IMG/VR virus record: IMGVR_UViG_3300023179_000009
Location: 124,001-188,000 of that record
DNA length: 64,000 bases
Direction: 5' to 3' (one strand)
This document shows, in pieces, positions 1-64,000 of this stretch (positions are counted from its first letter, which is position 1; every line of letters starts with the position of its first letter). The notes under the pieces were generated by a model. The model saw only the letters and a program-made list of their open reading frames with translations, did not search any database and had not been told where the DNA came from. The position numbers were made by a program, and so were the translations under genes.

Positions 1-37
1 GAACAATTATTTTAAAATAAAAACAGAATACAATAAA

Positions 38-2065
38 ATGCCAAAAACTTTACAGGGAATTGATGATTTAGGAGATTATGATAATACTTCTATTTCAACA
101 TATGTACATTGGACAACAGATGATTATAGGGTTTTTGTTCCTGCTGCGCCCACTATTAAAAGTTTAATACCGGGCGTTTATGAAATGCACAAGAGCGATA
201 ACATTGGTTTATATTTTGAAAAAATACCAGTACGTTCAGAAGGTCTCCTAAGATTCCCTGACACCAATTCAGAGCGTGTTGTAAAAGAGATTCAAAAATT
301 TTGGGAAAGAGAAGATGTTTTTGAATCGTATAGTTTAACGTATAAGCGGGGAATCCTGCTATACGGCCCCCCAGGTTGCCATGCCAAGGGAACGAAAATT
401 TTGATGTACAACGGCGATCTTAAAAAAGTTGAAGACATAGTTGTCGGTGACGAGGTTATGGGACCAGACAGTCGGCCTAGGCGTGTTTTGGAACTTATAA
501 GAGGCCAAGATCAAATGTATAAAATTACTCCAAATCGTGGCGAACCTTTTGTTGTGAACGGTCATCACATTTTGAGTTTACAAAGAAGCAGCAAAAGAGA
601 CTGCGCAACGCCAGAAATATTAAATATTTCTTTAAATAATTACAAAAAATTATCTAAGCCATCTCAAGTCAAATATAAATTACGTCGTTGTGCTGTAGAT
701 TTTTCGAATCTATCAAATGAAGTAATCGTAGATCCTTATTTTTTAGGTGTTTGGTTAGGAGACGGCTCAGAGAATAAAACCGAAATCAACACCGCTGATA
801 AAGAGATAAAAGATTATTTATATCAAATAGCAAGTAGTTATAATCTACACGTAACAGAGAGAAGGAAAACGGATTCTATTTGTTGCAGTTATACACTCTC
901 TAGTAATGGAGGCATTGGCGAAAATGGCTTGCGTAATGATTTGAAAAAAATCGGGGTATTTAATTCAAAACACATTCCAAATGAATATTTTGTGGCTTCA
1001 AGAGAAGTCCGCTTGCAACTTCTAGCAGGGATAATTGACACAGACGGTGGTTATTCAACGGCTTCTTGGAGGAAGAATCAAAAATTTAAAAATAAAGGCT
1101 ATAAAGGTTATTTTGAAATAATTCAAAAGAGGGTCGATCTATCCAATCAAATTGTAAAATTGGCAAGAAGTCTTGGATTTGGAGTTACTATTCGTAGTTG
1201 TAAAAAAACAATTAAAAAAACCGGGTTTGTAGGAGAATATCAAAGAATTAGTATTTTTGGAGACATTTCCATTATTCCTACAAAAATTCTTAGAAAGAAT
1301 GCTCTTAAAGGTCGTGCAAATAAAGACCCACTTCGCACGGGAATATCTTTAATAGAATCTTTGGGCTTTGGTGATTTTTATGGCTTCACGCTGTCGGGAG
1401 ATCATCTATACCTCACAGATGATTTTATTGTTCACCACAACTCTGGTAAATCGTGTACAATTCAATTAATTATGGAAGATGTGGTGAACAGAGAAGGAAT
1501 TGTCATAAAGTTCACAGATCCTTTTTTGTTTACCCAAGGCATGCGAGTTCTTAGACAGATACAAGAAGATACACCTGTGGTTGTCATAATTGAAGATATA
1601 GATTCTTTTTTAGAAATTTATAACGAATCTGAGATACTAAATGTTTTAGACGGAGTAAACGAAGTCAATAAAGTTGTTTTTTTGGCTACCACTAATTACC
1701 CAGAAAAACTCGGAGCAAGAATAGTAAACAGACCCAGTCGTTTCGATAAAAGGTTTAGAATAGGTTACCCTTCAAAGACTTCAAGAAGAATGTATTTCGA
1801 ACACTTGATTGGCGAAGGAGATGAAAATAAACTTAAACAAAAAATATCAGATTTAAATTTGGATTTGGATCGCTGGGTCGAAGACACAGACGAGATGTCG
1901 GTTGCCCATCTCAAGGAGTTGTTTATACAAGTTGTTATTATAGGTGACACTTATGAAGAATCAATAGAAACTTTAAAAAGTATGAAAGAAAACCTTGAAG
2001 ATAAAGAGTTCGACAGTGAGATAGGGTTTAGTGGTCCAAAAAAATCCAAGAACTACTACGGTTAA
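38..2065 (+). CDS. AAA+ ATPase (intein-interrupted)
   Basis: Walker A reconstituted after intein removal (LLYGPPG|SGKS), Walker B VVVIIEDID, sensor/Arg finger FLATTNYPEKLGARIVNRPSRFD. Confidence 0.9.
   Translation: MPKTLQGIDDLGDYDNTSISTYVHWTTDDYRVFVPAAPTIKSLIPGVYEMHKSDNIGLYFEKIPVRSEGLLRFPDTNSERVVKEIQKFWEREDVFESYSLTYKRGILLYGPPGCHAKGTKILMYNGDLKKVEDIVVGDEVMGPDSRPRRVLELIRGQDQMYKITPNRGEPFVVNGHHILSLQRSSKRDCATPEILNISLNNYKKLSKPSQVKYKLRRCAVDFSNLSNEVIVDPYFLGVWLGDGSENKTEINTADKEIKDYLYQIASSYNLHVTERRKTDSICCSYTLSSNGGIGENGLRNDLKKIGVFNSKHIPNEYFVASREVRLQLLAGIIDTDGGYSTASWRKNQKFKNKGYKGYFEIIQKRVDLSNQIVKLARSLGFGVTIRSCKKTIKKTGFVGEYQRISIFGDISIIPTKILRKNALKGRANKDPLRTGISLIESLGFGDFYGFTLSGDHLYLTDDFIVHHNSGKSCTIQLIMEDVVNREGIVIKFTDPFLFTQGMRVLRQIQEDTPVVVIIEDIDSFLEIYNESEILNVLDGVNEVNKVVFLATTNYPEKLGARIVNRPSRFDKRFRIGYPSKTSRRMYFEHLIGEGDENKLKQKISDLNLDLDRWVEDTDEMSVAHLKELFIQVVIIGDTYEESIETLKSMKENLEDKEFDSEIGFSGPKKSKNYYG
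377..1441 (+). mobile_element. Intein (355 aa) with in-frame LAGLIDADG homing endonuclease, inserted in the Walker A motif
   Basis: Starts CHAKGTKILM, block B VVNGHHIL, LAGLIDADG motifs LGVWLGDG and LLAGIIDTDG, ends FYGFTLSGDHLYLTDDFIVHHN followed by Ser+1. Confidence 0.93.
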
Positions 2066-2080
2066 TTTGGAGTATTAATT

Positions 2081-5000
2081 GTGCTACAAGAACGCCAGCA
2101 ACTTTTAAAACTGTGTGTTTCCTCTTTGGAAAAAAAAGGTTTTTCCGAGGATCAGAGATACAAAGACAGGCTCAAGAGAGAATTGAAAGAAATAGATGCC
2201 CAAGGAGAGCATGAGTATCTATTAAATTTACAAAATCAATTTCAATCAAAGGGATTGATTTTGCCTTATAATCAACATAATCTTCTTGTTTATTATCTTT
2301 TAGATTTGTGTAAAGATTTTGATATTGAAAAAGAATATGCTTGGTATCAAGGTGAGTTTCCAGATATTGATATCGATTATTTAAAAGATGTTCGTGATTA
2401 CATTAAACGTACTTGGGCCGCAGAAAATTTTGGTCAAGATAAAATTTGCGAGATTGGAACATATGGAACAAGTGGTATTAAATCGGCCATTTTAGATATG
2501 GCACGAGTCCATGACGCTGAAAAAGATAGAATTCAGGCTATTACAACAAAGATGTCCGACAAGGACGAAGATGGGCATGATTTAGAGTGGGAAAAAGCTT
2601 TAGAGACATACCCGGAATTTAAATCTTATTGTGAAGATCACTCAGAAGTTGCCGATGCAGCCAAAGCATTATTAGACAGAATACGCACAGGGGGCGTTCA
2701 CGCTGGTGGCTTAATTGTTGCTGATCGTCGTTTAGATGGATTTGTTCCACTTGAAGTTAGAATGGTGAACAAAGAAAATCCAAATGGGGTTATTTGCTCG
2801 GCTTGGACAGAAGGTTTGAACCGTCAAGATCTTGGCCCTGTGGGTTTGATTAAATTTGACTTGTTGGTAATTAGCAATTTAATGCAAATAGCCTTGGCTT
2901 GTGACCTTATAAAAAAAAGACACAGTATTGAAAAAATATGCGCCGCACCTAATCAATGGGATTTCTCCGATTTAAATTATCTCAATGACCCAAAAGCATT
3001 GGCCATGGCAGACAAGGGTGATTTAAAATGTATTTTTCAATTTGATAGCGAAGGCATAAGGAATCTGGTTAAACGTGGTGGGGTTTCTAGTTTTGATGAT
3101 TTAGCAGCTTACTCAGCCATTTACCGCCCAGGGCCTTTAAATATGTCGATGGACGTTCATTATTGTAAAAGAAAAAGAGGCGAAGAGCCTTATGAAATTC
3201 ACCCTTTAATGCAAAAGTCTCTTGCTAAGACTTACGGAATTTTGGTTTTTCAAGAACAAGTTATGGACATCTTGCGTGTTGTTGGTGAAATCCCAGACAT
3301 GCACACAGAGAAGGTCCGAAAAGCTATCTCTAAAAAGAAAATTAAAGATTTTATAAAATACAAAGAAATGTTTATTAAAAATGGACAAAAAAATTTAGGA
3401 GAAAGCGAAGAATATGTTGAGAATTTGTGGAGTACTATAGAAAGTTTTGCAGAATATGGTTTTAATAAAACTTTGACCGAAGATACTATAATAGATTGTG
3501 TTGATGGCTCTAAACAAATTAAACACATAGGTGTTGGCGACAAGGTTTATTGCATAAACGAAAAAGGAGAACGAGCAGAAACAGAAGTTGTAGCAGTTCA
3601 CGATCATGGCGTAATTGATGTTGTTGAAGTCACATTTGATGACGGGTACTCGGTGAAATGCACATTAGATCATAAATTTTTAACCGAAGAAGGGCAAATT
3701 CCACTTTGGAAAATTATTCAAGATAATTTGGTTGTGCTTAGTTCTCCGTTGGGAGAACAAAATGCCACAGAGAAAAAATTGGGAAGCAATTTGCGGAGAG
3801 ATTCTCGGCAACAGAAAAAAAATTATAGAACATCGCAAGAATTGTACAAAATGCAGAGAGATGTATTTGCAAAAGAGAACAGAAAAATACAATCACAAAT
3901 CTCATTGCGGAAAGAAATTTCCAACAAAACACAAACTAGCAGATCACTTGAAAGAATGTCAGGACTGTATTTATTTGAAATGGCGAGAGACAGGAAAGAA
4001 ACACATATCTCGATGCGGGATAGAATTTTTGAGATACAGTTTGTTGGCGGAACACCATCGTCATTGTGCGAAATGCACGGAAATAAAAAAAGAGAACATT
4101 CAAAATCGGATGGACAAGTTAAACAAAGACAACCTGTCTCCAGATCGCAAGGCTATATTTTCTGCAACTGCCAAGAAAACTTCGGCAAGGAAAGATGTTC
4201 AAGAAGCAAGATCTGCACAATTAAAAAGATGGAGGGACAACAACCCAGAAGAGTTTGCGAGATCTATAGAAAAGGCACAACATGCTCCCAAAAAATCAAA
4301 AATGGAAACGTGGTTGAGAAAATATCTGGGATGGAAGCCGAAGAAAATATGTTGTGGGAAAGACAGGAAATTTGTGGATTTAGTAAAGAAAAATATTTGG
4401 ATAGAGGTGGACGGACCGTTCCACTTTTGGCAGGTCGGATCAAAATCGAACAAAAGAGGTCACAATTTAAACTATGTTCAACTCAGAGACCAGATGCTCA
4501 AAGAGGAGTGTTTGAGGAGACAAGATATAATGCTTTTGAGATTGAGCATGACTTGTTTTCACAAAAAAACAGGAGAAATGAAGAAGGAAAGTTTGGATTT
4601 GTTCCAGACTATGCTCCGATCTCCAATACCGGGGATTTGGTGCATAGGAAAGTTCTACGAATTGTGCCCGTGGGCAAAAGACAATGTTACGATCTTGAAG
4701 TTGCTGTAAGCACACATAACTTTATTTTGCCAAATGGGGTTGTCACATCGAATAGCCACTCTTATGCATACACTTATATATCGGCAAGGCTTCTTTGGCT
4801 AAAGGCGCATTATCCTCTTGAGTTCTACGCTGCTATTTTGATGTGTGAAACCGATACGGATAAAATAAAAGATTACAAGATCGATGCCGAGAAGCATGGA
4901 ATTGAAGTTTTGCCTATTCATATAAATTATTCTAAAGAAAATTTTACTATTCACGATAACAAAATATATTTTGGTTTTTCCAATATTAAATCTATAGGAG

Positions 5001-6124
5001 AAGAAGTTGCAAAAAGAATAGTGACCAATCAGCCATATAAAAACGTAACAGACTTCCTTGATAGGTTCGGCACAGATTTAACTTGCATCAAAGCTCTTGT
5101 TTCTCTTGGTGTTTTTGGTGATAATCGTGTCAAGATTAGAAAATTTACAGAGTACTATAAGGGAAAAATAAACTCAAGAAAAGATAGAAAAAAAAGATTC
5201 GAGCAATCTTTAGAAAAAAAATTACAAGAATTAAAAGATTTGTTGTTGGAAGAAATTAATGAAAACGATCCTGATTTTCAATCTCTTTGCACATTTACAC
5301 CGGAATCTCAGTCTTTATGGGTGTCTCGATTTGAAAAAATTACAAGAGAAGTTGATTACAATTATCAAGGCAATAAAAGAAAAAAACAAGTTACTTTTTT
5401 AAAACAATTAGAAGATTTGGCAAAAAAAAGATCTAGTATAATTGAAAACTTTCATCTTAAAGAAAAAGAAGATGATGGTGTGGATTCTTATGAATTTTTT
5501 AATACTTCATCTATCAAAATAGACGATAAAGAAATTGATATCTTGAATGATGAGTTAATTATTGATGGCAAAAAGTTTTTTCCAAAAGCCGAATCTAATT
5601 ATTATGGTTTTCAATGGAAGCACATTTTAGAAACTTGTGATCAATACTCCGGAAAAACTATTGATAATTTTTTACAAGAAATTGAAAATCAAAACGACAA
5701 GTCCGGAGTTATACAAATTCAAGTTTTAGCCGTGAAGAAGAAAACCAGCAAAAGAGGCACAGATTTTTATAGCATGGAAGTTGAGGATGCAAACGGGAAA
5801 AAGGTTTTTGTCAATGTTTGGAAAGATGATTATCTAAGGTTTAAAGATAGGTTCGTATCTGGCGAGTTGTTGTCTATAAAAGTAACGCCGCCATCTGGTG
5901 GTTTTAGCACATTCACCTTCTGCTCTATTCCAAGACACAAACGCAAAGAAATTCCTGATAAGGAGTGTGACCAAAGATGTATTGTTCTTGAGCCTCCAAA
6001 ATTTGAAAATTTAAAGCCCGACACTGAAGAAAGAATCATGAAATTTAATACGGAGATTCTCAAGAAGCAATCTTCAAAAAACACCACAATTAAAACTGGT
6101 GGTTTTGAAATTTTTCAAAATTAA
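2081..6124 (+). CDS. dnaE: DNA polymerase III alpha subunit, lacking N-terminal PHP domain, intein-containing
   Basis: Catalytic FPDIDID, GVHAGG, GLIKFDLL, FQFDS, SAIYRPGP, YGILVFQEQVM, YGFNK|SHS, KAHYPLEFYAA and a C-terminal OB fold; GTG start with GGAG upstream. Confidence 0.93.
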   Translation: MLQERQQLLKLCVSSLEKKGFSEDQRYKDRLKRELKEIDAQGEHEYLLNLQNQFQSKGLILPYNQHNLLVYYLLDLCKDFDIEKEYAWYQGEFPDIDIDYLKDVRDYIKRTWAAENFGQDKICEIGTYGTSGIKSAILDMARVHDAEKDRIQAITTKMSDKDEDGHDLEWEKALETYPEFKSYCEDHSEVADAAKALLDRIRTGGVHAGGLIVADRRLDGFVPLEVRMVNKENPNGVICSAWTEGLNRQDLGPVGLIKFDLLVISNLMQIALACDLIKKRHSIEKICAAPNQWDFSDLNYLNDPKALAMADKGDLKCIFQFDSEGIRNLVKRGGVSSFDDLAAYSAIYRPGPLNMSMDVHYCKRKRGEEPYEIHPLMQKSLAKTYGILVFQEQVMDILRVVGEIPDMHTEKVRKAISKKKIKDFIKYKEMFIKNGQKNLGESEEYVENLWSTIESFAEYGFNKTLTEDTIIDCVDGSKQIKHIGVGDKVYCINEKGERAETEVVAVHDHGVIDVVEVTFDDGYSVKCTLDHKFLTEEGQIPLWKIIQDNLVVLSSPLGEQNATEKKLGSNLRRDSRQQKKNYRTSQELYKMQRDVFAKENRKIQSQISLRKEISNKTQTSRSLERMSGLYLFEMARDRKETHISMRDRIFEIQFVGGTPSSLCEMHGNKKREHSKSDGQVKQRQPVSRSQGYIFCNCQENFGKERCSRSKICTIKKMEGQQPRRVCEIYRKGTTCSQKIKNGNVVEKISGMEAEENMLWERQEICGFSKEKYLDRGGRTVPLLAGRIKIEQKRSQFKLCSTQRPDAQRGVFEETRYNAFEIEHDLFSQKNRRNEEGKFGFVPDYAPISNTGDLVHRKVLRIVPVGKRQCYDLEVAVSTHNFILPNGVVTSNSHSYAYTYISARLLWLKAHYPLEFYAAILMCETDTDKIKDYKIDAEKHGIEVLPIHINYSKENFTIHDNKIYFGFSNIKSIGEEVAKRIVTNQPYKNVTDFLDRFGTDLTCIKALVSLGVFGDNRVKIRKFTEYYKGKINSRKDRKKRFEQSLEKKLQELKDLLLEEINENDPDFQSLCTFTPESQSLWVSRFEKITREVDYNYQGNKRKKQVTFLKQLEDLAKKRSSIIENFHLKEKEDDGVDSYEFFNTSSIKIDDKEIDILNDELIIDGKKFFPKAESNYYGFQWKHILETCDQYSGKTIDNFLQEIENQNDKSGVIQIQVLAVKKKTSKRGTDFYSMEVEDANGKKVFVNVWKDDYLRFKDRFVSGELLSIKVTPPSGGFSTFTFCSIPRHKRKEIPDKECDQRCIVLEPPKFENLKPDTEERIMKFNTEILKKQSSKNTTIKTGGFEIFQN
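3470..4753 (+). mobile_element. Intein (428 aa) in DnaE with Thr at position 1 and an out-of-frame endonuclease gene inside
   Basis: Removing TLTEDT...VVTSN restores conserved YGFNKSH; block B VKCTLDHKFLT, block F CYDLEV, C-terminal SN plus Ser+1. Confidence 0.9.
3762..4709 (+). CDS. Vsr/DUF559-like homing endonuclease with N-terminal Cys/His zinc-binding repeats, nested in the +1 frame of the DnaE intein
   Basis: GGGAGA at 3751-3756 precedes ATG 3762; motifs SKMETWL, FVDLV, WIEVDGPFH, RDQML; HxxxCxxC repeats at N-terminus. Confidence 0.82.
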   Translation: MPQRKNWEAICGEILGNRKKIIEHRKNCTKCREMYLQKRTEKYNHKSHCGKKFPTKHKLADHLKECQDCIYLKWRETGKKHISRCGIEFLRYSLLAEHHRHCAKCTEIKKENIQNRMDKLNKDNLSPDRKAIFSATAKKTSARKDVQEARSAQLKRWRDNNPEEFARSIEKAQHAPKKSKMETWLRKYLGWKPKKICCGKDRKFVDLVKKNIWIEVDGPFHFWQVGSKSNKRGHNLNYVQLRDQMLKEECLRRQDIMLLRLSMTCFHKKTGEMKKESLDLFQTMLRSPIPGIWCIGKFYELCPWAKDNVTILKLL

Positions 6125-6140
6125 ACTCTTCTATTTTAGT

Positions 6141-6593
6141 ATGGAAAATAAAAAAGAAGACACAGAATTGGTGATAGATCAAAATAATTTTAACGATTAT
6201 TTTTTTGATGTGAGAAAATTTGGCCCAAAACAAGGGCAAATTTTGGCAAAGTTTTCAGCGGTTGCTATTTTTGGAGATGGTCCAGAAAAAAGAGATTTAA
6301 TAAAAGTTTTAAAACGAGACAAAGCAGAAGCCGCTGCTATGGTTATGAAAAAAATACACTGCTGTAAAGAGCCTGATTGTTATAAAATTTGTAGAGAAAT
6401 GTGCGAGGATCTTATATCCGGTATGTCAGAAGATGATGTTGCCAAAAAAGAACATGAGTTTATTATAGAAGCTTTTTATTATGCTAATCGTGAATATGTT
6501 CCAAAAAATGATCCCCACTGGGAAACTATAGAACTTATTAAATATGACCCAGAGACTAAAACTTTTAAATCTAATATTGAATTAAAAATTTAA
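6141..6593 (+). CDS. Hypothetical protein
   Basis: Long open frame with plausible composition; first ATG at 6141 (track extends upstream to 6099). Confidence 0.7.
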   Translation: MENKKEDTELVIDQNNFNDYFFDVRKFGPKQGQILAKFSAVAIFGDGPEKRDLIKVLKRDKAEAAAMVMKKIHCCKEPDCYKICREMCEDLISGMSEDDVAKKEHEFIIEAFYYANREYVPKNDPHWETIELIKYDPETKTFKSNIELKI

Positions 6594-6616
6594 TTAAAAA
6601 TGCTACATATACTAAT

Positions 6617-7114
6617 ATGAGCGATAATAATTATCAAGATTACAAATCTCAAATTGACGTTTGGGCTTCTATGTGGGACGAAATGGAAGGAGAAAAAGTT
6701 CATCCTTCTTTGCAAAAACCCGAGAGGTCAGAGTTTGCATCAAAAATTTTTGGTGACCAAGATTTCGAAAATGACGACCAAGAAGAAGACCCAGGTTTAA
6801 TTCAAGAGTCAGAATCAATCACACAAAACCCTGTGAGAGTTCACACTGCCGGAAGAGACGATCAACATCCAGAACCTTGTTGGGTTAAAGAAGATCTTTT
6901 GTCGGAAATCGAAAAACTAAAAAATAGTTTGTTCGATATGGAAAATAAATTAGCCAGAATGAACCAACCTGAAAAAAAATCTCAAAAAAGCAAAAATCAA
7001 AAAGATCAAGATGTTCTTAAAAAGATAGAATCTATTAGAAAAGATATTGATGATTTAAGTGACAAACTGGGGATTGGCAAACAAGACGTTAGTTTGTTTG
7101 CAGTAAAAAAATAA
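6617..7114 (+). CDS. Hypothetical acidic protein with C-terminal coiled coil
   Basis: 165-aa ORF in operon context; heptad-like C-terminus. Confidence 0.7.
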   Translation: MSDNNYQDYKSQIDVWASMWDEMEGEKVHPSLQKPERSEFASKIFGDQDFENDDQEEDPGLIQESESITQNPVRVHTAGRDDQHPEPCWVKEDLLSEIEKLKNSLFDMENKLARMNQPEKKSQKSKNQKDQDVLKKIESIRKDIDDLSDKLGIGKQDVSLFAVKK

Positions 7115-7153
7115 TTTGGTAATATAGTTGAAAACCCAGAGTACTCTGTTTTG

Positions 7154-8206
7154 ATGATTTACGAAGATTTTTATAATAAAATTAAATCTTTAGAAAATCC
7201 TAAAGTAGCCATATTTACTCATCGTTACCCTGATCCCGATGCTATGGCATCCATGATGGGGGTTGCTTGGATTCTTAAAAAAAATTTTGGAATAGAACCA
7301 AATTTGTTTTACTCCGGAGAAATTTCACATCCTCAAAATGGAGTGATGTTGAACTTATTAAATCCAGATTCATTGAAAAAATTAGATGATAGTTTCAATA
7401 GTAAAAATTATAATTTATTTATATTAGTGGACACTGTTCCAGAAAATGCTGGATCTGATTCTTTCAATTTGAATTTTGATATAGTTATAGATCATCATAG
7501 AGAAGCACCTGTTAATTTTGATGGTGTTTTAATTCATAAAAAAGTTGGAGCTTGTGCTTCAATTGTTTATGATATGATGATTAATCTTGTTGATAAAAAT
7601 AATTGGCTAGACGAGGACTCAGACAGTGACCAAAAACTAGCGACTGCATTGATTGCCGCTATAGTTACCGACACAGAATACTTAATGTCAGATGACAGTA
7701 CAGAACATGAATTTAAAGCCTTCTCAGAACTTTTCCCTTTTAGAAATTCTAATCTTTTAAAGCAAATAGTTTTTTTCAAAAGACCAAAATTTTGGATAGA
7801 CAAAAAAGCACTCGGATCTGCCGAAGCAGAAATAACAGACGATGGTTATGCTATAGTTGGTTTGGGCATCATACCAGAGAAACATCGTGATTTAATTGCT
7901 GATATGGCAGAGGAGATGATCCACTGGACAAGCGTAGAGACAGCTATTGCTTTTGGGGTTGTCGGCGGAGACCGCATAGAAGGATCTGTTAGATCATTGA
8001 ACCCTAGCCTAACAGTTTCAGATTTTTGTAAAAAACTTGGCGGCAAGCATGGCTCTGGCGGCGGCAAACATGGGAAAGGAGCCTATAGATTAATTCTTGG
8101 CGGCATGAGTATAGATCCAGATGAGGAAGAAGAAGATGTTGAAGAGTTTTATAAATCCATAGATAAAAGAGAAATAAAAAGAATAATGAGAACAATAAAA
8201 AAATAA
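7154..8206 (+). CDS. DHH/DHHA1 family phosphoesterase (NrnA-like)
   Basis: HRYPDPDA, LVDT, IDHH, IVTDT motifs and DHHA1 SVRS...GGGKHGKG. Confidence 0.88.
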   Translation: MIYEDFYNKIKSLENPKVAIFTHRYPDPDAMASMMGVAWILKKNFGIEPNLFYSGEISHPQNGVMLNLLNPDSLKKLDDSFNSKNYNLFILVDTVPENAGSDSFNLNFDIVIDHHREAPVNFDGVLIHKKVGACASIVYDMMINLVDKNNWLDEDSDSDQKLATALIAAIVTDTEYLMSDDSTEHEFKAFSELFPFRNSNLLKQIVFFKRPKFWIDKKALGSAEAEITDDGYAIVGLGIIPEKHRDLIADMAEEMIHWTSVETAIAFGVVGGDRIEGSVRSLNPSLTVSDFCKKLGGKHGSGGGKHGKGAYRLILGGMSIDPDEEEEDVEEFYKSIDKREIKRIMRTIKK

Positions 8207-8229
8207 ATTATAATGGCTCTCTTATTGTC

Positions 8230-8430
8230 ATGGATGAAAATGTTCCAAAAAATTTTGTTTTAATGTGCCAAAAATGTAAGTGGTCTAAAAAATCTACTGG
8301 ACTAAAGGAAGACCTCGCTGATCTAACCAGACTAAACGCAGGTTGTTCATCTTGTGGCAAAATAAAAAAGTATAAATGCCCGAAGTGTGGCGGAGTTTGT
8401 GTTTTAAAAAGAACTAAAGGCAACGCTTAA
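8230..8430 (+). CDS. Small zinc-ribbon protein
   Basis: Three CxxC pairs (CQKC, CSSC, CPKC) in 66 aa. Confidence 0.65.
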   Translation: MDENVPKNFVLMCQKCKWSKKSTGLKEDLADLTRLNAGCSSCGKIKKYKCPKCGGVCVLKRTKGNA

Positions 8431-8433
8431 AAA

Positions 8434-9639
8434 ATGATAAATTCACTCAAAACCCCAGTTGATTTTAGCCCTCCTTTGGCTTTTTTTAAAAAAAAACAAA
8501 CTAAAGATGAAATTAATCTTGAAGAAGTTAATTTTAAAATATACAAATTCAACAACAGACCCAGGCCATCAAAAACTGATAGGATCATCATAGTATCCTG
8601 TTTCTCCGAATTTGGATGCGAAACTTTGGGTTGCATGTATTGTATACCTCGATTGTTAAAGCAATTTCCTGGGAAATATGTCATCGCTATGGGTTGGTAC
8701 GGTAGAGAATATCTGTACAGACATCTTGTGGATGAGTTTTGGGAAATAGATGAAAAATTTATGTTTCTTAGGGATTACACCAAAGCTTTTCATCATGTTT
8801 CAGACAACTTAAAAAGAATAGAACACTCGGCATCAAAATTTGGATCGGTGGTCCCCTCGGCCACCTTGGGTAAATACGTTGTTTCTAATCTTTGTAGAAC
8901 TTGTGGTAAAGTTTGGCACGAGTGGAGAAAAAAAACAGACAACTGTCCAAATTGTCAAAGTACAGTTTTGGTAAGATCTGTTTTTACTGATATAAATTCT
9001 TATAAGCCTTTTGCAAAAAAGATACCTAGGCCAAAACAACCTTTGTTAGATTGGGCCAAATCGATTGTGGGCGAAAACTGTGTGGGTGTTTTTGCAAGAA
9101 AAAGAAAGACTTACGGAAGAAATTTACCAAAAGAATTTTATTTAAAATTAATAGATTTAATTAAATCAAAAGGCTTCAATATAATTTGGCTTGGGGAAAA
9201 ATATAACACCCTACCCTGCCCAGATCCAAGTGTTTTTGACTTTTCGGCAACTTACGAATCTAGAGATCTTGAAAAAACTTTGGCAATTATATGTAATTTA
9301 AAATTTACGATTCAATTTTGGACGGCTTCCACAAGATTATCCGGCATGATGGGCGTTCCCTTTTTGCTTTTTGAAAGCCCAGAACAAATTTACTCCTCAT
9401 ATTCGGGTCTTATGGCCGCTCAAGAAGGAAAAAGATTAGAATTAACTACCTTTGGAAATAAAAAAATTGTAATTTCACATTATCATAATGTGGTGGAAAA
9501 CCAAGAAGAGTGCTTGAATTTAGTTCATAGAGCCATAGATGAGATGGGCAACAATAATTGGCAAGACATAATTGGTTTGGTTGAAGATAATGACTTCTCA
9601 GAAGTTTTGAAAAAAGAATTTTATGAAATGTTAACATGA
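8434..9639 (+). CDS. GT-B glycosyltransferase (GT9/heptosyltransferase-like) with zinc-ribbon insert
   Basis: IIIVSCFSEFG..., IIWLGE, DLEKTLAIICNLKFTIQFWTASTRLSGMMGVP pattern; CRTC...CPNC insertion. Confidence 0.6.
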   Translation: MINSLKTPVDFSPPLAFFKKKQTKDEINLEEVNFKIYKFNNRPRPSKTDRIIIVSCFSEFGCETLGCMYCIPRLLKQFPGKYVIAMGWYGREYLYRHLVDEFWEIDEKFMFLRDYTKAFHHVSDNLKRIEHSASKFGSVVPSATLGKYVVSNLCRTCGKVWHEWRKKTDNCPNCQSTVLVRSVFTDINSYKPFAKKIPRPKQPLLDWAKSIVGENCVGVFARKRKTYGRNLPKEFYLKLIDLIKSKGFNIIWLGEKYNTLPCPDPSVFDFSATYESRDLEKTLAIICNLKFTIQFWTASTRLSGMMGVPFLLFESPEQIYSSYSGLMAAQEGKRLELTTFGNKKIVISHYHNVVENQEECLNLVHRAIDEMGNNNWQDIIGLVEDNDFSEVLKKEFYEMLT

Positions 9640-10772
9640 GCGATACATCAGATTTTTTAAAAAGAGTTTCCAAAAGAACCGGGTTTAAAAGGGAATTTTA
9701 TATAGAAAAAAACATTCCCACAGAGCCCAGTAACATTTTAGCCATACCATTTTTTGGCGATTTTGAGTCATTGTTTATTTTATCTTCTTTGATATTAAAA
9801 CCTTTTAAAGAAAAAAATTATGAAAAGTATATTGTTCTTTGTTCCTGGCCAGGGATGCAGGCACTTTTTCCTTGCGTTGATGAATATTGGACAATAGATG
9901 ATCCTTCTTTGTTATCTAATCTTTCTTTAGGATCAAATGGTTTTTTCAATAACTCCAATATATCAGCAGAATTAACAAAAGGCTTGTCAGAGGTTTTAAA
10001 TATTTTCACGCCAAGAGACCTCCAAAAAATTTACAACAAGGGATTTACATCAATTTTTTGGCAAGAATTTAAAGAAATAAAAAGATTCCTTCCGGAAATA
10101 AATTCTTTTTCTTCTTTGCAAGAAGATATTAAAAGACAATTTTTAAAGAAGGAAGGAAGAAAAGTAGTTATTTATCCTTCTTTGAAAATGAATTCTTGGC
10201 AAAGGGGTGCTAGTGTTTCTTTGCCAATTATAAAAGATTTTTGGGTATATTTGGTTGAAAAATTAATTAAAAATAATTTTGATGTTGTTGTTTATCAAAA
10301 CTACTTCACGCATGACCTTTCTAAAGAATTTGCTGATAGGTGCGTTTATTTAAATTTTAATGAAATTTCTAAAATCCTAAGTTGCATAAGGGAGTCCGGT
10401 TTGTTACTGGATATACATTCAGGAATATCAAGATTTGCGGTGGCAGCACGTTGCCCATATCTTGCTGTTGTAGAAAGACAATTATTTGTTTATAATAAAG
10501 TTTATGAGGTGGATGATTTGTGTGCCAAAGATTTGCAGAAAAAATATATCTTTTCTTTTGCCTCTCAAACGACAACCTGTTCTAAGGAAGAGTGGGATGT
10601 AACGGTATTGGATAATGTTTTTAATAAATTAAATTCTTTTTTACCTGAGATTGACTATAAAAAAATTCCTAGCACCGCTAGTTCTTATGATGTAGTGTCT
10701 CATGATAATATAAGAAATATAGTTTCTAAAAGATTAGGCACTCATTTTATAAAAACTTCAAAAAATAAATAA
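9636..10772 (+). CDS. GT-B glycosyltransferase-like protein, apparent paralog of the upstream gene
   Basis: Similar layout (VDEYWTID vs VDEFWEID; LLLDIHSGISRFAVAARCP); ATGA overlap. Confidence 0.55.
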   Translation: MSDTSDFLKRVSKRTGFKREFYIEKNIPTEPSNILAIPFFGDFESLFILSSLILKPFKEKNYEKYIVLCSWPGMQALFPCVDEYWTIDDPSLLSNLSLGSNGFFNNSNISAELTKGLSEVLNIFTPRDLQKIYNKGFTSIFWQEFKEIKRFLPEINSFSSLQEDIKRQFLKKEGRKVVIYPSLKMNSWQRGASVSLPIIKDFWVYLVEKLIKNNFDVVVYQNYFTHDLSKEFADRCVYLNFNEISKILSCIRESGLLLDIHSGISRFAVAARCPYLAVVERQLFVYNKVYEVDDLCAKDLQKKYIFSFASQTTTCSKEEWDVTVLDNVFNKLNSFLPEIDYKKIPSTASSYDVVSHDNIRNIVSKRLGTHFIKTSKNK

Positions 10773-10786
10773 TTAAGGAGATTTAA

Positions 10787-11113
10787 ATGTCAAATGTAAC
10801 AAGAGTTAAAGTAGAATTGAAAAAGAAGCACAATGATCCTCAAAGAAACTTTAAGGATATGCTTCAAGAATTTAAAAAAAGAGTAAGCAACGCAGGAATA
10901 TTGCACGATTATAAAGACCATCAATTTTATGAAACCAAGTCTCAAAAGAAGAGAAAAAAAAGAATTGCTATGGAAAAGAAATTGCAGATGGAGAACTTAG
11001 AAAAAAGAATACTTGGCGGAGAACAAGTGAGAGCCTCGGCTGGACTTTTAAAAAAGGTTTTAGCTCATATGAACAAAAATAGCAAGAAGAAGAATTATAA
11101 TCACGAGGATTAA
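10787..11113 (+). CDS. rpsU: Ribosomal protein bS21 with C-terminal extension
   Basis: VKVE...FKDMLQEFKKRVSNAGILHDYKDHQFYETKSQKKRKKR matches the bS21 pattern; strong AAGGAG RBS. Confidence 0.8.
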   Translation: MSNVTRVKVELKKKHNDPQRNFKDMLQEFKKRVSNAGILHDYKDHQFYETKSQKKRKKRIAMEKKLQMENLEKRILGGEQVRASAGLLKKVLAHMNKNSKKKNYNHED

Positions 11114-11137
11114 TAATATATAATAAAGAGGTTTAAT

Positions 11138-11437
11138 ATGTCGAAAAACAAAAAAGTAATGAGTATAGCTATTCTTCCAGAGATGCACGAAGATCTAAAA
11201 AGAGCGGCAAAAAGAAAAGGTGTTTCTTCTTCTACTTACGTTGGTGATTTGGTAGAAAAAGCTTTAAAAGTTAATCCCGATGAGGATGTTGTTGTTATTG
11301 GCAAACCAATAGAAGATGACATTCAACCAATTATATTAAAAATACCGGTTTCAATTACTTCTAATCATGAAAAGTTAAAAGATTGGTTGGATTTACAACT
11401 TAAAGGTATCCTACAAGCCATGACTGGTCAAGATTGA
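11138..11437 (+). CDS. Ribbon-helix-helix (CopG-like) DNA-binding protein
   Basis: N-terminal VMSIAILPEMHEDLKRAAKRKGVSSSTYVGDLV is an RHH pattern. Confidence 0.65.
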   Translation: MSKNKKVMSIAILPEMHEDLKRAAKRKGVSSSTYVGDLVEKALKVNPDEDVVVIGKPIEDDIQPIILKIPVSITSNHEKLKDWLDLQLKGILQAMTGQD

Positions 11438-11955
11438 TGTTTATTGTAAAACCAGAAGACATACCTGAATATAATAATATTTTAGATGTAAATTTTGAAA
11501 ATTTGATTGAAAAATATAAAATTTTCCAAGATTTACAATTTATTTGCGAGAAAGAAAAAGGGATAGGCATATCAGCCGTACAAGTTGGTTTGCCTATTAA
11601 ATTATTTTTAATAAAAGGAGATGGAAGTTGTCCTTTTATTAAAAATAATGAATACGCTTGTTTCGTCAACTGTAACTATGAACCTTTAGATGATTCTAAA
11701 AATATAATTACAATAGAAGGCTGCTTGTCTTTAAAAAATAAAAATAACCAAATTCGTCACTTCAAGGTTGAAAGATACAGCGGTGTTAGAATTCATGGTT
11801 ATCGATTTTTATTTGATAAAAAATTAGAATTTGTTAAGATAAATGAAAATTTAAACTTTGATCAACAAGGTATAGTTTTTCAACATGAAATTGATCATCA
11901 AATGGGAAAAGATGGATTAATTTCAAAAAAAGGTCAAGAAATATTCATCTGGTGA
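11434..11955 (+). CDS. def: Peptide deformylase
   Basis: All three motifs: GIGISAVQVG, EGCLS, QHEIDH. Confidence 0.93.
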   Translation: MMFIVKPEDIPEYNNILDVNFENLIEKYKIFQDLQFICEKEKGIGISAVQVGLPIKLFLIKGDGSCPFIKNNEYACFVNCNYEPLDDSKNIITIEGCLSLKNKNNQIRHFKVERYSGVRIHGYRFLFDKKLEFVKINENLNFDQQGIVFQHEIDHQMGKDGLISKKGQEIFIW

Positions 11956-11958
11956 ATC

Positions 11959-12243
11959 ATGTCTTTAAGTAAAAAACAATTAAAAGATGTTTGTTGTTTG
12001 GGCCTCAAAAGTCTGCAATGCAGATATTTGGATGAGGACACCAGCGATTCTGGTGGTCTTGTTTATATTTGCAAAAAAAAGTCGCCGGATAAAAAAATTA
12101 TAGACTCGGAGATTACGGATTTTTTGAATATGTTGAAAATGAGAGGGCAAGACCCCAAACAACAAACAGTGGCTTTAAGCGATAATTGTGAAGGCTTTAT
12201 GCCTTTTAAAAACAAAGTTCAAGGGTATGACATTAAAAATTGA
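11959..12243 (+). CDS. Hypothetical Cys-containing protein
   Basis: 94-aa ORF closing the operon. Confidence 0.65.
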   Translation: MSLSKKQLKDVCCLGLKSLQCRYLDEDTSDSGGLVYICKKKSPDKKIIDSEITDFLNMLKMRGQDPKQQTVALSDNCEGFMPFKNKVQGYDIKN

Positions 12244-12265
12244 ATGAAAATAATCCAAAATTTTA

Positions 12266-12302
12266 AAAATTAAGAATTTTAGAATCAAAAATTCTTAATT
12301 TT
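12266..12302. terminator. 15-bp inverted repeat between convergent genes, probable terminator
   Basis: AAAATTAAGAATTTT-N7-AAAATTCTTAATTTT perfect stem. Confidence 0.55.
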
Positions 12303-12321
12303 GGTTTGAAAAATATTTTAA

Positions 12322-12825
12322 TTATTTTTGCATTGCCTTTAGTGATTTTTGTTTTTTAATCAAATTAAGAATTTTTTCTTCGCAATTTGTGTTCAAAGCT
12401 TTTTCAAAAACAGCATTTTCGATTTCTTGATTGTCGGAAAAAACTATTTCTTTGGCAAGAATATTTGCTGTTTTTTCGTATTTTTTAGACTCAGATCTGT
12501 AGTGCAACACCATTATTGTTAAGCAACCTATCCCAATTATGGCCACCATCGTTCCGCCCGGACCAGATAAAACTTGAATTCCGCTATTTTCATAGACACT
12601 TTGCAAATTTATGATCCCTTGTTGAATCTTGTCCAGGCGACTGTTTTGGATGCTTTGCTGGTTTTTTAAAGCCTCCAAGTCTGCAATAATTCCGTTTTGA
12701 TTATTCTTTAATTCCTCTATTTTTCCATTTTGGTTATTGATTTTAGGAGATCTAGGTGAGAAATTTCCACAACCTGATAAAACCAGGACTAAAAAAGTGA
12801 AGATTAAAAAATATGCAGTTTTCAT
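12322..12825 (-). CDS. Lipoprotein with coiled coil and internal transmembrane helix
   Basis: Lipobox LVLSG|C, Asn/Gln-rich heptad region, hydrophobic GTMVAIIGIGCLTIMVLHY; AAGGAGG RBS. Confidence 0.7.
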   Translation of the reverse strand: MKTAYFLIFTFLVLVLSGCGNFSPRSPKINNQNGKIEELKNNQNGIIADLEALKNQQSIQNSRLDKIQQGIINLQSVYENSGIQVLSGPGGTMVAIIGIGCLTIMVLHYRSESKKYEKTANILAKEIVFSDNQEIENAVFEKALNTNCEEKILNLIKKQKSLKAMQK

Positions 12826-12953
12826 AAAGCCTCCTTGATTACAAAATTATTTATTATTGATAAGAGGAAATCTTAATGAATTTCTTATTTAAGGGGTCTT
12901 GATTTATTTTAAGAACTTGTGCATAATCCTGACTTCCCCCAAGGAGATAACTT

Positions 12954-13370
12954 GTGTCGAGAAGACCAAAGAGAACCTATGAAGAACCTTTTTTTGAAAA
13001 AGGTCGTCATATAAAAGATCTTAGAATTATCATAAAGGAGGGAATTAAGATTTTCTTTGAAAATAAAAAGTGGTTTGCTGGAGGAAAAATTCCTCAATGC
13101 GAACTGCTCTCGGATAGTAGTGTTGATGTAGTTCTTAAAACTCCATTTAACGAAAGTTCTTTTGGTTTTTTTCATGATTGTTGTTTGTCAAAAATTTCTT
13201 GTCCAAAAGATTTTGTAGACGAAGGTGTCCCTTGGGAGGTTTGTTATCTCATAAGTCTTTTGAGAGAAATGAAAATCTACGGCTTGCCAAAAGATTTCCA
13301 GCCTGGATTTTTAATGTTGTTTTTCAAATTCTGTAAGGGAATAAATATCCCTCAACCGCCTGTTTTTTGA
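12954..13370 (+). CDS. Hypothetical protein
   Basis: GTG start with AAGGAG RBS; 138 aa. Confidence 0.7.
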   Translation: MSRRPKRTYEEPFFEKGRHIKDLRIIIKEGIKIFFENKKWFAGGKIPQCELLSDSSVDVVLKTPFNESSFGFFHDCCLSKISCPKDFVDEGVPWEVCYLISLLREMKIYGLPKDFQPGFLMLFFKFCKGINIPQPPVF

Positions 13371-13371
13371 G

Positions 13372-13707
13372 ATGGAATCCAAAGATCTAGAACTTATATC
13401 CGGTAGATTTTTAGAGATGGAAATACCTAAAGAAAAAAAGTTTCTTCTTAAGTATTTTACCGGAAAAGTTCAGGTTGCTTTTTTGAGATTTTATTTGGTC
13501 TTTGGAACAATTCGAAATTTTACAAACCACACAGGTCTTTACTGTAGTCACACTTTGCTGAAAAGATTTCGTAAAAGATATTTGGACATAACTTTTTTGT
13601 ATGAAAAATCAAAAAAAGAAATGACCGAAGAAAGTTTGCGAATTTTGAATTTAATTGAATCGGGTAAATTAAACTTAGCCAAATTAAAAAAAGGAGAAAT
13701 AAAATGA
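13372..13707 (+). CDS. Hypothetical protein
   Basis: 111-aa ORF abutting neighbours. Confidence 0.65.
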   Translation: MESKDLELISGRFLEMEIPKEKKFLLKYFTGKVQVAFLRFYLVFGTIRNFTNHTGLYCSHTLLKRFRKRYLDITFLYEKSKKEMTEESLRILNLIESGKLNLAKLKKGEIK

Positions 13708-13940
13708 GTGATTTCTTAAAAATTCAAAGTTTGATCCAAGAAGGTTTTTCTTGCTTGGGTATGCTTAATGAAGCTCAATCTAAGTGTTGTTTAATAAAAA
13801 ATAAAATTGAAAATGATTTTTTTAATGAAGATTTTGACCCATCCACCGAAATTAATCAAATATCAGCCGACATCGATACATATTCCAATAAGTTGTTTTT
13901 GCTTAAAAAGGAATTAAAATCTTATGGGGCAATTTGTTAA
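13704..13940 (+). CDS. Hypothetical protein
   Basis: AAGGAG RBS, overlap with upstream stop. Confidence 0.65.
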   Translation: MSDFLKIQSLIQEGFSCLGMLNEAQSKCCLIKNKIENDFFNEDFDPSTEINQISADIDTYSNKLFLLKKELKSYGAIC

Positions 13941-14331
13941 TTGGAAAGAATGGCTTCTTTTTAAAGAATCAAAATCTAAGAAAAGAAAAAATAAAAAGAA
14001 AACGCTTGCGGTAAATTTTTTAAATTATTATCATCCCTATTATAGTGATGACAATAGTGGAGAAGAAATAACAGGAGCAGATCATCAAGGAGACTCAGGA
14101 TCTGAGATATCAGAGTCCAAAAAAAGTATAAGAACACCAAATTATTTTTTTGATAAATGGCTGGAAAAAATTGAAGATTTACAGAAGGAAGTCAAAAATT
14201 TAATCAACAAGCCAGAGACAAAGAAGCCAGAGACAAAGAAGCCAGAGACAAAGAAGCCAGAGACAAAGAAGCCAGAGACAAAGAAGCCAGAGACAAAGAA
14301 GCCAGAGACAAAGAAGCCAGAGACAGACTGA
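13924..14331 (+). CDS. Low-complexity protein with CTS-like N-terminus and (KKPET)n tail
   Basis: MGQFVNWKEWLLFKE N-terminus; C-terminal NKPET plus 7x KKPET. Confidence 0.7.
   Translation: MGQFVNWKEWLLFKESKSKKRKNKKKTLAVNFLNYYHPYYSDDNSGEEITGADHQGDSGSEISESKKSIRTPNYFFDKWLEKIEDLQKEVKNLINKPETKKPETKKPETKKPETKKPETKKPETKKPETKKPETD
14206..14325 (+). repeat. 15-bp tandem repeat AAGAAGCCAGAGACA x7 plus one 1-mismatch copy
   Basis: Read directly; the seven copies at 14221-14325 are identical. Confidence 0.97.
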
Positions 14332-14332
14332 G

Positions 14333-14800
14333 TTGGTAGATATTTTTATGCAAAATGATTTTTGTTTTGTGTTCGATACAAATGAACATCTTAAATATAC
14401 AAAGTTTATTTCTAGAGATTCAAAAGAAATTAAGAAATCCTTACACGTTCAGCAAAATATTGTTGGTACTTTTGTGTACGCTCTTTGTGTTCACGAAAGT
14501 TTAAATAAAAACAAAAAAATAGAAATCAAAAATAGTTTTGGAAACTGTTTAACGCCAGAAGTTTACGATACGGTCAGAGATTTGTTTTGCTTTGAGGGCG
14601 TTGATGTTTCCTATATAGGATTTGTTCCAATAAGTTACAGGATAATATCTCCCGAGTCAGATTGGGATTCATATGTTCCTTTGCCTTTTTCTTTAATTAA
14701 AAAATACTTAAATAAAGAAGAAATTACTAATTTTTCTAAATGGTCAAGTCAATATAAAGATCAACATTTTAAAATACAATTAATTCAATTTGTTGGGTAA
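14333..14800 (+). CDS. Hypothetical protein
   Basis: 155-aa ORF in operon; start uncertain. Confidence 0.65.
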   Translation: MVDIFMQNDFCFVFDTNEHLKYTKFISRDSKEIKKSLHVQQNIVGTFVYALCVHESLNKNKKIEIKNSFGNCLTPEVYDTVRDLFCFEGVDVSYIGFVPISYRIISPESDWDSYVPLPFSLIKKYLNKEEITNFSKWSSQYKDQHFKIQLIQFVG

Positions 14801-14803
14801 AAT

Positions 14804-15334
14804 ATGGCAAAATTTAGACAGACCGCAGATAGAGATTCTAGATACATGGGCCTTGCTTGGATGATGGCATATTGTTCAAAAGACCCCAATACGCAAGTCG
14901 GGGCTTACATAGTGTCTGAAGATAATTATGTTTTAGGAGGAGGATATAATGGCCCGCCGAGAAACATTAAAGATGAAGACGTTAACTGGGATAGGTTTCC
15001 TAACGAAGAAAATAATTTATGTAAGTATGATGTAATTATTCACGCAGAGATTAATGCGATGAGTAACATGTATTTACAAAATATAAATTTATTAAATGCA
15101 ACACTTTATGTAACCGCTTTGCCTTGCCCAACTTGCATGAAGCAAATTGTCGGTAGAGGTATAGGCAGAGTTGTTTATTTGGATTTTCAATCCAGTCCAG
15201 AATCAAGTCTAAGAAACACAGAATGGTGTGAAAAAACTTTTAAAATAGCTAATCTTGGCAACACAAAAGTTGAAAAATTCATAGGCAACATCGATTGGGT
15301 GGAAGATTGGGCCTCAAAACGTCCAAAAAATTAG
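14804..15334 (+). CDS. dCMP deaminase
   Basis: SKDPNTQVGA, GYNGPP, HAEINA, PCPTC zinc-deaminase motifs. Confidence 0.92.
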   Translation: MAKFRQTADRDSRYMGLAWMMAYCSKDPNTQVGAYIVSEDNYVLGGGYNGPPRNIKDEDVNWDRFPNEENNLCKYDVIIHAEINAMSNMYLQNINLLNATLYVTALPCPTCMKQIVGRGIGRVVYLDFQSSPESSLRNTEWCEKTFKIANLGNTKVEKFIGNIDWVEDWASKRPKN

Positions 15335-15367
15335 AAATATTTGGATGGAGTTTTCTGGCAGTAAACA

Positions 15368-15375
15368 TATAAATA
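15368..15375 (+). promoter_or_regulatory. TATAAATA, T4 late-promoter-like element 5 nt before ATG 15381
   Basis: Exact T4 gp55 consensus directly upstream of a probable virion gene; the AT-rich background lowers certainty. Confidence 0.4.
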
Positions 15376-15380
15376 ATATC

Positions 15381-16424
15381 ATGGCTTTAAAATATAACCT
15401 AAAAACAGGAAGTTGCAATCATAATTGCAGAAACATTGAATCGGAAATCAATCCAGATTTTTCTATAAAAAGACACGATACAAGGCCCTCTTTTCGTGTT
15501 TCAATAGAGGATTGCAATGGACCTTTTGATTTTCGTGGATTAATTGTTGAAATCAATATGTGGTCCGCTGCAAAATTGAAGACAGACCTGAGCGAATCTG
15601 CTGATTATTTTTCTGTTGCCGATAATATAGGGTTCAATCAGATTATGGTGGGAGACATCATCATAGTGGATCAGGTAAGATCACCAGAAAAGATGTTGGT
15701 TCTTGGTTTTGATGAAAAAAATAAATTTATTAAGGTCCAAAGATCTTATCACGGAACAGATGCCAATTCTTATAAAAAAGGAACCAAGATAAGAATTTTT
15801 AGAATAATGAATGAACAAGCTAGAGTAGAAATGGATTTTAAAGATGTTGAAAATGTTGATGGCACACTTGATAATGATGTCATTCAATCTTCTTTTTTAA
15901 CATATGATTGGAAGCCAGAGGACACATGTCTCCCAGGAATCTATTACTTGGAATTCAAGGTTTTAAAAATGATAGATGTTGTTTATTTTATTCCTGATGG
16001 TGCTTGGGTTGGCGAAGTGTTTAAAAATAATGAAGACGGATTCTATTACACAGGTTCCACCGAATCCAACTCATCCGTTAGATTAGAATACAATCAAGTG
16101 GATAATAAGTATTTCTTAAAACAAATTCCTTGGAACGGCGAGATCCACCTCCACTCAGATAATCAACACTACACTGGAGAAAATCACAATGACGGCTCTG
16201 TGTTGTTGATAAAAGATAAATCAGATAAAAGTAATTCCTATAACAATAATGGAATTTTAAATTCTCAAAACGTCTCGGTTATACCGAGTTTTACAAGCCC
16301 CAGTTTAACACCCGAAGATTTTGGTTGTTTTATAGGGGAAGGCGTTGAGTGGGTCAGAAGATTTCCTTCTAATAACGAAGGATTCATTGTGCAAATAGTC
16401 GATAGTTTTACAACAGAAATCTAA
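15381..16424 (+). CDS. Probable virion structural protein (BppU-like N-terminal domain)
   Basis: IKRHDTRPSFRVSIED and YDWKPEDTCLPGIYYLEFKV resemble baseplate upper-protein N-domains; start placed at ATG 15381. Confidence 0.55.
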   Translation: MALKYNLKTGSCNHNCRNIESEINPDFSIKRHDTRPSFRVSIEDCNGPFDFRGLIVEINMWSAAKLKTDLSESADYFSVADNIGFNQIMVGDIIIVDQVRSPEKMLVLGFDEKNKFIKVQRSYHGTDANSYKKGTKIRIFRIMNEQARVEMDFKDVENVDGTLDNDVIQSSFLTYDWKPEDTCLPGIYYLEFKVLKMIDVVYFIPDGAWVGEVFKNNEDGFYYTGSTESNSSVRLEYNQVDNKYFLKQIPWNGEIHLHSDNQHYTGENHNDGSVLLIKDKSDKSNSYNNNGILNSQNVSVIPSFTSPSLTPEDFGCFIGEGVEWVRRFPSNNEGFIVQIVDSFTTEI

Positions 16425-16443
16425 GAAAGGATATAAAGCCCTA

Positions 16444-17019
16444 ATGGCTATAAATGGTAATTTTGGAAGGTATTCAAAGTTTGATGATAATTCAAAAAAG
16501 GATCGAGTCAGGTGCAACGAACAAATCAGAATACCTCAGGTTTTAGTGATTCATGATGGGAAAAATTTAGGGGTGATGCAAAGCAGATCAGCCCTACAGT
16601 TGGCTAGAAGTTTTGATTTAGATTTGGTTGAAGTTGCTCCCAACGCCAGACCTCCAGTTTGTCATATTATAGATTACGGAAAATACATGTATGACAAGCA
16701 AAAGAAGCAAAAAGAATCCAATAGTAAACAAAACCAAGTTAAAGAAAAAGAAATAGACTTCAGGTACGTTATAGCTGATGGGGATCTTAATACAAAATCT
16801 AATCAAATAAGAGTTTTCTTAACAAAAGGCTACAAAGTAAAGTGTGTTTGTAAATTTAGGCAGCGTGAAAATGCTCATAAAAATCAAGGCTTTGAGGTTT
16901 TCAAAAAGTTATTGGATTCTTTAAATGATATCGCAGCCGTTGAATCTCCGCCAAAACTTGATGGAACTAATATAGTTTGTCGTTTAGAACCAATTAAAAA
17001 TAAGTCAAAAGTATTATGA
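16444..17019 (+). CDS. infC: Translation initiation factor IF-3
   Basis: NEQIRIPQVLVI, DLDLVEVAPNARPPVCHIIDYGKYMY, KEIDFR, FLTKGYKVK. Confidence 0.95.
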   Translation: MAINGNFGRYSKFDDNSKKDRVRCNEQIRIPQVLVIHDGKNLGVMQSRSALQLARSFDLDLVEVAPNARPPVCHIIDYGKYMYDKQKKQKESNSKQNQVKEKEIDFRYVIADGDLNTKSNQIRVFLTKGYKVKCVCKFRQRENAHKNQGFEVFKKLLDSLNDIAAVESPPKLDGTNIVCRLEPIKNKSKVL

Positions 17020-17843
17020 GATGTTTAGTTACCGGAGGGTCGGGATTTATCGGCTCTCATCTTGTTGATAAATTGGTTTCTTTGAATTATGAAGTTGTTT
17101 CTTTAGATTGTGCTTTGTGCAAGTACGAAAATCCAAAAGCAACATACAAGTATGGTTTTGTTCAAAATATAGAATCTTTTCATTTTTTAAATTTTGATTT
17201 TATTTTTCATTTGGCGGCTTTGCCAAGAATTCAGCCTAGTTTTAAAGATACAACAAATGTTCATGATTCAAACACCACGGGGACTTTTAAAATTTTAGAG
17301 TTTGCAAAAAAATCAAAATCTAGAGTAATTTTTGCTGGATCCAGTTCTGTTTTGCATGACATTTATGCTAATCCTTATTCTTTTAGCAAAAGCATAGGCG
17401 AACAATATTGTGTTCTTTACAATAAAATTTTTCAAGTTCCTGTGGCTATTGCTAGGTTCTTTAATGTTTATGGGCCTAGACAAATTGAAGAAGGAGAGTA
17501 TGCCACCGTTGTGGGAATTTTCGAAAAGCAAAAAAAGCAAAATAAAAATCTTACAATAACAGGAGATGGCGAACAAAGGCGTGATTTCACCCACGTAGAT
17601 GATATAATATCTGGCCTCGTTTGTATAATGAAAACAAATTGGAATTTCGAAATTTTTAATTTAGGATCAGGTAAAAATTATTCTATTAATGAAATAGCTT
17701 CTTTTTTTAATTCGCCTGTTGAGTATATTGAATCTAGAAAAGGTGAGGCAAAAACAACGCTTGCCGATATTGAGTACACTTGTGCAAAAACTCAATGGAG
17801 TCCTGTAGTTGATATAAAAGACTATATTGAAAAAATTATTTGA
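17016..17843 (+). CDS. NAD-dependent epimerase/dehydratase (extended SDR)
   Basis: VTGGSGFIGSHL, YSFSK, RFFNVYGPRQ, RDFTHVDD. Confidence 0.92.
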   Translation: MRCLVTGGSGFIGSHLVDKLVSLNYEVVSLDCALCKYENPKATYKYGFVQNIESFHFLNFDFIFHLAALPRIQPSFKDTTNVHDSNTTGTFKILEFAKKSKSRVIFAGSSSVLHDIYANPYSFSKSIGEQYCVLYNKIFQVPVAIARFFNVYGPRQIEEGEYATVVGIFEKQKKQNKNLTITGDGEQRRDFTHVDDIISGLVCIMKTNWNFEIFNLGSGKNYSINEIASFFNSPVEYIESRKGEAKTTLADIEYTCAKTQWSPVVDIKDYIEKII

Positions 17844-18451
17844 AAACAATGTACAATCATAAAGACGGTGTAGTGTTAAGAAAAATTGAAAGAAGTGACC
17901 TCCAGTATCTTTTGAATTTAAAAAAAGAAAGTTGGTGGGGAACTCATTCTACACAAATAATTAACTTAGATGATCAAAATTATTGGTTTGATAACATTCC
18001 CAAAAATCAATTGTTTTTAATTGGAGAAGTTGAATGTGAAAGAATAGGTGTTGCCTCTTTAACCAATATAGATACCACAAACGGATCCCTCAACATATCA
18101 GGATCTGTTTTTAAAAATTATAGATCAAAATGGGCTTTTCCTTCTTTCTGTGCGGGTCTGGATTTTGCTTTTGAGATGTTTAACGTTCATCGTGTGGAAG
18201 CAGAAGTTCTGGAGTACCATGTGACAGCTCAGAAATTAGAAATTGAAAAGTTGGGATTTGTTGTAGAGGGCAAAAAAAGAAAATCTGTATTTAAATGTGG
18301 AAATTATTACGATTCAATCATATTAGGTATGCTTAGAGAAGATTGGTTAAAAAGCGAACGTGTAAAGCAATACGGAGATAGTTGCAATTTAAATTTTAGT
18401 CCAAATAGATTTAAAAAATTATCTAATTACTTTTCTAGAAAACTACCCTGA
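17840..18451 (+). CDS. GNAT N-acetyltransferase (RimJ/PseH-like)
   Basis: LRKIERSDL, FAFEMFNVHRVEAEVLEYH, LGFVVEGKKR, YYDSIILGMLREDW. Confidence 0.8.
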   Translation: MKTMYNHKDGVVLRKIERSDLQYLLNLKKESWWGTHSTQIINLDDQNYWFDNIPKNQLFLIGEVECERIGVASLTNIDTTNGSLNISGSVFKNYRSKWAFPSFCAGLDFAFEMFNVHRVEAEVLEYHVTAQKLEIEKLGFVVEGKKRKSVFKCGNYYDSIILGMLREDWLKSERVKQYGDSCNLNFSPNRFKKLSNYFSRKLP

Positions 18452-19315
18452 TCTTCCTTCCTTCTTTATTATTTTTTTTGGCCACTCTCCTATGTTTGGC
18501 AAAAGATTTTTCCCAATAATATAACTAATGGTCTCTGGTGTTGACCAAAATTCTAATAAATTTGCTAAATCTTCTTTATTTGGTTTCTTAATCATGTTTG
18601 ACCAAGATTGACATACTTTCTTATAAAGATCTTCTAATAAACCAAAATTATACAAGTCGTACCATTTTTTCCAACGATCACAAATAGCACTTCTTTTTAG
18701 TAAAGATTCGTGACCCTCCACCGCTTTTTTAACAAATTGAGAATATGACCTAATTGGATAGTGATGTCTCCATATTGTGTTTGCGTAGTGTACATTATTT
18801 ATTCCATCAAAACTATGATTTCCGTGTTTGATTACAATGTCGGGATCGGGTCTGTGTGCCACCTTGCATTCTCCTGGTAAATCGTGAAAATTTTCAAAAT
18901 CCAAATAATATCTCATCTTAATTTGGTCAAATTCACAACCAACGGGAGGGTGCAGGAACATTCTTGGAGAACTCACATACTTAACAGGTATATTTTTTAA
19001 ATTATTTAATCCACACCAAAATTCATCGGCATCTAGGTGAATAATCCAGTCGGGCTTCAATTTGCAAGCCACTCTTGCCATTTTTGTAACCCACTCTGAT
19101 TGATTATGATCTTCTCCTTGTTCTTCTATAATTTCACAAACTTCAGGATATGATTCTATTATATTTTTAGTTTTATCTTTTGATCTATTGTTTGTAACAA
19201 TAAAATACTTTACTCCCTGATTAATATGATGTTCTATATTTTTTCCTATAATATCTTCTTCGTCTTTTGCCAAAATTGTTGCGACTATTTTTAAATTAGA
19301 ATTTAATTGAAACAT
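18443..19315 (-). CDS. Glycosyltransferase family 2-like
   Basis: AKDEEDII, DWIIHLDADEFW, KVAHR, GNHS, RHHYPIRS. Confidence 0.85.
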   Translation of the reverse strand: MFQLNSNLKIVATILAKDEEDIIGKNIEHHINQGVKYFIVTNNRSKDKTKNIIESYPEVCEIIEEQGEDHNQSEWVTKMARVACKLKPDWIIHLDADEFWCGLNNLKNIPVKYVSSPRMFLHPPVGCEFDQIKMRYYLDFENFHDLPGECKVAHRPDPDIVIKHGNHSFDGINNVHYANTIWRHHYPIRSYSQFVKKAVEGHESLLKRSAICDRWKKWYDLYNFGLLEDLYKKVCQSWSNMIKKPNKEDLANLLEFWSTPETISYIIGKNLLPNIGEWPKKIIKKEGRSG

Positions 19316-20096
19316 GAAAAATAAGTTAAAAATTTTAATATTGATGGTTTATTATAATAGACCTATTTTGGTAAAAAATGCTTTAAGAAGTATTATAAAA
19401 TGCAATAATCATCATCAAAATTGGGTTCTTTTCTTTGGCGACGACGGCAGTCCCAATCCAGGAAAACCAATAGCAGAGGAAATCCTAGCAGATTTTAAAA
19501 ATCAAATTATTTTTGCTAATTCAAACGCCTCCCCAGAACAAAAAATACAGGAAGGTTTGGCGATAGGCAAATATGCAAATCAAGCCATAAAAAACTCCGA
19601 TGCTGATTTGGTTGTGACTCTTTGTGATGACGATGAGTTTTATCCTAATTATTTTTATAATTTAAATAATTTTTTTTTAAAAAATCAAGAAGTTCTTTAT
19701 TGTTATTCAAATATTATAACGTATAATCCTTTGTTCCAAAAAAGTGAAGACTCGGATTTTTTGTCGCACAAATACAATCAATATAAAAATCCTATAAATC
19801 CAGTTGGAAAATTAGATGCAACTCAAGTCGCCTGGAGGTCCGATTGTTGTAAAAAATTTGATGCTTGGTTCGCAGAAACTACAAAATTTATACAAGGCAA
19901 ACCATTAATTAAAGACACAGATCGCTCTTTTTTTGAAAATTTATATGATAAATGTGGGTTATGTCACCCAACTCATTTTATTTCTCAATATAAAGGCATT
20001 CATGACTATCAATTGTTATGGCACAAGAATGCACACAAAGAATCTCTTTTATCTTATTACAATAATTGCCAAAGACTGGCTGGAGAACTATTTTGA
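19314..20096 (+). CDS. Glycosyltransferase family 2
   Basis: YYNRP, GDDGS, LCDDD (DxD) GT-A motifs. Confidence 0.8.
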
Positions 20097-21175
20097 AAAA
20101 CTTGTATGAAATCTTGGGTCTTGAAAAAAGTGCCTCAGAAGAAGATATTCGTAAGGCTTATCGTGATTTGGCAAAAAAATACCACCCTGATTTAAACCCT
20201 AACGATCCAGATGCAGCAGAAAATTTTAAACAAGTTTCTCGTGCTTTTGAAGTTTTAAGTAATAAAAATTCAAGATTTAATTATGACAACTATGGATCAA
20301 TTGAAGGAAATGATTTTTTTGAAAAACGCAAACCGTTTTCCTCGGCTTTTGAAGATATGTTTGCTCAATTTTTTAATAATAGACCTCAACAAGTTTCCAA
20401 AGGTGATGACATATTTTTGGAAGCCAACATAACATTAAATCAGGTTTTAAGTGGTGATGAAATAGATCTTTTTTATCAGAGAAAAAATATTTGTGATAAG
20501 TGCAATGGTTTTGGTGGTGATAGGATAAAGTGCAAACACTGTAACGGCACCGGTTCAAGAGTAATTCAGGGGAGAGCGATGACCGTTAGAACCGGCTGTC
20601 AAGCGTGCGGTGGCACCGGCAGCGTTATAGGTGAATCTTGTTCCAATTGTGAAGGAGGATACACCAACTCAGAGGAACAAAAAATAAAATTCAAAATTTT
20701 CCCTGGAGTAGACAATCGAATGAGATTTGTTCAAAAAGGTCTGGGAAACCCTCCAGTTGATTCTGATGGTGTTTTTGGCGATTTGTTTATATCAATAAAT
20801 GTGCAGAAGCATGAATATTTTGAAAGATTACCAAAAGGAGACATTTTAATAAATTGGCCTGTTGGATATTCTGAACTTGTTTTGGGAACTCAAATAGAAG
20901 TTCCTACGTTGGAAGGACGAGCCATGGTTGTTATTCCTCCAAAATCGAATCCGAATCAAAAGCTAAGACTGAGGAACTTGGGATTGCCCATATTTAATAC
21001 CAGTGACACTATATACCAACGTGGCGATCAATACGTTAACCTTTCGCTCTACACACCAAATGATTTGGGTGACAAAGAAAAAGAAATTTTTACTAAACTA
21101 ATGGAGTTAGAAAACTCTTGTTTAAATACAAATAGACAAGAAATTTTTAAAAAAATAGGAGAAAAAAATGGATGA
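20093..21175 (+). CDS. dnaJ: Chaperone DnaJ
   Basis: J-domain with HPD, CxxCxGxG repeats, C-terminal domain; TTG start at 20093 with GGAGA RBS. Confidence 0.93.
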
Positions 21176-21497
21176 TTTAAAAAATAATAAAATATTTTTA
21201 ATAGTTGTTTTTTTAATTACAAGCAATCTGCTAGGTTTTGCTTTTAGTAAATTTATAATCAACGCCACAACAGATTGCGTTATTGAAAAATTAAAACAAA
21301 ATTATTCTCCATCTCCATATGGTCCAGGTTTCGACCCAGATAAAGTGAACCCTGAGAGTTTGCAGGTTGACACTCAGGGCGACGAATTATACTCAAAAAT
21401 TTCTTTTAAAAATGATCTCGCCCATGGATCTTATAATGGATTTGAATCTTGGCAAAAAGATTGGGAACAAGATCGTGGCTTCAATCCAGTACGATAG
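21168..21497 (+). CDS. Hypothetical protein with N-terminal membrane anchor
   Basis: Hydrophobic [18 protein letters not shown]; GGAG RBS. Confidence 0.65.
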
Positions 21498-21900
21498 CTT
21501 TTTCTATTTTTGAAAAATTTTTTGAAAAATCATTGGGGTTTCTTTGAAACACCAAAGTTATAGTTTTGTTTATTTCAGGAATTCCTTTTATCTTTCTAAA
21601 CTCAACCTCAGAAAACAAGCACTCGGTTCCATCCGACAAAAGCATTCTTATTGGGGTCTTTTTAACGTCTAAAAATATTATTTTTGCAGTTTTTTCTATA
21701 TTTGGAATCACTAAATCAACAGGCTCTTTTTGATTATTTATGCTATCGTTTCCTCTCCATGGAGAATAATCATAAGTGTTATTTGTTGCCGATGATAAAA
21801 AATTTGAATAATTTTTGTTGTCAAAAATTTTATTTATTTTCTGTTCTATGTCTCCTAATCCAAACTCTTCTTTAATTAAAAATTGTTTAAATTTGGACAT
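21481..21900 (-). CDS. Hypothetical protein with CTS-like N-terminus
   Basis: Begins MSKFKQFLIKEE. Confidence 0.7.
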   Translation of the reverse strand: MSKFKQFLIKEEFGLGDIEQKINKIFDNKNYSNFLSSATNNTYDYSPWRGNDSINNQKEPVDLVIPNIEKTAKIIFLDVKKTPIRMLLSDGTECLFSEVEFRKIKGIPEINKTITLVFQRNPNDFSKNFSKIEKAIVLD

Positions 21901-21937
21901 ATATTACTCTTATAAAATATAGGCAGCCCCAATATCT

Positions 21938-22231
21938 ATGTCTGAAAAAATAGAAATAAAAGAGTTAGTTTTCTTAACACCAGCAAAATTGAAAATGGTT
22001 GTTGATGGTCAAGAAAAAACTATGATGGTCAATGTGGATTTGGTTAATAAAAAAGTTTACTCCCAAACCGGTGATTCTTTTTATAGTGATCATATTTTTT
22101 CTTATTTAGATTCGATGTATATTCTTCCAGAAGACTTTTTCTCGTCCTCTGAAGAAGTTAATGAAGAGGTGGCCGAAGCAGAGAAAACTGTTGACGAGAT
22201 AATGAACCAAGACATAGGAGAAATAATATGA
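21938..22231 (+). CDS. Hypothetical acidic protein
   Basis: 97-aa ORF, translationally coupled downstream. Confidence 0.65.
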   Translation: MSEKIEIKELVFLTPAKLKMVVDGQEKTMMVNVDLVNKKVYSQTGDSFYSDHIFSYLDSMYILPEDFFSSSEEVNEEVAEAEKTVDEIMNQDIGEII

Positions 22232-22524
22232 GTGAAGCCGGTTCTATAAAAGCCCAAGTTTACGTCCCAGGCAAGTCTGGTGGAAAATTACAGAGGCAGT
22301 TAACCCTGGATACCATCGTAAGTTGGATCAAGGTGCAAGGTTTGGACGAATATACAACAAATGGACTCATAGAATTAGCAAAAAGATATCCCACACAAGC
22401 TTTTCCTAGTTTTAGAAAAAATTTCAACTTAATGATCGAAAGAGTAAGGTCAAAAAGAAAAAAAGAAATTAATGCTAATTGCGATTCAAAAGAAGAAAAA
22501 TCTAAAGAATTGGATGATGTATGA
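22228..22524 (+). CDS. Hypothetical protein
   Basis: AGGAG RBS, ATGA overlap. Confidence 0.7.
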   Translation: MSEAGSIKAQVYVPGKSGGKLQRQLTLDTIVSWIKVQGLDEYTTNGLIELAKRYPTQAFPSFRKNFNLMIERVRSKRKKEINANCDSKEEKSKELDDV

Positions 22525-22727
22525 GCGTATCTATTCTGGTTAGTATAGCTCGCCAAGTTATGGGTGAGTATGTTTTTGTTCGTGTTGTAAAAGCCGACAA
22601 AAATAGTGAAAATTTATTTAAATTTTTAAGAGAAAATGAACTTCCAAGAACAACCAAAATAGGAGAAATAGAGTGTTTTATAGAATATGGTGTTATAGAG
22701 AATGTAGAAGTTGAAGGTTTGAATTGA
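22521..22727 (+). CDS. Hypothetical protein
   Basis: ATGA overlap with upstream gene. Confidence 0.6.
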   Translation: MSVSILVSIARQVMGEYVFVRVVKADKNSENLFKFLRENELPRTTKIGEIECFIEYGVIENVEVEGLN

Positions 22728-22732
22728 CTATT

Positions 22733-23395
22733 CTATTCTATTTCTAATAGTAAATTTTTAATAGAATGTTTATCGGATAAACCTCCAGTAACCCCATAAA
22801 ATCTTAATCGGTATAAGTCTAGATTGCTTGCCGCTGTATCAAAAAAATTACAAGATGTACTCGATAAATCTATTATTGTTTTGGATACCAACCCATCTAT
22901 GCTAAAGTTTATTTGTTTTTTTGACTTATCTGCCTCAAAATTTAATCTTCTATAAGAGTTATTTCTTAGACCACTATTGCTGTAGAAAAATCTATTTGAT
23001 ACATCTCTATAAAATTTTATCCCAACCCCATCGCCGCTATTATTATATGTGTCTATAAAAAATCTTAGTCCCTGCGACCTGTACCTGTTTCCCCCCAACA
23101 ATGGTTGAGCGGCTATCACGGATAATTCAAAACCAAGACCATCCGCCCCGCCGCCATCAAATATCCTATAATCAAAAGACATTTTAAAATAACGTTTTTC
23201 TTTAAATTTTATATTAGAAAATTCAGCCGATCCTGTGCTGTTGCTTATATTTGGAGTTAAAATTAATTCATTATTTAATATGGAAGCGCTATTAGATAAT
23301 ATAATTCCTGTTGAGTTTGAAAAATCAAAAAAATATCGAAATAATGACGAAGTCGATCCTCTAGAAACTATTTTGTGTATCAAACCACCAAACAT
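22733..23395 (-). CDS. Concanavalin/L-type lectin-like domain protein, possible virion component
   Basis: FKMSFDYRIFDGGGADGLGF and YGVTGGLSDKHSIKNL match legume-lectin-like folds; start set at TAATG overlap. Confidence 0.6.
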   Translation of the reverse strand: MFGGLIHKIVSRGSTSSLFRYFFDFSNSTGIILSNSASILNNELILTPNISNSTGSAEFSNIKFKEKRYFKMSFDYRIFDGGGADGLGFELSVIAAQPLLGGNRYRSQGLRFFIDTYNNSGDGVGIKFYRDVSNRFFYSNSGLRNNSYRRLNFEADKSKKQINFSIDGLVSKTIIDLSSTSCNFFDTAASNLDLYRLRFYGVTGGLSDKHSIKNLLLEIE

Positions 23396-23790
23396 TAGTA
23401 GTTTTGCCCTCCAATAAAACCAAACCAATTAACGCCTTTATCCATTGTAATAAAACTAAAAAAATCCTTTTTACCATCCGTCTGAGTGACGACAGCCGAT
23501 GCACTATTTTGCCATTTTACGTTACTAGGCCAAGAAACCACCCTACCTGACCCTGATATTGTCAACACTAAAGTAAAAGCAACTATAATGTTGTCTAAAT
23601 TAGGTACATTTAAAATGTTTATTGTGGTTATATTTTCATTAAGTGTTATTAAAAAAACATTACCTTGATTTAAATCTATATTTAAAATTCCACTTGTTAT
23701 AGTCGAATTTGTATAAATTTCTTTATATTTTGATAAAATTAAATCAGTAACATTATAGTCTGTTAGTTTTAGTTTGTTTTTAATTGGCAT
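23395..23790 (-). CDS. Probable tail-fibre-associated protein
   Basis: IDLNQGNVFLITLNENIT...VSWPSNVKW...DFFSF...NWFG pattern typical of phage fibre C-terminal modules. Confidence 0.6.
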   Translation of the reverse strand: MPIKNKLKLTDYNVTDLILSKYKEIYTNSTITSGILNIDLNQGNVFLITLNENITTINILNVPNLDNIIVAFTLVLTISGSGRVVSWPSNVKWQNSASAVVTQTDGKKDFFSFITMDKGVNWFGFIGGQNY

Positions 23791-23794
23791 TTTA

Positions 23795-24124
23795 TTACTT
23801 AGATTCTCTCCACTTTAACCACTCTTGAAAAGTTGGAAGTGATTTATGGTATTTTTGACTCTCTTCTTTTTTGCAATCGCATCCCTCTTCACAATCACAA
23901 TCTTTTTCTTTTATTGCTTTTTGTATTGCTTCTCCTCTCTTCTTTTCATATGAAGAAAGTTTCCCATCTTTATCCAAGTCCGCTTTTTCTTTGTTTATTT
24001 CATGATCATCATGATTATCTTTGTTTTTTGTTTTTTTGTTTTTTTTGCTATTTAAAATAGCGTCTTGTAATTTTTGGGGTAATTTTTCTTGTGCCGGTGT
24101 GAGTTTGCTGCTTGATTTTTTCAC
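23795..24124 (-). CDS. Hypothetical charged protein with EF-hand-like DLDKDGKLSSYE motif
   Basis: KADLDKDGKLSSYEKKRGEAI; C-terminal PTFQEWL; GTG start with AAGGAG. Confidence 0.65.
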   Translation of the reverse strand: MKKSSSKLTPAQEKLPQKLQDAILNSKKNKKTKNKDNHDDHEINKEKADLDKDGKLSSYEKKRGEAIQKAIKEKDCDCEEGCDCKKEESQKYHKSLPTFQEWLKWRESK

Positions 24125-24204
24125 AATAAATCTCCTTTTCTTAATTTATCTAGTTTTTTTTGAAAAATTTTTTATACAAACTATCTTAAAAAGAGGTAAA
24201 CTTT

Positions 24205-24936
24205 ATGAATCAACCGTTTAATCCACTAGAATCACCATCGGACAAGCCCACTCTTAGTTTTAATTTAAATGATGGATCCAATGAGCAAGTTTCTATTATC
24301 GTGGTTCACCACAATAGACCCGAATATTTGAATATATGTCTTCAATCTATTCATGCAATGAGTAATCTTAATAATTATGAGGTCATAGTTGTTGACAACG
24401 CTTCGGATCAAGAGACTCAAGAATATTTAGAGGTTCTTCAACAAGAGGGAATTAAGGTAATTAAAAATAAAACTAATGAGTATTGGTCAAAGGCCGCAAA
24501 TCAAGGTGTTGCTGTTGCTGATCCAAATTCAAAGTATTTTATTTTTATGCACGCAGATACGGTTGTTTTAGACCCTGCTTGGATTGATGTTATGGTTAAC
24601 CTGTCAGAAAGTAGATCTGCTGGTGTTGTTGGAACAAGTCTTCACGCATATTATATTCAAAAACAGCAGGTTAATTTTGTTCAAGAATACTGTATGTTGG
24701 TGAGTCGTCGTTGTTGGGATGATATCGGCCCTTGGCCAGAGGAATTGCCTCTTGTGGGAATGTCATTTATTATGACTCTAAGGGCACAATATAAAGGACA
24801 CACTCCACAAGCAATAGGCAATAATATTGTGCATCACTATAAGGCTTTTGGGATGGACCCAAGCGAATACGAGAGAATGTGCGAACAAGCCATGGGAATA
24901 GTTGGCAAGTTGATGGCTGCGGCACAAAAGAAATAA
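24205..24936 (+). CDS. Glycosyltransferase family 2
   Basis: VSIIVVHHNRPEYL, VIVVDNASD, FMHADT. Confidence 0.85.
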   Translation: MNQPFNPLESPSDKPTLSFNLNDGSNEQVSIIVVHHNRPEYLNICLQSIHAMSNLNNYEVIVVDNASDQETQEYLEVLQQEGIKVIKNKTNEYWSKAANQGVAVADPNSKYFIFMHADTVVLDPAWIDVMVNLSESRSAGVVGTSLHAYYIQKQQVNFVQEYCMLVSRRCWDDIGPWPEELPLVGMSFIMTLRAQYKGHTPQAIGNNIVHHYKAFGMDPSEYERMCEQAMGIVGKLMAAAQKK

Positions 24937-24937
24937 T

Positions 24938-26089
24938 TCACACGCTTGTTACTCTCAAAGGCGTTATTTGACGACCAGATTTGCCCACGATCCCAATTTG
25001 GTCATTGATTTTTATTTTTGTTGGCGAAGATAACAATGTTCCATTTAAAATAGTTTTATTCACCGCTGTCGCAACGGGAGTAATATACCAACCATCTTTT
25101 GATTTTTTAAATAGCATTTGTGGGTTTGAGAAATATTGAGACACCTCCTGCCCCAAATATTGTTTTAGCCGTATTGCTCCTATAGTTGCGTCAATGTTTA
25201 TATTTATTGGCCCCCCGTTCGTTGCTATAGTTAAGGTTTTTGGAGAATATTCTTGTGAAGTTGATTGTGGATTTTGGCTTGTTTTCGATTGACCATGCCC
25301 GCTTAAATAAGGAGAAGCGACAGGGTCAGACATTAAAAATTCTAGTTCTGTATCTTTCCATAACCGTAACTTTGTAGTTACAAAATTAGGTCTGGGAATA
25401 CCAGGTTTACTTAATAATATTGCAGATAATCTTAGACTTACAAGCTCGGTCTGACTAAGTTTATTACCAGTGCTACCTGTAAAATCTTCTCCTGTGTCTG
25501 TCGCCAATCCTAAAACATTGATTCCTTTTGTGAGTTCGCCTATTTTGCTTTCGCCTTGTTTCGATAAATAAATTACAAAATTATCCCTCCTGGATTCAAA
25601 ACTGCCCCCTTTGGCTGCAAATTTGAACTTGCGGAAGTTTGCTGAATTTTGTTTTATAAATTCAGCAAGATTCACAGCATACTCTAAATTACTTGGTGGT
25701 ATTTTTACATGTATCTTTTTTTTCGCATCATCGGGTTTATATCCCTCGATTTCAAAAAAGTACCAAGATCCCTCAGTGTCATTTGTGACATCAAAACCCA
25801 TAGATTTAATTCTATTAGCAATTGTGTATAATTTAGACGCCAACTCTGGATTTGTTTCTGGCATGAACATTCCTCTACTCGTATCACCAGATATTAAATT
25901 ATAAAAAGCATCCTTCCAATTGTGTCCTAGTTGAGTATATTGGTCCGTCTTAAAATTAGGAATCACCCCCGCACTGGACAAATTTTTTATTGCATCTTGA
26001 TATGTGGGTGCGGATAAAATCAATGAAGACAATCTCTTAAAGATATCTTCGGCACTTTCCATGTTTTCTAGCCAAATTTTAAATCGCAT
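24938..26089 (-). CDS. CTS-bearing protein with putative phosphothreonine-lyase-like domain and C-terminal FHA domain
   Basis: N-term MRFKIWLENME; middle KKIHVK...KFKF...RRDNFVIY...VSLR; C-term YFSNPQMLF...WYITP...NKTILNGTLL...IKINDQIGI. Confidence 0.55.
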   Translation of the reverse strand: MRFKIWLENMESAEDIFKRLSSLILSAPTYQDAIKNLSSAGVIPNFKTDQYTQLGHNWKDAFYNLISGDTSRGMFMPETNPELASKLYTIANRIKSMGFDVTNDTEGSWYFFEIEGYKPDDAKKKIHVKIPPSNLEYAVNLAEFIKQNSANFRKFKFAAKGGSFESRRDNFVIYLSKQGESKIGELTKGINVLGLATDTGEDFTGSTGNKLSQTELVSLRLSAILLSKPGIPRPNFVTTKLRLWKDTELEFLMSDPVASPYLSGHGQSKTSQNPQSTSQEYSPKTLTIATNGGPININIDATIGAIRLKQYLGQEVSQYFSNPQMLFKKSKDGWYITPVATAVNKTILNGTLLSSPTKIKINDQIGIVGKSGRQITPLRVTSV

Positions 26090-26561
26090 TGTGCAAAGTC
26101 CTTATAAATCCCATCCACTCAGGGTTGTTGTAGGTTGCATTTTTGTGTTTGGAATAAAAATTGGCATAGCAATGACAAAAAATTTCTTCGGGTATTTGTT
26201 TTAAAGAATCCTTTGCCTCAGGATTTTCTTGTGTTTGTTTTTCAAAGTTTTTTTTAACAACACTAGACCATTGATTTTTTATTTCTTTTGATAATCTTTC
26301 ATATACAAGATGAGCTATTTCGTGGAGAATTGTAAATTCTCTTGAAAAATTCCAAGGTGCCGCTATTGCTATTTCTTTTGAGTATTTGTCCATATAGCCA
26401 ACGTGCTTATCATCTCCATTTAGTGTGTTTCCGGCATGAAACTTCCATTTGTACCCTCTAACAAGATCTGAGTGTGCTTTTGGTAACTTGGAAAGAGTTT
26501 TTTGAATATCTTCTTTTTCTTCTTCCATGTTATCTTGAAGAAATTTTTTAAAGTTTAACAT
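26079..26561 (-). CDS. Zincin-like metallopeptidase domain protein with CTS-like N-terminus
   Basis: TILHEIAH (HExxH) and downstream EEIFC; begins MLNFKKFLQDNMEE. Confidence 0.65.
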   Translation of the reverse strand: MLNFKKFLQDNMEEEKEDIQKTLSKLPKAHSDLVRGYKWKFHAGNTLNGDDKHVGYMDKYSKEIAIAAPWNFSREFTILHEIAHLVYERLSKEIKNQWSSVVKKNFEKQTQENPEAKDSLKQIPEEIFCHCYANFYSKHKNATYNNPEWMGFIRTLHNAI

Positions 26562-26599
26562 AAAAGTATTTAGTTTTTTCTATTATATTTTGTACAAAC

Positions 26600-27039
26600 A
26601 AGTCTACTTTGGACTTTAAATTTAGCATTATCTTTTTTGTCGAAAAGAGGTTCATGTGATTTCCCATAAAATTACACATACCACCAATGTTTGGTGCGAG
26701 GTTGCGAACCTAACCTAATGGGCGGAAAGTCCGGAAAGAACAGTAATCTTTTCAAGTTTGTATTAAAAAAATCATTGAAAAAGTAAAGATTTAAGGGTGG
26801 GGTGACAAAAATTGTCAATAAATATTATTAAAAGTTTCAATAATTAAATACTTTTTAGTTGTAAAGTATTTAATACAAATCCAAATTGGTTGAGATTCTT
26901 TTAAAAACAACTATCTTCTTTTCAATTGTCAAGGTTATGAAGACAGGGTTGAATTTAGGTTGTTAGATTAGCACTTGGTATCTTTTCAAATGAATTGTGA
27001 TATTTTTTACCTTGCCAATTAATATTGGCAAGGTTTTTT
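26600..27039 (+). ncRNA. Candidate large structured non-coding RNA (unassigned)
   Basis: ORF-free 528-bp intergenic region with at least seven short stems, ending in a + strand intrinsic terminator. Confidence 0.35.
27009..27039 (+). terminator. Rho-independent terminator
   Basis: ACCTTGCCAAT-TAAT-ATTGGCAAGGT followed by a T run. Confidence 0.8.
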
Positions 27040-27089
27040 ATTATTAATGTTGGATTCTAAATATAGTATGCATTTTTGAAAGGACATAG

Positions 27090-27803
27090 ATGGGATTTAA
27101 AAAAAGAAAATCTGCAAATTTAAAAAACGAAAAAAATAAAAACGCAAAAAACACCAAACCGATTAAAGTTCCTCAATCCAATTCAAATTTTCATATTGAA
27201 TTTAAGAATAAAATTCAAAACGAAGCTTGGGCGGCTTTTCAAAAATTTGATGTTCTTTTTTTGCTAGGATCAGCAGGTACAGGCAAAACTTTTTTAGCTA
27301 GCGCTTTTGCAATAGAACAAATATTAAATAATAAAAGAAATAAAATTATTTTGACTAGACCCATTGTAGAAGCCGGTGAGTCTTTAGGTTTTTTACCTGG
27401 AGAGTTTTCTGAAAAGGTGCATCCTTATATGATACCTCTTTATGATTGCATGGATCAAATGGTTGGATCTCATGGGCCTTGGAGAGAAAAAATAGACCAA
27501 GCCGTTGAGGTGGCTCCTATAGCTTTTATGCGTGGTCGTTCATTTTTAAATTCTATTTGTATTTTTGATGAAGCACAAAATGCTTCTCTTTTGCAATTAA
27601 AATTATTTCTTACTCGCTTTGGGGAAAATAGTAAAATTATCATCACAGGAGATCCGACTCAAAGCGATATTGGTAACAAAGTTGCTTTGGTAGATGTTGT
27701 TCAAAAATTAAGAGGACTAGATGGTGTTGGTGTTATAGAATTTAATAATGATTGTATAGTTAGACATCCTTTAGTTGGTAAAATAATTGATAGATTAGGT
27801 TAA
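27090..27803 (+). CDS. phoH: PhoH family ATPase
   Basis: GSAGTGKT, TRPIVEAGESLGFLPG, MRGRSF, IFDEAQN, ITGDPTQSD, VRHPLV. Confidence 0.95.
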   Translation: MGFKKRKSANLKNEKNKNAKNTKPIKVPQSNSNFHIEFKNKIQNEAWAAFQKFDVLFLLGSAGTGKTFLASAFAIEQILNNKRNKIILTRPIVEAGESLGFLPGEFSEKVHPYMIPLYDCMDQMVGSHGPWREKIDQAVEVAPIAFMRGRSFLNSICIFDEAQNASLLQLKLFLTRFGENSKIIITGDPTQSDIGNKVALVDVVQKLRGLDGVGVIEFNNDCIVRHPLVGKIIDRLG

Positions 27804-27805
27804 GA

Positions 27806-30800
27806 ATGAATATTTACGACGAAATATCTTTTGGCGGCATGAATTTAGGCGGTCAAGCGAGCGTTTTTCTCATTAGAAGTTCTTATGGGGTTGATTTTTT
27901 TGAATCTCGAACCTCCCTTGGCGGCGTGAATAATGGCGGCTCCGGATCAGAGTCTTTGATTTATGATATTGTTTCGCAAGGTGTAACACGGATTGGCGGC
28001 TCCGGATCAGATTCATTGATTAATGTGATCGTCGCCGTTGTTGAAATAAACTTATCAGGGGATGCAATCGCCACCGACGCCATTATCGCCGCTGGTGGAA
28101 TTACAATTTCGCCTTCCTCTTCATCGTTTTTTGTTTATAATTGTATTTCATTTGGTGGAGTTAAATTCTATGTTGATTTCAATAACACACACTCCACAGA
28201 ATTCTTTGTAGAAAGTGGTGGCTTACTATTTCAAGGCACGGCTTTGATTAGGGCTCGCTATCGGAACAATTTCGAAGGATTTTGTTTAGTTTCTGGTGAT
28301 TTTTTTGTGTCCGAAGGTTTTGTTTCTCTTGGAGGTGCCGTTTGTTCTTCATCTTCTAATTTTAATTTAGCAATGAAGGAAGTCAGAGGGTTTGTTGTTG
28401 GTGGTTTGAAACTATCGGGGAAAAATTCACTAAATGTAAACAATAATTTTTTTGTCACAGCCTCCGGATCTTTATCCACCGAGGGATCTGGTTTTTATTT
28501 TATAAATGACACGCTGTTCGTTTCAGACGGTGGCCTATCCCTTAAATCAGACGGTACTTTAATAAATTTTAAATTTAATAAAGATATAGAATTTAAATGG
28601 AACACAGATCTTAAATTAGAGAAAAAAGTTGATTTTTATTGGAATTTAGGTCAACAAACAATGTATTGGTATCGTGTTGTTGGTAAAGGAATTATAGACC
28701 CCTGTATTCCACAAGACGTTTGTTGCGGCAAAATCATAGTTAACTTGCACGCAAGATCATTATCTGAGTTGTGTCAAAAATTAAGTAAAAGAAAATATAA
28801 ATTTCCAATAGACACAGTTGAGAGATTTAGTAGACCTGCCGAAACTGTCGTTGTTGAAGAACAGGAATCAAATGGCGTCAATTTAGATTGCAATAATCTT
28901 GTTAATGTTGAGTTGTGTTCAATTCCAGAGTGTGCAGATTTTTGCGTCGATCAAGACATTAATTTAAAAACTGGCTTTTATTTTAAAGCTTGGTTGGTTT
29001 TTCAATCCACGGCATCAGGAAGTTTGCAAACATCAGGCGAATCTAGTTATGTTTTTGTTAAAAAATTACCCAATATTAAATTCAAGTCTGAGGGAGAGTT
29101 GTTTTTTGATGGCAATTTTATAATTGGAACAAATTCTTTTAGAGGTCGTGGTGGTTGTGTGGTTGGCGGCAAGTCTAGGCTTAGACACAATCGTTGGTCT
29201 TATAGTGGAGGCGTTTGGCCAAACAAAACTCCAAAAATTTATGCAAAAAAATCAATTAGCCTTAAGCATGTCTCAACGCATTCCCCTTGGCTTTTACCGG
29301 AAAGAGCAATTTCGGAAGACAATCTCTTTTCATCATCGGACATTAGTTTCAAAAAAACATCCGAACTTTTAGTTTTGACAAATTTTTCTTTTGATATACC
29401 TGAAAATAGCAAAGTTTTAAAATTAATTGTTAATGTTGATAGGGTTGCAACAAAAAGTGGCGTTCGAGACAAAGATTTGTTTTTGGTTATAAACAACAAA
29501 GTAATAACAAGCAATCTGGCCGTGACAAATATAGATTGGCCTTTACTACAAACTACAAAATCTTATGGATTGGATGTTTGGAGAAAAGAAGATTTTGATA
29601 AGTATGTGGACGATTCTTATTTGATTAATTTAAATATTAACAACCAACCAGGAGAAATTTCGACAGTTCCATCTCTTGAGGAAATAAAAAATTCTTCTTT
29701 CGGGGTGGCTATTAGAGTCCAATCTGTTTTAAATATAAATCAAACTATTGCTAGAGTTAATTCAATAAACATTGAGATTGAGTATGAGGATCCAAATGGT
29801 TCCACCATAAGAGTTTCTTCAAATAGCGGGGCTTTGGCTAAATCCCCGGCTTATACATCTAAGTCCACAGGAAAAATTTACTCCTACGGCTCTGCTAATG
29901 CCCGATACACAAAAAGAACGTTATTTAAAGTTTTTTCTTTTGGAGCCAAAATAGGTGGTGATTCGCTTAAAACCGTTGTTGAAGACACCAGCGGAGGTTG
30001 TCTATTATCTTCTTCTTCAAAAGTAACTCCTTATTTGGAAAATCCAATTATAAATTTGAATTTTGGTGGGGAGGCTTTTGTTTTGCCTTGGTGGCACTCG
30101 ATGAGTGGCGGATTGAAAACACGAGGATCAGCATCTAGATTTGAAAGATTTAAATATCAAGTTGTTGGCGGTATAAATGTCACCGGAGAGTCTTTTGTAC
30201 CAAGAAAATTTTCTGAATATTTTGCCGCTGGTGGAGTAAGTCTCCTAGGTTCAGCCAGATCGAAAAAGCAAAATTGGAAATGGATATCAGATGGTAATGC
30301 TGTGTTTGTTATAGGACAGGCCGTAAACAAATCGGGAAATGTTAGTGTGCCAGACCAGATTTTTGATTTTTCTATGAATTTATTAAAGATGGATGTGTAT
30401 TTTGCTGGCATAGACAAACAAGACGCCGAAGGCAATGTTGATTTTTTCAACAAATGTGGTTGTTTTGATCTTTCTTCAACAATGACTTTAACTCATAATT
30501 TTGCAATTGATAATGTTTTTGCTAAATTTTTAACGAGAAATAATTTTGCTATTTCTAAAAATTTAGAATTAAGGTATAATAAAGTTAATGATTCTTGGCA
30601 AAATAATTTACACTACAAAGGAATATCGGGTCTAGGCAATTACCACGAATCCTGGAATGTAGTCTCTGAAATTTCTTGTTCTAATAATATCGGAGGAACC
30701 ATACTGGGATCTAGACTCTGGAAAGTTGCTCTTCAATTTTCCAGAAACAACCTACTTACGGGCGATAGCTATGAAACTAGGATTGTGATCGCTGTTCTAC

Positions 30801-31045
30801 CAGACAACTATTGTTTAACATCATCCAACAGGCTTGAATTTGAAATAAATTATGACACTCAAAGCGATCTCGCTGTTTCAAACCCCTCCGCTACAATTTA
30901 TCAAAATACAATCTATGATAATATTGGAATTTTTAAGAACAGAGCTTGGATAGAATCTCCCGATTTAATTTTAAAGGTCACTCAATCTTTGGCAGAAACT
31001 AGTAGAAAAAGAGTTAGAATGCCAACTTCAACCCTCACTGAATGA
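27806..31045 (+). CDS. Large Gly/Ser-rich repeat protein, probable virion structural protein
   Basis: Recurring xGGxxxSGxA units plus a beta-sandwich-like domain shared with 42756..45524. Confidence 0.65.
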   Translation: MNIYDEISFGGMNLGGQASVFLIRSSYGVDFFESRTSLGGVNNGGSGSESLIYDIVSQGVTRIGGSGSDSLINVIVAVVEINLSGDAIATDAIIAAGGITISPSSSSFFVYNCISFGGVKFYVDFNNTHSTEFFVESGGLLFQGTALIRARYRNNFEGFCLVSGDFFVSEGFVSLGGAVCSSSSNFNLAMKEVRGFVVGGLKLSGKNSLNVNNNFFVTASGSLSTEGSGFYFINDTLFVSDGGLSLKSDGTLINFKFNKDIEFKWNTDLKLEKKVDFYWNLGQQTMYWYRVVGKGIIDPCIPQDVCCGKIIVNLHARSLSELCQKLSKRKYKFPIDTVERFSRPAETVVVEEQESNGVNLDCNNLVNVELCSIPECADFCVDQDINLKTGFYFKAWLVFQSTASGSLQTSGESSYVFVKKLPNIKFKSEGELFFDGNFIIGTNSFRGRGGCVVGGKSRLRHNRWSYSGGVWPNKTPKIYAKKSISLKHVSTHSPWLLPERAISEDNLFSSSDISFKKTSELLVLTNFSFDIPENSKVLKLIVNVDRVATKSGVRDKDLFLVINNKVITSNLAVTNIDWPLLQTTKSYGLDVWRKEDFDKYVDDSYLINLNINNQPGEISTVPSLEEIKNSSFGVAIRVQSVLNINQTIARVNSINIEIEYEDPNGSTIRVSSNSGALAKSPAYTSKSTGKIYSYGSANARYTKRTLFKVFSFGAKIGGDSLKTVVEDTSGGCLLSSSSKVTPYLENPIINLNFGGEAFVLPWWHSMSGGLKTRGSASRFERFKYQVVGGINVTGESFVPRKFSEYFAAGGVSLLGSARSKKQNWKWISDGNAVFVIGQAVNKSGNVSVPDQIFDFSMNLLKMDVYFAGIDKQDAEGNVDFFNKCGCFDLSSTMTLTHNFAIDNVFAKFLTRNNFAISKNLELRYNKVNDSWQNNLHYKGISGLGNYHESWNVVSEISCSNNIGGTILGSRLWKVALQFSRNNLLTGDSYETRIVIAVLPDNYCLTSSNRLEFEINYDTQSDLAVSNPSATIYQNTIYDNIGIFKNRAWIESPDLILKVTQSLAETSRKRVRMPTSTLTE

Positions 31046-31055
31046 TGGACTCACT

Positions 31056-31268
31056 ATGATCAACTATGTTTGTCTTTTTTTGTCTTTTTTAAATTTACTT
31101 TTTTTAATAGCCATAGCTGGCTCTTTATCAAAAATTATTTCTTATTTTAGAGATAATAATTTTAATCAAACAAAAATAAATAGTAAAAATTTTGAAATAA
31201 ATGATAGACAAAATTGGGATGGAGTTAAAAATTCTCAAAATTGGGATGGAGTTAAAAATCTAAAATAA
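31056..31268 (+). CDS. Small membrane-anchored protein with duplicated QNWDGVKN
   Basis: N-terminal TM helix; C-terminal duplication. Confidence 0.65.
   Translation: MINYVCLFLSFLNLLFLIAIAGSLSKIISYFRDNNFNQTKINSKNFEINDRQNWDGVKNSQNWDGVKNLK
31209..31259 (+). repeat. 24-bp direct repeat x2 (27-bp period)
   Basis: CAAAATTGGGATGGAGTTAAAAAT at 31209 and 31236. Confidence 0.9.
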
Positions 31269-31317
31269 AGACTATACTATAATTGGATAATTAAACTTCA
31301 CAATTTTTGGTGTTTAA

Positions 31318-32241
31318 ATGATTTTAAAAATTTTTTTGTCTGTTATGTTAGCTTTTTTATTCACGGCCAACTCCTTGGCGGATGAAAAAATTACTAGGGT
31401 GTCTAGCCCAAGTGAAGTTTCTACGGAAGTTTCAAAATATCGTGGTGTTCCCAAAGAATTGGAAAATCTTGTTTGGAACAGATGGACTAGCAAGAACTTT
31501 GTGGTGTGCAGCCTGAACGATTCCCAAGCCCAATATTTGCACAAACACTTAGAACTTGTTAAATCTTGGATGTTTTTACGTTGGGGCATGAAGGACATAG
31601 ACTTTTCAACAACATGCAAATTGATATGTGTTGACGACAAAGAGTTGTTTAAAAAGTTGTTTAATATCGAAAATACAAAAGTTGAAATTCGTCGAGATGA
31701 AAACAAAAAAATAACCGAGACCGTTATTTTTTTGTTGATAGATGGAACCCCATCTCAAACAATACCAGTCCCTTTGACCCAAATTTGTTTGGCTGAATTT
31801 TCTCAAAAATTTCGAGTTGATTTTAAAACTTGGATTTACAAGGGTTTTTCTCATTTAAATGATTCTCTTATAAAAATTAGAGAAAATTTAAACAAATTAG
31901 AAGATTACAAAAATAATAATTCCTTTGTCGTCAAAGATTTAGTTGATTTTGATAATGAAAAATATAAACAATTAAAAGATGAAGATAAAAAAATATTTGA
32001 TTGTTATTCTATGTACCTTTGTCTCATGATCAGAAAAGAATTTGGCGAAGATGTATTTCTAAATTTTATTCAAGAATCTTCAAAAGAAAATTTTGAATAC
32101 GCTGTTAAAAATGTTTTAAAATTTGATAGTTTGGAACATTTTGATAAATCTTTTCAAAGATATTTAAAAGATTTATCAAATGATGTAAAATTAGGAAAAA
32201 CTCCAAATTATTATTTGCAAATTAATTCTAAAGATAATTAG
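31318..32241 (+). CDS. Secreted protein, degenerate peptidase-MA/gluzincin-like fold
   Basis: Signal peptide ending ANSLA|D; WIYKGFS and YSMYLCLMI align loosely with gluzincin-like proteins, but HExxH is absent. Confidence 0.45.
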   Translation: MILKIFLSVMLAFLFTANSLADEKITRVSSPSEVSTEVSKYRGVPKELENLVWNRWTSKNFVVCSLNDSQAQYLHKHLELVKSWMFLRWGMKDIDFSTTCKLICVDDKELFKKLFNIENTKVEIRRDENKKITETVIFLLIDGTPSQTIPVPLTQICLAEFSQKFRVDFKTWIYKGFSHLNDSLIKIRENLNKLEDYKNNNSFVVKDLVDFDNEKYKQLKDEDKKIFDCYSMYLCLMIRKEFGEDVFLNFIQESSKENFEYAVKNVLKFDSLEHFDKSFQRYLKDLSNDVKLGKTPNYYLQINSKDN

Positions 32242-32453
32242 TTCTTTTTCATGGATTTTTTCATCATGGAAGCATTTGTTGGATTTGAATTTCCAGACGA
32301 GGATCTCGGTGTAGAACCACCCACAGATCTTAAATTTTTAAAAGGCAATCCATCAGACGGCTTTCGGGCAAATAAAGATACAGGAAAACCCATCAGCCCC
32401 TTGTCAGACGCACTTTGTTCTTCCTGAAAATCAATAAATTTCTTAAATCTCAT
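32238..32453 (-). CDS. Small protein with CTS-like N-terminus
   Basis: Begins MRFKKFIDFQEE. Confidence 0.65.
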   Translation of the reverse strand: MRFKKFIDFQEEQSASDKGLMGFPVSLFARKPSDGLPFKNLRSVGGSTPRSSSGNSNPTNASMMKKSMKKN

Positions 32454-32467
32454 AATTATTATATACT

Positions 32468-32704
32468 ATGGACGAAACACAATTAGCTTTAAAAAAACGA
32501 TATGATCAATTCGGGTCTCTTATCTTTTACAGATCTTTGGATAAATCTTTGACAAATGGAGATCTTTTTGACATATTAGAGGATATGCCAAAAAAATTTC
32601 CTGTTGTTTGGGACAATAAAAAAAGACGATGGGTTCACACCAATGATTTATTGCAAGGTGATTTTTCAAAAAACACAAGCACAATTGAAAAAGACAACAC
32701 ATGA
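32468..32704 (+). CDS. Hypothetical protein
   Basis: 78-aa ORF, coupled to the next gene. Confidence 0.65.
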   Translation: MDETQLALKKRYDQFGSLIFYRSLDKSLTNGDLFDILEDMPKKFPVVWDNKKRRWVHTNDLLQGDFSKNTSTIEKDNT

Positions 32705-33285
32705 AAACTTCCATAATTAAAGAATATATTTTAAGAAATAAAATAAAAGTTCCGGTGGTTTGTTTTAAAAAAAAGTCTTGTGTTGTCTTAAAAAATAAAA
32801 AAAATGAAAATTATCGGATTTTATCGATAACTTGGAGAAATCAAGACTACCACCCAGGTTTTTATGATATAAATTATTACGAACCAATTAAAAGCGGAAT
32901 AGACACAACAAAATTATTCCACAGCCTACTATCAGATATTTGGCATTATGAAGAATACGAAGATAATCTATTAGATTTTTGCCAAATAATTAAACAAGAA
33001 AATTTTTATTGCGGACCTTATTCTCAACAAATTTTTGATGCTTGGAAAATATTTTTAGATCTAGCCGGTGACGATTTATCTAGAACTTATAATTTTGACT
33101 TTCGCCAACAATTTTTTGTTCTTCAATCAATAAGATTTCTAAAGGATAAAAAACATCACTTTAATTATTTGCAGAGTGTGTTAAGGTCAACAAAGAACCA
33201 GTATTCCGATCTCTGGTTTTATAGAATAAAGAGTGTATTTCTAACGTCTAATTCAAAATGGCTAACAGACTTGCTTAAAAACTAG
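32701..33285 (+). CDS. Hypothetical protein
   Basis: 194-aa ORF. Confidence 0.65.
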   Translation: MKTSIIKEYILRNKIKVPVVCFKKKSCVVLKNKKNENYRILSITWRNQDYHPGFYDINYYEPIKSGIDTTKLFHSLLSDIWHYEEYEDNLLDFCQIIKQENFYCGPYSQQIFDAWKIFLDLAGDDLSRTYNFDFRQQFFVLQSIRFLKDKKHHFNYLQSVLRSTKNQYSDLWFYRIKSVFLTSNSKWLTDLLKN

Positions 33286-34123
33286 ATTGGGTTGAATCTA
33301 CAACACAAATCCATTTTATTTGTTTACTGGCAACGCCGTTAACTACAACGTCCACGGAACCAGTCGAGTTGTTTGCAACTATATCGACATTTGTGTTTTC
33401 TAAAGTTGCATCATACCAACTTTCTATAGACAAATTTCCAACCCTGCTTATAACACCGGAGTTATTTCTTTTAAAAACACCCTTTACAATAAAACCAGCA
33501 GATTCGTTATCGGTGTTGTTGTATAAACTAATTTGTGCTTTTATTGTCCAAGTATTTTTAGTAGAAATTTGCAAAATATTCAAATTACTTGGCTCATTGC
33601 CGTCTAAAGTTAATAAAGATTGGGCAGAGTTTGTTGTTGTTCTTTGAAGAATATATTGTTTAGAATAAAGATTATCGATCCCCGATTGAATTGTTTTATA
33701 TCTATATGGAACTATTTTAAGTGTATTGTTGTTAGGAGGTAAGTCGGCCCCAGTTTTGTTTATTATTAAATATTTGTATTTGCAAGGAGGAATAGTTATT
33801 TGTTTCAGTGTTTGTCTTTGAGAGTTAACCGATGGCATTATGTTAAAAACGCCAACCAAAGATGATGGAGAAGGATTTATTGTAGCACTTCCATCTTCAA
33901 AATTGGCGTTATTTATCGCAGATAGCAAATATAACTCCACGACTGATCCATATTTTGGCGTTTGATTGTTAGCGTTTAAAAATAACTCTACGTCATTAAA
34001 CAAGTACAAACCAGACGAGTTGTTTATTTCTTGGCTAACACACCGGAACTCTGGTTGAAGTGAGTTCATCTCTGTACTCATCACTGTAGAAACATCTGCT
34101 GAATCCCACAAAATTGAAGCCAT
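33275..34123 (-). CDS. Probable virion fibre/structural protein; N-half paralogous to 34133..34573
   Basis: Shared motifs EINNSSGLYLFNDVEL, VELYL, PPCKYKY, NKTG, NTLKI; extra C-terminal beta domain. Confidence 0.6.
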   Translation of the reverse strand: MASILWDSADVSTVMSTEMNSLQPEFRCVSQEINNSSGLYLFNDVELFLNANNQTPKYGSVVELYLLSAINNANFEDGSATINPSPSSLVGVFNIMPSVNSQRQTLKQITIPPCKYKYLIINKTGADLPPNNNTLKIVPYRYKTIQSGIDNLYSKQYILQRTTTNSAQSLLTLDGNEPSNLNILQISTKNTWTIKAQISLYNNTDNESAGFIVKGVFKRNNSGVISRVGNLSIESWYDATLENTNVDIVANNSTGSVDVVVNGVASKQIKWICVVDSTQSSF

Positions 34124-34132
34124 TTTTAATCC

Positions 34133-34573
34133 TTAATTTTTGTATCTATATCCTAATATTTTAAGCGTATTTCCACTATTTGCCCAATTAACCCCAGTTT
34201 TATTTTTTATTGCATATTTGTATTTTCTAGGAGGAACTATAAATTTTCTCAAACTATATCTTTGAGCAACCACCGATTGTTTAAAACTAAAAATTCCTAT
34301 TAGATTGTTGGTAGAAATATCTAAGCCGTCCGAAACTCCGCTTTCATAATTAATCCCGTCTATTGATTGAATTAAATAAAGTTCTACTTTTGCGTCTTCA
34401 ATTGGTTGTGTGTCTAAATCGTTCAGTGACAACTCAATATCATTGAATAAATACGAACCCAAACTATTGTCTATTTCTAAACTTAAAACGGTTTGTTCTG
34501 CGGCAAAATTGTTTAATTCGCTAGATAAAATCGTTATCGGATCAGAAGTTTCCCATTGAACGTTGTTGTTCAT
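34133..34573 (-). CDS. Probable structural protein, paralog of the 33275..34123 N-domain
   Basis: EIDNSLGSYLFNDIEL, VELYL, PPRKYKY, NKTG, NTLKILGYRYK. Confidence 0.65.
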   Translation of the reverse strand: MNNNVQWETSDPITILSSELNNFAAEQTVLSLEIDNSLGSYLFNDIELSLNDLDTQPIEDAKVELYLIQSIDGINYESGVSDGLDISTNNLIGIFSFKQSVVAQRYSLRKFIVPPRKYKYAIKNKTGVNWANSGNTLKILGYRYKN

Positions 34574-34672
34574 TTTTTCTCCAAGTATAGTTATTATTTT
34601 GGGAAAATTTTTTCTTTACCAATTGTTTTTTAGTTGTAGAATGACCTAAGACTCATTTTTCAAGGAGGTTTT

Positions 34673-35566
34673 ATGGTTTCTGCAACTTTAAAATTCAATA
34701 AATTAAAGAAAAATCAAAAACATGCTGTTTTGACTGAAGCCGAACAGCGTCTAAAAAGAATATTTTTTCACGAAGACTTTGAAAAACCCGCAGAGATCAA
34801 AAAAATTCTTGGACCCATGCCAGATTCCTCAATCTTCGCAGAAGAATTAAGATCAGTAAGATCAAAATATTGTTTTGGCGGCAACAATTTTCAATCTCGT
34901 ATTTTTTATGAAAGTCCTTTGTTAACGAAGGAACAAGAAACTCATTTGTTTAAAAAATACAATTTTTACAAGTACAGAGCAAAAAAAAGATTACACAGAA
35001 AAGAAATCACGGACTCTCTCAGAGATCTTGTTTTGGCTGAAGACGTTAGAAACACTATAGCCGCAGCAAACCTGAGATTGTGTGTTCCCGTTGTCAAAAA
35101 GATGGGAGAAACCCAAAGACTTGATGATTTATTTTCAGAAGGCTGCGATTTGATCCTGAAGTCTGTTGACTACTTTGACCCAAACAGGGGTTTTAAGTTT
35201 TCTACTTACGCAACTTGGGTTCTAAAAAGAAATCTCTACAGAGCCTTAAAATCGTGGCGCAACTTTGAAGAAAGAAACTCTACTTGTTTGAACGAATCTG
35301 GCACCCAAGAAGCCGTTTTTAATCATGATTTTGAAGTAGTTTTTGAACAAACAGATAGGCTTTTAGTTATTAAAAAATTGTTGAATCTTTGCAACGAAAG
35401 AGAAAAAAAAGTTATAGAAAGACGATTTTTTGAGTCTAAAAAACTAATTGATATAGCCTCGGAGTTTGGGCTTTCTAAAGAAAGAATTCGCCAAATTGAA
35501 ACAAGGGCTTTGGAAAAAATGCACCGACAATGTGAACGGATTGGGATTTCTTTTGATTGCTTTTGA
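34673..35566 (+). CDS. Sigma-70 family RNA polymerase sigma factor
   Basis: Region 1.2 PLLTKEQE, region 2 AANLRL...DLFSEG...FDPNRGFKFSTYATW, region 4 SKERIRQIE; AAGGAGG RBS. Confidence 0.93.
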   Translation: MVSATLKFNKLKKNQKHAVLTEAEQRLKRIFFHEDFEKPAEIKKILGPMPDSSIFAEELRSVRSKYCFGGNNFQSRIFYESPLLTKEQETHLFKKYNFYKYRAKKRLHRKEITDSLRDLVLAEDVRNTIAAANLRLCVPVVKKMGETQRLDDLFSEGCDLILKSVDYFDPNRGFKFSTYATWVLKRNLYRALKSWRNFEERNSTCLNESGTQEAVFNHDFEVVFEQTDRLLVIKKLLNLCNEREKKVIERRFFESKKLIDIASEFGLSKERIRQIETRALEKMHRQCERIGISFDCF

Positions 35567-35589
35567 GTATTAGGAGACATGTTGCCAAA

Positions 35590-35853
35590 ATGAGTATTCC
35601 AAGTGATTTGTTTAAATGTTTAAAGATACTCCCATCTGACTACCAAGAATATGGTGGAGATATCAAAAGATGGGAGCATAATGACAAAAATTACCCCGAC
35701 TGCTCTAGTGGTTGTAAGCACTTTGTCGCACTTCAAGAACCTTTTAATTTTGATTGGGGTGTTTGTTCAAATCCAAAATCACCAAGATCTGGTTTGTTAA
35801 CTTGGGAACATCAAGCTGGTTTCGAATGTTTTGAGCAACAAAAAGACAATTAA
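35590..35853 (+). CDS. Small Cys/His protein (DUF3027-like)
   Basis: CSSGCKHF...DWGVCSNPKSPRSGLLTWEH; family recalled, not searched. Confidence 0.5.
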   Translation: MSIPSDLFKCLKILPSDYQEYGGDIKRWEHNDKNYPDCSSGCKHFVALQEPFNFDWGVCSNPKSPRSGLLTWEHQAGFECFEQQKDN

Positions 35854-35915
35854 TTATTCCATATTGACATTTTGAAAAAAATTATACAATACAACCAACT
35901 GTGGAGAAAAAACTA

Positions 35916-37511
35916 ATGTCCAATAGTAATATTTTTTCAACTAAAACCAAAAAAACTGGGTTTTCTACAAATACAAAAAACAATGCTGGAGGCGATGCTT
36001 ATGAATTTGATCCAAAACATTGTTTGGCTCAAATCGCTGCCACAAACACATTTAGTGGAACTTTTTATGCAACCGCAGAGCAAAATTTTAATTTAGCCAA
36101 AGAATCTGCATTGCGTTTGAAACACGACCCAGAATTCATTGCAAAAGTTGCAATTTATTCTCGTGATAAGTCCTACATGAAAGACATGCCTTGCTTCCTG
36201 ACGGTGTTGCTCTCGGATATTAGCAAGCCTTTGTTTCGCAAAGTTTTTCGTCGTGTGGTTGATAATGGGAAAATGCTTCGAAATGTTATTCAAATGGCTC
36301 GAAGTGGAGTTGTAACCGGAAAAAAAGTTAATGTATCGGCAGGAAGTTGGAGGCACGCCATACAAGAGTGGTTTAATACTCAAAGTTCTTCTAGTATTTT
36401 TAAAGCTTCTATAGGCAACAATCCAACCATGCACGACATTTTAAGAATGTCGCACCCAAAACCAAATTCAATTGAAAAACAATCTTTGTTCGCTTACCTC
36501 TCAGGCAAAGAATTCGATTTTGAAAAACTTCCAGATCAAGTTAAAAAACTTCAAGAATTTAAATCAGGCAAATCAAAAGATATCCCTGATGTCGATTTTA
36601 GATTTTTAGACTCTTTGAATCTTGGTCAAAAAGAGTGGGAAACAATCGCTATTCAATCTCCTTGGCAAATGACAAGGATGAATCTTTTAACTTTTGCTAG
36701 ACATAATGTTTTTGCAAATGAAGATGTTATTCAAATCGTGGCAAATAAATTAAAAGACAAAAAATTAATTAAAAAGTCTCGTGCGTTTCCATACCAATTA
36801 TTCGCTGCTTGGAGACAAGTTGAGAATCAAGTTAATTATTGGATACCTGAAATAATTAAATCATCACTCGAAGAGGCTATGGAAGTTGCCATCGACAATG
36901 TCCCAGAAATCCCTGGAAAGGGTCTGGTCTGTGTGGACTGCTCTGGATCCATGACTTCACCAATAACCGGTTTTAGAAACCACAGGAGTAACTCTAGTGT
37001 ATCTTGCAGCGACGTTGCTGGACTTTTAGCTTCAGCCATACATCGAAAAAACAAATCTGTTGAGGTTTGGACTTTTTCGGATAGTGCCAACATGGTTGAA
37101 TTAGACCTTAAAGACAATGTGCTAAAAAACACAGAAAAATTAAATCGTGCTGGCGGGGGAACCAATATATCGGCACCAATGCACCGTTTCAATTCAGACT
37201 TCAAAAACGCTGATTGGATTTTATATGTATCAGACTATGAGTCTTGGATTGACTCGCCATCTGCTGGTTACGGTTATAACTCAACGGGTCTGTCCTATGA
37301 ATGGGACATTTTTAAGAAAAGAAACAATCACGCTAAATTAATTTGTTGTGATTTGACCCCTAGAGATAACTCTCAAATTTCTGTTAGAAAAGATGTTCTT
37401 CAAGTCGGAGGATTCTCAGATCAAGTTTTTGATGTCGTTTCTTCTTTTGTTTCTCAATCTAAAAGCAAAGATTTTTGGGTTGAAGAAATAAATAAAATAT
37501 CTTTGGACTAA
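35916..37511 (+). CDS. Ro60/Rsr-like TROVE-vWA RNA-binding protein
   Basis: NNAGGDAY, GTFYA, KDMP, PWQMTRMNL, SRAFPYQLF, vWA VDCSGSM, GGTNIS, VSDYESW, VGGFSDQVF; GGAG RBS 9 nt before ATG. Confidence 0.92.
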   Translation: MSNSNIFSTKTKKTGFSTNTKNNAGGDAYEFDPKHCLAQIAATNTFSGTFYATAEQNFNLAKESALRLKHDPEFIAKVAIYSRDKSYMKDMPCFLTVLLSDISKPLFRKVFRRVVDNGKMLRNVIQMARSGVVTGKKVNVSAGSWRHAIQEWFNTQSSSSIFKASIGNNPTMHDILRMSHPKPNSIEKQSLFAYLSGKEFDFEKLPDQVKKLQEFKSGKSKDIPDVDFRFLDSLNLGQKEWETIAIQSPWQMTRMNLLTFARHNVFANEDVIQIVANKLKDKKLIKKSRAFPYQLFAAWRQVENQVNYWIPEIIKSSLEEAMEVAIDNVPEIPGKGLVCVDCSGSMTSPITGFRNHRSNSSVSCSDVAGLLASAIHRKNKSVEVWTFSDSANMVELDLKDNVLKNTEKLNRAGGGTNISAPMHRFNSDFKNADWILYVSDYESWIDSPSAGYGYNSTGLSYEWDIFKKRNNHAKLICCDLTPRDNSQISVRKDVLQVGGFSDQVFDVVSSFVSQSKSKDFWVEEINKISLD

Positions 37512-37512
37512 T

Positions 37513-37540
37513 TTGACAATTCGAAAATTTACCGTAAAAT
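37513..37540 (+). promoter_or_regulatory. Sigma-70-type promoter for the RNA cluster
   Basis: TTGACA (37513)-N16-TAAAAT (37535), 6 nt before the tRNA-like RNA. Confidence 0.65.
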
Positions 37541-37546
37541 AAATTT

Positions 37547-37634
37547 AGACAAGTAGCTCAATGGCAGAGTCCGTCATTGTAAGAAGGTTTGCACCTTTGG
37601 ACGGAGGTTGCAGGTTCAATTCCTGTCTTGTCTT
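37547..37634 (+). tRNA. tRNA-like RNA (Thr-UGU-like loop) with 17-nt hairpin insertion in the anticodon arm
   Basis: Acceptor AGACAAG/CTTGTCT, D arm GCTC-AATGGCA-GAGT, stem CCGTC/GACGG enclosing 24 nt, T arm GCAGG-TTCAATT-CCTGT; no CCA. Confidence 0.75.
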
Positions 37635-37636
37635 TT

Positions 37637-37702
37637 TAGCGGAATGCCGTTGTGGTCCACATCACTACTGGAAAGATGACTATAACAATAAGTTGTCCGC
37701 TA
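37637..37702 (+). ncRNA. Y-RNA-like RNA 1
   Basis: Terminal stem TAGCGGA/TCCGCTA, inner stem GTTGTGGTC/GACTATAAC followed by a bulged C (Ro60-site-like GGUC-C/GACU), 3' U tract; downstream of Ro60. Confidence 0.75.
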
Positions 37703-37718
37703 TTTTTTTTGTTTAATT

Positions 37719-37781
37719 TGAGGAATGCCGAACAGGTCTACATCAAAAGGTTTAATGAACTTGTTCAAAATTTTGTCCTCA
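37719..37781 (+). ncRNA. Y-RNA-like RNA 2 (paralog of RNA 1)
   Basis: TGAGGA/TCCTCA and GAACAGGT/ACTTGTTC stems; shares GGAATGCCG, GGTCyACATC and TGTCC with RNA 1; 3' U tract. Confidence 0.7.
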
Positions 37782-37797
37782 TTTTTGGAGAAAAATT

Positions 37798-38214
37798 GTG
37801 AAAAATAAAATTTATCTTGTTGTTTCTTTAATTCTGGGCTTATTTTTTGTTTTCTTTATTTCTAATTTAGAAAACAAAAAATCTAATTCTAATTCATTGA
37901 TTAATAAAAAAACTCAGCAAGAAAATAATTTTGTTGTTGAAATAAACAATAAAATAGATGAATCAAAAATTTATGAGATTGCCTATCAAAGAGGATACAA
38001 TTCTTTTATGAGACAAGTGGGAAGACCAGATCTTGTTCACAACGGCAACAATAATGAAAAAATTGAGATGTATACATCAAATATAATTGAAGAGATGTCA
38101 GAGGAAGAAAAACAAAAAATAGAAAAAATATCTGCCAAAGCTTATGTCGATGGATATCATAAAGCAGGCGATTCCACCGTTTGTCCTAGATTCAAAGAAG
38201 CAAGACACAATTAA
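37798..38214 (+). CDS. Membrane-anchored hypothetical protein
   Basis: GTG with GGAG RBS; N-terminal TM helix. Confidence 0.65.
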   Translation: MKNKIYLVVSLILGLFFVFFISNLENKKSNSNSLINKKTQQENNFVVEINNKIDESKIYEIAYQRGYNSFMRQVGRPDLVHNGNNNEKIEMYTSNIIEEMSEEEKQKIEKISAKAYVDGYHKAGDSTVCPRFKEARHN

Positions 38215-38927
38215 TTATCCAGCGGTCTTGGAATATAATTTTTTGGGTAAACGCCTTGTGGGTTGTTTTTGTCTACTATTGGTATTTTTCCTAGTAAACC
38301 TTCAACCTTATCGGGGAAAATATCTTTTTTTCCATAAATTACCAATATCCAGCCTCCCCATAATTTATTAAACTTGTCCATGCTCCAAGTTTGTATCCTT
38401 AGACTTCTGTCAGAGTTGTCTATAATTTTTACAATTTTATTTTTTTCGTCGTAGTGGCAAATCACTATGGCATGACCAGGAACGTCCATTAGGGCACCAC
38501 GACCCTCAGCCATTGCACGTTTTAATAATTCTATAGCTTTGATTTTGTTATTATAAACATTTTCAAATTTCACCCCAAAAGTGCTTAATTTAGAAGAAGC
38601 GTCTTTGGGGCCAGAATAACTTTTGCAACCCGGCCTGCTAGTCAAAGGATCTGGCTCTAAAAGTTCTTTTATCTCTCCCCAACGAGCCAAACACTCTAAA
38701 GATGAAAAAACACATTGTATACCTGTGTAATTTTTAACTCTGCAATCCATAGGTATAGGACACTGTACATCTTTTAACTCATCTTCATCCGGGGTTCCAG
38801 AGTCGTATTCTTGTGTGTAAGTTGTGCTATAGTTTGAATCCCAAACAGGTAGTTGGGAAAAATTTTTTTCTTTTTGTGTACAACCAGAGACAAAAAGAAA
38901 AAAGATTACAATTAAAATTTTTCTCAT
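38211..38927 (-). CDS. Lipoprotein with papain-like (C39-like) cysteine peptidase domain
   Basis: Lipobox FVSG|C; QCVFSS (Cys), PGHAI (His), IIDNSD (Asp/Asn); start at MRKIL with AAGGAGG. Confidence 0.7.
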   Translation of the reverse strand: MRKILIVIFFLFVSGCTQKEKNFSQLPVWDSNYSTTYTQEYDSGTPDEDELKDVQCPIPMDCRVKNYTGIQCVFSSLECLARWGEIKELLEPDPLTSRPGCKSYSGPKDASSKLSTFGVKFENVYNNKIKAIELLKRAMAEGRGALMDVPGHAIVICHYDEKNKIVKIIDNSDRSLRIQTWSMDKFNKLWGGWILVIYGKKDIFPDKVEGLLGKIPIVDKNNPQGVYPKNYIPRPLDN

Positions 38928-38998
38928 TACAGCCTCCTTGTGTAATACTCTAATATTTAGTATTATCAACTAATCATATTCCACAGCGGTACACGATT

Positions 38999-39976
38999 AT
39001 GTTTAAGTCAATTACAAAAGAACAAGCAAAAAACCTTGTCTTGGAAATACTCAAAAAATCTGGGAAGAGATTGAGTCAAGAATTACAAGGCGATAACGAA
39101 GAGTTCCTAGATCGTTTGCTGAGACAGTTCAAAACAAAAATTGCACGTTGTTCTTGGAAGAAATCACAACATTGGTGCAAGTGGGATAATGATGGACCAA
39201 TTCTTATGCCGGATTTTACTAGAATATATTACACAAAAGGAACCACCGAGGTGCTTGTGCAAGAGTTTGCTCCTCAAATTAGACTTCTAAAGTTTAAAAG
39301 TGATTTAGTTCTTAAGTCAAATAATTTTGATTTAATTGAAAACAAAACTGACTTAGCTAAAGTTTTTAATTATTCTTTATCTCTTCCCTATGTTGTTTTT
39401 ATTTTTAAATTTGTTGATGGCTTTTTTGTAGAGGTTAAGTGTTCTTTTTTAGACAAACCTCTTAAAAATTTACAAGAAAAACCACTAAAACCTTATTTGC
39501 CAAATATAGATTCTAATTTAAATGTTTGCCTGGGATCTGGCTTTGATAAATCTATGTTAGAAAAGGGAAATGTGACCCAACAATCAGCTTTGGTTTTAAA
39601 TTATTTTTGGAACTCTGTTTTTTCAAATGAATGGGCGGATCACTATTGGTATTATCGTTCTTATTTTCAGAAAGGTGATATTCGTTTGTCAAATTTGGAT
39701 TCTTGGCAGTCCAATTCTATGAACGATCCACTTTTCGTGATAGATGGCGTTAACTGGACGCACAATTCAGATTTTAACTATGGTGACACTATAGTGAAAA
39801 TGTTTGACAACGATAAAAAAAATATAGTACTACAAGAAGAACTATACCAAGAACTATCTGAAGATTTTTTGAAAGAAGTTGTTAAAATAATCAATGAAAA
39901 TATAGAAAATCTCAACAACAGACCTCCAGAAAATTTAGTTGATCAATTGGCAGACTACCTCGTTTCAAATATTTGA
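38999..39976 (+). CDS. Prokaryotic E2-like (PRTRC protein B type) conjugating enzyme
   Basis: SLPYVVF and PYLPNIDSNLNVCLG (catalytic Cys), FWNSVFS; first gene of the E2-JAB-E1-Ubl operon. Confidence 0.65.
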   Translation: MFKSITKEQAKNLVLEILKKSGKRLSQELQGDNEEFLDRLLRQFKTKIARCSWKKSQHWCKWDNDGPILMPDFTRIYYTKGTTEVLVQEFAPQIRLLKFKSDLVLKSNNFDLIENKTDLAKVFNYSLSLPYVVFIFKFVDGFFVEVKCSFLDKPLKNLQEKPLKPYLPNIDSNLNVCLGSGFDKSMLEKGNVTQQSALVLNYFWNSVFSNEWADHYWYYRSYFQKGDIRLSNLDSWQSNSMNDPLFVIDGVNWTHNSDFNYGDTIVKMFDNDKKNIVLQEELYQELSEDFLKEVVKIINENIENLNNRPPENLVDQLADYLVSNI

Positions 39977-39982
39977 GAAAAA

Positions 39983-40897
39983 ATGAACACTGAATGGACT
40001 CCAGATTTTCCAGTTTATGTTTATTATAAAGACATGAAACTTCCGGATAGTGGCAATTATTTTGTGATTGCTGGCAATGGTTGCTGGATGCACAAAGACA
40101 CAGGTTTGTGTAAGTGTTTTATACCAGTCGATAGAATTAGTTTTTTAGACGATCTTAAAACTGACCTAAGATTAGAGTTTAACTTGCCAAAAATACCACC
40201 AGATTTGGTTTGGCAAGTTAAACAATTTTTCAAAATTGTTTTCGATAATTTTTCGTCAGAGGCAGAGGTTAATTTATTATTTAATAAAAAAGAAAATAAG
40301 TTTAAGATCCATGTGCCAGAGCAAATTGTTAGCCACACTAGTGTGAAATATAAACGTTGGAGTTCAAACCAATCAGAGGATTTAAAAGATTATTTATTTG
40401 TTGGAACTTTTCATTCACATAGTGACTTTGATTCATTTCATAGTCACACGGATGTTCAAGATGAGACACATCTGGATGGTGTTCATTTTACTTTTGGCAA
40501 TAACGATAAAAAAGAGTTTAGTATAACTGCAAGTATAGTTATAAATGGATTTAGAAAAGAAGTAGATCCTTTAAATTTCTTACAAGGAATTCAAAATTCG
40601 GACCTTGAAGAAAGATTCATTTTTATTAATCATAAAAATGAAAAACAGGATGAACTGTTGCAAGAAGTTAACGATTGGTTAGAAAATGTAAAACCTTTAA
40701 ATAATAAGTATCTAAAAAAACAATACGCACACTGGAAAGACGGTATGTTTTCTTCCACCCTCAGGAACCATTTTGGCAATGGTCCTTTTGAGGTTTTGTC
40801 AAAAAAAGAAGACAAAATATCACTTAAATCATTGAATGGTGGTGCATTTGAATTATCAAATAAACTTTTTGAAATAAGGTCAAAAGATGGAAAATAA
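39983..40897 (+). CDS. JAB/MPN+ deconjugating metallopeptidase
   Basis: SEAEV (Glu) and GTFHSHSDFDSFHSHTDVQDE (HxH-x7-S-xx-D). Confidence 0.85.
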   Translation: MNTEWTPDFPVYVYYKDMKLPDSGNYFVIAGNGCWMHKDTGLCKCFIPVDRISFLDDLKTDLRLEFNLPKIPPDLVWQVKQFFKIVFDNFSSEAEVNLLFNKKENKFKIHVPEQIVSHTSVKYKRWSSNQSEDLKDYLFVGTFHSHSDFDSFHSHTDVQDETHLDGVHFTFGNNDKKEFSITASIVINGFRKEVDPLNFLQGIQNSDLEERFIFINHKNEKQDELLQEVNDWLENVKPLNNKYLKKQYAHWKDGMFSSTLRNHFGNGPFEVLSKKEDKISLKSLNGGAFELSNKLFEIRSKDGK

Positions 40898-41597
40898 TAT
40901 AGAAAAAATTAAAATCATAGGTCTGGGCGGAATTGGCTCCTATCTTTTAGATCCAATCTCTAGGTATCTGTCTTGCTCCGAAAAACAATATGAGATAACT
41001 TTTATCGATGGTGATTTTTATGAAGAAAAAAATTTAAATAGACAAAACTTTAGTTTATTTCAAAATAAAGCAAAGGATGCATTCGAGAGAATGCAAAGCG
41101 TTTTTAAAAACATTCACTTTAAATACAAGCCAGAATATGTAAACGAAGACAATGTGGTGTCTTTAATAAGAAATAATGATATAATATTTTTATGTGTAGA
41201 TAATCACTCCACCAGAAAAACTGTATCGGATAGGTGCAAAGAATTAGATAATGTTGTTTTGATAAGTGGAGGAAATGATTTAATAGATGGGAATGTTATA
41301 ATTTATATTAGAAAAAACTCAGTAGATATCACACGATCCTTAACGGATTTGGATCCAAGAATACACAACCCAAAAGACAGCAATCCTTCAACTTTGAAAA
41401 ATAATAGTGGTTGCCAAAATTCTACCCAATCCGAACCTCAATTGCTTTTCACAAATTTTGCCGTTGCCTCCACTATGCTGAACTGTTTTAGAAGATACGA
41501 AAATAACGATGTGAATTTTCATCAAGTTTATATTGATATACAAACTCTAAGAACTAGACCTTCACCAGAGGTAGAAATTGAAAAGAGGAATTTTTAA
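40887..41597 (+). CDS. ThiF/E1-like activating enzyme
   Basis: IIGLGGIGS, IDGDFYEEKNLNRQ, FLCVDN, ISGGND, candidate catalytic Cys in SGC. Confidence 0.9.
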   Translation: MENNIEKIKIIGLGGIGSYLLDPISRYLSCSEKQYEITFIDGDFYEEKNLNRQNFSLFQNKAKDAFERMQSVFKNIHFKYKPEYVNEDNVVSLIRNNDIIFLCVDNHSTRKTVSDRCKELDNVVLISGGNDLIDGNVIIYIRKNSVDITRSLTDLDPRIHNPKDSNPSTLKNNSGCQNSTQSEPQLLFTNFAVASTMLNCFRRYENNDVNFHQVYIDIQTLRTRPSPEVEIEKRNF

Positions 41598-41942
41598 ATG
41601 TCGCAAGAAAGAAGAACAGATCAAGGCGATCTAACAAACAAAAAAGATACCCTAGACTCCACCAAAGACAAAACCGAGATTGTTTTTTCTCAAGCAACAA
41701 AAACTGATTCTAAGGTAAGAGTTGTTCATGGGGCCAATCAAGAATATTTCAATTTAGCAGGAAAGACCGTGGGATCAGTTAGAAAAAATTTAAGAGAAAT
41801 TTTTAATATACCTAGCGATGCAGAGGCCCTCATCTCAGGAAACGCTGTTCCTGATGATTTTGTTCTTGAGGGCGGTCAATCTCTTGAATTTTTAAAAGAA
41901 AGTGGAGTAAAGGGTTTTGAAAAAATGTGCTTCTTTTATTGA
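41598..41942 (+). CDS. Ubiquitin-like (beta-grasp) protein with C-terminal extension
   Basis: VRVVHG...GKTVGSVR...FNIP...ALISG...VLEGGQSLEFLKESGVKG then FEKMCFFY. Confidence 0.75.
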   Translation: MSQERRTDQGDLTNKKDTLDSTKDKTEIVFSQATKTDSKVRVVHGANQEYFNLAGKTVGSVRKNLREIFNIPSDAEALISGNAVPDDFVLEGGQSLEFLKESGVKGFEKMCFFY

Positions 41943-42549
41943 AACTAGGATTGGTAATAATTATATTGATTCTATAAATAATCACCTTAGACACTTGTGT
42001 GGTTGGGATTTTTTTGTTTTAACTACAAAAAAATCTTGGAATAGTTTTTACAATTGCTTAAATTTAAAATTTAAATACATTAACGAAATAAAAGATTCAA
42101 ATGATTACAACAAAATGCTTACTAGTTTTGATTTTTGGAATTTTTTTGTGAAAAAAAAATATGATAGAGTTTTAATATGTCAACACGACTCTGGCTTGCT
42201 CTTAAATAACATTGATGATTATTTAGAGTATGATTATGTTGGATCCCCCTGGGATTTTCAAGAACATGGTGGCAATGGCGGCTTGTCTTTAAGGAATCCC
42301 AAAGTTATGAGGGATATATGTTCCAATTTTTTATTTGATACAAGTTATTTTAACGAAGACATCTTCTTCTGTGATATTATGTACAAACAAAAAATAGGAA
42401 ATATGGCCCCTAGAGAAGTTTGTAGAAAATTTTCTATGGAGGTAATACTAGAATTAAACACAACAGGATATCACGGTATTGAAAAATATCATCATCCAAA
42501 TGTGGTTGATACGATAAAGTCTCAAGAAATTATTTCTTCAAAACTTTAA
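41917..42549 (+). CDS. DUF5672-like (glycosyltransferase-like) protein
   Basis: VLICQHDS, YDYVGSPW, GGNGGLSLRN, NEDIFF, FSME, GYHG. Confidence 0.7.
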   Translation: MKKCASFIETRIGNNYIDSINNHLRHLCGWDFFVLTTKKSWNSFYNCLNLKFKYINEIKDSNDYNKMLTSFDFWNFFVKKKYDRVLICQHDSGLLLNNIDDYLEYDYVGSPWDFQEHGGNGGLSLRNPKVMRDICSNFLFDTSYFNEDIFFCDIMYKQKIGNMAPREVCRKFSMEVILELNTTGYHGIEKYHHPNVVDTIKSQEIISSKL

Positions 42550-42751
42550 TTCCAAAAAATATTAACACAATTGAAATTAGAGAAATTGGCACAGGAGCAA
42601 ATATCAACCAATATATTGATATAATTAAGCCCATAACAGCAAAAATTTTTGATAAAATTTTAAATTTTAAGTAATCAAACAAAAAAGCCAAAGGAACAAA
42701 AGTTAAAACACTAAGAAAAATTAAACAAACAAGGAGTGCTAAAGAAAACAT
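42530..42751 (-). CDS. Small multi-pass membrane protein
   Basis: Almost entirely hydrophobic 73 aa. Confidence 0.5.
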   Translation of the reverse strand: MFSLALLVCLIFLSVLTFVPLAFLFDYLKFKILSKIFAVMGLIISIYWLIFAPVPISLISIVLIFFGIKVLKK

Positions 42752-42755
42752 TTTT

Positions 42756-45524
42756 TCAACTCGTTGTTAAGGTTGCTATTTGACGACTCATTTTTCCGAT
42801 TGGTTGTTTTTTTGGAACAATGCCTTTTTGTCTATTTTTTATAATTTTTGGCACATAAGCAAAATCACAAGGATCTCCTACGTCACACCAACCGCCATCA
42901 ATTTGAGATCTTAAATTGTTAACTTCTTGCGGTTGCTCTTCTTTAAATTCTATTAATTTGGATTTTTTAATTACTTGTGTTTTTAGGATATTATCGCTGG
43001 CTAAAGCATAGCCATAACTTGTTGTTCTTTTCAAGAAAGGTTTTAAGTTTTCACTTCTAGCCTTCCCGCCAGTTTTTGCAAATCCCGTAATTGGAGGAGG
43101 CCCGTAAAATTGCGTTAAAGAATGAAAGCCCTTGCAAGCAACGCCTTTTGTTGGGAATGTATTGAAATGTATATTTTCCTTATTTTCTCCATTTAAGCTT
43201 ATTCCTCCTTCAATATAGGGTTGAATTCCTATGACAAAATTGCCCCCGATAATAGAAGATCCAAAGATGCTTTGATTGTATATTAGTTTTATATCAAGCA
43301 AGCCGCTGGCAATTAGTCCAAAAGAGTCTATGGCAACATTGTTCGACTTAATATTTTCCGATTTGGGCGAAACAAAAGAACCGCCAATCATGCCGAGAGA
43401 TAAGGATTTTTCAGACTCTCCGGATGTTGTTGCCCCTCCGCTTACATCAGAATTATTATAGATCAGTTGCTCAAGGGCCGATCCACTAATTGACGCCCCG
43501 CCGGAGGACACTTCATTGTTGAACATTCCCGTATTCGATGTTCCACCCAACACCGCATCGGTATTATTTTTTGCCGATCCGCTTACCCAGACTAATTTTC
43601 TTTCTCCTCCCAAGAAACCATTATTCAACGAACTGTAGCTTAAAGGACCAGGAGTTGAGAAGTTGGCACTAGGTGTGTTCCCACCAGAAACTGTTAGTGT
43701 GATCGGCCCAAAACCAAATAAAGTTGAGAGGCCATTTTGTGGAGGCGTGCTTATAGATCGGAATATTCTAAAACCAGGGTTGGCACTATAGGTTAATCTT
43801 CCGGGAAATTGTCCATTGAAAAAAGCAATCGGATAAGATTCGGGTACATTTAAAATGTATGTTCCAGATTGCAGTCCGTAGAAATTAGATTCACGATCAT
43901 TGTTAAAAACATATTCAAGTTGACCATCTATTCCGGTTGGTCTTACACGAACTTCATTGATCACAGGGTTGTTGGGATTTAGTGACGGTCTTAGTAACGA
44001 TACATTTTGCCAATTGCCATTTAAAACCCTTCCACCAACGGCAGATCCTCCCAAAATTAAATTGCCGCTACCTGTCGATACTTCTAAACCCAATACCGCC
44101 GATCCAGACAAGCCAACTCCATTTGTTGGCTCAAATTTCGGGTAAGATACAAGTGACGCACCTGAAGCAATAATTGATTTAGAAACATCAACAGATACGT
44201 TGTTTACTTGCTCACCCTTAGTATCTCCGTTTAAAACCAAACCACCATTTCCAAATTCGAAAATATTTTGAGTGTAAAAAACTGATATTTCTGCATAATC
44301 AACCAAGCCAACTGAGTTAAGTGCTGGGTCTCCTAAAACTTCTAAAACTACACCAAAGTCTTCGTTGTTAACCTCGTTATAATCCCAAACTTTCCCCCAT
44401 GTATCTGTATTGCCGCCATATGAATATGGCGGCAATACAGATGACGATGTCCAATTTCCATTTAATTTTTTATTTGTTGGTACTATCTCTTTGATTCCAT
44501 TATTGCTCCAAACCAATCCAACAAACGAATCTGATATTTCTCCTGCGGGGGCATATTTTTTAACTTTAAGCGATATTCCAAGTACCACACTAAACTCTGG
44601 AATTTCTAATTTGAAATTAGATAAATATAAAAATGTACTTGATCCAACCGATGAATTGAATGTCACTATCGCTGTCTGGAGGTCATTTGGTAAAAGTGAT
44701 CCATTTAAGTTATTCCAACTAACAGCCCCACTCACCCCTGTTGGTAAATTGTTTGCTGTATTTGCAAAATTTTTGATTGGGTTTGATAATCTTCCAACAA
44801 CGTCAGACCTGCCGCCTGCTTTTAATCCATAACCCTCTACAATAAAATTGTTCAAACGAACTGCTGACCCACCTAAAGCAACGCCCCCTGTTGCCGGAAT
44901 GTCTCTTAGAACTCTAACTCCTGCTTCTCCTGTGGCGAAGAACAAATTATCAGGAACAATAAATCTTGTTATTTTTCTTATTGTCGAATTCCCACTCAGC
45001 ACCACATCTGTGTTTGCTCCAAGACAAGATGTTGAATAAACAAGATTATTTAAACCTCCCAAATAACCATCATTGTATGACTGGTAACTTAAAGGTGATG
45101 TTCCTATGTTGGCTGTTATTGTTAAAGTTACCGTTCCCCAGAAAAAGTCATATTTGTTACCATCTAAAGCAGTCTTGTTTCCTTTAAAATTTGATCCTAT
45201 ATAATTAACTCTTAATCTTCCAACATTCAAAAAAGCAATAGGGTGCGACTCTGGTATATTGAATATGTAAGTTCCTATGGCCAACCCATATATTCCGAAT
45301 TCTCCACCAAAAACATAAACATTTTCTCCATTTATATTTTTTATCTCAACATTATTTACAACAACATTTGGCCCGGTAGTTGCGAGGGTCTGCCTCAAAC
45401 AGATTAACGTTGCGGATTCGGTGTTGTAAATTGTTGAAACGCCTGAAAAGCCACCGTTAAATAAACCTCCGGAGGATTCTTCCAAGTACTCTGATTGTGC
45501 GGACAGGTTGATTTCTTTGGCCAT
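42756..45524 (-). CDS. Large Gly/Ser-rich probable virion protein with duplicated internal domain
   Basis: GGxxxSGxA repeats; two copies of YGL..GTY..N.PES.PIAF...T.T...PLSY.S.N.G.LGG...LV; domain shared with 27806..31045. Confidence 0.65.
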   Translation of the reverse strand: MAKEINLSAQSEYLEESSGGLFNGGFSGVSTIYNTESATLICLRQTLATTGPNVVVNNVEIKNINGENVYVFGGEFGIYGLAIGTYIFNIPESHPIAFLNVGRLRVNYIGSNFKGNKTALDGNKYDFFWGTVTLTITANIGTSPLSYQSYNDGYLGGLNNLVYSTSCLGANTDVVLSGNSTIRKITRFIVPDNLFFATGEAGVRVLRDIPATGGVALGGSAVRLNNFIVEGYGLKAGGRSDVVGRLSNPIKNFANTANNLPTGVSGAVSWNNLNGSLLPNDLQTAIVTFNSSVGSSTFLYLSNFKLEIPEFSVVLGISLKVKKYAPAGEISDSFVGLVWSNNGIKEIVPTNKKLNGNWTSSSVLPPYSYGGNTDTWGKVWDYNEVNNEDFGVVLEVLGDPALNSVGLVDYAEISVFYTQNIFEFGNGGLVLNGDTKGEQVNNVSVDVSKSIIASGASLVSYPKFEPTNGVGLSGSAVLGLEVSTGSGNLILGGSAVGGRVLNGNWQNVSLLRPSLNPNNPVINEVRVRPTGIDGQLEYVFNNDRESNFYGLQSGTYILNVPESYPIAFFNGQFPGRLTYSANPGFRIFRSISTPPQNGLSTLFGFGPITLTVSGGNTPSANFSTPGPLSYSSLNNGFLGGERKLVWVSGSAKNNTDAVLGGTSNTGMFNNEVSSGGASISGSALEQLIYNNSDVSGGATTSGESEKSLSLGMIGGSFVSPKSENIKSNNVAIDSFGLIASGLLDIKLIYNQSIFGSSIIGGNFVIGIQPYIEGGISLNGENKENIHFNTFPTKGVACKGFHSLTQFYGPPPITGFAKTGGKARSENLKPFLKRTTSYGYALASDNILKTQVIKKSKLIEFKEEQPQEVNNLRSQIDGGWCDVGDPCDFAYVPKIIKNRQKGIVPKKQPIGKMSRQIATLTTS

Positions 45525-45577
45525 AAATATTATTTAGATTATTTTTTATAAAAAACTATTATAATTTAAGAAAACAA

Positions 45578-45650
45578 CAGGGCGTAGCGCAATTGGTAGC
45601 GTCCTTGCTTTGGGAGCAAGTGGTTGGAAGTTCGAGTCTTCTCGCCCTGA
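45578..45650 (+). tRNA. tRNA-Pro(UGG)
   Basis: CAGGGCG/CGCCCTG acceptor, CTTGC-TTTGGGA-GCAAG anticodon arm, TTCGAGT T loop; no CCA. Confidence 0.93.
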
Positions 45651-45658
45651 TGAAACTA

Positions 45659-45696
45659 AAACGGCTAGTGTTTTAAAACACTAGCCGTTTGTTTTT
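45659..45696. terminator. Perfect 32-bp palindrome, probable terminator after tRNA-Pro and the convergent gene
   Basis: AAACGGCTAGTGTTTT|AAAACACTAGCCGTTT followed by GTTTTT. Confidence 0.75.
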
Positions 45697-45714
45697 AAAA
45701 ATTTAAGAATTTAA

Positions 45715-45939
45715 TTAACGAATGTTGGGATATGAGGACAATCCACCAATATCATCGGTGAATGTGCCGCCATCTTTTACATTTCCAACCATTTTTCTTC
45801 CGCTATTGGTTACAACGTGAACTCCGAACATGGTTCTTTGGAGCGAATTGCCGTTAGCGTCTCTGACGGTATCTAAAGATCCCTCAGAAGCCATTCCCAC
45901 AGCGGTTGCGGGGGTCAGATCTACTGTATAAGTTGCCAT
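45715..45939 (-). CDS. Small hypothetical protein, possible virion component
   Basis: AAGGAG RBS before ATG 45939; TATAAATA upstream on the minus strand. Confidence 0.7.
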   Translation of the reverse strand: MATYTVDLTPATAVGMASEGSLDTVRDANGNSLQRTMFGVHVVTNSGRKMVGNVKDGGTFTDDIGGLSSYPNIR

Positions 45940-46005
45940 AGTTTTTCTCCTTTGCAAAGAATGAAATCTACATATATTTATAATTTATAATTCAAAATTT
46001 ATTGG

Positions 46006-46593
46006 ATGTATTTAATGATTATATCGTGTAGTTGGGATGATGGTACACGCTCAGACAAAAAATTAGTTAGATTATTAAACGAACTTGGTATTAAATCAAC
46101 TTTTTTCTTAGTTGGGAGACACTTTAATAAAGATTGGAAACAACTTTATCAAGGCCACGAAGTTGGCAACCACACGATGAATCATGTCAATCTTTTGAAA
46201 TGTAATTTTAAGGAAATTAAAAAAGAAATATCAGACTGTCAAAAATTGTTGGAAGACACCTTTCAGAAGAGAATAGTTGGTTTTTGTTATCCTTATGGCC
46301 ATCGATCCAACTATATTGATGATATTGTTTTTGAGCAAAATTTTCTTTACACTAGAACAACAAGAATTATTGATGAATTTAACCCAAAAAGAATAGATAG
46401 CCAATCTTGTTTTGATAATAAAAATAAATTTTGGCAAACTTATTATAATAAAAATAAATATTTTGTTTTTCACGGTCATTCGCAGAGAATTGTCAATGAA
46501 CCAAATTTAAGAGATAATTTTAAAAAGTTAGTTGAAGATAAAAATATTTTTGTCACACATGATAAAATTATTCAACTTAGAAATACAATTTAA
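46006..46593 (+). CDS. Polysaccharide deacetylase (NodB/CE4)
   Basis: SWDDG, KSTFF, HEVGNHTMNH, FCYPYG, FHGHS. Confidence 0.88.
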   Translation: MYLMIISCSWDDGTRSDKKLVRLLNELGIKSTFFLVGRHFNKDWKQLYQGHEVGNHTMNHVNLLKCNFKEIKKEISDCQKLLEDTFQKRIVGFCYPYGHRSNYIDDIVFEQNFLYTRTTRIIDEFNPKRIDSQSCFDNKNKFWQTYYNKNKYFVFHGHSQRIVNEPNLRDNFKKLVEDKNIFVTHDKIIQLRNTI

Positions 46594-46597
46594 TAAT

Positions 46598-46668
46598 GCG
46601 GGTGTGGTGTAGTAGTAACACGAAAGTCTTCCAAACTTTAGATTTCGGAGCATAACCGAATACCCGCT
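46598..46668 (+). tRNA. tRNA-Gly(UCC) with non-canonical D/T loops
   Basis: GCGGGTG/TACCCGC acceptor, AAAGT-CTTCCAA-ACTTT anticodon arm, D loop AGTAGTA, T arm TTCGG-AGCATAA-CCGAA. Confidence 0.85.
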
Positions 46669-46686
46669 CTTTGGAGTTAATTAATA

Positions 46687-47517
46687 TTGATTAAAATCGA
46701 TAAATTTGTTTATTGTGTTGCTAATGGAGGTTTAAACGATGTTTTAAATCAAATAATTTTGTGTTATGAATATTGCAAAAAACACAAAAGGCTATTAGTT
46801 GTCAATTGTGGCCACTCAAAAGTAAAAGAAGATATTGATAATTTTTTTGAATTTAAAAAAAACAAATTTATTTACAAAAAAGATTTAGATACATTCTTTA
46901 AAATTTCCGAAAAATTAACCAAATTTCCCGATTATAAAATTGATGAAAAATTGAAAAAAGAAATTTTTTTTGATATAAAAAAAAAATATAATGAAGATAT
47001 TTTAATATTTTCTTTTTCTTCTTTTAAAAGACATTACTTTACTCACTCCAATGATTTTTTTAAAAATTTTGAATTAAAAGAAGAAATTCTAAATGAACTA
47101 AAAAATAGACTTCTAAAACTTCCAAAAGATTATATATCGGTACACATAAGAGACACAGATTTAGAATCTGATGTTTTTTCTTTTTTAAACAACAATATAA
47201 ATAATTTTATTGATAAAAACATATTTCTATCATCAGATAATTTTGACACTATAGAATTTTTTAAAAATAGTGTAAAAGCAAAAATTTTTACATTTTCAAA
47301 CATTCCTAAATTAGACAAACAAAAATCCAAGATGGGTCTTCATAGATTAAATTTTTTAAATAAAAGACAGATCATAACAGATAGCATCCTGGATTTAATA
47401 CTTTTATCTTTGGGAAAGCAACTATACTGTTCTTGCCATCACTCAGGTTTTTCAAGAAACGCCGCCGTTATGATGAAAGATAAAAATTTTACATCCAAAT
47501 TCAGTAACCTAGAATAG
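46687..47517 (+). CDS. Fucosyltransferase-like glycosyltransferase (NodZ/GT11-like)
   Basis: NGGLNDVL, YISVHIRDTD, IFLSSDN, DLILLS, SGFS. Confidence 0.65.
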   Translation: MIKIDKFVYCVANGGLNDVLNQIILCYEYCKKHKRLLVVNCGHSKVKEDIDNFFEFKKNKFIYKKDLDTFFKISEKLTKFPDYKIDEKLKKEIFFDIKKKYNEDILIFSFSSFKRHYFTHSNDFFKNFELKEEILNELKNRLLKLPKDYISVHIRDTDLESDVFSFLNNNINNFIDKNIFLSSDNFDTIEFFKNSVKAKIFTFSNIPKLDKQKSKMGLHRLNFLNKRQIITDSILDLILLSLGKQLYCSCHHSGFSRNAAVMMKDKNFTSKFSNLE

Positions 47518-47785
47518 AAAAAACATCGGCAGGTAGTATTTTCTTAATATGCTCTAAATTATTTTTTGTCATATCTTGTTCCCGACATTATTATTTCATA
47601 AGGATGACGAATAATAGACAAACTTTTTCTTTCTTTTAAATCTTCTTGCTTTAAAGAATGAAAATTATTTGTGAATTGAATTTCATAACCAGTTTCTTCA
47701 CAACACTTTTCAAAAATACTCTTAACCAAACAGGTTCCAGTTTTGTGATAACTTCAACAATTGGGCATTTTTCGATTTTAATCAT
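47501..47785 (-). pseudogene. Sulfotransferase remnant (frameshifted, internally deleted)
   Basis: MIKIEKCPIV then a frame change to SYHKTGT...IIRHPYEIIMSG (PAPS-binding-like motifs), a stop, then an out-of-frame tail ending ILGY. Confidence 0.55.
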
Positions 47786-47788
47786 AAT

Positions 47789-48190
47789 TTAATAGTAATG
47801 CGACAAATTCATAAAGTTTGTTGGGTGACCTGTTGGTCTTATCCCCACATCGCTTTCATAAAGTCCGGTATTGTGACCAGTTGGTCGTATGCCTTTTTGT
47901 TTTTCTCCTACCACATTAAAGTTTTTTATTTGTTCTTTGTTTGAAAAATTTTTCAACACTTGTTTTTGATTTAAAATTTCTTTTATTTGTTTTTGTTGTT
48001 GTTTTAAAGGTAAAACTTGATTGTGATAAATCGGAGGAGAGAAAGGATCAGGAACCCCAGATAAGGCGATGAAAGGGCTTACGACTGGCCTCCTGTAGAT
48101 ATCCGAAAATGGAGGCAATCCTGGTGATTGAGCAAAAATTTTTGTTTCAAATATGAAAAAAATCAAAAATATTTTCGCTATTTTTTTCAT
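47789..48190 (-). CDS. Secreted protein resembling planctomycete-specific proteins; GIRPTGH repeated twice
   Basis: Signal peptide; RRPVVSPF...; C-terminal TGHPTNFMNLSHYY. Confidence 0.6.
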   Translation of the reverse strand: MKKIAKIFLIFFIFETKIFAQSPGLPPFSDIYRRPVVSPFIALSGVPDPFSPPIYHNQVLPLKQQQKQIKEILNQKQVLKNFSNKEQIKNFNVVGEKQKGIRPTGHNTGLYESDVGIRPTGHPTNFMNLSHYY

Positions 48191-48251
48191 GCGTCAATCC
48201 TTTGACTTAAGTTTAAATTTATTTATAATTATTAAAATCAAAGAGGATTTT

Positions 48252-48461
48252 ATGTGGTGCTTAGAAACAATTATTGAATTAAATCAAAAAGCTATGGAGG
48301 CTTATATAGATGGTCGTCATTTGGCGGAGGCATACAAAGACGTAGGTATAAATTCAGATATTCAGAATTCAAATTATATTTTTGATGAAAGTGAATTAAA
48401 TGAAATTGCTTATAGTTTGAAAGGAGATCAAGCTAATGTTACTTCAAGCCGATGGATTTGA
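48252..48461 (+). CDS. Hypothetical protein
   Basis: ATG 48252 with GAGGA RBS (track ORF begins further upstream). Confidence 0.6.
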   Translation: MWCLETIIELNQKAMEAYIDGRHLAEAYKDVGINSDIQNSNYIFDESELNEIAYSLKGDQANVTSSRWI

Positions 48462-48699
48462 AGATGCTCTTCTCGGCATCGGAACCAAAAAAGGATCGGA
48501 AGATTCTTTGGTCTATGATTATGATAAATGTGTAGAAATATTAATCGAGCGAGAAGGCATGTCGCACGAAGAAGCAATTGAGTGGATGGAATTTAATGTT
48601 GTAGACGCTTATGTTGGCCCGACTACCCCAATATTCGTTCACACGGACCCAGAATATACAATTCAATATATTCAATCTAATAGTGACGACATTGCCTAG
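48436..48699 (+). CDS. Conserved phage-type hypothetical protein
   Basis: ADGFEDALLG...VYDYDKCVEIL...GMSHEEAIEWMEFNVVDAYVGPTTPIF; 3' end overlaps tRNA-Cys. Confidence 0.75.
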   Translation: MLLQADGFEDALLGIGTKKGSEDSLVYDYDKCVEILIEREGMSHEEAIEWMEFNVVDAYVGPTTPIFVHTDPEYTIQYIQSNSDDIA

Positions 48700-48767
48700 T
48701 GGCGACGGCAACAGTCTGCAAAACTGTCGAGGAAACTCCATCGTGGGTTCGAGTCCCACTGTCGTCT
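48685..48767 (+). tRNA. tRNA-Cys(GCA) with long variable arm
   Basis: GACGACA/TGTCGTC acceptor, U73, ACAGT-CTGCAAA-ACTGT, variable region CGAGGAAACTCCATC, GTGGG-TTCGAGT-CCCAC. Confidence 0.88.
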
Positions 48768-48821
48768 TTTTTTCTAACAAAATCATATATATAATTTCAA
48801 AATTTAACAAGTGAAATTTAT

Positions 48822-49091
48822 ATGAAAACTTTTCAGCAATTTTTAGAAATGCAAACACCCGTTGTTGGCGGCAGTCAACCAATACCAAGCCCTTTATCTT
48901 CATATGATTCAACGGGTGCAAGGTACACACCTGACCAAATGCCAGAAAAATACCAACAATACAAAAAAGACATCATAAGAGTTTGGGATTTTATACAAGC
49001 CCAGTCGGTTTCTTTAAACAAACCAGAACTTCAAAAAATATTCCACGAATTTATCAATTCTCTAAAGTCAGCCGGATTCACCGGTGCTTAG
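48822..49091 (+). CDS. Small protein with CTS-like N-terminus
   Basis: Begins MKTFQQFLEMQ. Confidence 0.7.
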   Translation: MKTFQQFLEMQTPVVGGSQPIPSPLSSYDSTGARYTPDQMPEKYQQYKKDIIRVWDFIQAQSVSLNKPELQKIFHEFINSLKSAGFTGA

Positions 49092-49172
49092 TTTTTTTGC
49101 AAAAAAAAATTGAATTTGTTGACCAGACTGCTTACTTGTTTTAGAATACAAACTCAACCCAGGGGGCAAGGC

Positions 49173-49376
49173 ATGAACAATTTGCAAAAATTGAGAAATC
49201 AAATGGCCGAATGTGGCTATGAATGCACGATTGAAGAAACAAAGGGCTTGTTTAAAATAGCAAAAAGACTTAAATCTATGGCAAAAATTTCTAACGAAGA
49301 ATTGGCCGTTATTTTGGATTTAGAAAATCCTCAACAACGACATATTTTTAACACAATTCAAACGATGAAAAGGTGA
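49173..49376 (+). CDS. Hypothetical protein
   Basis: ATG 49173 after AGGGGG. Confidence 0.55.
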   Translation: MNNLQKLRNQMAECGYECTIEETKGLFKIAKRLKSMAKISNEELAVILDLENPQQRHIFNTIQTMKR

Positions 49377-49380
49377 TTTT

Positions 49381-50022
49381 GTGACCAAAAAATGGAAATT
49401 TTTAATTCTAATCGCTATTTTTTTATTTGTTTTTGCTTTTTCAAGTTTTAATATTTTTTTGGAAAAACACACCTTTAACGTTAACCAACAAAACGAATAT
49501 GTTTTAGATTGTGAGTTTGAAAAAGTTAAAAAAATTTTAGTAAGAATTGATGTTCTTGAAGAAATCATATCTTATGAGCAAGGCCGGTTATTAGATAAAA
49601 AATGGAATAAGTTAGTATTCTCATCTAACCGTCCTTTGATAGACGGCGTAGACATAGATGCTCGCTGTGAGTTTTTAGTTTTAAAAAATGACCACTATTT
49701 GGGTGATTTAAAATTAAGATTTAAACAAGATACGCATATTGATAAGTCTAAAATAATATCCCGCACAGAGTTAATGGAACCTGTTGGTTTTATGAAAAAA
49801 CTACAGACTGAGATGCTTGTTTCAAAAAAAGAAAAACAAACTCAATTTTTTGTAAAAAATTACATAGAGTACGAAAGAACCGTACCCAAAAAAATGGTAA
49901 AAGAAATTTATAACAATATTGAAAATTCTCTTAAAACTATGCTGGACAACAATCAAAAAGTAATCACAGATTTGGTTTCCAAATACTCTAACAAATCTTT
50001 TATCATATCAACTGAAAAATGA
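49381..50022 (+). CDS. Membrane-anchored hypothetical protein (possibly START/SRPBCC-like)
   Basis: N-terminal TM; the alpha/beta pattern is only suggestive. Confidence 0.55.
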   Translation: MTKKWKFLILIAIFLFVFAFSSFNIFLEKHTFNVNQQNEYVLDCEFEKVKKILVRIDVLEEIISYEQGRLLDKKWNKLVFSSNRPLIDGVDIDARCEFLVLKNDHYLGDLKLRFKQDTHIDKSKIISRTELMEPVGFMKKLQTEMLVSKKEKQTQFFVKNYIEYERTVPKKMVKEIYNNIENSLKTMLDNNQKVITDLVSKYSNKSFIISTEK

Positions 50023-50618
50023 ACGGCGAAGAAGTCAATTTATTGATGACCCCAGAGTCTCGTGCTTCTTTGGATGAAAACAAATCCAAGGAGCAATTGT
50101 TGGTAAAACTTCATGTTTTCGATGTTGCTTTTCATAATTTCGAAGCACTCCAGGTGGCTTCGGGGGATATAATCGAAGGAGACAATTTTGCTTTTGTTCC
50201 CTTTCCTTGTGGTGCATTTGCCGATTTGTTGATCGAGGCTTTTTTTGTTTTAGGACAAGACCGTTCAAAAAAATTTTTAGATGTTGGTTGTGGGATTGGC
50301 ACAAAGGTGGTTTTGGCTTGTTCTTTTTTTGATGCTTATGGGATTGATTATGATCAAAAATATGTAGATAAAGCCCACCAAATAGGAATAAATCGTGTTG
50401 GATTTTGCGATGCTTTAAAATTTGATAAATATAAAAATTATGATTTAATATATTACTATAGACCAATATTTAACCCCGAAATTTATTTTAATTTTGAATC
50501 TTTAGTTCACAAAAGTATGAAGAAAGGAAGTTTAGTTGCTCCAATGTTCACAAATTATCCTTGGGATAAACAAGAAGACATGGAAAGATTAACTAAATTT
50601 TTATATAGAAAAAAATGA
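50019..50618 (+). CDS. Class I SAM-dependent methyltransferase
   Basis: FLDVGCGIG motif I, AYGIDYD, CDAL, YDLIYYYRP. Confidence 0.8.
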   Translation: MNGEEVNLLMTPESRASLDENKSKEQLLVKLHVFDVAFHNFEALQVASGDIIEGDNFAFVPFPCGAFADLLIEAFFVLGQDRSKKFLDVGCGIGTKVVLACSFFDAYGIDYDQKYVDKAHQIGINRVGFCDALKFDKYKNYDLIYYYRPIFNPEIYFNFESLVHKSMKKGSLVAPMFTNYPWDKQEDMERLTKFLYRKK

Positions 50619-51001
50619 CAAAACAAGTAATTGTTATGAGGTGCAAATACCCTGACGGCAAAGGCGGCACCACCGGGTTGAGAAAAGGCAAAATGATTGC
50701 CCAAGCGTGCCATGCTTCAATGGCATTTATTACAAGAAGATTAGATAAAAATGAACCAATTACACAAGTTCAAAAAGATTGGCTTGATAATAGTTTCACT
50801 AAAATATGTGTTGGCGTAGATACAGAACAAGAATTATTAGACGTTGCCGAAAAAGCAAAAAAAATGAATGTAGAATGTCATGTAATAACCGACAATGGCA
50901 AGACAGAGTTTGGCGGCATTCCAACAAAAACGTGCTTAGCCCTCGGACCAGACCTGTCTGAAAAAATAGATGAAGTAACTGGCGATTTGAAACTATTATA
51001 A
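50615..51001 (+). CDS. pth2: Peptidyl-tRNA hydrolase, Pth2 (archaeal/eukaryotic-type)
   Basis: KQVIVMR, GKMIAQACHAS, KICV, ITDNGKTE, TCLALGP, IDEVTGDLKLL. Confidence 0.92.
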   Translation: MTKQVIVMRCKYPDGKGGTTGLRKGKMIAQACHASMAFITRRLDKNEPITQVQKDWLDNSFTKICVGVDTEQELLDVAEKAKKMNVECHVITDNGKTEFGGIPTKTCLALGPDLSEKIDEVTGDLKLL

Positions 51002-51004
51002 TTC

Positions 51005-53236
51005 ATGTCTCCGCAGAACAAGAGTTGGGTAAATTTCGCCGGCCAGTCTATAGCAAAATTACTAAATGAAGATTTTGATCTCTCTGTTTTTTTGGATCAA
51101 TTTAGAAAGTGTTCTAAAAATTTAAAAATAGAGTTGGAGGATTCGTTTATAAAAGCAATTTTGCTCAAGCCCGACAAACCTTGGCCCTATTTTTTTTTGG
51201 CAGAGATAGCCGATAGTGTAGATGATAAATTATATCTTTATCGTGAATCGCTCAAGATCACCAAGACAGACTATGCCAAAAAAATGATAGAGAGTCTGTC
51301 TGATCTGAATTTTGTTAATTTGCCAAATAAAGATATAAGTTATGAGAAATTTCCTTTATGCAAGAACGTTTTATATTTTTCCCCAGAGGCACCAGATTTT
51401 GATTGCAGCAGCGGCGGTAATAGACTTTATGAAATTTTAAAAATACTAGCAGAGTCTGATTTTAATGTTTACTTTTTGTGCAATAATTCAAAAAATATTA
51501 AACATATAAATTGTTTAAAAGATTTGAAAATTAATTGTTTTGAGGCGGATTTTTCTAAAAGAATTTTCATTCAAGATTATATTAAACAATTTAAGGAAGA
51601 AGGTTTAGTTTTTGAAGTTGCTATTTTTTCTTGGTACGATTCGGCTCATCAATACTTTGATTTTGCAAAAGAACAATACCCTGACATAAAAACAATAATA
51701 GACACTGTTGATGTCCACTGGAAAAGAGAATTTAGAGGATTTGAAAAAGGATTTTTTCAACAAAAGCAGGTTATTGAAAGAAAAAATATTGAAATTGAGG
51801 TCTATTCCAAAGCAGATGTGTTGTTGGCTGTGACTCAAGAAGATAGTTTAGAATTAAAAAAAGAACTAGGAGAAGACGCCAATGTTAAGATATTATCTAA
51901 TATTCACAAATTAAAAAACAATGAAAAACTTGGGCAAGACATTGTTTTTATAGGTAATTATAATCACACTCCCAATGTTGATGCAGTAATTGATTGTATC
52001 GATATATTTCAACAATTCTCTAACACAGATTTTTATAAAAATCTTTCTTATAAACCCAAACTAAGAATAGCTGGTCCAAACTTAGAATTTGGTATTTTAG
52101 AAAAAGCACAAAATATTGAAGATATTGTGGTTGAAGGACACGTTCACAACTTAAATGATTTTTATAAAAATGCAAAAGTTCTAATGGCTCCTATAAATTG
52201 GGGAGCAGGAATTAAAGGAAAAATTTGCGACTCATGCATCAGAGGAGTTCCAGCTATAACCACGGATATTGGCAACGAAGGAATAAATTTAATAGATAAT
52301 GAAAGTGGTTTTGTTGCCAATACGAAAGATGAGTTTTTAGAAAAATTAAAAAATGTTTATTTAATGCCCTTAGATCAACTAAAAACAATAGCTAAAAATG
52401 GACAAAATTTAATTGATTCTTTAGTTTCTCCAAGTAAAGCCAAAAATGTTCTTGTGTCTAATCTAATCCCAAAAAACATAATAATAAGCATTGTTATGTT
52501 TAACAAATTAGACATAATAAAAAATTGTTTAAATTCAATACTAAAAAAAACACAATACTCAAATTATAAAATAGCACTGACCGACAATACCCTTAATCCA
52601 GATGTAGAGAATTATGTTTTGGATATTCAAAAATTACATAAAGAAAAAATAGTATATTTTAAAAATCAATCAAATGATTATTTTGTAGAATCTAATAACA
52701 AAATATTTAATCACCCAGATTTTATCTCATCAGATGTAGTTTTGATAAATGACGATATAGAAATAGTAAGTGAATGTTGGTTATCCTACCTGTACTCAGC
52801 CGCCTATTCCGAATACGATATTTGTGCTGTTGGGGGTAAGATACTCCACCCTGATAATAAAGTCGCTGAGTGCGGTTCCGAACTAAACAATCAAGGTTTT
52901 GGTGGCCACCATGGTTATGGGTTAGATCCAAATATAGACTTTTTAAATAAACGGAGATACGTAGGATATTGTTCTGGTTGTTTGTTGTACATGAGAAGAG
53001 ATGCTTTGGATATATTTGGCGTTTTCGATAAAGATTTTGCTCCTATGTACTTTGAAGATAGTGAGTGGCAATACCGGTGTCACATTGGAGGATACAAGAC
53101 AATTTATGAACCGAAGTGTGTGGCCATCCACCATGAAGAAAAGCAAGAAAATAAACCCATGAAGAAACATCAAGAAACAAACAGAAATAAATTTTTAGAA
53201 AAATATAAAGATATAGATATAGAAAAATATAATTAA
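51005..53236 (+). CDS. Bifunctional GT4 + GT2 glycosyltransferase
   Basis: SGGNRL, FIGNYNHTPNVDA, GAGIKGKI (GT4); LINDDIE, SGCLL, YFEDSEW (GT2). Confidence 0.88.
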   Translation: MSPQNKSWVNFAGQSIAKLLNEDFDLSVFLDQFRKCSKNLKIELEDSFIKAILLKPDKPWPYFFLAEIADSVDDKLYLYRESLKITKTDYAKKMIESLSDLNFVNLPNKDISYEKFPLCKNVLYFSPEAPDFDCSSGGNRLYEILKILAESDFNVYFLCNNSKNIKHINCLKDLKINCFEADFSKRIFIQDYIKQFKEEGLVFEVAIFSWYDSAHQYFDFAKEQYPDIKTIIDTVDVHWKREFRGFEKGFFQQKQVIERKNIEIEVYSKADVLLAVTQEDSLELKKELGEDANVKILSNIHKLKNNEKLGQDIVFIGNYNHTPNVDAVIDCIDIFQQFSNTDFYKNLSYKPKLRIAGPNLEFGILEKAQNIEDIVVEGHVHNLNDFYKNAKVLMAPINWGAGIKGKICDSCIRGVPAITTDIGNEGINLIDNESGFVANTKDEFLEKLKNVYLMPLDQLKTIAKNGQNLIDSLVSPSKAKNVLVSNLIPKNIIISIVMFNKLDIIKNCLNSILKKTQYSNYKIALTDNTLNPDVENYVLDIQKLHKEKIVYFKNQSNDYFVESNNKIFNHPDFISSDVVLINDDIEIVSECWLSYLYSAAYSEYDICAVGGKILHPDNKVAECGSELNNQGFGGHHGYGLDPNIDFLNKRRYVGYCSGCLLYMRRDALDIFGVFDKDFAPMYFEDSEWQYRCHIGGYKTIYEPKCVAIHHEEKQENKPMKKHQETNRNKFLEKYKDIDIEKYN

Positions 53237-53237
53237 T

Positions 53238-54518
53238 ATGAAATCTTGTATATTAACAACATTTTACAATCCAACAAAATCAAAGAATAAAATAAAAAAT
53301 TTTCATTCTTTTTATAATTCTTTAAAAAAACAAAAACTCAACGATTTGCTTTATGTTTGCGAAATTTCTCATGATGGACAATTTGAAATAAGTGATATAG
53401 ACAATTACTATCAAATAACCAACCCAGATTTTTTGTGGCACAAAGAATCAGCTATCAATTATCTTTTAACTAAAGTTAAAAATGATTTTGATGGAATAAT
53501 TTTAGCTGATTGTGATATAAAAATAGATAATAATAATTGGTATGATAAAACAAATTTTTTTTTAAATGATTATATTTGTTTGCAACCTTTTGAAAAAATA
53601 AATTACTTAAATTGGGACAAATCATTTGTAGAATACACAGATAGTTCTATTTTTAATTTTTTGAGTTCAAGTTCTATTGTTGATCGTGGTAATCCCGGCA
53701 CTCTAATAGCTTATAGAAGAGACTACTTAGAAACTGTCGGAGGTTTGTTTTCTAAATGTTTAATTGGGGGCGGAGACACCATTAACATAATTCCATTGTG
53801 TTATGATAAATTTTTTCAATTAAAATTTCTTGATAGAGTTTGTAAAGATATTAGATTTGAAATATTTGATTATTTTGATAAATGCTTGTTGGCTATTCAA
53901 AAATTAAATAAAAAAAATTATACTTTTTTAGAAAATATTAATATTTTTCATATGTTTCATGGATTAATTAAAAAAAGAAGTTATGAAGAAAGATACAAAA
54001 TAATAAACGATTTGAATTTCAATGATTATTTTTTAATAAATTTTGATGGATTTTTTAACATAATTAAAAATTCAAAAAATTTAAATCATCAAATTTTAGA
54101 TTTTTATAAATCTAGAGATGATGATTTTTTTGTAGAAAAAAATACCCCAATTATTGTTTCAACTTTAAACAAGTTAAAAAAAGAACAAGAAGGATCTTGG
54201 TTGTGTGGTTGTGATAGTTTTTATTTGTCTAATATTAAAAAAATAAAAATTAATTTAAATAAATGTCATTTAAGATTAAATTACTTTGAAGTTTATTTAA
54301 ATAATCAAAAATTTCTTTTTGATTTTAATAATCAAAAAGAAATAGAACTAGAATTTGAAGATCCTAAAACTATACAAATCAAATCCGACAGTTACGTTCC
54401 ATTTTTAATAAAAGAAAGTGAAGATATAAGAAATCTTTCTTTTCTTATAAAAGATATAAAAATACAAACTAGAAAAGATAACTCATACATAAATTATCCA
54501 TTGGAAGAAATTTTTTGA
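53238..54518 (+). CDS. GT-A glycosyltransferase-like protein with C-terminal beta domain
   Basis: LWHKESAIN, LADCDI, CLQPF, IGGGD, HMFHG. Confidence 0.65.
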   Translation: MKSCILTTFYNPTKSKNKIKNFHSFYNSLKKQKLNDLLYVCEISHDGQFEISDIDNYYQITNPDFLWHKESAINYLLTKVKNDFDGIILADCDIKIDNNNWYDKTNFFLNDYICLQPFEKINYLNWDKSFVEYTDSSIFNFLSSSSIVDRGNPGTLIAYRRDYLETVGGLFSKCLIGGGDTINIIPLCYDKFFQLKFLDRVCKDIRFEIFDYFDKCLLAIQKLNKKNYTFLENINIFHMFHGLIKKRSYEERYKIINDLNFNDYFLINFDGFFNIIKNSKNLNHQILDFYKSRDDDFFVEKNTPIIVSTLNKLKKEQEGSWLCGCDSFYLSNIKKIKINLNKCHLRLNYFEVYLNNQKFLFDFNNQKEIELEFEDPKTIQIKSDSYVPFLIKESEDIRNLSFLIKDIKIQTRKDNSYINYPLEEIF

Positions 54519-54521
54519 AAA

Positions 54522-55769
54522 ATGATTGGTAAATTAATATACGAAGCGGAGAAATTCTTAGACTCAACAGAAACTGGCCCCGAGTTAGTTGAAAAATATG
54601 CATCCACTATATGCACAGATTTACTTTTCTTGAATGAAAAATTAGTTCGCTCTATCGTTGACAAAATGAAACAAAATGTTATAGATTTTGCTGTAAAAAA
54701 TAGTAAATTGTATTTTAATTTTGATAATAGTAAAATTTACACAAGAGAAGATTTAAAGTTTAATGTAAATTGGCTTGTGCCACAATTAAAAAATGAAGTT
54801 GCAAATTTTAATACCAGCGGTAGCACATCGGGCAAACAATTTTTTTATTATGTTTGGAAAAAATATATTGATTTTATTGAAGACAAAAATCAATACGGTA
54901 TGATACTAGATGAATACGAAATAAATAGATCTATTGATAATAAATTGAATATTTTAATTCTAATCAACCTGCATTATAATCCAAAATTTAAAGATTTTTA
55001 TATTCAAGACGATAGTGGTCATCCTTACACCATGCATACTCATCAATCTTTGAAAAGCAATAGATTCTTTGTTAATTTTGAAAATTACTCGCATGAACCA
55101 GAGGAGTGGCACAGAAATTTATTTCAATTATTTGACACATTTAATTTTGACGTAATATTAATAAGTTCACCAATTTTACACAACATGGTTTACTATATTA
55201 AAAATTTTAATTATAAGAAAAAATTGTCAAAATTAATTAGCCAAACTGGGCAGTTTTTAATAGAAAGTGATAAAAATTTTTTATTGTCCAATAATTTTGT
55301 TGAAAATTTTTGCGATCATATGCGATGTTGGGACGGTGGCGCTACTTTTTTTAATTGCAAACATGGCAACTATCATTTAATGGACAATCTTAGCTTTGTT
55401 GAAAGTTTTGATAAAAAAATGATTTCAACCGATTATTTTTCTTTACCTTCTCCATTTATAAATTATTGGAATGGAGATCTTTGTCTGGTTTCAGACGATT
55501 ATAAAAGATGTGATTGTGGAAGATTATTTAGAGAATTTAAAATGTTAGAAAATAGACCTTTTGCATTAAAAGGCACCGAAAAGCTTACAAACATAAAAAA
55601 ACAAATAAGTAAATTAGATTTTAAATCTCAAATTAAACAAGTTCAGTTTGAAAATTTTAATGCTAAAATACATGTATCCAAAGATATGGATTGTGAACAA
55701 ATAAAATTATTAGAAGAAATATTAAAAGATTATAAAATAAACATTTATAAAATGGACTCAGAACAATGA
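54522..55769 (+). CDS. Phenylacetate-CoA-ligase/CapK-like adenylate-forming enzyme
   Basis: P-loop NTSGSTSG, QTGQ, STDYFSLPSPFINYWNGD, CDCGR. Confidence 0.7.
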   Translation: MIGKLIYEAEKFLDSTETGPELVEKYASTICTDLLFLNEKLVRSIVDKMKQNVIDFAVKNSKLYFNFDNSKIYTREDLKFNVNWLVPQLKNEVANFNTSGSTSGKQFFYYVWKKYIDFIEDKNQYGMILDEYEINRSIDNKLNILILINLHYNPKFKDFYIQDDSGHPYTMHTHQSLKSNRFFVNFENYSHEPEEWHRNLFQLFDTFNFDVILISSPILHNMVYYIKNFNYKKKLSKLISQTGQFLIESDKNFLLSNNFVENFCDHMRCWDGGATFFNCKHGNYHLMDNLSFVESFDKKMISTDYFSLPSPFINYWNGDLCLVSDDYKRCDCGRLFREFKMLENRPFALKGTEKLTNIKKQISKLDFKSQIKQVQFENFNAKIHVSKDMDCEQIKLLEEILKDYKINIYKMDSEQ

Positions 55770-55945
55770 CAGACTATGAAAGCAATGATGATTATTTTGA
55801 TCAAGACGGTCCTATATACAGTATTTTAGAAGACAAAGGTTGCTGTTGTCCCGATGAAACCGGCGACCGCTGCGGAAGTGACTGTTGTTGTTGCGGACTT
55901 GGCTTTGCCCCAATCGGCCCAGGTTGTGCATGTGCGCCAGCTTAA
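55766..55945 (+). CDS. 59-aa acidic-leader, Cys-rich peptide (not in ORF track)
   Basis: MTDYESNDDYFDQDGPIYSILEDKGCCCPDETGDRCGSDCCCCGLGFAPIGPGCACAPA; ATGA overlap with the upstream stop; fills an otherwise empty gap. Confidence 0.75.
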   Translation: MTDYESNDDYFDQDGPIYSILEDKGCCCPDETGDRCGSDCCCCGLGFAPIGPGCACAPA

Positions 55946-55977
55946 AAATTCTTAACAAAAATTGAAAGATTATAAAA

Positions 55978-56241
55978 ATGGAAATTGAAAAATTATCAAA
56001 AATAATTTACGCTTTGACACTAAGAGACAGGAAGGATAAACAAAGTTTTTGGTTTGAAAAAGGCTTTAGAAGAATGCACGAAATGGGAATAAACTTACTA
56101 GATTATTGGCAGAAGAAAATACAGTCCAACCCAGAATATTATGAAAAATTAGCTGAGGAAGTTTTTAAAAAATATGAATTTTTAGAAAACAACCCAGAAT
56201 TAAAAAATATTCCTAAACCACCAAAAAATTATGATAAATAA
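55978..56241 (+). CDS. Hypothetical protein
   Basis: 87-aa ORF. Confidence 0.65.
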   Translation: MEIEKLSKIIYALTLRDRKDKQSFWFEKGFRRMHEMGINLLDYWQKKIQSNPEYYEKLAEEVFKKYEFLENNPELKNIPKPPKNYDK

Positions 56242-56632
56242 TGCAAACATTTTAGATTGTTTAATTTTGCTTTCAAAAAATGTAGAATCCTTCAATTTAT
56301 TAAAAAAAGAATTTCCCGATATTCTAGCAGATTTGGTTAGTTTTCAAAATAACAATAACTGTAGTTGTAAAAATAAATTGATTAATTTTTTTATAGAAAA
56401 AATTAATAGTGATTCAAATTTTTTTGATAAATATATAAAAGATAATGATTTTTTTACAAAATTAGATAATTTATCAAAAGAAAAATTAGAAAAAAATTAC
56501 GCCGGTAGGGTTTTTGTTATTGAAAAAAATGAATCTTCTTGGAAACAATTTACTCAAAGTTTAGTTGGTAAAAATTTTAAAATGTTTAGTGTCGCAGAAA
56601 GAGAAGACACAGTAGCTGTTTATTTTTTATGA
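56231..56632 (+). CDS. Hypothetical protein with CxC motif
   Basis: NNCSCKNK; coupled to neighbours. Confidence 0.65.
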   Translation: MINNANILDCLILLSKNVESFNLLKKEFPDILADLVSFQNNNNCSCKNKLINFFIEKINSDSNFFDKYIKDNDFFTKLDNLSKEKLEKNYAGRVFVIEKNESSWKQFTQSLVGKNFKMFSVAEREDTVAVYFL

Positions 56633-56913
56633 TTTTTGTAATTTATCTAATGTCTACTTTGGGAATTTGCTACGCTTGGAGCGACACAGAGGTTAGTGTT
56701 CCTCTGAGAAATTATGTGGCCAGATTTCCTTTTCTAAGAAAGGTTTTACTTTGTCACGAGTGTTCTAGTTTTTGGATAAGTTTAGCAATTAGTTTTTTTA
56801 TTAATCCAGCAGAAGGGTATTGTTTTCCGATAATAAGTAATTTTTTAAGCGCTTTTTGTGGATTTTTTATTAATTTATTTTTTGTTAGAAACAATAAAAT
56901 ACCTTCTAATTAG
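56629..56913 (+). CDS. Small membrane protein with CxxC (DUF1360-like)
   Basis: LRNYV...LLCHECSSFWISL; family recalled, not searched. Confidence 0.55.
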   Translation: MIFVIYLMSTLGICYAWSDTEVSVPLRNYVARFPFLRKVLLCHECSSFWISLAISFFINPAEGYCFPIISNFLSAFCGFFINLFFVRNNKIPSN

Positions 56914-57970
56914 ATATTTTTTGAATTAATTTTATGGATTCTTTCAAAGATATATTTTTTATTTGACATTCCCTTAATCTAAATATTTGATCCAAGTTGT
57001 AATCTTTTGCTTCTTGTGCCCAATCCTCCGATAATATTTTTTTTCTTATATCAATGTCGGGATTATCAAAGCATCTTGTGAATTTAAAACGACTTGGACG
57101 ATTTTTAAGTGCATCATCTACTTTGTTTATGTCATTCACTGTCATGATAAAAACAACATTTTCATATGTGTTGTACACACCATCTAATCCATTTAGTATG
57201 ATATCAAATGTAAACTTGATTTGTTTGTTTTCTCCTCCTCCAAGGATACACTTTCGACCATCAAAATAATTATCAAAATCTTCAAATAAAACTATACATT
57301 TTTTTGGAATTTGCGCAAACAAAAGAAGCAAATCATGATTGGTCCAATCAGGATTTAGTGTAAATATCATGATCGGCAATCTGTATGTTGTTGCCAGATA
57401 TTTTACTAAAGAAGTTTTTCCGTTCCCTGGAGGGCCATATAAAAGTGCCGATGTTTTTTTTCTATCACCAGCAACAACCTCTATGACTTCTTTTTCAAAA
57501 TCTTTCCAAAGAAATTCATTCACTATTGGTGGTGGCGGTGTTTCTTTTAAAGATCCTATTTTGTCAACACCGTATGGCATCATCAACTCCACAGGGATGC
57601 CAAGGTTAATTAGTTGTAGTTCTTTTAACTTTTCTTTTAGAAATTTTTTTATGTTCTTGTATTGCCATCTTAAACAATAAATTGTTGTTATATAATCTTT
57701 GCTACTAAAACCAGCTTGCATCAGCCGTTCGTTGTGATAAATATAGAACCAAGGAGCGTCTTTAAAAAAGCAAAAAGAAGAATATTCAATCGGATGGCGT
57801 TCATCGGACACAAATTCTTCACTTAAAACTATTTGTCTTTGATTTTTAAATAAATCGAATAAAGTTTTAAATGTATTTTCTTCTATCCTTATTTCTATCA
57901 ATATTAAGTACTTAAAAACAGCCCAAACTCCAAATCCTGATGCGATTATTGCTAAAATATTTGATAACAT
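56906..57970 (-). CDS. BCS1-like membrane-anchored AAA ATPase
   Basis: N-terminal TM; LLYGPPGNGKT, VLFEDFD, ILNGLDG, FIMTVND, RPSRF. Confidence 0.85.
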   Translation of the reverse strand: MLSNILAIIASGFGVWAVFKYLILIEIRIEENTFKTLFDLFKNQRQIVLSEEFVSDERHPIEYSSFCFFKDAPWFYIYHNERLMQAGFSSKDYITTIYCLRWQYKNIKKFLKEKLKELQLINLGIPVELMMPYGVDKIGSLKETPPPPIVNEFLWKDFEKEVIEVVAGDRKKTSALLYGPPGNGKTSLVKYLATTYRLPIMIFTLNPDWTNHDLLLLFAQIPKKCIVLFEDFDNYFDGRKCILGGGENKQIKFTFDIILNGLDGVYNTYENVVFIMTVNDINKVDDALKNRPSRFKFTRCFDNPDIDIRKKILSEDWAQEAKDYNLDQIFRLRECQIKNISLKESIKLIQKISN

Positions 57971-58005
57971 TATTATATTTTAGCAATATTTTAAACTTTT
58001 GTAAA

Positions 58006-59496
58006 CTATTTCCAACTTATTGGCTCGCTGCTCTTTTTACGTTTTGTTCCCTTTTTGTTGCAAGCAGATAGAGTTGGCCTACATGCCGGATAACTTCTTT
58101 CGGCTCCCTTGCCTGTTTTTTTTCTTCCACATGGTACCAAATGACCTTTACGGCTTTTTTTACAATCTATCCAGCCCTTTCCATTATTTCTATCAAACCA
58201 CCCTTTAAGTCCACGTTCTTTTTCTAAATCAAATGCTCCTTCTCTGAAGTCTTCAGGTTTTACGGTTCCCTTCGCCACAGATCGTATTCTTGCTGCGAAC
58301 AACCCTGGCCCCACACCCTCAGGTATTTGTTTTCCTAAAGATTGCATTGATTGAATTATTTGTTCGCTAGACATTTGAGATACATCCATGCCTTGATACA
58401 TTAAAGCCATAGCAACGCTCATGGCATCACTGTATTGCTTTGGTTCTTTTAGTTTTTCATCAAGATGAAAAACTTGTTCTTGCATGTGCTTTTTTTTCTT
58501 TTTAGAATTGCCCCAATTTTTAGCACCAACTTTGCGGCACTTTACAAGTGCCCCCGAGTTGCCAGTTATAGTAATCAGCCCGTTGCCATCCGTTTCCTGC
58601 ATCATGACCCAAGTGCCGTTCTCTGTTTGAGGACACCAAACATCCGCTTTTCTTTTTTCTATTAATTTAAAATTTTCTAAATGTTTGGTGCCATTATAAG
58701 CAACATAATGGCAACCATAAACGTTGGTAGTTTTGTGTTTTTTAAATGTTACCAATCCCTTATTTAGAAAAGCAGATATTAGGAATGCATCCCTGTGATT
58801 TATATCTTTTTGTTTAAATCCGAAAGATTGTTTTCCATGTGGTGAACCATACATGTACTCATGATTACTCTCATTCTTCTGCACAGTTAATCTTTGTGTT
58901 TTGATTTGATTTCCATCATAAACTATGGCACTATAAAGCCAACTTTCACGTTGCTCTGGCGAGCAATTCAAAAGATACTCAATCCAATTTGTTTGATATT
59001 TATAAATTTTATCTAAGCTGATTGGATTACCCCCATGGTATTTTGAACTTATGACCAACGCTCTGTTGCTCCCAGATCCCGATACAATTTCTTCAGTTGT
59101 TAACAACCTCATATCATTTACAAGGTCGGTGTGTCTTTTTCTTCCTCTGTTGCCTTTGCATTTAGGGTATTTTACAACCCATTTATGATTTGGGGTGCAT
59201 TCAAATTTCCAACCAGTATTGCCATTTTTAATCACATAAGTTTCAGCATCTTTGTAATTAAACAAATTTAATATTGGCTTAAACTCAAGGCTGTCTTTTT
59301 CAAGATTAAATGTTAGAATTTCTTCTCCAATTTGAAGCTGTTCGTGTGTCTTCCAGCCCTCTCTTGTAAGAGCTTTGGAAGTCTCTACCGGAACACAGGC
59401 ATAAGCTGAAGGCCAAACGGAATACCTGCTTTTTACCTTGTGATAACAAGCATCCTTTTCTTCATTTAACTCAAACCATTCTTTAAAACTTTTCAA
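58006..59496 (-). CDS. CTS-bearing phage hypothetical protein, intein-interrupted
   Basis: TTG start (MKSFKEWFELNEE) with AAGGTGG RBS; spliced extein DACYHKVKSRYSVWPSAYA|SGALVKCRK. Confidence 0.75.
   Translation of the reverse strand: MKSFKEWFELNEEKDACYHKVKSRYSVWPSAYACVPVETSKALTREGWKTHEQLQIGEEILTFNLEKDSLEFKPILNLFNYKDAETYVIKNGNTGWKFECTPNHKWVVKYPKCKGNRGRKRHTDLVNDMRLLTTEEIVSGSGSNRALVISSKYHGGNPISLDKIYKYQTNWIEYLLNCSPEQRESWLYSAIVYDGNQIKTQRLTVQKNESNHEYMYGSPHGKQSFGFKQKDINHRDAFLISAFLNKGLVTFKKHKTTNVYGCHYVAYNGTKHLENFKLIEKRKADVWCPQTENGTWVMMQETDGNGLITITGNSGALVKCRKVGAKNWGNSKKKKKHMQEQVFHLDEKLKEPKQYSDAMSVAMALMYQGMDVSQMSSEQIIQSMQSLGKQIPEGVGPGLFAARIRSVAKGTVKPEDFREGAFDLEKERGLKGWFDRNNGKGWIDCKKSRKGHLVPCGRKKTGKGAERSYPACRPTLSACNKKGTKRKKSSEPISWK
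58558..59397 (-). mobile_element. Intein (280 aa) with degenerate LAGLIDADG-like remnant
   Basis: Starts CVPVETSKALTREGW, block B CTPNHKW, EQRESWLYSAIVYDG, block F DVWCPQTENGTW, ends TGN plus Ser+1. Confidence 0.88.
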
Positions 59497-59708
59497 AATA
59501 CCCACCTTAAAAACAAAAATGCAAACAAAACTATTCCAACAATCATCAAAGTAGTTCCACCAAAAAACCAGAAGGCCAGGAGACCGAGTGCTATTATGGT
59601 AAAAGATTTTTGTTGCTTTGCCTTGTAGTCGAGATAAAGATATCTTCCTATAAAACAAGCACCAACAAGTAAAGATACGATTGCTGCTATTAAAAGATAG
59701 TTTTCCAT
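59493..59708 (-). CDS. Small membrane protein
   Basis: Two or three hydrophobic helices in 71 aa; overlaps the start of the downstream gene. Confidence 0.65.
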   Translation of the reverse strand: MENYLLIAAIVSLLVGACFIGRYLYLDYKAKQQKSFTIIALGLLAFWFFGGTTLMIVGIVLFAFLFLRWVF

Positions 59709-59717
59709 TTTTGCCCT

Positions 59718-59981
59718 CTATAATTTTTTGATTTTTACCACTAAGTCTCCATCACCTTTGATGACACGATGCCATTCATTTGCTTTTATTTTTATTGGTT
59801 TTTGAATACTCTCAGGGAGTTGATTGTCTCTTTGAAACAACCAATTTGTTTGTTTTAAAGGAATCACTAGGCGATCTTCCTTATCTTTGTGCCATTTTAA
59901 TTCATGTGAATGAACGTCCCCAGAAAATGTTCTTACATATTCTTTTGTTGATACTTTTTTTTCTTTAAATGGCAGACTCAT
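59718..59981 (-). CDS. Small cupin-like protein
   Basis: ELKWHKDKEDR...IKANEWHRVIKGDGDLVVKI. Confidence 0.65.
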   Translation of the reverse strand: MSLPFKEKKVSTKEYVRTFSGDVHSHELKWHKDKEDRLVIPLKQTNWLFQRDNQLPESIQKPIKIKANEWHRVIKGDGDLVVKIKKL

Positions 59982-60137
59982 ATAAATATATATATTGATT
60001 GGTTCATTTTCGCTGCCTTTTAATTTGTAAATCGAAGAAGAATGGTGTCAGAATTTAAAGGGTTGCGTAAGTCAATGACTATTTGGTTTTCACCATTTCT
60101 CAAATACGAGATAACGAAATGAACCGTATATACCATT

Positions 60138-60635
60138 ATGCAAACTTTTGAAGAGTGGTTGGTTAAAAACTACCCAGAATCATTGGACGAAAACTGGCGA
60201 AGGACATTGGGTTCTTTTGCTCTTGGTGCCGCTTCTTTTTTGCCCATGGCTAATGCTCAAGCGGCCCCGCCATCTGCCCTCCAAGCAGCCGCAACACAAC
60301 CAGTGTCTCAAAATCAAAAAACAAGATTAGACGCAATGAAAAGAGTCTCCACCGTTCACAAATTCAAGAAGAACTGGGGATCTGAATTCGGATCACAACA
60401 AGAGCAAAAACTTTTTGACACCATACTAAAATTGCAAACAGAGAAGGAACATGATGACCTCTTGAGTAAAATAGAAAAAGATAAAGAAGATTTATTTCGT
60501 TATCAAATGCAAGGACGATATCACCCAGATAAGAACGTCCAACAATCTGAGGTGCGACAAATAAATAATTCAAGAGATTTCCAATATATGGATTACCTCA
60601 AGACACTTGTGATTGCAAGTAAAATTAATCTTTGA
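60138..60635 (+). CDS. Protein with CTS-like N-terminus followed by a hydrophobic segment
   Basis: MQTFEEWL...ENWRRTLGSFALGAASFLPMANAQAA. Confidence 0.7.
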   Translation: MQTFEEWLVKNYPESLDENWRRTLGSFALGAASFLPMANAQAAPPSALQAAATQPVSQNQKTRLDAMKRVSTVHKFKKNWGSEFGSQQEQKLFDTILKLQTEKEHDDLLSKIEKDKEDLFRYQMQGRYHPDKNVQQSEVRQINNSRDFQYMDYLKTLVIASKINL

Positions 60636-60637
60636 AT

Positions 60638-61282
60638 TTACCAAGGGCGACTACTCTTGAGGCCCAAAGATTTTGAATATCGTGCCACGTTGCACGACCA
60701 GTAACCGGGTGTTGTGCGATCTTTCTTTTCGTGACATTTGTGCCTTGCACGAAAACTTTTTGCACGAGCGGGACTATTATTTTTAATGCTAAGACCTGAT
60801 GCCTTTGAGTCTCCAAAACGAACCATTTTAATTCTTCCACTTGGTGTTTTTACGTACACCTTGAATTTTTTAGGACCGCCTGGAGTTCTCATGGGTTTGT
60901 TTAATGGAGGATTCTTTTTTGATTTTGATTTTTTAGATTCATTTAAATTTTTTGATTTATCCAAGAATGGAGCATCCAAATAAATTGTTTTTCCGTTATG
61001 CTCAACCACCATCCCTACATCTGTTTCTAACAAATCGGCATCTTGATCGTTAACTTCTATTAAATTTTTATTATAAAGTTCTCGGGTTTCATTTATTAAA
61101 TCAAAATATGCTTTACTATAAACACGAAATATGTTTTCGCACAAGGATAAATTATTATCTAAATGATATTTTAAATTTTCACTTATTTTTATATTACTCA
61201 GCAGTCTCATTGGGCTGATAATGTTTTGTTCTTTTAGTTTTACAAAATTTGCAAAAGAATAATCTTTGTTTGAATTTATCAT
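60638..61282 (-). CDS. Phage hypothetical protein with basic Cys/His C-terminal domain
   Basis: LNKPMRTPGGPKKFKVYVK...VRFGD...KSFRARHKC...GYWSC, a module I recall from large T4-like phages. Confidence 0.7.
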   Translation of the reverse strand: MINSNKDYSFANFVKLKEQNIISPMRLLSNIKISENLKYHLDNNLSLCENIFRVYSKAYFDLINETRELYNKNLIEVNDQDADLLETDVGMVVEHNGKTIYLDAPFLDKSKNLNESKKSKSKKNPPLNKPMRTPGGPKKFKVYVKTPSGRIKMVRFGDSKASGLSIKNNSPARAKSFRARHKCHEKKDRTTPGYWSCNVARYSKSLGLKSSRPW

Positions 61283-61362
61283 TGTTTATTCATCCGGTTG
61301 AGTTTTGATTAAATAAATGGTATAATTTTTTTTGTATTATTAACTTATTTATGCGGCTTAAA

Positions 61363-62265
61363 ATGAAAATAATAGTCACAGGAAGTTCAGGTTTGGTTGG
61401 AAGTGCATTTAAAAAAATTCAACACGAATATGATCATGATTTTATTTTTTTTTCTAGAAAAGATTGCGATTTACTTAAATTTGACGATTCTATAGATAAA
61501 ATTGCACAACAAAAACCTGACTGCGTAATACATTTGGCAGCAGATGTTGGCGGTTTGTATAAAAATATTCAAAACAATGTTTCTATATTTGAAAATAATA
61601 TTCTAATAAACACAAATATAGTTCGTATATGTTATATTCTTAAATTAAAGTTTGTAGGATGTTTGTCAACATGTGTTTTTCCAGATAACGTGGATTACCC
61701 CATCACAGAAGAATCTTTATTTAACGGACCTCCTCATAATTCTAATTATGGGTATTCTTATGCCAAAAGAATGTTAGAAATTCACTGTAAAGCTTATAGA
61801 GAAAATTATAATTGTGATTTTCGTTGTTTTATACCTACAAACATGTATGGGCCAAATGATAATTTTAACTTAGAACAAGCTCATGTTATACCTTCTCTTG
61901 TTCATCGTTGTTTTGTTGCTAAAAAAAATAACCAAAAATTTGTTGTTTTCGGCACAGGTAAACCATTGAGACAATTTATGTATGCAGAAGATTTTGCTAG
62001 AATTATATTAAATGAGTTTAACAAAGATGACAAAAGATCTAAAATAATTTGCCCAAAAACCGAAAACAGCATTCGAGAAGTTGCACAAATAATATCTGAT
62101 AACTTTAATTATAAAGATAAAATTGTTTTTGATTCAACAAAATCAGATGGGCAATTCAAAAAAACGGCCGCATGTGATATAAATTATAATTTTACAAAAA
62201 TTGAAGATGGGATAAAAGAAACCGTAGATTGGTTTAATAAAAATTATTTACAAGCTCGAAAGTGA
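61363..62265 (+). CDS. fcl: GDP-L-fucose synthase
   Basis: VTGSSGLVG, LSTCVFP, YSYAKR, PTNMYGPNDNF, AHVIPSL, GTGKPLRQF, SDGQFKK. Confidence 0.92.
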   Translation: MKIIVTGSSGLVGSAFKKIQHEYDHDFIFFSRKDCDLLKFDDSIDKIAQQKPDCVIHLAADVGGLYKNIQNNVSIFENNILINTNIVRICYILKLKFVGCLSTCVFPDNVDYPITEESLFNGPPHNSNYGYSYAKRMLEIHCKAYRENYNCDFRCFIPTNMYGPNDNFNLEQAHVIPSLVHRCFVAKKNNQKFVVFGTGKPLRQFMYAEDFARIILNEFNKDDKRSKIICPKTENSIREVAQIISDNFNYKDKIVFDSTKSDGQFKKTAACDINYNFTKIEDGIKETVDWFNKNYLQARK

Positions 62266-62789
62266 ACCGCATGAAAAAAACATTGATTAAAGAAATTAAA
62301 GATGCTTTCATTTTAGAAATAGAAAAGCACGAAGATAATCGTGGGTATTTTCAAGAGACATTCTCTGTATACAAATACATCACGGAGTGTTGGCGTCCAG
62401 CACAAGTAAACGTAAGTTCTTCTAAAAAAAATGTAGTAAGAGGTTTGCACATTGCTCCTTTTAGTAAATTATGCACGTGCATTCGTGGAAAATTATTTGA
62501 TGTGGTTGCGGATTGTAGAAGAAATTCTTCAACATTTGGTAGTTGGTTTGGGATTTGGTTAGATGAAAATTGCAATAAACAAATATATGTGCCAGCGGGA
62601 TGCGCTCACGGCTTTTACTCAGCAGAGGACGATACTATTTTGCTTTATCAGCAAGATTTTCCTTATACTCCAAGCATTGAAAAGCAAATACACTGGAAAG
62701 ATCCTCTGTTTTCTATAGAATGGCCAAACGCAGACAATTATATATTATCTGATAAAGATGCCAACGCTGGAGTTTATGATGTTAATTAG
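62262..62789 (+). CDS. rfbC: dTDP-4-dehydrorhamnose 3,5-epimerase
   Basis: HEDNRGYFQE, SKKNVVRGLH, DVVADCR, YVPAGCAHGF, LSDKD. Confidence 0.9.
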   Translation: MNRMKKTLIKEIKDAFILEIEKHEDNRGYFQETFSVYKYITECWRPAQVNVSSSKKNVVRGLHIAPFSKLCTCIRGKLFDVVADCRRNSSTFGSWFGIWLDENCNKQIYVPAGCAHGFYSAEDDTILLYQQDFPYTPSIEKQIHWKDPLFSIEWPNADNYILSDKDANAGVYDVN

Positions 62790-63240
62790 AAAAATTGATC
62801 ATATTGATTTAAAAGAAATTGAAGAATTGGCAAATAACACCTATCCGGATAATTTTTTTGAATCAGCCGAATCTTTTAGTTCTAAAATTCTAGGATTTCC
62901 AGACGGTTGTTTTGTTTGTGAAGTTGACAAAAAATTAGTTGGATACGTTGTTAGTTTCCCGTCTCGAATAAATTTCGTTGAACCTTTGAACAAGATTTAC
63001 AAAAAGTGCGAAAACGCAAATTGCCACTATATTCACGACGTTTGTGTTAATTCAAATTTTAGAAAAATGGGCGTAGCGAATAACTTATTGAAAAAAATAT
63101 TTGATAAATTTTTTGTTGATTTTGCTCTTGTGGCCGTAATGGGATCAGCAAGTTTTTGGCAAAAATTTGGATTTGAAGTTGTCCAGCAGATCGATTATTA
63201 TAATTCACAGGCCCACTATATGGTTAAAAAACATGGCTAA
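62779..63240 (+). CDS. GNAT family acetyltransferase
   Basis: YIHDVCVNSNFRKMGVA, FWQKFGF. Confidence 0.8.
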   Translation: MLIRKIDHIDLKEIEELANNTYPDNFFESAESFSSKILGFPDGCFVCEVDKKLVGYVVSFPSRINFVEPLNKIYKKCENANCHYIHDVCVNSNFRKMGVANNLLKKIFDKFFVDFALVAVMGSASFWQKFGFEVVQQIDYYNSQAHYMVKKHG

Positions 63241-63604
63241 AAATAATTGTGTTTGCTCTATATGCGGACAGCAAATGGATTTAATTGTATTAAGCCACAA
63301 AAATAAGCCTTTTGTGGATGGAAATTGTTATCCAAAAATTTGCTTTGGTTGTTTTCAAGTTCCAAAACAATTTATAGATTCTTATGACCAAGAGGGATTT
63401 TTAACCTCCCAAGAAGGTCCATTTTATAGTTATAAAGTTTTACACTCTCCGCAAGAACTTGTTGATATCGGATCTGCCGACAATTTGAAACAAGCAAAAA
63501 TTTGTGTTCGTGCGGTAAAAGAAGCAATCAAAAAATCTGATTTGAGCAAACTCAAAAAAACACAATTAAAAAAACCACAACCCGATTTTGAATTAAATGA
63601 TTGA
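63233..63604 (+). CDS. Hypothetical protein with CxxC pairs
   Basis: CSICG...CFGC; start at ATG 63233. Confidence 0.65.
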   Translation: MAKNNCVCSICGQQMDLIVLSHKNKPFVDGNCYPKICFGCFQVPKQFIDSYDQEGFLTSQEGPFYSYKVLHSPQELVDIGSADNLKQAKICVRAVKEAIKKSDLSKLKKTQLKKPQPDFELND

Positions 63605-63635
63605 CTATAAATATTTTTGTTATTAAAATAGAATT

Positions 63636-63791
63636 ATGCATAATTTTGTTTTTTTAATCTTCTTACTTTTACTTATTTTTGTTTTTCTTATTGCTGTTCT
63701 TTTTTGGGGGTTTTTATTTTTTGAATCGTTAAAGAATTTTTGTGAGCAAAATGAAAATAGAAAAAACAAAAAAAGTAAAAACAGTCGATGA
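63636..63791 (+). CDS. 51-aa single-pass membrane protein (not in ORF track)
   Basis: MHNFVFLIFLLLLIFVFLIAVLFWGFLFF then a basic tail; low-complexity T-rich DNA. Confidence 0.4.
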   Translation: MHNFVFLIFLLLLIFVFLIAVLFWGFLFFESLKNFCEQNENRKNKKSKNSR

Positions 63792-64000
63792 AATAATTTG
63801 TGATATTTGCGGCTGTTCTTGCAAAGATATAAATTGCGGAAACGAATATGCTTTTTTAATGGCCGACTGGGGCTATGCATCTAAAAAAGATGGAGCAAAA
63901 TATGATATTCATTTTTGCGAAAATTGCTTTGATGAAACAATAAGATTTTTAAAAAATAAAAGAACAAGCCAACACAAACCCGATCCGCTAGAACCAAATT
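63751..64000 (+). CDS. Zinc-ribbon hypothetical protein (runs off the window)
   Basis: CDICG...WGYASKKDG...HFCENCF; open to position 64000. Confidence 0.7.
   Translation, partial: MKIEKTKKVKTVDEIICDICGCSCKDINCGNEYAFLMADWGYASKKDGAKYDIHFCENCFDETIRFLKNKRTSQHKPDPLEPN

What the first reader, a model, noticed from the sequence alone, without database searches (positions are those of the whole stretch)
3470..4753. Dual-coding intein: homing endonuclease overprinted in the +1 frame inside an uninterrupted DnaE intein
Seen: the DnaE frame runs without a stop from 2081 to 6124, while a second 315-aa ORF (ATG 3762 to TAA 4709, own GGGAGA RBS) lies wholly inside the intein in the +1 frame. The +1 product has Zn-finger-like repeats and a Vsr/DUF559-type nuclease core (IEVDGPFH, RDQML). 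The intein-frame text over the same bases looks like low-information shadow protein, sitting between blocks B and F. Known: inteins normally carry the endonuclease in frame, and 'fractured genes' have split inteins flanking a free-standing Vsr-like endonuclease. Inference: both frames are under selection, since AT-rich non-coding frames should hit a stop roughly every 15-25 codons (estimate). This may be an evolutionary intermediate between contiguous and split inteins. I cannot verify whether similar cases are published.
Basis: partly seen in the sequence, partly recalled or inferred. Interest (0 to 1): 0.92.

Follow-up and report, generated by a model that had tools for sequence, protein, structure and literature searches.

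The report
Intein with out-of-frame homing endonuclease
A giant phage's DNA polymerase gene carries a self-splicing protein insert (intein) whose middle 950 bases also encode, in a second reading frame, the DNA-cutting enzyme that spreads the insert; relatives of this rare but already described layout include both unbroken and broken versions of the gene.

Summary
DnaE (2081-6124) is one open frame through a 428-aa intein (3470-4753). A 315-aa ORF (3762-4709) lies inside it in the +1 frame.

This is not chance. Synonymous-codon shuffles predict about 18 stops in the intein frame; there are none. At least 20 diverged relatives (HEN identity down to about 26%, GC 0.33-0.61) also have none. Across them, 0 of 2,091 stop-creating codon contexts are used, against 29.7% T-ending codons elsewhere.

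The +1 product folds confidently (pLDDT 90.5) as zinc fingers plus a Vsr/DUF559-like nuclease and is under purifying selection. The intein-frame text over the same bases is unstructured (pLDDT about 28) and poorly conserved. It is kept only stop-free, as a linker between two conserved HINT halves.

Intein and HEN move together between divergent DnaE genes. Near-identical occupied and empty alleles exist.

Homologous loci at the same site are truly fractured (split intein, 22-60 stops). One split lineage is nested inside the contiguous clade.

The architecture, a contiguous intein with an out-of-frame HEN, is already published (Gorbalenya 1998; Gogarten-lab preprints 2025 and 2026). I found no report of it for this same-strand Vsr-like HEN, which has been described only in split inteins. 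Verdict: a new variant of a known kind, of moderate-to-high interest.

The parts
2081..6124 (+). DnaE (DNA polymerase III alpha) precursor ORF, 1347 aa, one uninterrupted frame
   Evidence: Pfam DNA_pol3_alpha, DNA_pol3_finger, HHH_6 and Intein_splicing
2081..3469 (+). N-extein, ending in the conserved YGFNK motif
   Evidence: empty-site relatives read YGFNx|SH without interruption
3470..4753 (+). Intein, 428 aa: Thr1, block B TLDH, C-terminal TSN followed by Ser+1
   Evidence: Pfam Intein_splicing 35.7 bits against a cut-off of 35.8
3470..3757 (+). N-terminal HINT half (intein residues 1-96)
   Evidence: AF2 pLDDT 87-92; conserved in alignment A3
3758..4609 (+). Intein-frame linker (residues 97-380): stop-free, unstructured and poorly conserved; the reverse side of the HEN gene
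   Evidence: AF2 pLDDT about 28; identity well below that of the HEN frame; 0 stops against 17.8 expected
4610..4753 (+). C-terminal HINT half (residues 381-428)
   Evidence: AF2 pLDDT about 88; D-L-E-V, H and N-S-H invariant
3762..4709 (+). Homing endonuclease ORF, 315 aa, +1 frame relative to DnaE
   Evidence: AF2 mean pLDDT 90.5; substitutions follow this frame
3741..3758 (+). Hairpin GTTCTCC-N4-GGAGAAC enclosing the HEN Shine-Dalgarno sequence (GGGAGA, 3751-3756)
   Evidence: fold z = -3.8. The same stem occurs in L041, L042, L043 and L002; stems of different sequence that also pair the SD occur in L003, L013, L044, L047 and L049
3780..4064 (+). HEN N-terminal region: three beta-beta-alpha zinc-finger-like units (HEN residues about 7-101)
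   Evidence: AF2 secondary structure; Foldseek match to CTCF zinc fingers, prob 0.99; C49, H62 and C66 conserved
4335..4706 (+). HEN nuclease core (residues about 192-315) with invariant E215, D217, G218, H221, F222, D243, R260
   Evidence: Foldseek 1vsr prob 0.69; BFVD homing, VSR and restriction endonucleases, prob 1.00, rmsd about 4 A; DUF559 in 11 of 40 relatives
4610..4709 (+). 100-nt stretch where both frames encode functional protein: the HEN C-terminus and the start of the C-HINT half
   Evidence: both translations are conserved across loci; the same overlap is present in the fractured relative L004
4754..6124 (+). C-extein, beginning SHSYAYTYIS

Best explanation
This is a mobile, non-canonical intein in the DnaE gene of an uncultured jumbo phage (459-kb contig). 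A free-standing-type Vsr/DUF559-like homing endonuclease gene sits at the usual endonuclease position of a HINT splicing domain. It is on the same strand but in the +1 frame, with its own SD and ATG. Shown: the DnaE frame runs through the endonuclease gene with no stop. This openness is maintained by selection through synonymous codon choice in the endonuclease gene: no T-ending codon precedes a codon starting with AA, AG or GA. The endonuclease frame carries the amino-acid constraint and folds. The intein-frame translation of the same bases is an unstructured 284-residue tether between two conserved HINT halves. Intein and endonuclease are inherited and transferred together, and occupied and empty alleles coexist. 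Inferred: ribosomes translate one DnaE precursor, the two HINT halves fold together across the tether, and the intein splices in cis using oxyester chemistry (Thr1, Ser+1, terminal Asn). The endonuclease is made separately by internal initiation at 3762, probably at a low level and possibly coupled to dnaE translation, because its SD is locked in a hairpin inside the coding region. The endonuclease would cut empty YGFNK|SH alleles in co-infecting phages, and repair would copy the whole unit in. A frameshift or stop in the tether turns the arrangement into a fractured gene with a split intein. This has happened at least once in this family (L004).
For: ORFs and stop maps. Chance excluded: (0/2091 against 29.7% in 20 contiguous loci; 34.4% against 35.9% in 19 split loci). 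Recurrence in independent assemblies from many samples, GC 0.33-0.61, HEN identity to the window 26-96%. Frame-specific constraint: (differences at HEN codon position 3 > 1 > 2; HEN identity 82% against 58% in the intein frame for window/L041, and 70% against 44% for window/L042). Structures: HEN pLDDT 90.5; HINT halves about 90, linker about 28. Nuclease family. Catalytic residues of the intein conserved. SD hairpin. Co-transfer of HINT and HEN, discordant with the exteins: (Spearman 0.89 for HINT-HEN; L041 extein 48% against HINT 89%). Occupied and empty near-identical alleles: (95.6% and 97.3% flank identity). Sporadic distribution. Split relatives at the same site and a split lineage nested in the contiguous clade. 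Published precedents for the architecture.
Against: Nothing has been tested biochemically: splicing, endonuclease activity, target site and use of ATG 3762 are all inferred. Thr at intein position 1 is unusual, since surveys of cysteine-less inteins list Ser1, and the penultimate residue is Ser rather than His, so splicing competence cannot be assumed. The Pfam intein model scores just below its cut-off. The window HEN alone hits no nuclease model, and the Vsr match in the PDB is weak. The SD hairpin is absent from the deepest contiguous clades. How a roughly 300-codon alternative frame became stop-free in the first place is unexplained.
Confidence: 0.82

Rival explanations
1. It is functionally a fractured gene. 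The N and C parts are made separately and trans-splice, and the open frame has no role.
For: Homologous loci at the same site are truly split. The HEN 3' end overlaps the C-intein as in published fractured genes.
Against: There is no stop to end the N part and no ATG at the position where L004 starts its C part. 0 of 2,091 stop-creating contexts in 20 lineages cannot be neutral. Split relatives carry 22-60 stops in the same relative frame.
Confidence: 0.03
2. Assembly or sequencing artefact: the endonuclease is really in frame with the intein, or the gene is really broken.
For: Metagenome assembly; no reads were inspected.
Against: An in-frame reading would need two compensating indels. The same relative frames occur in more than 20 independent assemblies from different samples and sources (JGI, ENA, Logan, NCBI). 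The codon-context signature runs along the whole ORF.
Confidence: 0.01
3. Decaying element: the endonuclease is a dead remnant and the intein is effectively a mini-intein with a junk insert.
For: The homing cycle predicts HEN decay. A relative (L100/L101) is a mini-intein with an internally deleted HEN remnant.
Against: The HEN ORF is intact in all contiguous loci, with the substitution pattern of purifying selection, invariant catalytic residues and a confident fold. Recent transfer and an occupied/empty polymorphism are also seen.
Confidence: 0.05
4. The intein-frame linker is itself a functional, intrinsically disordered domain, for example one that tunes splicing, so both frames encode selected proteins.
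For: The frame is kept open over long evolutionary times. A few positions look semi-conserved in A3.
Against: Its identity tracks what the HEN frame imposes and is far lower than HEN identity. pLDDT is about 28. Its length varies from about 230 to 300 residues among loci, and it is largely deleted in L100.
Confidence: 0.06
5. The endonuclease is made by programmed +1 ribosomal frameshifting from the DnaE frame, as a fusion to the N-extein and N-intein, not by internal initiation.
For: The two frames overlap on one mRNA, and a hairpin lies at the junction.
Against: A conserved ATG preceded by an SD at proper spacing occurs in most loci, and the products start MPK(R/K)K. No slippery motif was noted. 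Free-standing split relatives use the same start.
Confidence: 0.03

Closest known systems
Non-canonical inteins with the HEN in an overlapping reading frame: cyanobacterial DnaX intein (+2 ORF LAGLIDADG; Gorbalenya 1998; Phillips, DeSimone and Gogarten, bioRxiv 10.64898/2026.09.14.751524) and actinophage inteins with an endonuclease VII-like HEN in frame 3 (Gosselin, Arsenault and Gogarten, bioRxiv 10.1101/2025.01.02.630785)
   Same: A contiguous host-frame ORF runs through the HEN region. The HEN is in another frame with its own SD. The host-frame segment is predicted disordered. Selection is frame-dependent. The origin is interpreted as secondary invasion of a mini-intein by a free-standing HEN.
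   Different: The HEN family differs (Vsr/DUF559-like with zinc fingers rather than LAGLIDADG or EndoVII), as do the host (DnaE of uncultured large aquatic phages) and the frame (+1). Here the same intein allele also exists in truly split form, so both states can be compared within one family.
Fractured genes: split inteins flanking a free-standing Vsr-like HEN (Dassa et al. 2009, PMC2677866), including three DnaE loci
   Same: Same HEN family traits, phage DNA-metabolism host genes, HEN at the canonical position between the HINT halves, 3' overlap of the HEN with the C-intein coding region, and a hairpin over the HEN RBS. Relatives L004-L006, L010 and L019-L035 fit this description exactly.
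   Different: In the window the N part has no stop, the C part has no start of its own, and the intein frame is held open through the whole HEN. The overlap with C-HINT is 100 nt, against 6-69 bp reported. Their 'DnaE-2' HEN has its Vsr-like part at positions 196-315, like the window's 315-aa protein. Whether that locus was really split could not be checked because the supplement is not held.
Actinophage full inteins with an antisense VSR-like HEN (bioRxiv 10.1101/2025.01.02.630785)
   Same: A VSR-like HEN nested in a contiguous intein without being part of the intein polypeptide.
   Different: There the HEN is on the opposite strand. Here it is on the same strand in the +1 frame, which puts it on the dnaE mRNA and allows translational coupling.
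Vsr-like / EDxHD homing endonucleases (I-Bth0305I, PDB 3R3P; named from my own knowledge and mentioned) and E. coli Vsr (PDB 1VSR/1CW0)
   Same: An alpha/beta nuclease core with conserved acidic and His residues (here E215, D217, H221, D243). Foldseek matches to 1vsr and to phage proteins named homing, VSR or restriction endonuclease. DUF559 hits in relatives.
   Different: The N-terminal DNA-binding part differs: three C2H2-like fingers in the window clade and Ros/MucR-type fingers in the split clade. 3R3P was not among the top PDB matches.
ShiLan insertion with a hidden out-of-frame HNH endonuclease in a phage methylase (PMC11855218)
   Same: A host frame kept free of stops across an out-of-frame HEN in an actively homing phage element (abstract).
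   Different: That element was reported as identifiable neither as an intein nor as a self-splicing intron. Here both HINT halves and the splice-junction residues are present.

Membership tests
Class 1 intein (HINT splicing domain) | In-frame insertion that interrupts a conserved host motif, with relatives that have the uninterrupted motif | tested here: met
   YGFNK|intein|SH in the window. About 51 of 60 related viral DnaE genes read YGFNx|SH directly. L103 is an empty allele 96-97% identical to the occupied L008.
Class 1 intein (HINT splicing domain) | Nucleophile at intein position 1 (Cys or Ser; Thr chemically possible) | tested here: inconclusive
   The window has Thr1, as do L040-L043, L008/L009 and L015-L017. 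Sister loci have Ser1. Thr1 is not among the surveyed Ser1 cysteine-less inteins. It is conserved in several lineages, which argues for function.
Class 1 intein (HINT splicing domain) | Block B T-x-x-H, C-terminal Asn, and a nucleophile at C-extein +1 | tested here: met
   TLDH at intein residues 65-68, and ...TSN|S. H76, N436 and S437 are invariant in A3. The penultimate His is replaced by Ser, a variation I recall from other inteins.
Class 1 intein (HINT splicing domain) | HINT fold formed by the N and C halves | tested here: met
   AF2: strands of both halves at pLDDT 87-92. Pfam Intein_splicing spans residues 480-890 at 35.7 bits, 0.1 below the cut-off.
Class 1 intein (HINT splicing domain) | Protein splicing activity | not testable with these tools
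   Needs expression and detection of the ligated exteins.
Non-canonical intein with out-of-frame HEN | Host frame uninterrupted through the HEN region, beyond chance | tested here: met
   0 stops against 17.8 expected; 0/2091 risky contexts in 20 loci.
Non-canonical intein with out-of-frame HEN | Complete HEN ORF with its own start signals in another frame between the splicing blocks | tested here: met
   ATG 3762, with an SD at 3751-3756, between block B and block F.
Non-canonical intein with out-of-frame HEN | Amino-acid constraint and fold in the HEN frame but not in the host frame | tested here: met
Fractured gene / naturally split intein (Dassa 2009) | N-extein plus N-intein ORF ended by a stop before the HEN; C-intein plus C-extein ORF with its own initiator | tested here: not met
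   No stop in the DnaE frame from 2081 to 6124. The feature is met by relatives L004-L006, L010 and L019-L035.
Fractured gene / naturally split intein (Dassa 2009) | Free-standing-type Vsr-like HEN gene on the same strand between the intein halves, overlapping the C-intein coding region | tested here: met
   The overlap is 4610-4709.
Vsr-like / DUF559 (restriction-endonuclease-like) homing endonuclease | Match to a family model | tested here: inconclusive
   The window protein has no hit. 11 of 40 aligned relatives hit DUF559 (best E 4.8e-5); others hit RAP, MTES_1575 and DUF2726.
Vsr-like / DUF559 (restriction-endonuclease-like) homing endonuclease | Fold of the catalytic core | tested here: met
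   BFVD: 120-130 columns, rmsd about 4 A, prob 1.00 to phage homing, VSR and restriction endonucleases. PDB 1vsr: prob 0.69, TM 0.44 on the target.
Vsr-like / DUF559 (restriction-endonuclease-like) homing endonuclease | Conserved catalytic acidic and His residues | tested here: met
   E215, D217, H221 and D243 are invariant in 40 sequences. Their equivalence to Vsr active-site residues is inferred, not superposed.
Vsr-like / DUF559 (restriction-endonuclease-like) homing endonuclease | Site-specific cleavage of the intein-less allele | not testable with these tools
   Indirect support only: co-transfer and occupied/empty alleles.

The most novel reading that the evidence does not exclude
The contiguous dual-coded arrangement is the ancestral state of this intein/HEN family, and the gateway through which fractured genes arise. 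An invaded intein first survives as one polypeptide with a stop-free tether. It later breaks by a junction frameshift or a stop, after which stops accumulate irreversibly. On this reading the split DnaE inteins of this family arose at least twice from contiguous ancestors. In addition, the SD-sequestering hairpin inside the dnaE coding frame would couple HEN synthesis to passage of dnaE-translating ribosomes. This would add a step to the Dassa model, in which invasion fractures the gene directly. It would also offer a natural series (empty, contiguous, split, mini) for testing how split inteins are born.
Probability: 0.35. Interest if true: 0.75.

Novelty: new variant of a known kind. Interest (0 to 1): 0.6.

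Why it matters
It shows with unusually clean statistics that a reading frame can be kept open purely as a tether. Selection acts only on which synonymous codon precedes certain codons of the overlapping gene.

It places a same-strand Vsr-like endonuclease, so far reported only in split inteins, inside a contiguous intein. It also provides one homologous family that contains empty sites, contiguous dual-coded inteins, fractured genes and a mini-intein with a deleted endonuclease. That makes the long-standing question of how split inteins and fractured genes originate directly testable, by comparison and by simple splicing assays.

There are two practical points. Gene callers miss one of the two genes or cut the polymerase into pieces, so such elements are under-annotated in phage genomes. 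And the family is a source of cysteine-free Ser1/Thr1 inteins, both cis- and trans-splicing, of the kind sought for protein engineering.

Tried and rejected
- Pfam, PHROGs and PDB sequence searches with the window HEN alone gave nothing useful. A PDB profile search with alignment A1 found only a Ros/MucR zinc finger. The nuclease assignment therefore rests on structure and on hits of relatives.
- tblastn of the HEN against 50,697 deposited phage genomes found no match. The N-HINT half found only distant inteins in other host genes. No cultured phage with this element was found.
- Single-protein locus scans returned only the source contig. Alignment-based scans were needed.
- I considered the NX-motif histidine of Ser1 inteins (PMC10189870). 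The family's invariant HDHG is not preceded by Arg or Lys as that motif requires, so I make no claim.
- I looked by eye for a T4-late-promoter-like TATAAATA upstream of the HEN, as in Dassa 2009. Only an imperfect CATAAATT lies in the block B codons, so I make no claim.
- An Rfam scan of 1-8000 found no RNA family, which excludes a group I intron reading.
- A single origin of the contiguous state as one clade is rejected (p-AU 0.0007). The root is unknown, so the direction of the deep change is unresolved.
- The supplement of Dassa 2009 is not held, so their DnaE-2 locus could not be compared.
Full report
**Observation**

The window belongs to a 458,813-bp viral contig, IMGVR_UViG_3300023179_000009, with 32% GC.

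The ORF listing gives a 1347-aa ORF at 2081-6124 and, inside it in the +1 frame, an ORF at 3732-4709 that is 315 aa from ATG 3762. GGGAGA lies five bases upstream of that ATG.

Pfam assigns the long ORF to the DNA polymerase III alpha subunit (NTPase, finger and HHH_6 domains), with an intein splicing domain spanning residues 480-890.

The intein is exactly 3470-4753, which is 428 aa. It follows YGFNK, starts with Thr, has block B TLDH, and ends TSN before Ser-His of the C-extein.

Between 3470 and 4753 the DnaE frame has no stop. The HEN frame has none between 3684 and its own stop codon. The third frame has 34. The 341-codon doubly open stretch compares with a maximum of 82 codons elsewhere in the window.

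**Chance is excluded**

I shuffled synonymous codons within the HEN ORF, keeping its protein and its own codon usage. This gives a mean of 17.8 stops in the intein frame and never fewer than 8 in 10,000 trials; 0 are observed.

The HEN has homologs, and their genomic contexts show the same arrangement repeatedly. Alignment-based scans of viral and metagenome contigs returned about 60 loci. All of them are phage DnaE genes with a homologous intein at the same YGFNK|SH site and a homologous HEN.

In about half of these loci a host ORF runs straight through the HEN with zero stops, always in the HEN -1 frame. These loci have GC from 0.33 to 0.61 and HEN identity to the window from 96% down to about 26%. 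The other loci have 22-60 stops in that frame.

The way stops are avoided is visible at codon level:
- In 20 contiguous loci, none of 2,091 codons that precede an AA-, AG- or GA-starting codon ends in T. Elsewhere 29.7% of codons end in T.
- In 19 split loci the two figures are 34.4% and 35.9%.

**Which frame codes for what**

Among relatives, differences are concentrated at HEN codon position 3, then position 1, then position 2. HEN amino-acid identity greatly exceeds identity of the intein-frame translation of the same bases: 82% against 58% for window/L041, and 70% against 44% for window/L042.

AlphaFold2 with a 40-sequence alignment folds the +1 product at mean pLDDT 90.5. The model has three beta-beta-alpha zinc-finger-like units, a helical region and an alpha/beta core.

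Support for the domain assignments:
- The fingers match CTCF zinc-finger arrays (prob 0.99).
- The core matches E. coli Vsr only weakly in the PDB (prob 0.69, TM 0.44 on the target).
- In the viral structure library the core aligns over 120-130 columns at about 4 A rmsd, prob 1.00, to phage proteins named homing endonuclease, VSR endonuclease, restriction endonuclease, DUF2726 and group I intron endonuclease.
- Eleven of 40 relatives hit Pfam DUF559, and 14 hit the Ros/MucR zinc finger.
- E215, D217, G218, H221, F222, D243 and R260 are invariant.

The intein-frame product gives the opposite picture. The two HINT halves are confident (pLDDT 87-92), and the 284 residues between them are at about 28. 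So the middle of the intein polypeptide is a stop-free tether with no conserved sequence or structure. The last 100 nt of the HEN (4610-4709) overlap the start of the C-terminal HINT half, and there both frames are conserved.

**Expression signals**

The HEN SD is enclosed in a 7-bp hairpin at 3741-3758, with a fold z-score of -3.8. The same stem occurs in L041, L042, L043 and L002. The sister clade (L003, L013, L044, L047, L049) has stems of unrelated sequence that again pair with the GGAG. L012, L014 and the deepest contiguous clades show no clear hairpin. Dassa et al. describe RBS-sequestering hairpins upstream of free-standing HENs in fractured genes. Here the hairpin lies inside a translated frame. 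That suggests, as an inference only, that HEN initiation is held low and is opened transiently by ribosomes reading dnaE.

**Mobility**

HINT and HEN identities co-vary (Spearman 0.89) and disagree with extein identities:
- L041 and L042 have exteins 48-50% identical to the window, but HINT 87-89% and HEN 71-82%.
- L044 and L047 have exteins 74-76% identical, but HINT 55-62% and HEN 51-52%.

Most related viral DnaE genes have an empty YGFNx|SH site. L103 is an empty allele whose flanks are 95.6% and 97.3% identical in DNA to those of the occupied L008, with the element precisely absent. These are the expected traces of homing, or of precise loss, of the intein and HEN as one unit.

**Relation to split inteins**

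L004-L006, L010 and L019-L035 are true fractured genes. In L004 and L010 the N-intein ends at a TGA that overlaps the HEN ATG. In L004 the C-intein has its own Met, lies in another frame, and stops are at the expected density.

A careful maximum-likelihood tree of 46 HENs has two well-supported halves:
- One half is contiguous, with the split L004 nested inside it (support 97/94).
- In the other half a contiguous pair, L063/L065, is sister to a large split clade.

Two state changes suffice, and a single clade of all contiguous loci is rejected (p-AU 0.0007). Whatever the root, L004 documents a contiguous-to-split conversion. Relative to its contiguous kin, the N-intein-to-HEN phase has shifted while the HEN-to-C-intein phase is kept. 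The direction of the deeper change is unresolved. The reverse direction would require purging tens of stops. Yet this must have happened at least once, because free-standing HENs have no reason to keep that frame open. How it happened is unexplained.

**What is known**

Contiguous inteins whose HEN lies in another frame or on the other strand were proposed by Gorbalenya in 1998 (cited). They have recently been analysed for the cyanobacterial DnaX intein (a +2 LAGLIDADG ORF, a disordered host-frame segment, frame-dependent omega). They have also been analysed for actinophage inteins: an EndoVII-like HEN in frame 3, and antisense LAGLIDADG and antisense VSR-like HENs. The latter paper states that VSR-like HENs had otherwise been reported only with split inteins (Dassa 2009).

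The window is therefore not a new architecture. In the library searched I found no report of a same-strand, out-of-frame VSR-like HEN in a contiguous intein. I also found no report of a family that holds contiguous and fractured forms of one intein allele.

Dassa's 'DnaE-2' HEN has its Vsr-like part at positions 196-315, which matches the window's 315-aa protein. All known members of the window's clade are contiguous, so that locus may have been contiguous too. This could not be checked.

**Limits**

Nothing here shows splicing, cleavage or translation directly. Thr1 and the Ser-Asn terminus are unusual, though Thr1 is conserved in several lineages. HEN start codons in some deep clades (L015, L016) are uncertain. 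The loci share ancestry and are not statistically independent, but the divergence among them (HEN codon position 3 differs at about 50% of sites) means stops would have arisen many times without selection.

**Verdict**

It is a new variant of a known kind, with interest 0.6.

Noticed in passing
window 38-2065 (+): The gene just upstream of dnaE is an AAA ATPase that carries a canonical intein with an in-frame LAGLIDADG endonuclease (Hom_end_hint and Hom_end). It is inserted in the Walker A loop (GPPG|C...HN|SGKS). A canonical and a non-canonical intein therefore sit in adjacent genes.
   Followed up: partly
window 3470-3472; also L040-L043, L008/L009, L015-L017: The intein begins with Thr rather than Cys or Ser. 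Sister loci have Ser1. Together with Ser+1 and a Ser-Asn terminus, this is a cysteine-free catalytic set. The survey of cysteine-less inteins that I read lists Ser1 only (PMC10189870).
   Followed up: partly
L036:2938-4140: In a 61% GC relative the out-of-frame HEN is inserted right after the first strand of the HINT domain (CVCYNQPI...), not at the usual site, and the rest of a Cys1 mini-intein follows intact. The host frame has 0 stops, against 24 in the third frame. This looks like a contiguous counterpart of atypically split inteins.
   Followed up: partly
L100/L101:about 1900-2500: A mini-intein of the same family (about 190 aa) in which the HEN is internally deleted. A short +1 ORF still joins the HEN start (MPKRRED...) to its C-terminal tail where it overlaps the C-HINT half.
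   Followed up: partly
L112 and L090 (junction at 2500|2501): The same DnaE site also hosts unrelated elements. L112 has a canonical Cys1 intein with an in-frame LAGLIDADG domain. L090 is a fractured gene with a free-standing LAGLIDADG-type ORF between the N- and C-intein. YGFNK|SH is an insertion hot spot.
   Followed up: partly
HEN N-termini, alignments A1 and A2: The DNA-binding module differs between the two halves of the HEN tree. The mostly contiguous half has two or three C2H2-like fingers, with variable copy number. The mostly split half has Ros/MucR-type fingers (PF05443). The central TAKKTSAR...LKRWRDNNPEEF region and the nuclease core are shared.
   Followed up: partly
window 2081-3469: This DnaE has no PHP-domain hit, and its match starts at position 100 of the DNA_pol3_alpha profile. 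Some relatives (L010, L016) have about 900-1000 residues before the intein, against 463 here. The PHP part may be missing or encoded elsewhere.
   Followed up: no
L002, L003, L004, L008, L010 gene calls: Automatic gene callers in the source collections either cut the contiguous DnaE into pieces around the HEN or would omit the HEN. Such loci are therefore mis-annotated as broken polymerases.
   Followed up: partly
window 35901-37511 (+): An ORF with TROVE (Ro60) and vWA domains, i.e. a Ro60-like RNA-binding protein homolog encoded by the phage. A DHH-family phosphoesterase (7151-8206) and a double glycosyltransferase (51005-53236) are also present.
   Followed up: no

Follow-up and report, generated by a model that had tools for sequence, protein, structure and literature searches.

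About 41 genes of a 458,813-bp virus record from a freshwater T4-like phage (35% G+C) encode proteins that share a short N-terminal leader resembling the capsid-targeting sequence (CTS) of T4, and we consider it rather probable, by analogy with T4, that these roughly 40 otherwise unrelated proteins form a set that is packaged into the phage head and injected at infection. The phage is uncultivated and its sequence comes from lake metagenomes; the window analyzed here is a stretch of 64,000 nucleotides of that record. The genome holds roughly 680 genes, of which 670 were called with our own simple gene caller. Among them are genes for a gp20-like portal, a prohead protease of the Peptidase_S77 family and a gp23 capsid protein, and a further one encodes a Glu-rich scaffold-like protein (298 aa, about 20 [LIV]xE sites). 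Its T4-type head genes match PF03420 (E 9e-26), PF07068 (E 9e-87) and PHROG 207 (E 6e-49). Only 18 of its proteins are in common with T4 (BLASTP, 1e-5), and T4 rules may not transfer.

An original prediction, made from the window, had listed nine motif-bearing N-termini, all of which we recovered in position and strand, three of them with the qualifications given below (Table 1). As curation brings the genome-wide family to about 41, the span considered in that prediction covers only a quarter of it. Starts of the form M-x(0-3)-F-x-x-[F/W]-[L/I/V] were observed in 32 of the 670 called genes compared with 5.1±2.1 (maximum 14) under two kinds of shuffles, within-protein and column, which puts the motif far above chance. 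The motif is present at 5.2% of called starts as against 0.77% of internal in-frame Met residues and 1.5% of other ATGs, and its frequency at positions 2–5 is 11 times that at internal positions. A motif-free test gave the same picture, with F at position 4 in 73 proteins where 35 are expected and W at position 7 in 21 where 9.8 are. The claim that the leader-bearing ORFs are unrelated also stands, in that an all-against-all BLASTP of the 41 proteins with their first 16 residues removed found only one related pair.

Table 1. Leader-bearing ORFs and promoter-like boxes in the window.
Feature	Position	Strand	Remarks
135-aa ORF	13924..14331	+	starts MGQFVNWKEWLLFKE; imperfect leader, K at position 8
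139-aa orphan	21481..21900	-	leader MSKFKQFLIKE followed by E; F4, F7, L8; I-K-E at 9-11
109-aa ORF	23795..24124	-	tail ...SLPTFQEWLKWRESK; not counted in family
383-aa FHA-lyase-like protein	24938..26089	-	leader MRFKIWLENME
160-aa putative zincin-type metallopeptidase	26079..26561	-	leader MLNFKKFLQDNMEEE; HEIAH at residue 80
CTAAATA box	26567..26573	-	5 nt upstream of peptidase-gene ATG
71-aa ORF	32238..32453	-	leader MRFKKFIDFQEE; competing 53-aa ORF on + strand
GTATATA box	32460-32466		6 nt upstream of 71-aa ORF
89-aa orphan	48822..49091	+	starts MKTFQQFLEMQ, then Pro/Gly/Ser-rich linker
496-aa protein	58006..59496	-	TTG start, AAGGTGG before it; leader MKSFKEWFELNE followed by E
GTATATA box	60126-60132		5 nt upstream of 165-aa gene
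165-aa orphan	60138..60635	+	leader MQTFEEWL; L-D-E at 16-18
214-aa protein	60638..61282	-	YSFANFVKLKE at residues 8-18; PHROG 7595 at C-terminus

The qualifications concern the 496-aa protein, whose start codon is TTG with AAGGTGG before it, the 214-aa protein, where the motif runs from residue 9 while its orthologues have MEFEDYV or MNFDDYV right at the start (MEFEDYVIMRE or MNFDDYVIMRE in full), and the 135-aa ORF, whose MGQFVNWKEW is an imperfect variant of the motif. Behind its leader the 135-aa ORF carries a Lys-rich stretch and KPETK tandem repeats that give only a low-complexity match in Pfam, and its place in the family is uncertain. The N-terminus of the 89-aa orphan is the one nearest to T4 IPI (MKTFKEF), and the 139-aa orphan belongs to no Pfam or PHROG family. 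The original prediction had also counted the C-terminal PTFQEWL of the 109-aa ORF. This did not hold up, as the motif is present in 6 C-termini against 4.2±1.9 expected and the C-terminal copy looks like chance.

The leader has the form M-x(1-3)-F-x-x-[F/W]-[L/I/V]-x(0-4)-E over 10–15 residues, and is predicted to be a short amphipathic helix; in many cases a flexible linker comes after it. The conserved positions are an aromatic residue at 4 and 7, L or I at 8 and a Glu near 10, although some members have F at position 3, 5 or 6 instead of 4. In the T4 IPIII leader, experiments have traced targeting to residues 4 and 7 and processing to residues 8 and 10 (PMC9026906). The conserved positions here are these same mapped determinants, in keeping with the original description of the peptide as T4 capsid-targeting-like. 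An [LIV]-x-E lies within 12 residues after the motif in 19 of 40 proteins compared with 10–13% in controls, and eight proteins match the T4 register [FY]xx[FW][LIV]xE exactly. About half of the leaders are without a canonical [LIV]-x-E; these have a Glu with another residue at P3, and some conserved candidate cleavage sites read N-M-E or M-E-E. The predicted mature parts are poorer in [LI]xE (median 0.47 vs 1.15 per 100 aa, p 0.004). Where known domains are present the leader lies before their first profile position (FMN_red from residue 20, DUF5662 from residue 22), and in the AF2 models of the FHA-lyase-like protein and the peptidase it is of low confidence and lies outside the fold.

A leader of this kind could instead be a docking helix for another partner, such as a chaperone, a host or phage hub like the clamp or RNA polymerase, the membrane or another phage compartment, in which case its bearers would be regulated together, as a regulon, and would act within the cell that makes them. 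We regard this as unlikely, yet deserving of weight, since the motif is in essence a generic amphipathic i, i+3, i+4 pattern, half of the leaders do not have a clear L/I-x-E, and some members, the CCA-adding enzyme and the flavoprotein among them, could plausibly work inside the cell. Staphylococcus phage K adds to its credit: this phage was an outlier among seven control phages that have 0–5 motif starts each, with 5 leader-like N-termini in 212 genes where 0.2–0.7 are expected, and no Peptidase_S77 gene is present in it. Enrichment in a phage without the T4-type protease means that the motif alone is not diagnostic and that enrichment of an N-terminal F-x-x-F-[IL] helix can have other causes. 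What speaks against another partner is the match to the mapped T4 determinants, the enrichment of Glu and [LIV]xE directly behind the motif with depletion of [LI]xE in the mature parts, and the lack of enrichment at C-termini, where clamp-type motifs are usually located. Genomic location argues in the same direction. A 115-aa leader gene beside the head module retains aromatics at both 4 and 7, as well as L-[KR]-E-G at 13–16, in 17 related loci, in all of which it adjoins the portal, protease, scaffold and capsid genes.

The signal extends to other genomes. A 532-kb relative with 53% G+C (G001) has 32 motif starts against 6.6±2.5 in shuffles, and the leader is kept in hundreds of homologues whose N-termini come from independent public-database gene calls. 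In the flavoprotein family 86 of the 120 homologues listed match the motif, MKTFAEYLAEA among them, and in the peptidase family F4 of the leader is invariant. The two giant phages have 16 and 13 instances of the form with W, compared with 0–1 in each of nine other phages. Two observations show, at the level of sequence, that leaders can be swapped between genes: one homologue of the 383-aa protein (P0019) has a different leader of the same class, MIKTFKQFLEDRQ, on the same type of body, and two genes with unrelated bodies have in common a 137-bp 5' cassette that is 94% identical.

Many leader genes are also marked by a promoter-like box, nTAnATA, located about 5 nt before the ATG (modal spacer 5 nt). 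It precedes 30% of leader genes here and 47% in G001, whereas a box 4–6 nt before the ATG is found in ∼3% of non-leader genes (OR 15, p 1e-9 here; OR 27, p 3e-15 in G001). The box resembles the T4 late promoter TATAAATA, although a gp55 homologue was looked for in the genome and not found, so that the box is a putative late promoter at most. A box that abuts the ATG suggests leaderless transcripts; the CTAAATA before the peptidase gene, for example, resembles a promoter -10 element from which transcription would begin right at the AUG or beside it. Box and leader together look like a portable cassette that can turn a gene into a head-loaded one. The same association could mean that the conserved 5' coding sequence serves expression, through leaderless initiation or early elongation, and that the peptide itself has no function, a reading to which the joint travel of box and first codons in the 137-bp cassette also lends itself. 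We find this improbable, because codon choice in the leader varies, from the 35% to the 53% G+C genome as well as inside each of them, and the encoded residues stay the same: Phe is TTT in 33 of 41 leaders here and TTC in 20 of 30 in G001, and the hydrophobic position is encoded by 13–15 different codons. Conserved amino acids on varying codons indicate selection on protein, not DNA. Moreover, many leader genes have an ordinary Shine-Dalgarno and no box (e.g. 59496 and, in genome coordinates, 27384/455310), and some box-bearing genes have no leader peptide. That the whole pattern is an artefact of composition, start calling or hidden paralogy, as our own simple caller and the preference of AT-rich codons for K, F, N, I and L might allow, was tested and rejected, with a negligible chance left to it, on the shuffles, the 53% G+C relative, the public gene calls, the single related pair of bodies and the 0–1 matches that the same pipeline gave in Bacillus phage G, phiKZ, T5, SPO1 and Syn9.

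Two of the leader proteins in the window are enzyme-like by fold. The original prediction had named an HExxH peptidase and an FHA-lyase fusion, and structure searches with AF2 models (Foldseek for both, VIA for the latter) support the FHA-lyase fusion at fold level and, less firmly, the peptidase. The peptidase has 81 homologues, with H80, E81 and H84 invariant in 52 sequences, and its model (mean pLDDT 90; 56 on average over residues 1–10) matches M34-type zincins, namely PPEP-1/Zmp1 and the lethal-factor catalytic domain (TMq 0.5–0.57, E 0.02–0.1); the Pfam matches to ATLF (E 0.007) and M78 (E 0.02) are both sub-threshold. The gene of the 383-aa protein overlaps that of the peptidase upstream by 11 nt. 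Its model (mean pLDDT 86; residues 1–7 below 50) has a phospho-Ser/Thr-lyase-like fold (LxmY, LanKC lyase domain, HopA1, SpvC) at residues 14–257 and an FHA domain at residues 282–383. VIA aligned the lyase part with LxmKY/LxmY 9dk3_B (Z 11.3, 208 aligned), the LanKC lyases 8sap and 8car (Z 11) and HopA1 4rsx (Z 11.0), Foldseek placed it with SpvC (2q8y, 2z8o, 2p1w), and the FHA part gave Z 11–11.7 with rmsd 1.7–3.1 over 83–91 aligned residues. No sequence-level match for the lyase domain was found in Pfam or PDB, and one homologue has a precomputed PF00498. K125, H127, K129, R153, K156, R167, R168 and D169 are invariant in the family, and all homologues except P0019 start M[RNDK]FK[ILV]WLEN[MI]ESAEDI. 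The targets are presumed to be bacterial phosphoproteins.

The 496-aa protein is matched by PHROG 727 at residues 13–38, and its body bears a widespread phage motif, CYHKVKSRYxVWPSAYA/SGALVKCRK, that is split between WPSAYA and SGALVKCRK by a 280-aa insert at 58558-59397. The insert, a probable intein, begins with Cys (C34VPVETS...), contains TPNH as a TxxH block B and ends in ITITGN before S. It matches TIGR01445 at E 0.008, below the cut-off of that model, and has LAGLIDADG_3, Hom_end and Intein_splicing as Atlas feature neighbours; Pfam gave no match to it.

We infer packaging, cleavage and injection of the leader proteins by analogy with T4 IPI–III and Alt. In the proposed scheme the leader would attach each freshly synthesized protein to the scaffolding core during prohead assembly, and the prohead protease would then cut after a Glu ([L/I/V/M]-x-E) just behind the leader, freeing the mature protein within the shell. 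DNA would be packaged around these mature proteins, which would exit with it when a host is infected and would work there immediately. As predicted, the cargo comprises small inhibitor-like orphans and enzymes, the latter being the phospho-Ser/Thr-lyase-like-FHA protein, the small zincin peptidase, an HD-CCA tRNA nucleotidyltransferase and a WrbA-like flavoprotein. Some bearers are improbable as cargo, among them a carbamoyltransferase-like protein of 435 aa and an M36-like one of 481 aa whose leader is atypical. More tentatively, giant T4-like phages of a widespread freshwater clade may use a promoter and leader cassette (nTAnATA, 5 nt, ATG, M-x-x-F-x-x-W-L-x-x-E) as a portable loading tag on more than 40 unrelated genes per genome, expressed from leaderless mRNA as an injected effector and enzyme kit. 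Such a pre-made kit would include the four enzymes just named (phospho-Thr lyase-FHA, zincin peptidase, tRNA CCA-adding/HD and flavoprotein), and its breadth would be comparable to that of the effector repertoire of a bacterial secretion system.

Among known systems, the OspF/SpvC/HopAI1 phosphothreonine lyases and the lyase domains of class III/IV lanthipeptide synthetases share the predicted fold of residues 14–257 of the 383-aa protein, whereas here that fold comes behind a phage leader and is joined to an FHA domain. Encapsulins also use a short tag, the cargo-loading peptide, to send diverse enzymes into an HK97-fold shell; the comparison is a conceptual one, as their tags are usually C-terminal, of another sequence and uncleaved, and nothing is injected. 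Mullaney and Black reportedly described the capsid-targeting sequence of T-even internal proteins in 1996. The phiKZ-like giant phages (phiKZ, 201phi2-1, SPN3US) have many head proteins that are trimmed after Glu by a gp21-related protease, gp175/gp245 (PMC9026906). Their ejection and inner-body proteins carry long propeptides, which are cleaved at S/A-x-E, and do not share a short N-terminal leader, phiKZ has 0–1 matches to the pattern described here, and the protease here is a plain Peptidase_S77 member. A close parallel is the T-even CTS, an N-terminal leader on IPI, IPII, IPIII and other Ips (PMC9026906; PMC3012670; PMC12373910). The phage is very distant from T4 and packaging is predicted for it, but in both cases a leader of 10–19 residues with aromatics at 4/7, a hydrophobic residue at 8 and Glu at ∼10 is borne by otherwise unrelated proteins, can be exchanged between genes and is accompanied by a gp21-type protease, a Glu-rich scaffold and a gp23 capsid protein; in the T4 sequences that we read, IPII and IPIII start MKTYQEFIAE and IPI MKTFKEF, compared with MKTFQEWLNE and MKTFQQFLE here. 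The differences are that F varies over positions 3–6 here, Trp is common at the second aromatic (none in T4, KVP40, P-SSM2 or Syn9), a promoter-like box abuts the ATG in many genes, bearers number about 40 per genome, where T4 has 3 and the T-evens together about 10 types, and the predicted cargo reaches beyond small GmrSD inhibitors to enzymes of up to 720 aa.

Nine N-terminal peptides had been put forward as members of a family resembling the T4 capsid-targeting leader, and all nine were found where the original prediction placed them. Three of these need qualification. The peptide at 59496 is present but starts at a TTG codon, six bases after AAGGTGG, the motif at 61282 is present but begins only at residue 9, and the peptide at 13924 is an imperfect variant of the motif. 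We compared N-termini genome-wide with shuffled controls, using a gene set from a simple codon-usage caller (670 genes, 92% coding). A start of the form M-x(0-3)-F-x-x-[FW]-[LIFVM] was observed in 32 of the 670 called genes, four of them signal- or transmembrane-like, versus 5.1±2.1 after shuffling either residues 2-12 within each protein or columns between proteins, with a maximum of 13-14 in 2000 trials. Per position the motif is 11 times commoner at residues 2-5 than in protein interiors, and its rate is 5.2% at called starts, 0.77% at internal in-frame Met codons and 1.5% at other ATGs. In a motif-free test Phe occurs at position 4 in 73 versus 35 cases and Trp at position 7 in 21 versus 9.8, and Leu is over-represented at position 8. 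When starts missed by the caller are added, including 26089, 32453 and 59496, there are about 41 leader genes genome-wide, so the span first described contains roughly a quarter of the family. Clustering of these genes along the genome is only weakly significant (p 0.04) and is not claimed here. Their bodies, without the first 16 residues, include one related pair only. The C-terminal PTFQEWL once counted as a further example has to be dropped, since C-termini show no enrichment (6 observed, 4.2±1.9 expected). The C-terminus of the 13924 ORF carries eight tandem KPETK repeats, after a poly-Lys stretch behind the imperfect leader.

The identical caller and two patterns, A and B, were applied to ten other genomes. 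The A/B counts are 28/22 in the present genome and 17/20 in G001, a 532,729-bp relative (IMGVR_UViG_3300049215_000771). They are 1/2 in T4 (where ipII was not called and IPI departs from the pattern at position 8), 3/3 in KVP40, 3/5 in P-SSM2, 1/1 in Syn9, 0/1 in phiKZ, 1/1 in T5, 1/0 in SPO1, 0/0 in Bacillus phage G (140 kb) and 5/5 in Staphylococcus phage K (140 kb). For the Trp form F-x-x-W-[LIVMF], the two giant phages have 16 and 13 matches and each other genome has 0-1. The P-SSM2 matches include the convincing MKSFKQFLEE, MRTFQEFLQL and MKSFSQFLTE. A few leader-like N-termini per distant T4-type phage were observed, some in adjacent genes, MKQFCNFLAE and MKKFSAFLSE also being among them. 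Phage K is an unexplained outlier. Five of its 212 called genes have an F/Y-x-x-F/Y-[IL]...E start (MDFNQFINNE, MRFEDFLTQE and MENYKNFIIEE are examples), with 0.2-0.7 in shuffles, and no Peptidase_S77 match was obtained in this phage. The motif by itself is thus no proof of capsid targeting. The main rival reading is that the leader is a docking helix for another partner, which we regard as unlikely but deserving some weight beside the resemblance to T4.

That resemblance favors head loading, in which the leader would dock proteins in the prohead core, be cleaved after Glu and let them be injected with the DNA. In the T4 record IPII and IPIII begin MKTYQEFIAE/A and IPI begins MKTFKEFTSTTTPVSTITE/A. 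The first ten residues of IPIII are enough for packaging, with residues 4 and 7 serving targeting and residues 8 and 10 processing, and gp21 cleaves after L/I-x-E (PMC9026906). The positions conserved here are these functional IPIII positions, with an aromatic residue at 4 and 7, L/I/V at 8 and Glu at 9-12. The T4 register [FY]-x-x-[FW]-[LIV]-x-E is kept exactly in eight proteins, with starts such as MKTFQEWLNE, MKSFNEWLVE and MKNFNEWLNE. In 19 of 40 proteins an [LIV]-x-E site is found no more than 12 residues from the motif, compared with 10% of other N-termini, 12% of random internal positions and 13% of positions that follow the core motif inside proteins. Gly/Pro/Ser-rich linkers come after many of the leaders. 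In the mature parts of leader proteins the median of [LI]-x-E sites is 0.47 per 100 residues versus 1.15 in others (p 0.004, in part a compositional effect); as evidence this is weak, but selection through exposure to the prohead protease would give such a difference. In T4 itself, gp61.1 (54 aa) begins MKTFKEFIKED, closely resembling the IPI leader MKTFKEF.

The head-assembly genes of the genome include a prohead protease of the T4 type (Peptidase_S77 in Pfam, E 9e-26; PHROG 207 'head maturation protease', E 6e-49) and a major capsid protein of the gp23 type (PF07068, E 9e-87), and BLASTP adds homologues of the terminase, portal and sheath of T4. With T4 matches for only 18 proteins (BLASTP 1e-5), the phage belongs to the T4 assembly lineage very distantly. 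The gene between those for protease and capsid encodes a helical, Glu-rich protein of 298 aa, and its roughly 20 [LIV]-x-E sites are what a gp22-like scaffold should have. A 607-aa Lys/Glu-rich protein with about 27 [LIV]xE sites and no family match is encoded immediately upstream of the protease gene, in the position of the core proteins gp67 and gp68 in T4, and is possibly another core protein or internal head protein.

The leader behaves as a module. It precedes known domains, with position 1 of the FMN_red profile at residue 20 of a 288-aa flavoprotein and DUF5662 starting from residue 22 of its protein, and it lies outside the fold in alignment-based AlphaFold models of a 383-aa protein (residues 1-7 pLDDT <50, mean 86) and a 160-aa protein (first ten residues averaging 56, mean 90). 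Orthologues retain it while the remaining sequence diverges. Across 17 related loci (30-47% identity), the 115-aa gene adjoining the head module without exception keeps F/W at 4, W/F/Y at 7 and L-[KR]-E-G at 13-16. The 383-aa family begins M[RNDK]FK[ILV]WLEN[MI]E-SAEDI, in the 160-aa peptidase family F4 is as invariant as the HExxH residues, and of the 120 flavoprotein homologues listed (out of 235), 86 carry the leader pattern, including MKTFAEYLAEA, nearly the T4 sequence. Leaders are also exchanged between genes. In P0019, homologous to the 383-aa protein, another leader of this class is present, MIKTFKQFLEDRQ. A 137-bp 5' segment, 94% identical, is common to two genes whose bodies are unrelated (27384, minus strand; 455310, plus strand). 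It includes a GC-rich hairpin, TATATA and a Shine-Dalgarno site as well as the first 10 codons (MKSFNEW), and similarity stops right after the leader; the hairpin alone has two further copies. Behind the leader, several small leader proteins have a second motif in common, R-T-G-A-[KR]-L-G-[LI]-Y ... YPPL, and leader proteins of P-SSM2 and Syn9 have A-[RK]-L-G-L at a similar distance.

In G001 the leader motif gives 32 matches versus 6.6±2.5. The first Phe codon is mostly TTC in that genome and TTT in the present one, and 13-15 different codons are in use at the hydrophobic leader position. Selection thus acts on the leader peptide; a constraint on the first codons related to expression is quite improbable, even with the promoter-like box described below. 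An artefact of composition or AT bias is rejected by the shuffles and by the same signal in this 53% G+C relative, and artefact in general is very improbable.

A TATA-like element lies within 30 nt upstream of 17 of 41 leader genes versus 44 of 640 others (p 5e-9). Defined as nTAnATA, then 4-6 nt, then ATG, the box precedes 14 of 46 leader genes versus 18 of 624 others in the present genome (odds ratio 15, p 1e-9) and 18 of 38 versus 25 of 776 in G001 (odds ratio 27, p 3e-15), and 0.3-0.5% of all ATGs. A 5-nt spacer is the commonest (14 of 20 in G001), and in the window 26561, 32453 and 60138 have the box. It resembles the T4 late promoter TATAAATA, whose last A lies about 6 nt ahead of the start site. 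With that geometry box transcripts would start at or next to the AUG, and the finding points to leaderless, late-promoter-like expression cassettes in T4-type phages. Homologues of T4 late genes have a TATA-like box in 2 of 6 cases, PHROGs found nothing for genes with the box but without the leader, and a search with T4 gp55 found no homologue, which is uninformative either way on the box as a late promoter. Outside the window, about 100 copies of a repeat, (T/A)GATACCAACTAG, place one copy ahead of nearly each gene in a 95-kb block; its core ACCAACTA occurs 114 times versus about 18 expected. At 342-359 kb the copies come about every 300 bp, followed by perfect GC-rich hairpins with a CTAG end. 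The repeat looks like a phage-specific promoter or promoter-terminator unit.

Pfam and PHROGs family scans leave most of the proteins first claimed as cargo, and most other leader proteins, as orphans. For the FHA, lyase and intein assignments, Pfam, NCBIfam and PDB gave sub-threshold sequence matches only, so fold searches were needed. In the 383-aa protein, VIA matches residues 282-383 to an FHA domain (Z 11-11.7, rmsd 1.7-3.1) and residues 14-257 to the phospho-Ser/Thr-lyase fold of LxmY (Z 11.3, 208 residues), LanKC lyase domains and HopA1, with SpvC found by Foldseek; the predicted FHA-lyase fusion is thereby supported at the level of modeled folds. The neighboring 160-aa protein, with an invariant HExxH, has a predicted zincin fold whose nearest matches, with modest scores, are M34 enzymes. 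An 11-nt overlap between the two genes speaks for 26089 as the true start. Leader proteins outside the window include a 720-aa HD plus CCA tRNA nucleotidyltransferase (NCBIfam E 4e-38; orthologues begin MKSFQQWIIES), a WrbA/FMN-reductase-like protein and a DUF5662 protein. Two others, an M36-like peptidase and a carbamoyltransferase-like protein, are less convincing as cargo of this family. A 280-residue insert (Cys34 ... Asn313/Ser314) splits the conserved WPSAYA/SGALVKCRK motif of a 496-aa leader protein. Pfam gave no match to it; with TIGR01445 at E 0.008 and Atlas neighbors carrying LAGLIDADG_3, Hom_end and Intein_splicing, it is probably an intein with a LAGLIDADG endonuclease.

Positions of the features discussed
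Feature	Sequence	Positions	Strand
FHA and lyase-like leader gene (383 aa)	window	24938-26089	
HExxH leader gene (160 aa)	window	26079-26561	
KPETK repeats	window	14230-14331	+
280-residue insert	window	58558-59397	-
tRNA Thr-TGT, scattered among genes	window	37547-37634	+
tRNA Pro-TGG, scattered among genes	window	45578-45650	+
tRNA Gly-TCC, scattered among genes	window	46598-46669	+
tRNA Cys-GCA, scattered among genes	window	48685-48767	+
137-bp segment, copy 1	whole genome (G000:C1)	27354-27488	-
137-bp segment, copy 2	whole genome (G000:C1)	455205-455340	+
Hairpin alone	whole genome	86187-86246; 190964-191010	
Second motif	whole genome (G000:C1)	323493-323717; 452961-453227	-
Second motif	another sequence (L036)	15603	
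607-aa protein	whole genome (G000:C1)	438661-440484	+
(T/A)GATACCAACTAG repeat	whole genome (G000:C1)	265397-358796	+
T4 gene 61.1	NC_000866	18966-19130	-
P-SSM2 leader-like N-termini	NC_006883	99763; 100269; 158143	
KVP40 leader-like N-termini	NC_005083	37733; 39187	
Syn9 leader-like N-terminus	NC_008296	149735	
Phage K leader-like starts	NC_005880 (L150-L156)		

The window corresponds to bases 124,001-188,000 of a virus record of 458,813 bp, linear according to IMG/VR and 91% complete by CheckV estimate, with a G+C content of about 32% in the window and 34.9% genome-wide. Searching the phage collection by megablast with 8 kb of window sequence returned no match. Window DNA is contained in lake and freshwater metagenomes of several studies; 20 of 24 listed sequencing runs carry at least part of the stretch, all 20 being DNA runs, and two metatranscriptome runs contain next to none of it. 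A related capsid protein occurs on at least 390 IMG/VR contigs of up to 533 kb, the best 80 being 81-98% identical. G001, with a capsid protein 82% identical, has a G+C content of 52.7%, a large compositional gap within one capsid lineage.

Taken together, we consider head loading a moderately probable account for the bulk of the leader set, and from comparative and statistical evidence we infer all four of its steps: docking, cleavage, packaging and ejection. The most economical reading is that T4-style loading of the prohead core persists in this clade, where it is put to much wider use. Injected phage proteins act before any phage gene is expressed. If the leader does load the head, a simple sequence rule would list about 40 candidate first-strike effectors per genome across hundreds of uncultivated giant phages, and there would be new tags for loading foreign proteins into large capsids. 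Such a list would contain kinds of enzyme that are not known among phage cargo, namely a phospho-Ser/Thr lyase fused to FHA, a CCA-adding enzyme and a flavoprotein, and the T4 targeting rule would extend to very distant relatives. T4 has three injected leader proteins, all of which disarm restriction enzymes, and T-even phages have about 10 Ip types, all small inhibitors (PMC12373910). Compared with the three leaders of T4, the genomes studied here carry about 40 leader genes each.

Follow-up and report, generated by a model that had tools for sequence, protein, structure and literature searches.

The window analysed here is a 64-kb stretch of a viral contig of 458.8 kb (IMG/VR UViG IMGVR_UViG_3300023179_000009). 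It carries an intact Ro60 gene, followed on the same strand by a promoter-like site, a tRNA-like RNA and two short Y RNAs (Table 1). The Ro60 reading frame matches the Pfam families vWA_Ro60 (2.8e-12) and TROVE (1.5e-10), both above the curated cut-offs, and PHROG 850, described as 'RNA-binding protein' (7.6e-41). Homologues range from 523 to 558 aa, the alignment covers 100% of the length of the window protein, and the MIDAS (DxSxS) residues D341, S343, G344 and S345 show no variation in 40 homologues, the window protein included. The protein matches the Ro60 chains 9kop, 1yvp and 2nvo in the PDB, the closest solved structure by sequence being 9kop, the Ro60 protein of phage phiLo (E 6e-16). 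Its best cultured relative is found in Myxococcus phage Mx1 (39.7% identity), and a DNA search with 4 kb against 50,697 phage records returned zero matches. A preliminary description of this DNA had proposed an intact TROVE-vWA gene in a phage Ro60 locus; the domains, full-length alignment and invariant MIDAS bear out the former, and the origin of the contig the latter.

Table 1. Features of the Ro60 locus and its surroundings (positions in the window)
Feature	Position	Strand	Basis
sigma-70 family gene	34673..35566	+	Pfam Sigma70_r2 and Sigma70_r4
small conserved ORF between sigma gene and Ro60, ~86 aa	35593..35853	+	no Pfam/PHROG match
promoter-like site 5' of Ro60 (TTGACA, 15-nt spacer, TACAAT)	35864..35890	+	regex match
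Ro60/Rsr gene, 531 aa, intact	35916..37511	+	TROVE and vWA with MIDAS
sigma-70-like promoter site (TTGACA-N16-TAAAAT)	37513..37540	+	11/12 match
tRNA-like RNA, normal (non-permuted) topology	37547..37634	+	Rfam tRNA; pairing in six loci
Y RNA 1 (Y1), short, YrlB-like	37637..37702	+	R1 36.6 bits, E 7e-8; covariation
U8 run after Y1, terminator-like tail	37703..37710	+	sequence
Y RNA 2 (Y2), short, YrlB-like, Y1 plan, CUACAU	37718..37782	+	R1 40.5 bits, E 5.8e-9; covariation
U5 run after Y2, into GGAG ribosome-binding site of next ORF	37782..37786	+	sequence; conserved in relatives
downstream ORF, 138 aa, hydrophobic N-terminus	37798..38214	+	ORF list; no Pfam/PHROG match

We compared the surroundings of the gene with related contigs. 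A sigma-70 family gene also lies 5' of Ro60 in L149, L150, L153, L154, L156 and the P0008 contig, and an ORF of 81-87 aa takes the place of the small conserved ORF in L149, L150 and the P0008 contig. Sites similar to that of the window (TTGACA-15-TATACT/TATAAT) precede Ro60 in L149 and L150. PHROG and Pfam scans yielded nothing for the ORFs at 35593-35853, 37798-38214, 38211-38969 and 38999-39976. The 41 window ORFs scanned against Pfam (64 of 459 kb) contained no match to Band_7 and none to RtcB, RNA ligase or PNPase. The latter result leaves without support, in this window, the earlier suggestion that the locus protects or repairs RNAs cut by anticodon nucleases.

The promoter-like site ahead of the RNAs begins 1 nt past the Ro60 stop codon (TAA, 37509-37511), confirming that it lies within 2 bp of the gene. 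Its TTGACA (37513-37518) and TAAAAT (37535-37540) elements form the best promoter-like site in 4 kb, and 6 nt separate the end of the -10 hexamer from the first base of the tRNA-like RNA, the predicted transcription start being at 37547 or the adjoining base. Taken as a class, promoter-like sites were no more frequent than in shuffles (11 observed versus 12.2 +/- 3.8), and support for the cassette site thus rests on its conservation: its placement relative to the tRNA-like RNA is kept in L149, L150 and L002, whereas the tRNA-like RNAs of L151 and L153 have no promoter of their own. The proposed promoter-driven cassette is therefore not a universal arrangement among the relatives. Folding energies of the RNAs were unremarkable against shuffles (z -1.29, -2.26 and -0.55; whole cassette -0.30) and were dropped as uninformative.

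Y1 and Y2 begin 126 and 207 nt past the Ro60 stop codon. They are 65-66 nt long with a plain loop and have no T-loop motif inside. Y1 is built of a 7-bp closing stem, an internal loop (GAAUGC/UUGUC), another helix and the loop motif CCACAU; U runs of 6-10 also follow Y1 in L002, L149, L150 and L151. In Rfam, Y1 and Y2 have no match at the gathering scores, nor with the threshold relaxed to E 10. We searched both strands of the 64 kb with a covariance model, R1, built from 43 short Y RNAs taken from other Ro60 loci, with the window and its close relatives left out. R1 has only two matches, which are exactly Y1 and Y2, arguing for more than chance. Covariation agrees: the 12 Y RNAs of the clade have 97.8% of their cells paired, with changes on both sides in 10 of 15 pairs, and for the 43 Y RNAs of other loci the values are 93.6% and 14 of 15. 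Two-sided changes affect five of the seven closing-stem pairs in the clade and six of seven in the other set. Across 148 loci the Y RNA motif lies on the Ro60 strand in most cases and almost never on the opposite strand. Judged by the independent model and the covariation, the two hairpins are real Y RNAs, as had been supposed.

The conserved module of these hairpins corresponds to the GNCGAAN0-1G and YUAY motifs of Chen et al. (PMC4201824). At the position of the former, the window reads GCGGAAUG in Y1 and GAGGAAUG in Y2, that is, GGAAUG rather than the CGAAUG of YrlA. The pair involved is kept, since the change of the C of CGAA to G is accompanied by a change of its 3' partner from G to C (UUGUCG to UUGUCC), and the GAAUG core is invariant. 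The YUAY motif, located ~10 nt past GAANG, is CUAC in Y2; Y1 has CCAC in the window and CUAC or UUAC in relatives. By comparison with Chen et al., the Ro60 binding site is likely formed by the closing stem plus GAAUG. The inner UGGUC/GACUA helix, considered as a binding site by analogy with human Y RNAs, was dropped after comparison with Chen et al.

The RNA between the promoter-like site and Y1 has a 7-bp acceptor stem, a D arm and a T arm, no encoded CCA and readable elbow nucleotides (U8, A14, the D-loop GG and the T-loop UUCAAUU). It scores 43.7 bits against the Rfam tRNA family (gathering score 29; E 5.5e-6 for the whole window), in an alignment that places 21 inserted nucleotides in the anticodon loop. 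Here, the anticodon arm consists of 5 bp, an internal loop (AUUGUAAG/UG) and a 5-bp hairpin capped by UUGC, so that 24 nt, in place of a 7-nt loop, lie between the anticodon stem strands. Across six loci, 26 pairs are 100% paired and five have changed on both sides, which none of 500 shuffles equalled, and compensatory changes occur within the inserted hairpin as well. The RNA is 82-97% identical to its counterparts in relatives, compared with 69-95% for the Ro60 coding sequence. The non-helical AUUGUAAG loop is also conserved, and AUUGUAA is found in the internal loop of five of the six loci. The 'anticodon' is UGU in five loci and UGC in L002, where the acceptor stem is identical. ARAGORN labels the RNA 'Thr tgt'; on reading the sequences, we rejected the names it gives to the tRNA-like RNAs (Thr, Ala, Leu and Val with 'introns') as unreliable. 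The covarying hairpin in the anticodon loop, the differing 'anticodon' of L002 and a conservation above that of the Ro60 gene together indicate that this is not a decoding tRNA: judged from its sequence, it is a tRNA-shaped RNA with an open acceptor stem and without a usable anticodon loop. The base after the discriminator is U in the window clade and C (as CUU) in many distant relatives, and the true tRNAs elsewhere in the window lack an encoded CCA, too. Pairing of the AUUGUAAG loop with YUACAU was judged, not computed, to be too weak, and the L002 variant gives it no support.

A tRNA-like RNA and two Y-like RNAs ending in U runs, as noted in the preliminary description, are thus present, and a survey of synteny found the same trio kept in five related contigs (L002, L149, L150, L151 and L153; Ro60 identity 67-96%). 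In L153, Y1 is set ~40 nt apart from the tRNA-like RNA, with a separate promoter-like site in the interval. More distant megaphage-like loci contain up to seven units of a tRNA-like RNA and a Y RNA, with a gap of 1-3 nt inside each unit; this junction is found in L003, L008, L015, L042, L062, L155, L156 and L157. The linker from discriminator to Y stem measures 1-3 nt in at least nine lineages, versus CCA plus 3-7 nt after true tRNAs. Eighty cellular loci have only normal tRNAs, with longer spacers ahead of the Y RNA; in cellular and more distant loci, Y RNAs come directly after true tRNAs (Met, Asn, Cys and Lys). In L003, L022, L051, L059 and L141 the predicted Ro-binding motif is built into the tRNA-shaped RNA itself. 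R1 found no match near the Ro60 genes of Myxococcus phage Mx1 and uncultured phage LR745206, or within 2.5 kb in L007, L009, L010, L019 and L154, indicating that Y RNAs do not lie next to the gene in every relative.

A phage Ro60 protein with Y RNAs is in itself an already described kind of system. In Thermus phage phiLo, the binding partners of Ro60 are two Y-like RNAs of the phage and the PNPase of the host (PMC12135203). Like phiLo with its Yrl1 and Yrl2, the window has a phage Ro60 gene with two short Y-like RNAs nearby; in phiLo, however, the RNAs lie 5' of the gene, a tRNA-like RNA was not reported (PMC12135203), and the proteins are only distantly related. The YrlA and YrlB RNAs that accompany Rsr in Salmonella Typhimurium and M. 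smegmatis (Chen et al. 2014, PMC4201824) share several features with the window: same-strand RNAs adjoining the Ro60 gene, more than one Y RNA per locus, 5' and 3' ends that pair into a stem with a GAANG-type motif and YUAY, and a tRNA-like module in the locus. It is the short YrlB type that Y1 and Y2 resemble. YrlA contains within the Y RNA a circularly permuted tRNA-like domain, whose acceptor stem has a closing loop, and both ends of the RNA are located in the Ro-binding stem; in M. smegmatis, RNase P cuts YrlA, and CCA is added to it (PMC4201824). The window has instead a separate tRNA-like unit of normal topology with an open acceptor stem, and Y1 and Y2 have no tRNA domain. Consistent with the earlier view that this layout does not match permuted YrlA, the Rfam YrlA family RF02553 matches the related locus L025 (70.6 bits) and has no match in the window even at E up to 10. 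What differs here, from the sequence comparison, is a tRNA mimic of normal topology without an anticodon loop, which is separate from the short Y RNAs and replaces the circularly permuted YrlA.

A tRNA look-alike next to Rsr, the b7a-tRNA, was predicted earlier (Burroughs and Aravind 2016, as quoted in 10.1101/312249). It is defined there by linkage to a Band-7 protein and RtcB, neither of which was found among the 41 window ORFs scanned, and it has no Rfam family. The Rsr-Yrn1-PNPase complex of D. radiodurans (RYPER) is the model for how such a system works: the Ro60 ring is gated by the Y RNA, which also tethers it to the exoribonuclease. Yrn1 differs from the cassette of the window in being one larger RNA. 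Tethering of PNPase by the window Ro60 may be envisaged by analogy with D. radiodurans, Salmonella and Thermus phage phiLo (PMC4201824, PMC12135203).

We consider it probable that the locus encodes a phage Ro60 RNP module in which the two functional parts of bacterial YrlA are made as separate RNAs, with a function suggested by homology. Host RNA polymerase would start at the sigma-70-like site, at about the first base of the tRNA-like RNA, and continue through Y1 and Y2, with the U runs after each closing stem acting as leaky terminators. The tRNA-like RNA would fold into an L shape and be recognized by the host tRNA 3'-end machinery, and also by RNase P where a leader exists, as in L151 and L153. 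Cleavage past the discriminator would free the tRNA mimic, and Y1 would then begin 2 nt ahead of its stem. This processing step is proposed on the basis of the missing CCA, as in the phage's own tRNAs, and the U after the discriminator. In L153, the gap and the promoter-like site mean that Y1 needs no processing at the tRNA-like RNA. Y1 and Y2 would bind the phage Ro60 through the GAAUG-containing module, gate its ring and tether a host 3'-5' exoribonuclease, as in other Ro60 systems, thereby reshaping structured-RNA decay or quality control in infection. The free tRNA mimic would provide in trans what the tRNA domain of YrlA provides in cis. We counted against this explanation the missing promoter in L151 and L153, the arrangement in L153, the C after the discriminator in many distant relatives, folding energies no better than those of shuffles, GGAAUG in place of CGAAUG, and the negative search of the window ORFs for PNPase, RtcB and RNA ligase.

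Alternatively, the tRNA-like RNA and Y1 could remain one RNA of ~156 nt, a YrlA analogue in which the tRNA domain is joined through its acceptor 3' end rather than its anticodon stem. We regard this as rather unlikely, although the short and fixed linker speaks for it, and the motif built into the tRNA-shaped RNA in five relatives shows selection for physical linkage. In B. subtilis, a C after the discriminator disfavours cleavage by RNase Z. The C found at this position in many distant relatives would thus argue against RNase Z and favour an uncleaved fusion there. The window clade, however, has U at this position and a U run follows the tRNA-like RNA, and the two units are set apart in L153.

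It is also conceivable, though unlikely, that the tRNA-like RNA is a mere processing or punctuation handle, which derives from an ancestral tRNA ahead of the Y RNAs and has no role once cut off. The true tRNAs directly preceding Y RNAs in other loci would fit such an origin, and tRNA-like handles that mature neighbouring RNAs are known, as in the MALAT1 mascRNA cited in 10.1101/312249. In MALAT1/mascRNA and in tRNA-linked viral small RNAs, a tRNA-shaped element adjoins a non-coding RNA and tRNA-processing enzymes set the end of the neighbour; unlike the window, these handles are eukaryotic or herpesviral, and processing at the window is putative. A disposable handle is difficult to reconcile with a conservation above that of the Ro60 coding sequence, which extends to the AUUGUAAG loop, and with the retention of the tRNA-like RNA in L153 despite the promoter-like site of Y1.

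A decoy or sponge for tRNA-acting host factors (defence nucleases, toxins that modify the acceptor end or enzymes that modify tRNA, for example) appears improbable. Jumbo phages do have many counter-measures against tRNA attack (PMC7824862), the elbow and acceptor features are fully retained, and the internal loop resembles the anticodon loop of tRNA-Thr(UGU) in five of the six loci. No defence or counter-defence gene is linked to the cassette, however, and the anticodon arms of relatives are capped with GNRA or other loops, so that an anticodon-loop decoy cannot be the general role. We find a real tRNA-Thr(UGU) gene, with the 17-nt intervening hairpin removed or tolerated, very hard to defend. 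It has in its favour the ARAGORN call and the AUUGUAA sequence, which fits this anticodon loop. We know of no bacterial route for removing such an insert, and the covariation of the hairpin indicates that it has been selected as a structure. L002 has UGC as its 'anticodon' on an unchanged acceptor stem, and the acceptor pairs are A1-U72 and G2-C71, not the ThrRS identity pairs G1-C72 and C2-G71. That the two hairpins are only terminators or attenuators of the Ro60 gene is scarcely credible: a U run ends both, but neither the conserved unpaired motifs (GAAUGC, YUACAU, UUGUC) nor the second helix and the matches to the independent model are terminator features, and two tandem copies lie behind a promoter site.

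The conservation of Ro60 and Y RNAs extends from bacteria to humans, and bacterial Y RNAs have a tRNA-like half. The locus described here separates the predicted Ro60-binding hairpins from the tRNA mimic, and each can thus be tested alone for binding, processing and partners. Together with its relatives it offers a natural set of variants in linkage: permuted YrlA, an RNA of tRNA topology with a built-in motif, and a mimic that stands apart from the Y RNAs after it. The short distance at the tRNA-like/Y junction suggests maturation of phage Y RNAs by tRNA-processing enzymes. This would parallel recent reports that the human RNase Z ELAC1 cuts vault RNAs and is found in association with Y RNAs (PMC13692180).

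In several syntenic relatives the larger arrays sit between Ro60 and a homologue of MVP (the major vault protein of eukaryotes), which lies 3' of the RNA array in L240/L155, L156 and L008; the window contains no MVP homologue. The MVP shoulder has an SPFH-like fold. Ro60 is itself a TROVE protein, and the cassette could accordingly provide the RNA of a vault-like phage particle, reduced in the lineage of the window. This forms part of a broader reading that we hold tentatively, leaning on balance against it: a class of RNAs of the megaphage Ro60 clade, of which we found no description, would consist of tRNA mimics of normal topology without anticodon loops, fused 1-3 nt 5' of short Y RNAs, as single units or as arrays with as many as seven. 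They would represent a YrlA split for host tRNA-processing enzymes, and the window, with one mimic and two Y RNAs, its minimal version. The MVP link in the relatives bears on the origin of the vault particle. The 138-aa ORF downstream of the cassette was considered as a remnant of an MVP gene and rejected on comparison; a gene of 108-138 aa occupies its position in L149, L150 and L153, and in the window it may be read through from the cassette.

The window carries an intact Ro60 gene, whose 531-residue product matches Pfam TROVE and vWA_Ro60 above cut-offs as well as PHROG 850. Its closest solved structures are those of the Thermus phage phiLo protein, of Xenopus and human Ro60 and of D. radiodurans Rsr; among more than 2,000 homologues, the best 120 contain TROVE and/or vWA_Ro60, and the MIDAS residues are invariant among those aligned. 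We classify the protein as a Ro60 family member. A TTGACA-N16-TAAAAT site begins 1 nt past its stop codon (11 of 12 positions matched, top-scoring within 4 kb), and 6 nt separate the end of the -10 hexamer from the first base of a tRNA-like RNA, which is followed by two hairpin RNAs, Y1 and Y2. As a class, promoter-like sites are no more frequent here than in shuffled sequence. The locus is thus as the preliminary description had it, with a Ro60 gene, a promoter-like site and three RNAs.

Features of the window and of Ro60 loci on other contigs (L numbers) compared with it
Feature	Contig	Position	Strand	Remarks
AAA ATPase, then DNA polymerase III alpha subunit	window	38-6124		ATPase interrupted by intein with homing endonuclease; polymerase with intein splicing domain
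IF3	window	16444-17019		phage-encoded
DnaJ	window	20066-21175		phage-encoded, full
PhoH	window	27090-27803		phage-encoded
Ro60 ORF	window	35916-37511	+	intact
Promoter-like site	window	37513-37540	+	
tRNA-like RNA	window	37547-37634	+	Rfam tRNA, 43.7 bits
Loop AUUGUAAG	window	37576-37583		within tRNA-like RNA
Y1	window	37637-37702	+	hairpin, loop opens with CCACAU
Y2	window	37718-37782	+	hairpin, loop opens with CUACAU
ORF	window	38211-38969	-	
ORF	window	38999-39976	+	
JAB-domain and ThiF/E1-like genes	window	39983-41597		adjacent
tRNA-Gly(UCC)	window	46598-46669		odd T loop (GGAGCAUAACC)
tRNA-Cys(GCA)	window	48685-48767		~11-nt insert in variable region
Third-layout RNA	L003	4870-4998		open acceptor stem
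Third-layout RNA	L022	1919-2041		open acceptor stem
Third-layout RNA	L059	4372-4503		open acceptor stem
Third-layout RNA	L141	4301-4423		open acceptor stem
Third-layout RNAs	L051	4251-4370, 4488-4611, 4733-4858		
Very large RNA	L155	5000-5290		approximate
Very large RNA	L156	5420-5930		approximate
Tandem Y-RNA motifs	L118	4250-6320		viral contig
Ro60, RNA array, MVP homologue	L240	10001-15528		contig shared with L155
Ro60, RNA array, MVP homologue	L156	2501-6608		
Ro60, RNA array, MVP homologue	L008	2501-6598		

We regard the first RNA as a tRNA mimic rather than a genuine tRNA. By direct reading, its acceptor stem measures 7 bp, positions 8 and 9 are U and A, the D stem has 4 bp and GG in its loop, the variable region spans 5 nt, and the T stem of 5 bp closes the loop UUCAAUU; CCA is not encoded. 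The Rfam tRNA alignment places a 21-nt insertion within the anticodon loop, and the anticodon stem encloses 24 nt, consisting of AUUGUAAG, a 5-bp hairpin with a UUGC cap, and UG. Across the six loci of the window clade (the window, L002, L149, L150, L151 and L153) all 26 pairs are always paired, and in five both partners have changed, three of these five belonging to the inserted hairpin; none of 500 shuffles matched this result. L002 has UGC as its "anticodon" on an unchanged acceptor stem, the other five loci UGU. Identity to relatives is 82-97% for the RNA versus 69-95% for the Ro60 coding sequence; the sequence is therefore selected as an RNA, though not for decoding. The unpaired AUUGUAAG loop is invariant in five of the six loci, and its flanking helices covary. 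It resembles the anticodon loop of a tRNA-Thr(UGU), and could be a relic of ancestry or a binding site.

Y1 and Y2 share a 7-bp closing stem, an 8-bp second helix and a U run behind the stem, with UUGUC on the 3' side opposite a 5'-side GAAUGC that is invariant, and differ from each other in a compensatory manner (e.g. UUGU/ACAA versus AACA/UGUU). In the Y RNAs of the six clade loci, 97.8% of cells are paired and 10 of 15 pairs show both-side changes; sliding the partner by 1-3 columns lowers pairing to 34-56%. In a motif search of 148 related loci, most had 1-12 copies on the Ro60 strand, and matches to the other strand were almost absent. About 200 distinct closing-stem RNAs extracted from these loci are bimodal in length, the shorter class (55-77 nt) being plain hairpins and the longer (105-145 nt) containing a T arm, a closed acceptor-like stem-loop and a D arm, as in YrlA. 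An alignment of 43 short RNAs from outside the window clade is 93.6% paired, with both-side changes in 14 of 15 pairs, and the covariance model built from it (R1) has only two matches on both strands of the whole window, Y2 (40.5 bits, E 5.8e-9) and Y1 (36.6 bits, E 7e-8). YrlA and YrlB RNAs carry GNCGAAN0-1G near the 5' end, a likely Ro60 contact, with YUAY about ten nt further on (Chen et al., PMC4201824). The Y1/Y2 motif corresponds to it, but G replaces C before GAAUG, and the opposite base on the 3' side is altered too. The Rfam YrlA model, which does match a classical YrlA in L025, matches neither Y1 nor Y2, since most of it describes a tRNA-like domain that is absent from both. The mismatch to permuted YrlA pointed out in the preliminary description is thus real, and we place both RNAs in the bacterial Y RNA superfamily as YrlB-like, outside YrlA proper.

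The same trio lies behind Ro60 in L149, L150, L002, L151/L152 and L153 (96, 88, 84, 68 and 67% Ro60 identity to the window protein, respectively). The position of the promoter-like site is kept in L002, L149 and L150; in L151 a 58-aa ORF precedes the cassette, and in L153 the tRNA-like RNA begins 6 nt past the Ro60 stop codon, with ~40 nt containing a promoter-like site between it and Y1. At 43-61% Ro60 identity, tRNA-shaped RNAs with open acceptors and non-decoding anticodon arms are found directly before Y RNAs. L008 and L062 have a single unit each, L042 two with GCAA-capped anticodon arms, and L157 four in tandem with D-loop insertions; L155 and L156 have four and seven, with other hairpins behind some and Y RNAs behind the last ones. 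The arm is GAAA-capped in L015/L016 and in L148, where no Y RNA directly adjoins and the next R1 match lies ~45 nt downstream. In mimic/Y units 1-3 nt, mostly N-(C/U)-U-U, separate the discriminator base from the Y stem; true tRNAs before Y RNAs at other loci have canonical length, mostly with CCA, and lie 13-20 nt from AAUG. In a third layout (L003/L014, L022, L059, L141 and three copies in L051), the Ro-binding motif sits within the anticodon arm of a tRNA-shaped RNA with an open acceptor stem, in reversed order: UUGU, stem, loop, stem, AAUG, YUACAU. Such an RNA is a YrlA without the circular permutation. Three topologies thus occur in the clade: the permuted YrlA, a tRNA-topology RNA with a built-in Ro-binding motif, and the window's own form, a plain mimic plus separate Y RNAs. 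Separately, L155 and L156 contain very large RNAs 3' of the small ones that keep a tRNA acceptor/D/T arm frame with, by reading, inserts of roughly 300-450 nt at the anticodon-arm position; Rfam at gathering scores has no match to them. Downstream of Ro60, L118 carries about a dozen tandem Y-RNA motifs of short and tRNA-domain forms.

We compared 80 cellular loci, mostly from Acidobacteriota (Pyrinomonadaceae), in which Ro60 identity is at most 47%, save for one 1.5-kb contig. Only canonical-length tRNAs precede Y RNAs there (mostly 70-74 nt, four of 83-87 nt), 13-20 nt from the AAUG motif, with CCA encoded in 20 of 29 and absent in 9. The cellular relatives L160-L239 (e.g. the complete Pyrinomonadaceae chromosomes L162, L176 and L203), L023, L025 and L028 (Acidobacteriota, 42-47% identity) have arrays upstream of Ro60 that interleave YrlA-type RNAs with ordinary tRNAs (Met, Asn, Cys), most of which encode CCA.

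The sigma-70-like site would set the transcription start at, or immediately beside, the mimic's first base, with leaky termination at the U run behind each Y stem. The mimic may be recognized by host tRNA-processing enzymes; an RNase Z-type cut 3' of the discriminator would suit a tRNA shape that lacks CCA and has U next to it, and RNase P would be required where a leader is present. Alternatively, Y1 may remain fused to the mimic, in line with the fixed short linker and the C behind the discriminator in many relatives; separation is favoured by the arrangement in L153 and by the U that the window clade has at this position. M. smegmatis YrlA, which is opened by RNase P and then receives CCA (PMC4201824), is a known case of a Ro60-associated tRNA mimic whose acceptor end is open. 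Y1 and Y2 would bind Ro60, and by analogy this complex may recruit a host exoribonuclease, as demonstrated in D. radiodurans and in Salmonella, and for phiLo in vitro (PMC4201824; PMC12135203). The Ro60 RNA-protein module proposed earlier is thus present; nothing in the window supports the role in repair or against anticodon nucleases that had been attached to it.

Phage Ro60 with Y-like RNAs has as such been described already, in 22 phages, mycobacteriophages (Chen et al. 2014, PMC4201824), and in phiLo, with phage G and CcrColossus as further examples (2025; PMC12135203). Jumbo phages have TROVE proteins "with a tRNA-like partner" (PMC7824862), and b7a-tRNA, as quoted in 10.1101/312249, is a predicted tRNA look-alike adjoining Rsr. 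Our literature search found no account of short Y RNAs joined to mimics that lack an anticodon loop, of mimic/Y arrays or of tRNA-topology YrlA forms, part of which may be in print.

The parent contig, IMGVR_UViG_3300023179_000009, measures 458.8 kb, and window GC is ~32%. A family could be assigned to only a minority of window ORFs; the nameable genes, which further include a sigma-70 family gene, a JAB/ThiF pair and several glycosyltransferases, fit a huge-phage profile. None of the genes named in the 64 kb is a structural phage gene, so the label "phage" rests on the IMG/VR assignment and gene content. The polymerase match begins at profile position 100, and its N-terminal part therefore seems absent or encoded elsewhere. 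None of the three ordinary tRNAs encodes CCA.

The most notable by-product, an MVP homologue, lies outside the window, which has none. Vaults combine three components, MVP, small RNAs and a TROVE protein. On three related contigs a ~910-aa protein with Pfam MVP_shoulder and Vault_3 is encoded right behind Ro60 and its tRNA-like/Y RNA array; ~290 of its residues align to the eukaryotic major vault protein chains 7pkz and 4hl8 (E 2e-11). All three components are thus neighbours in a megaphage-like genome. The genes downstream of the MVP homologue are syntenic with window 38211-41597 (41-54% identity). The JAB and ThiF/E1-like genes, which may form a ubiquitin-like conjugation or deconjugation pair, also adjoin the Ro60 region in L240. 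The two window ORFs preceding them have no family match; they are 52-54% identical to the genes at the same relative position in L240 and are thus conserved neighbours of the Ro60/RNA region.
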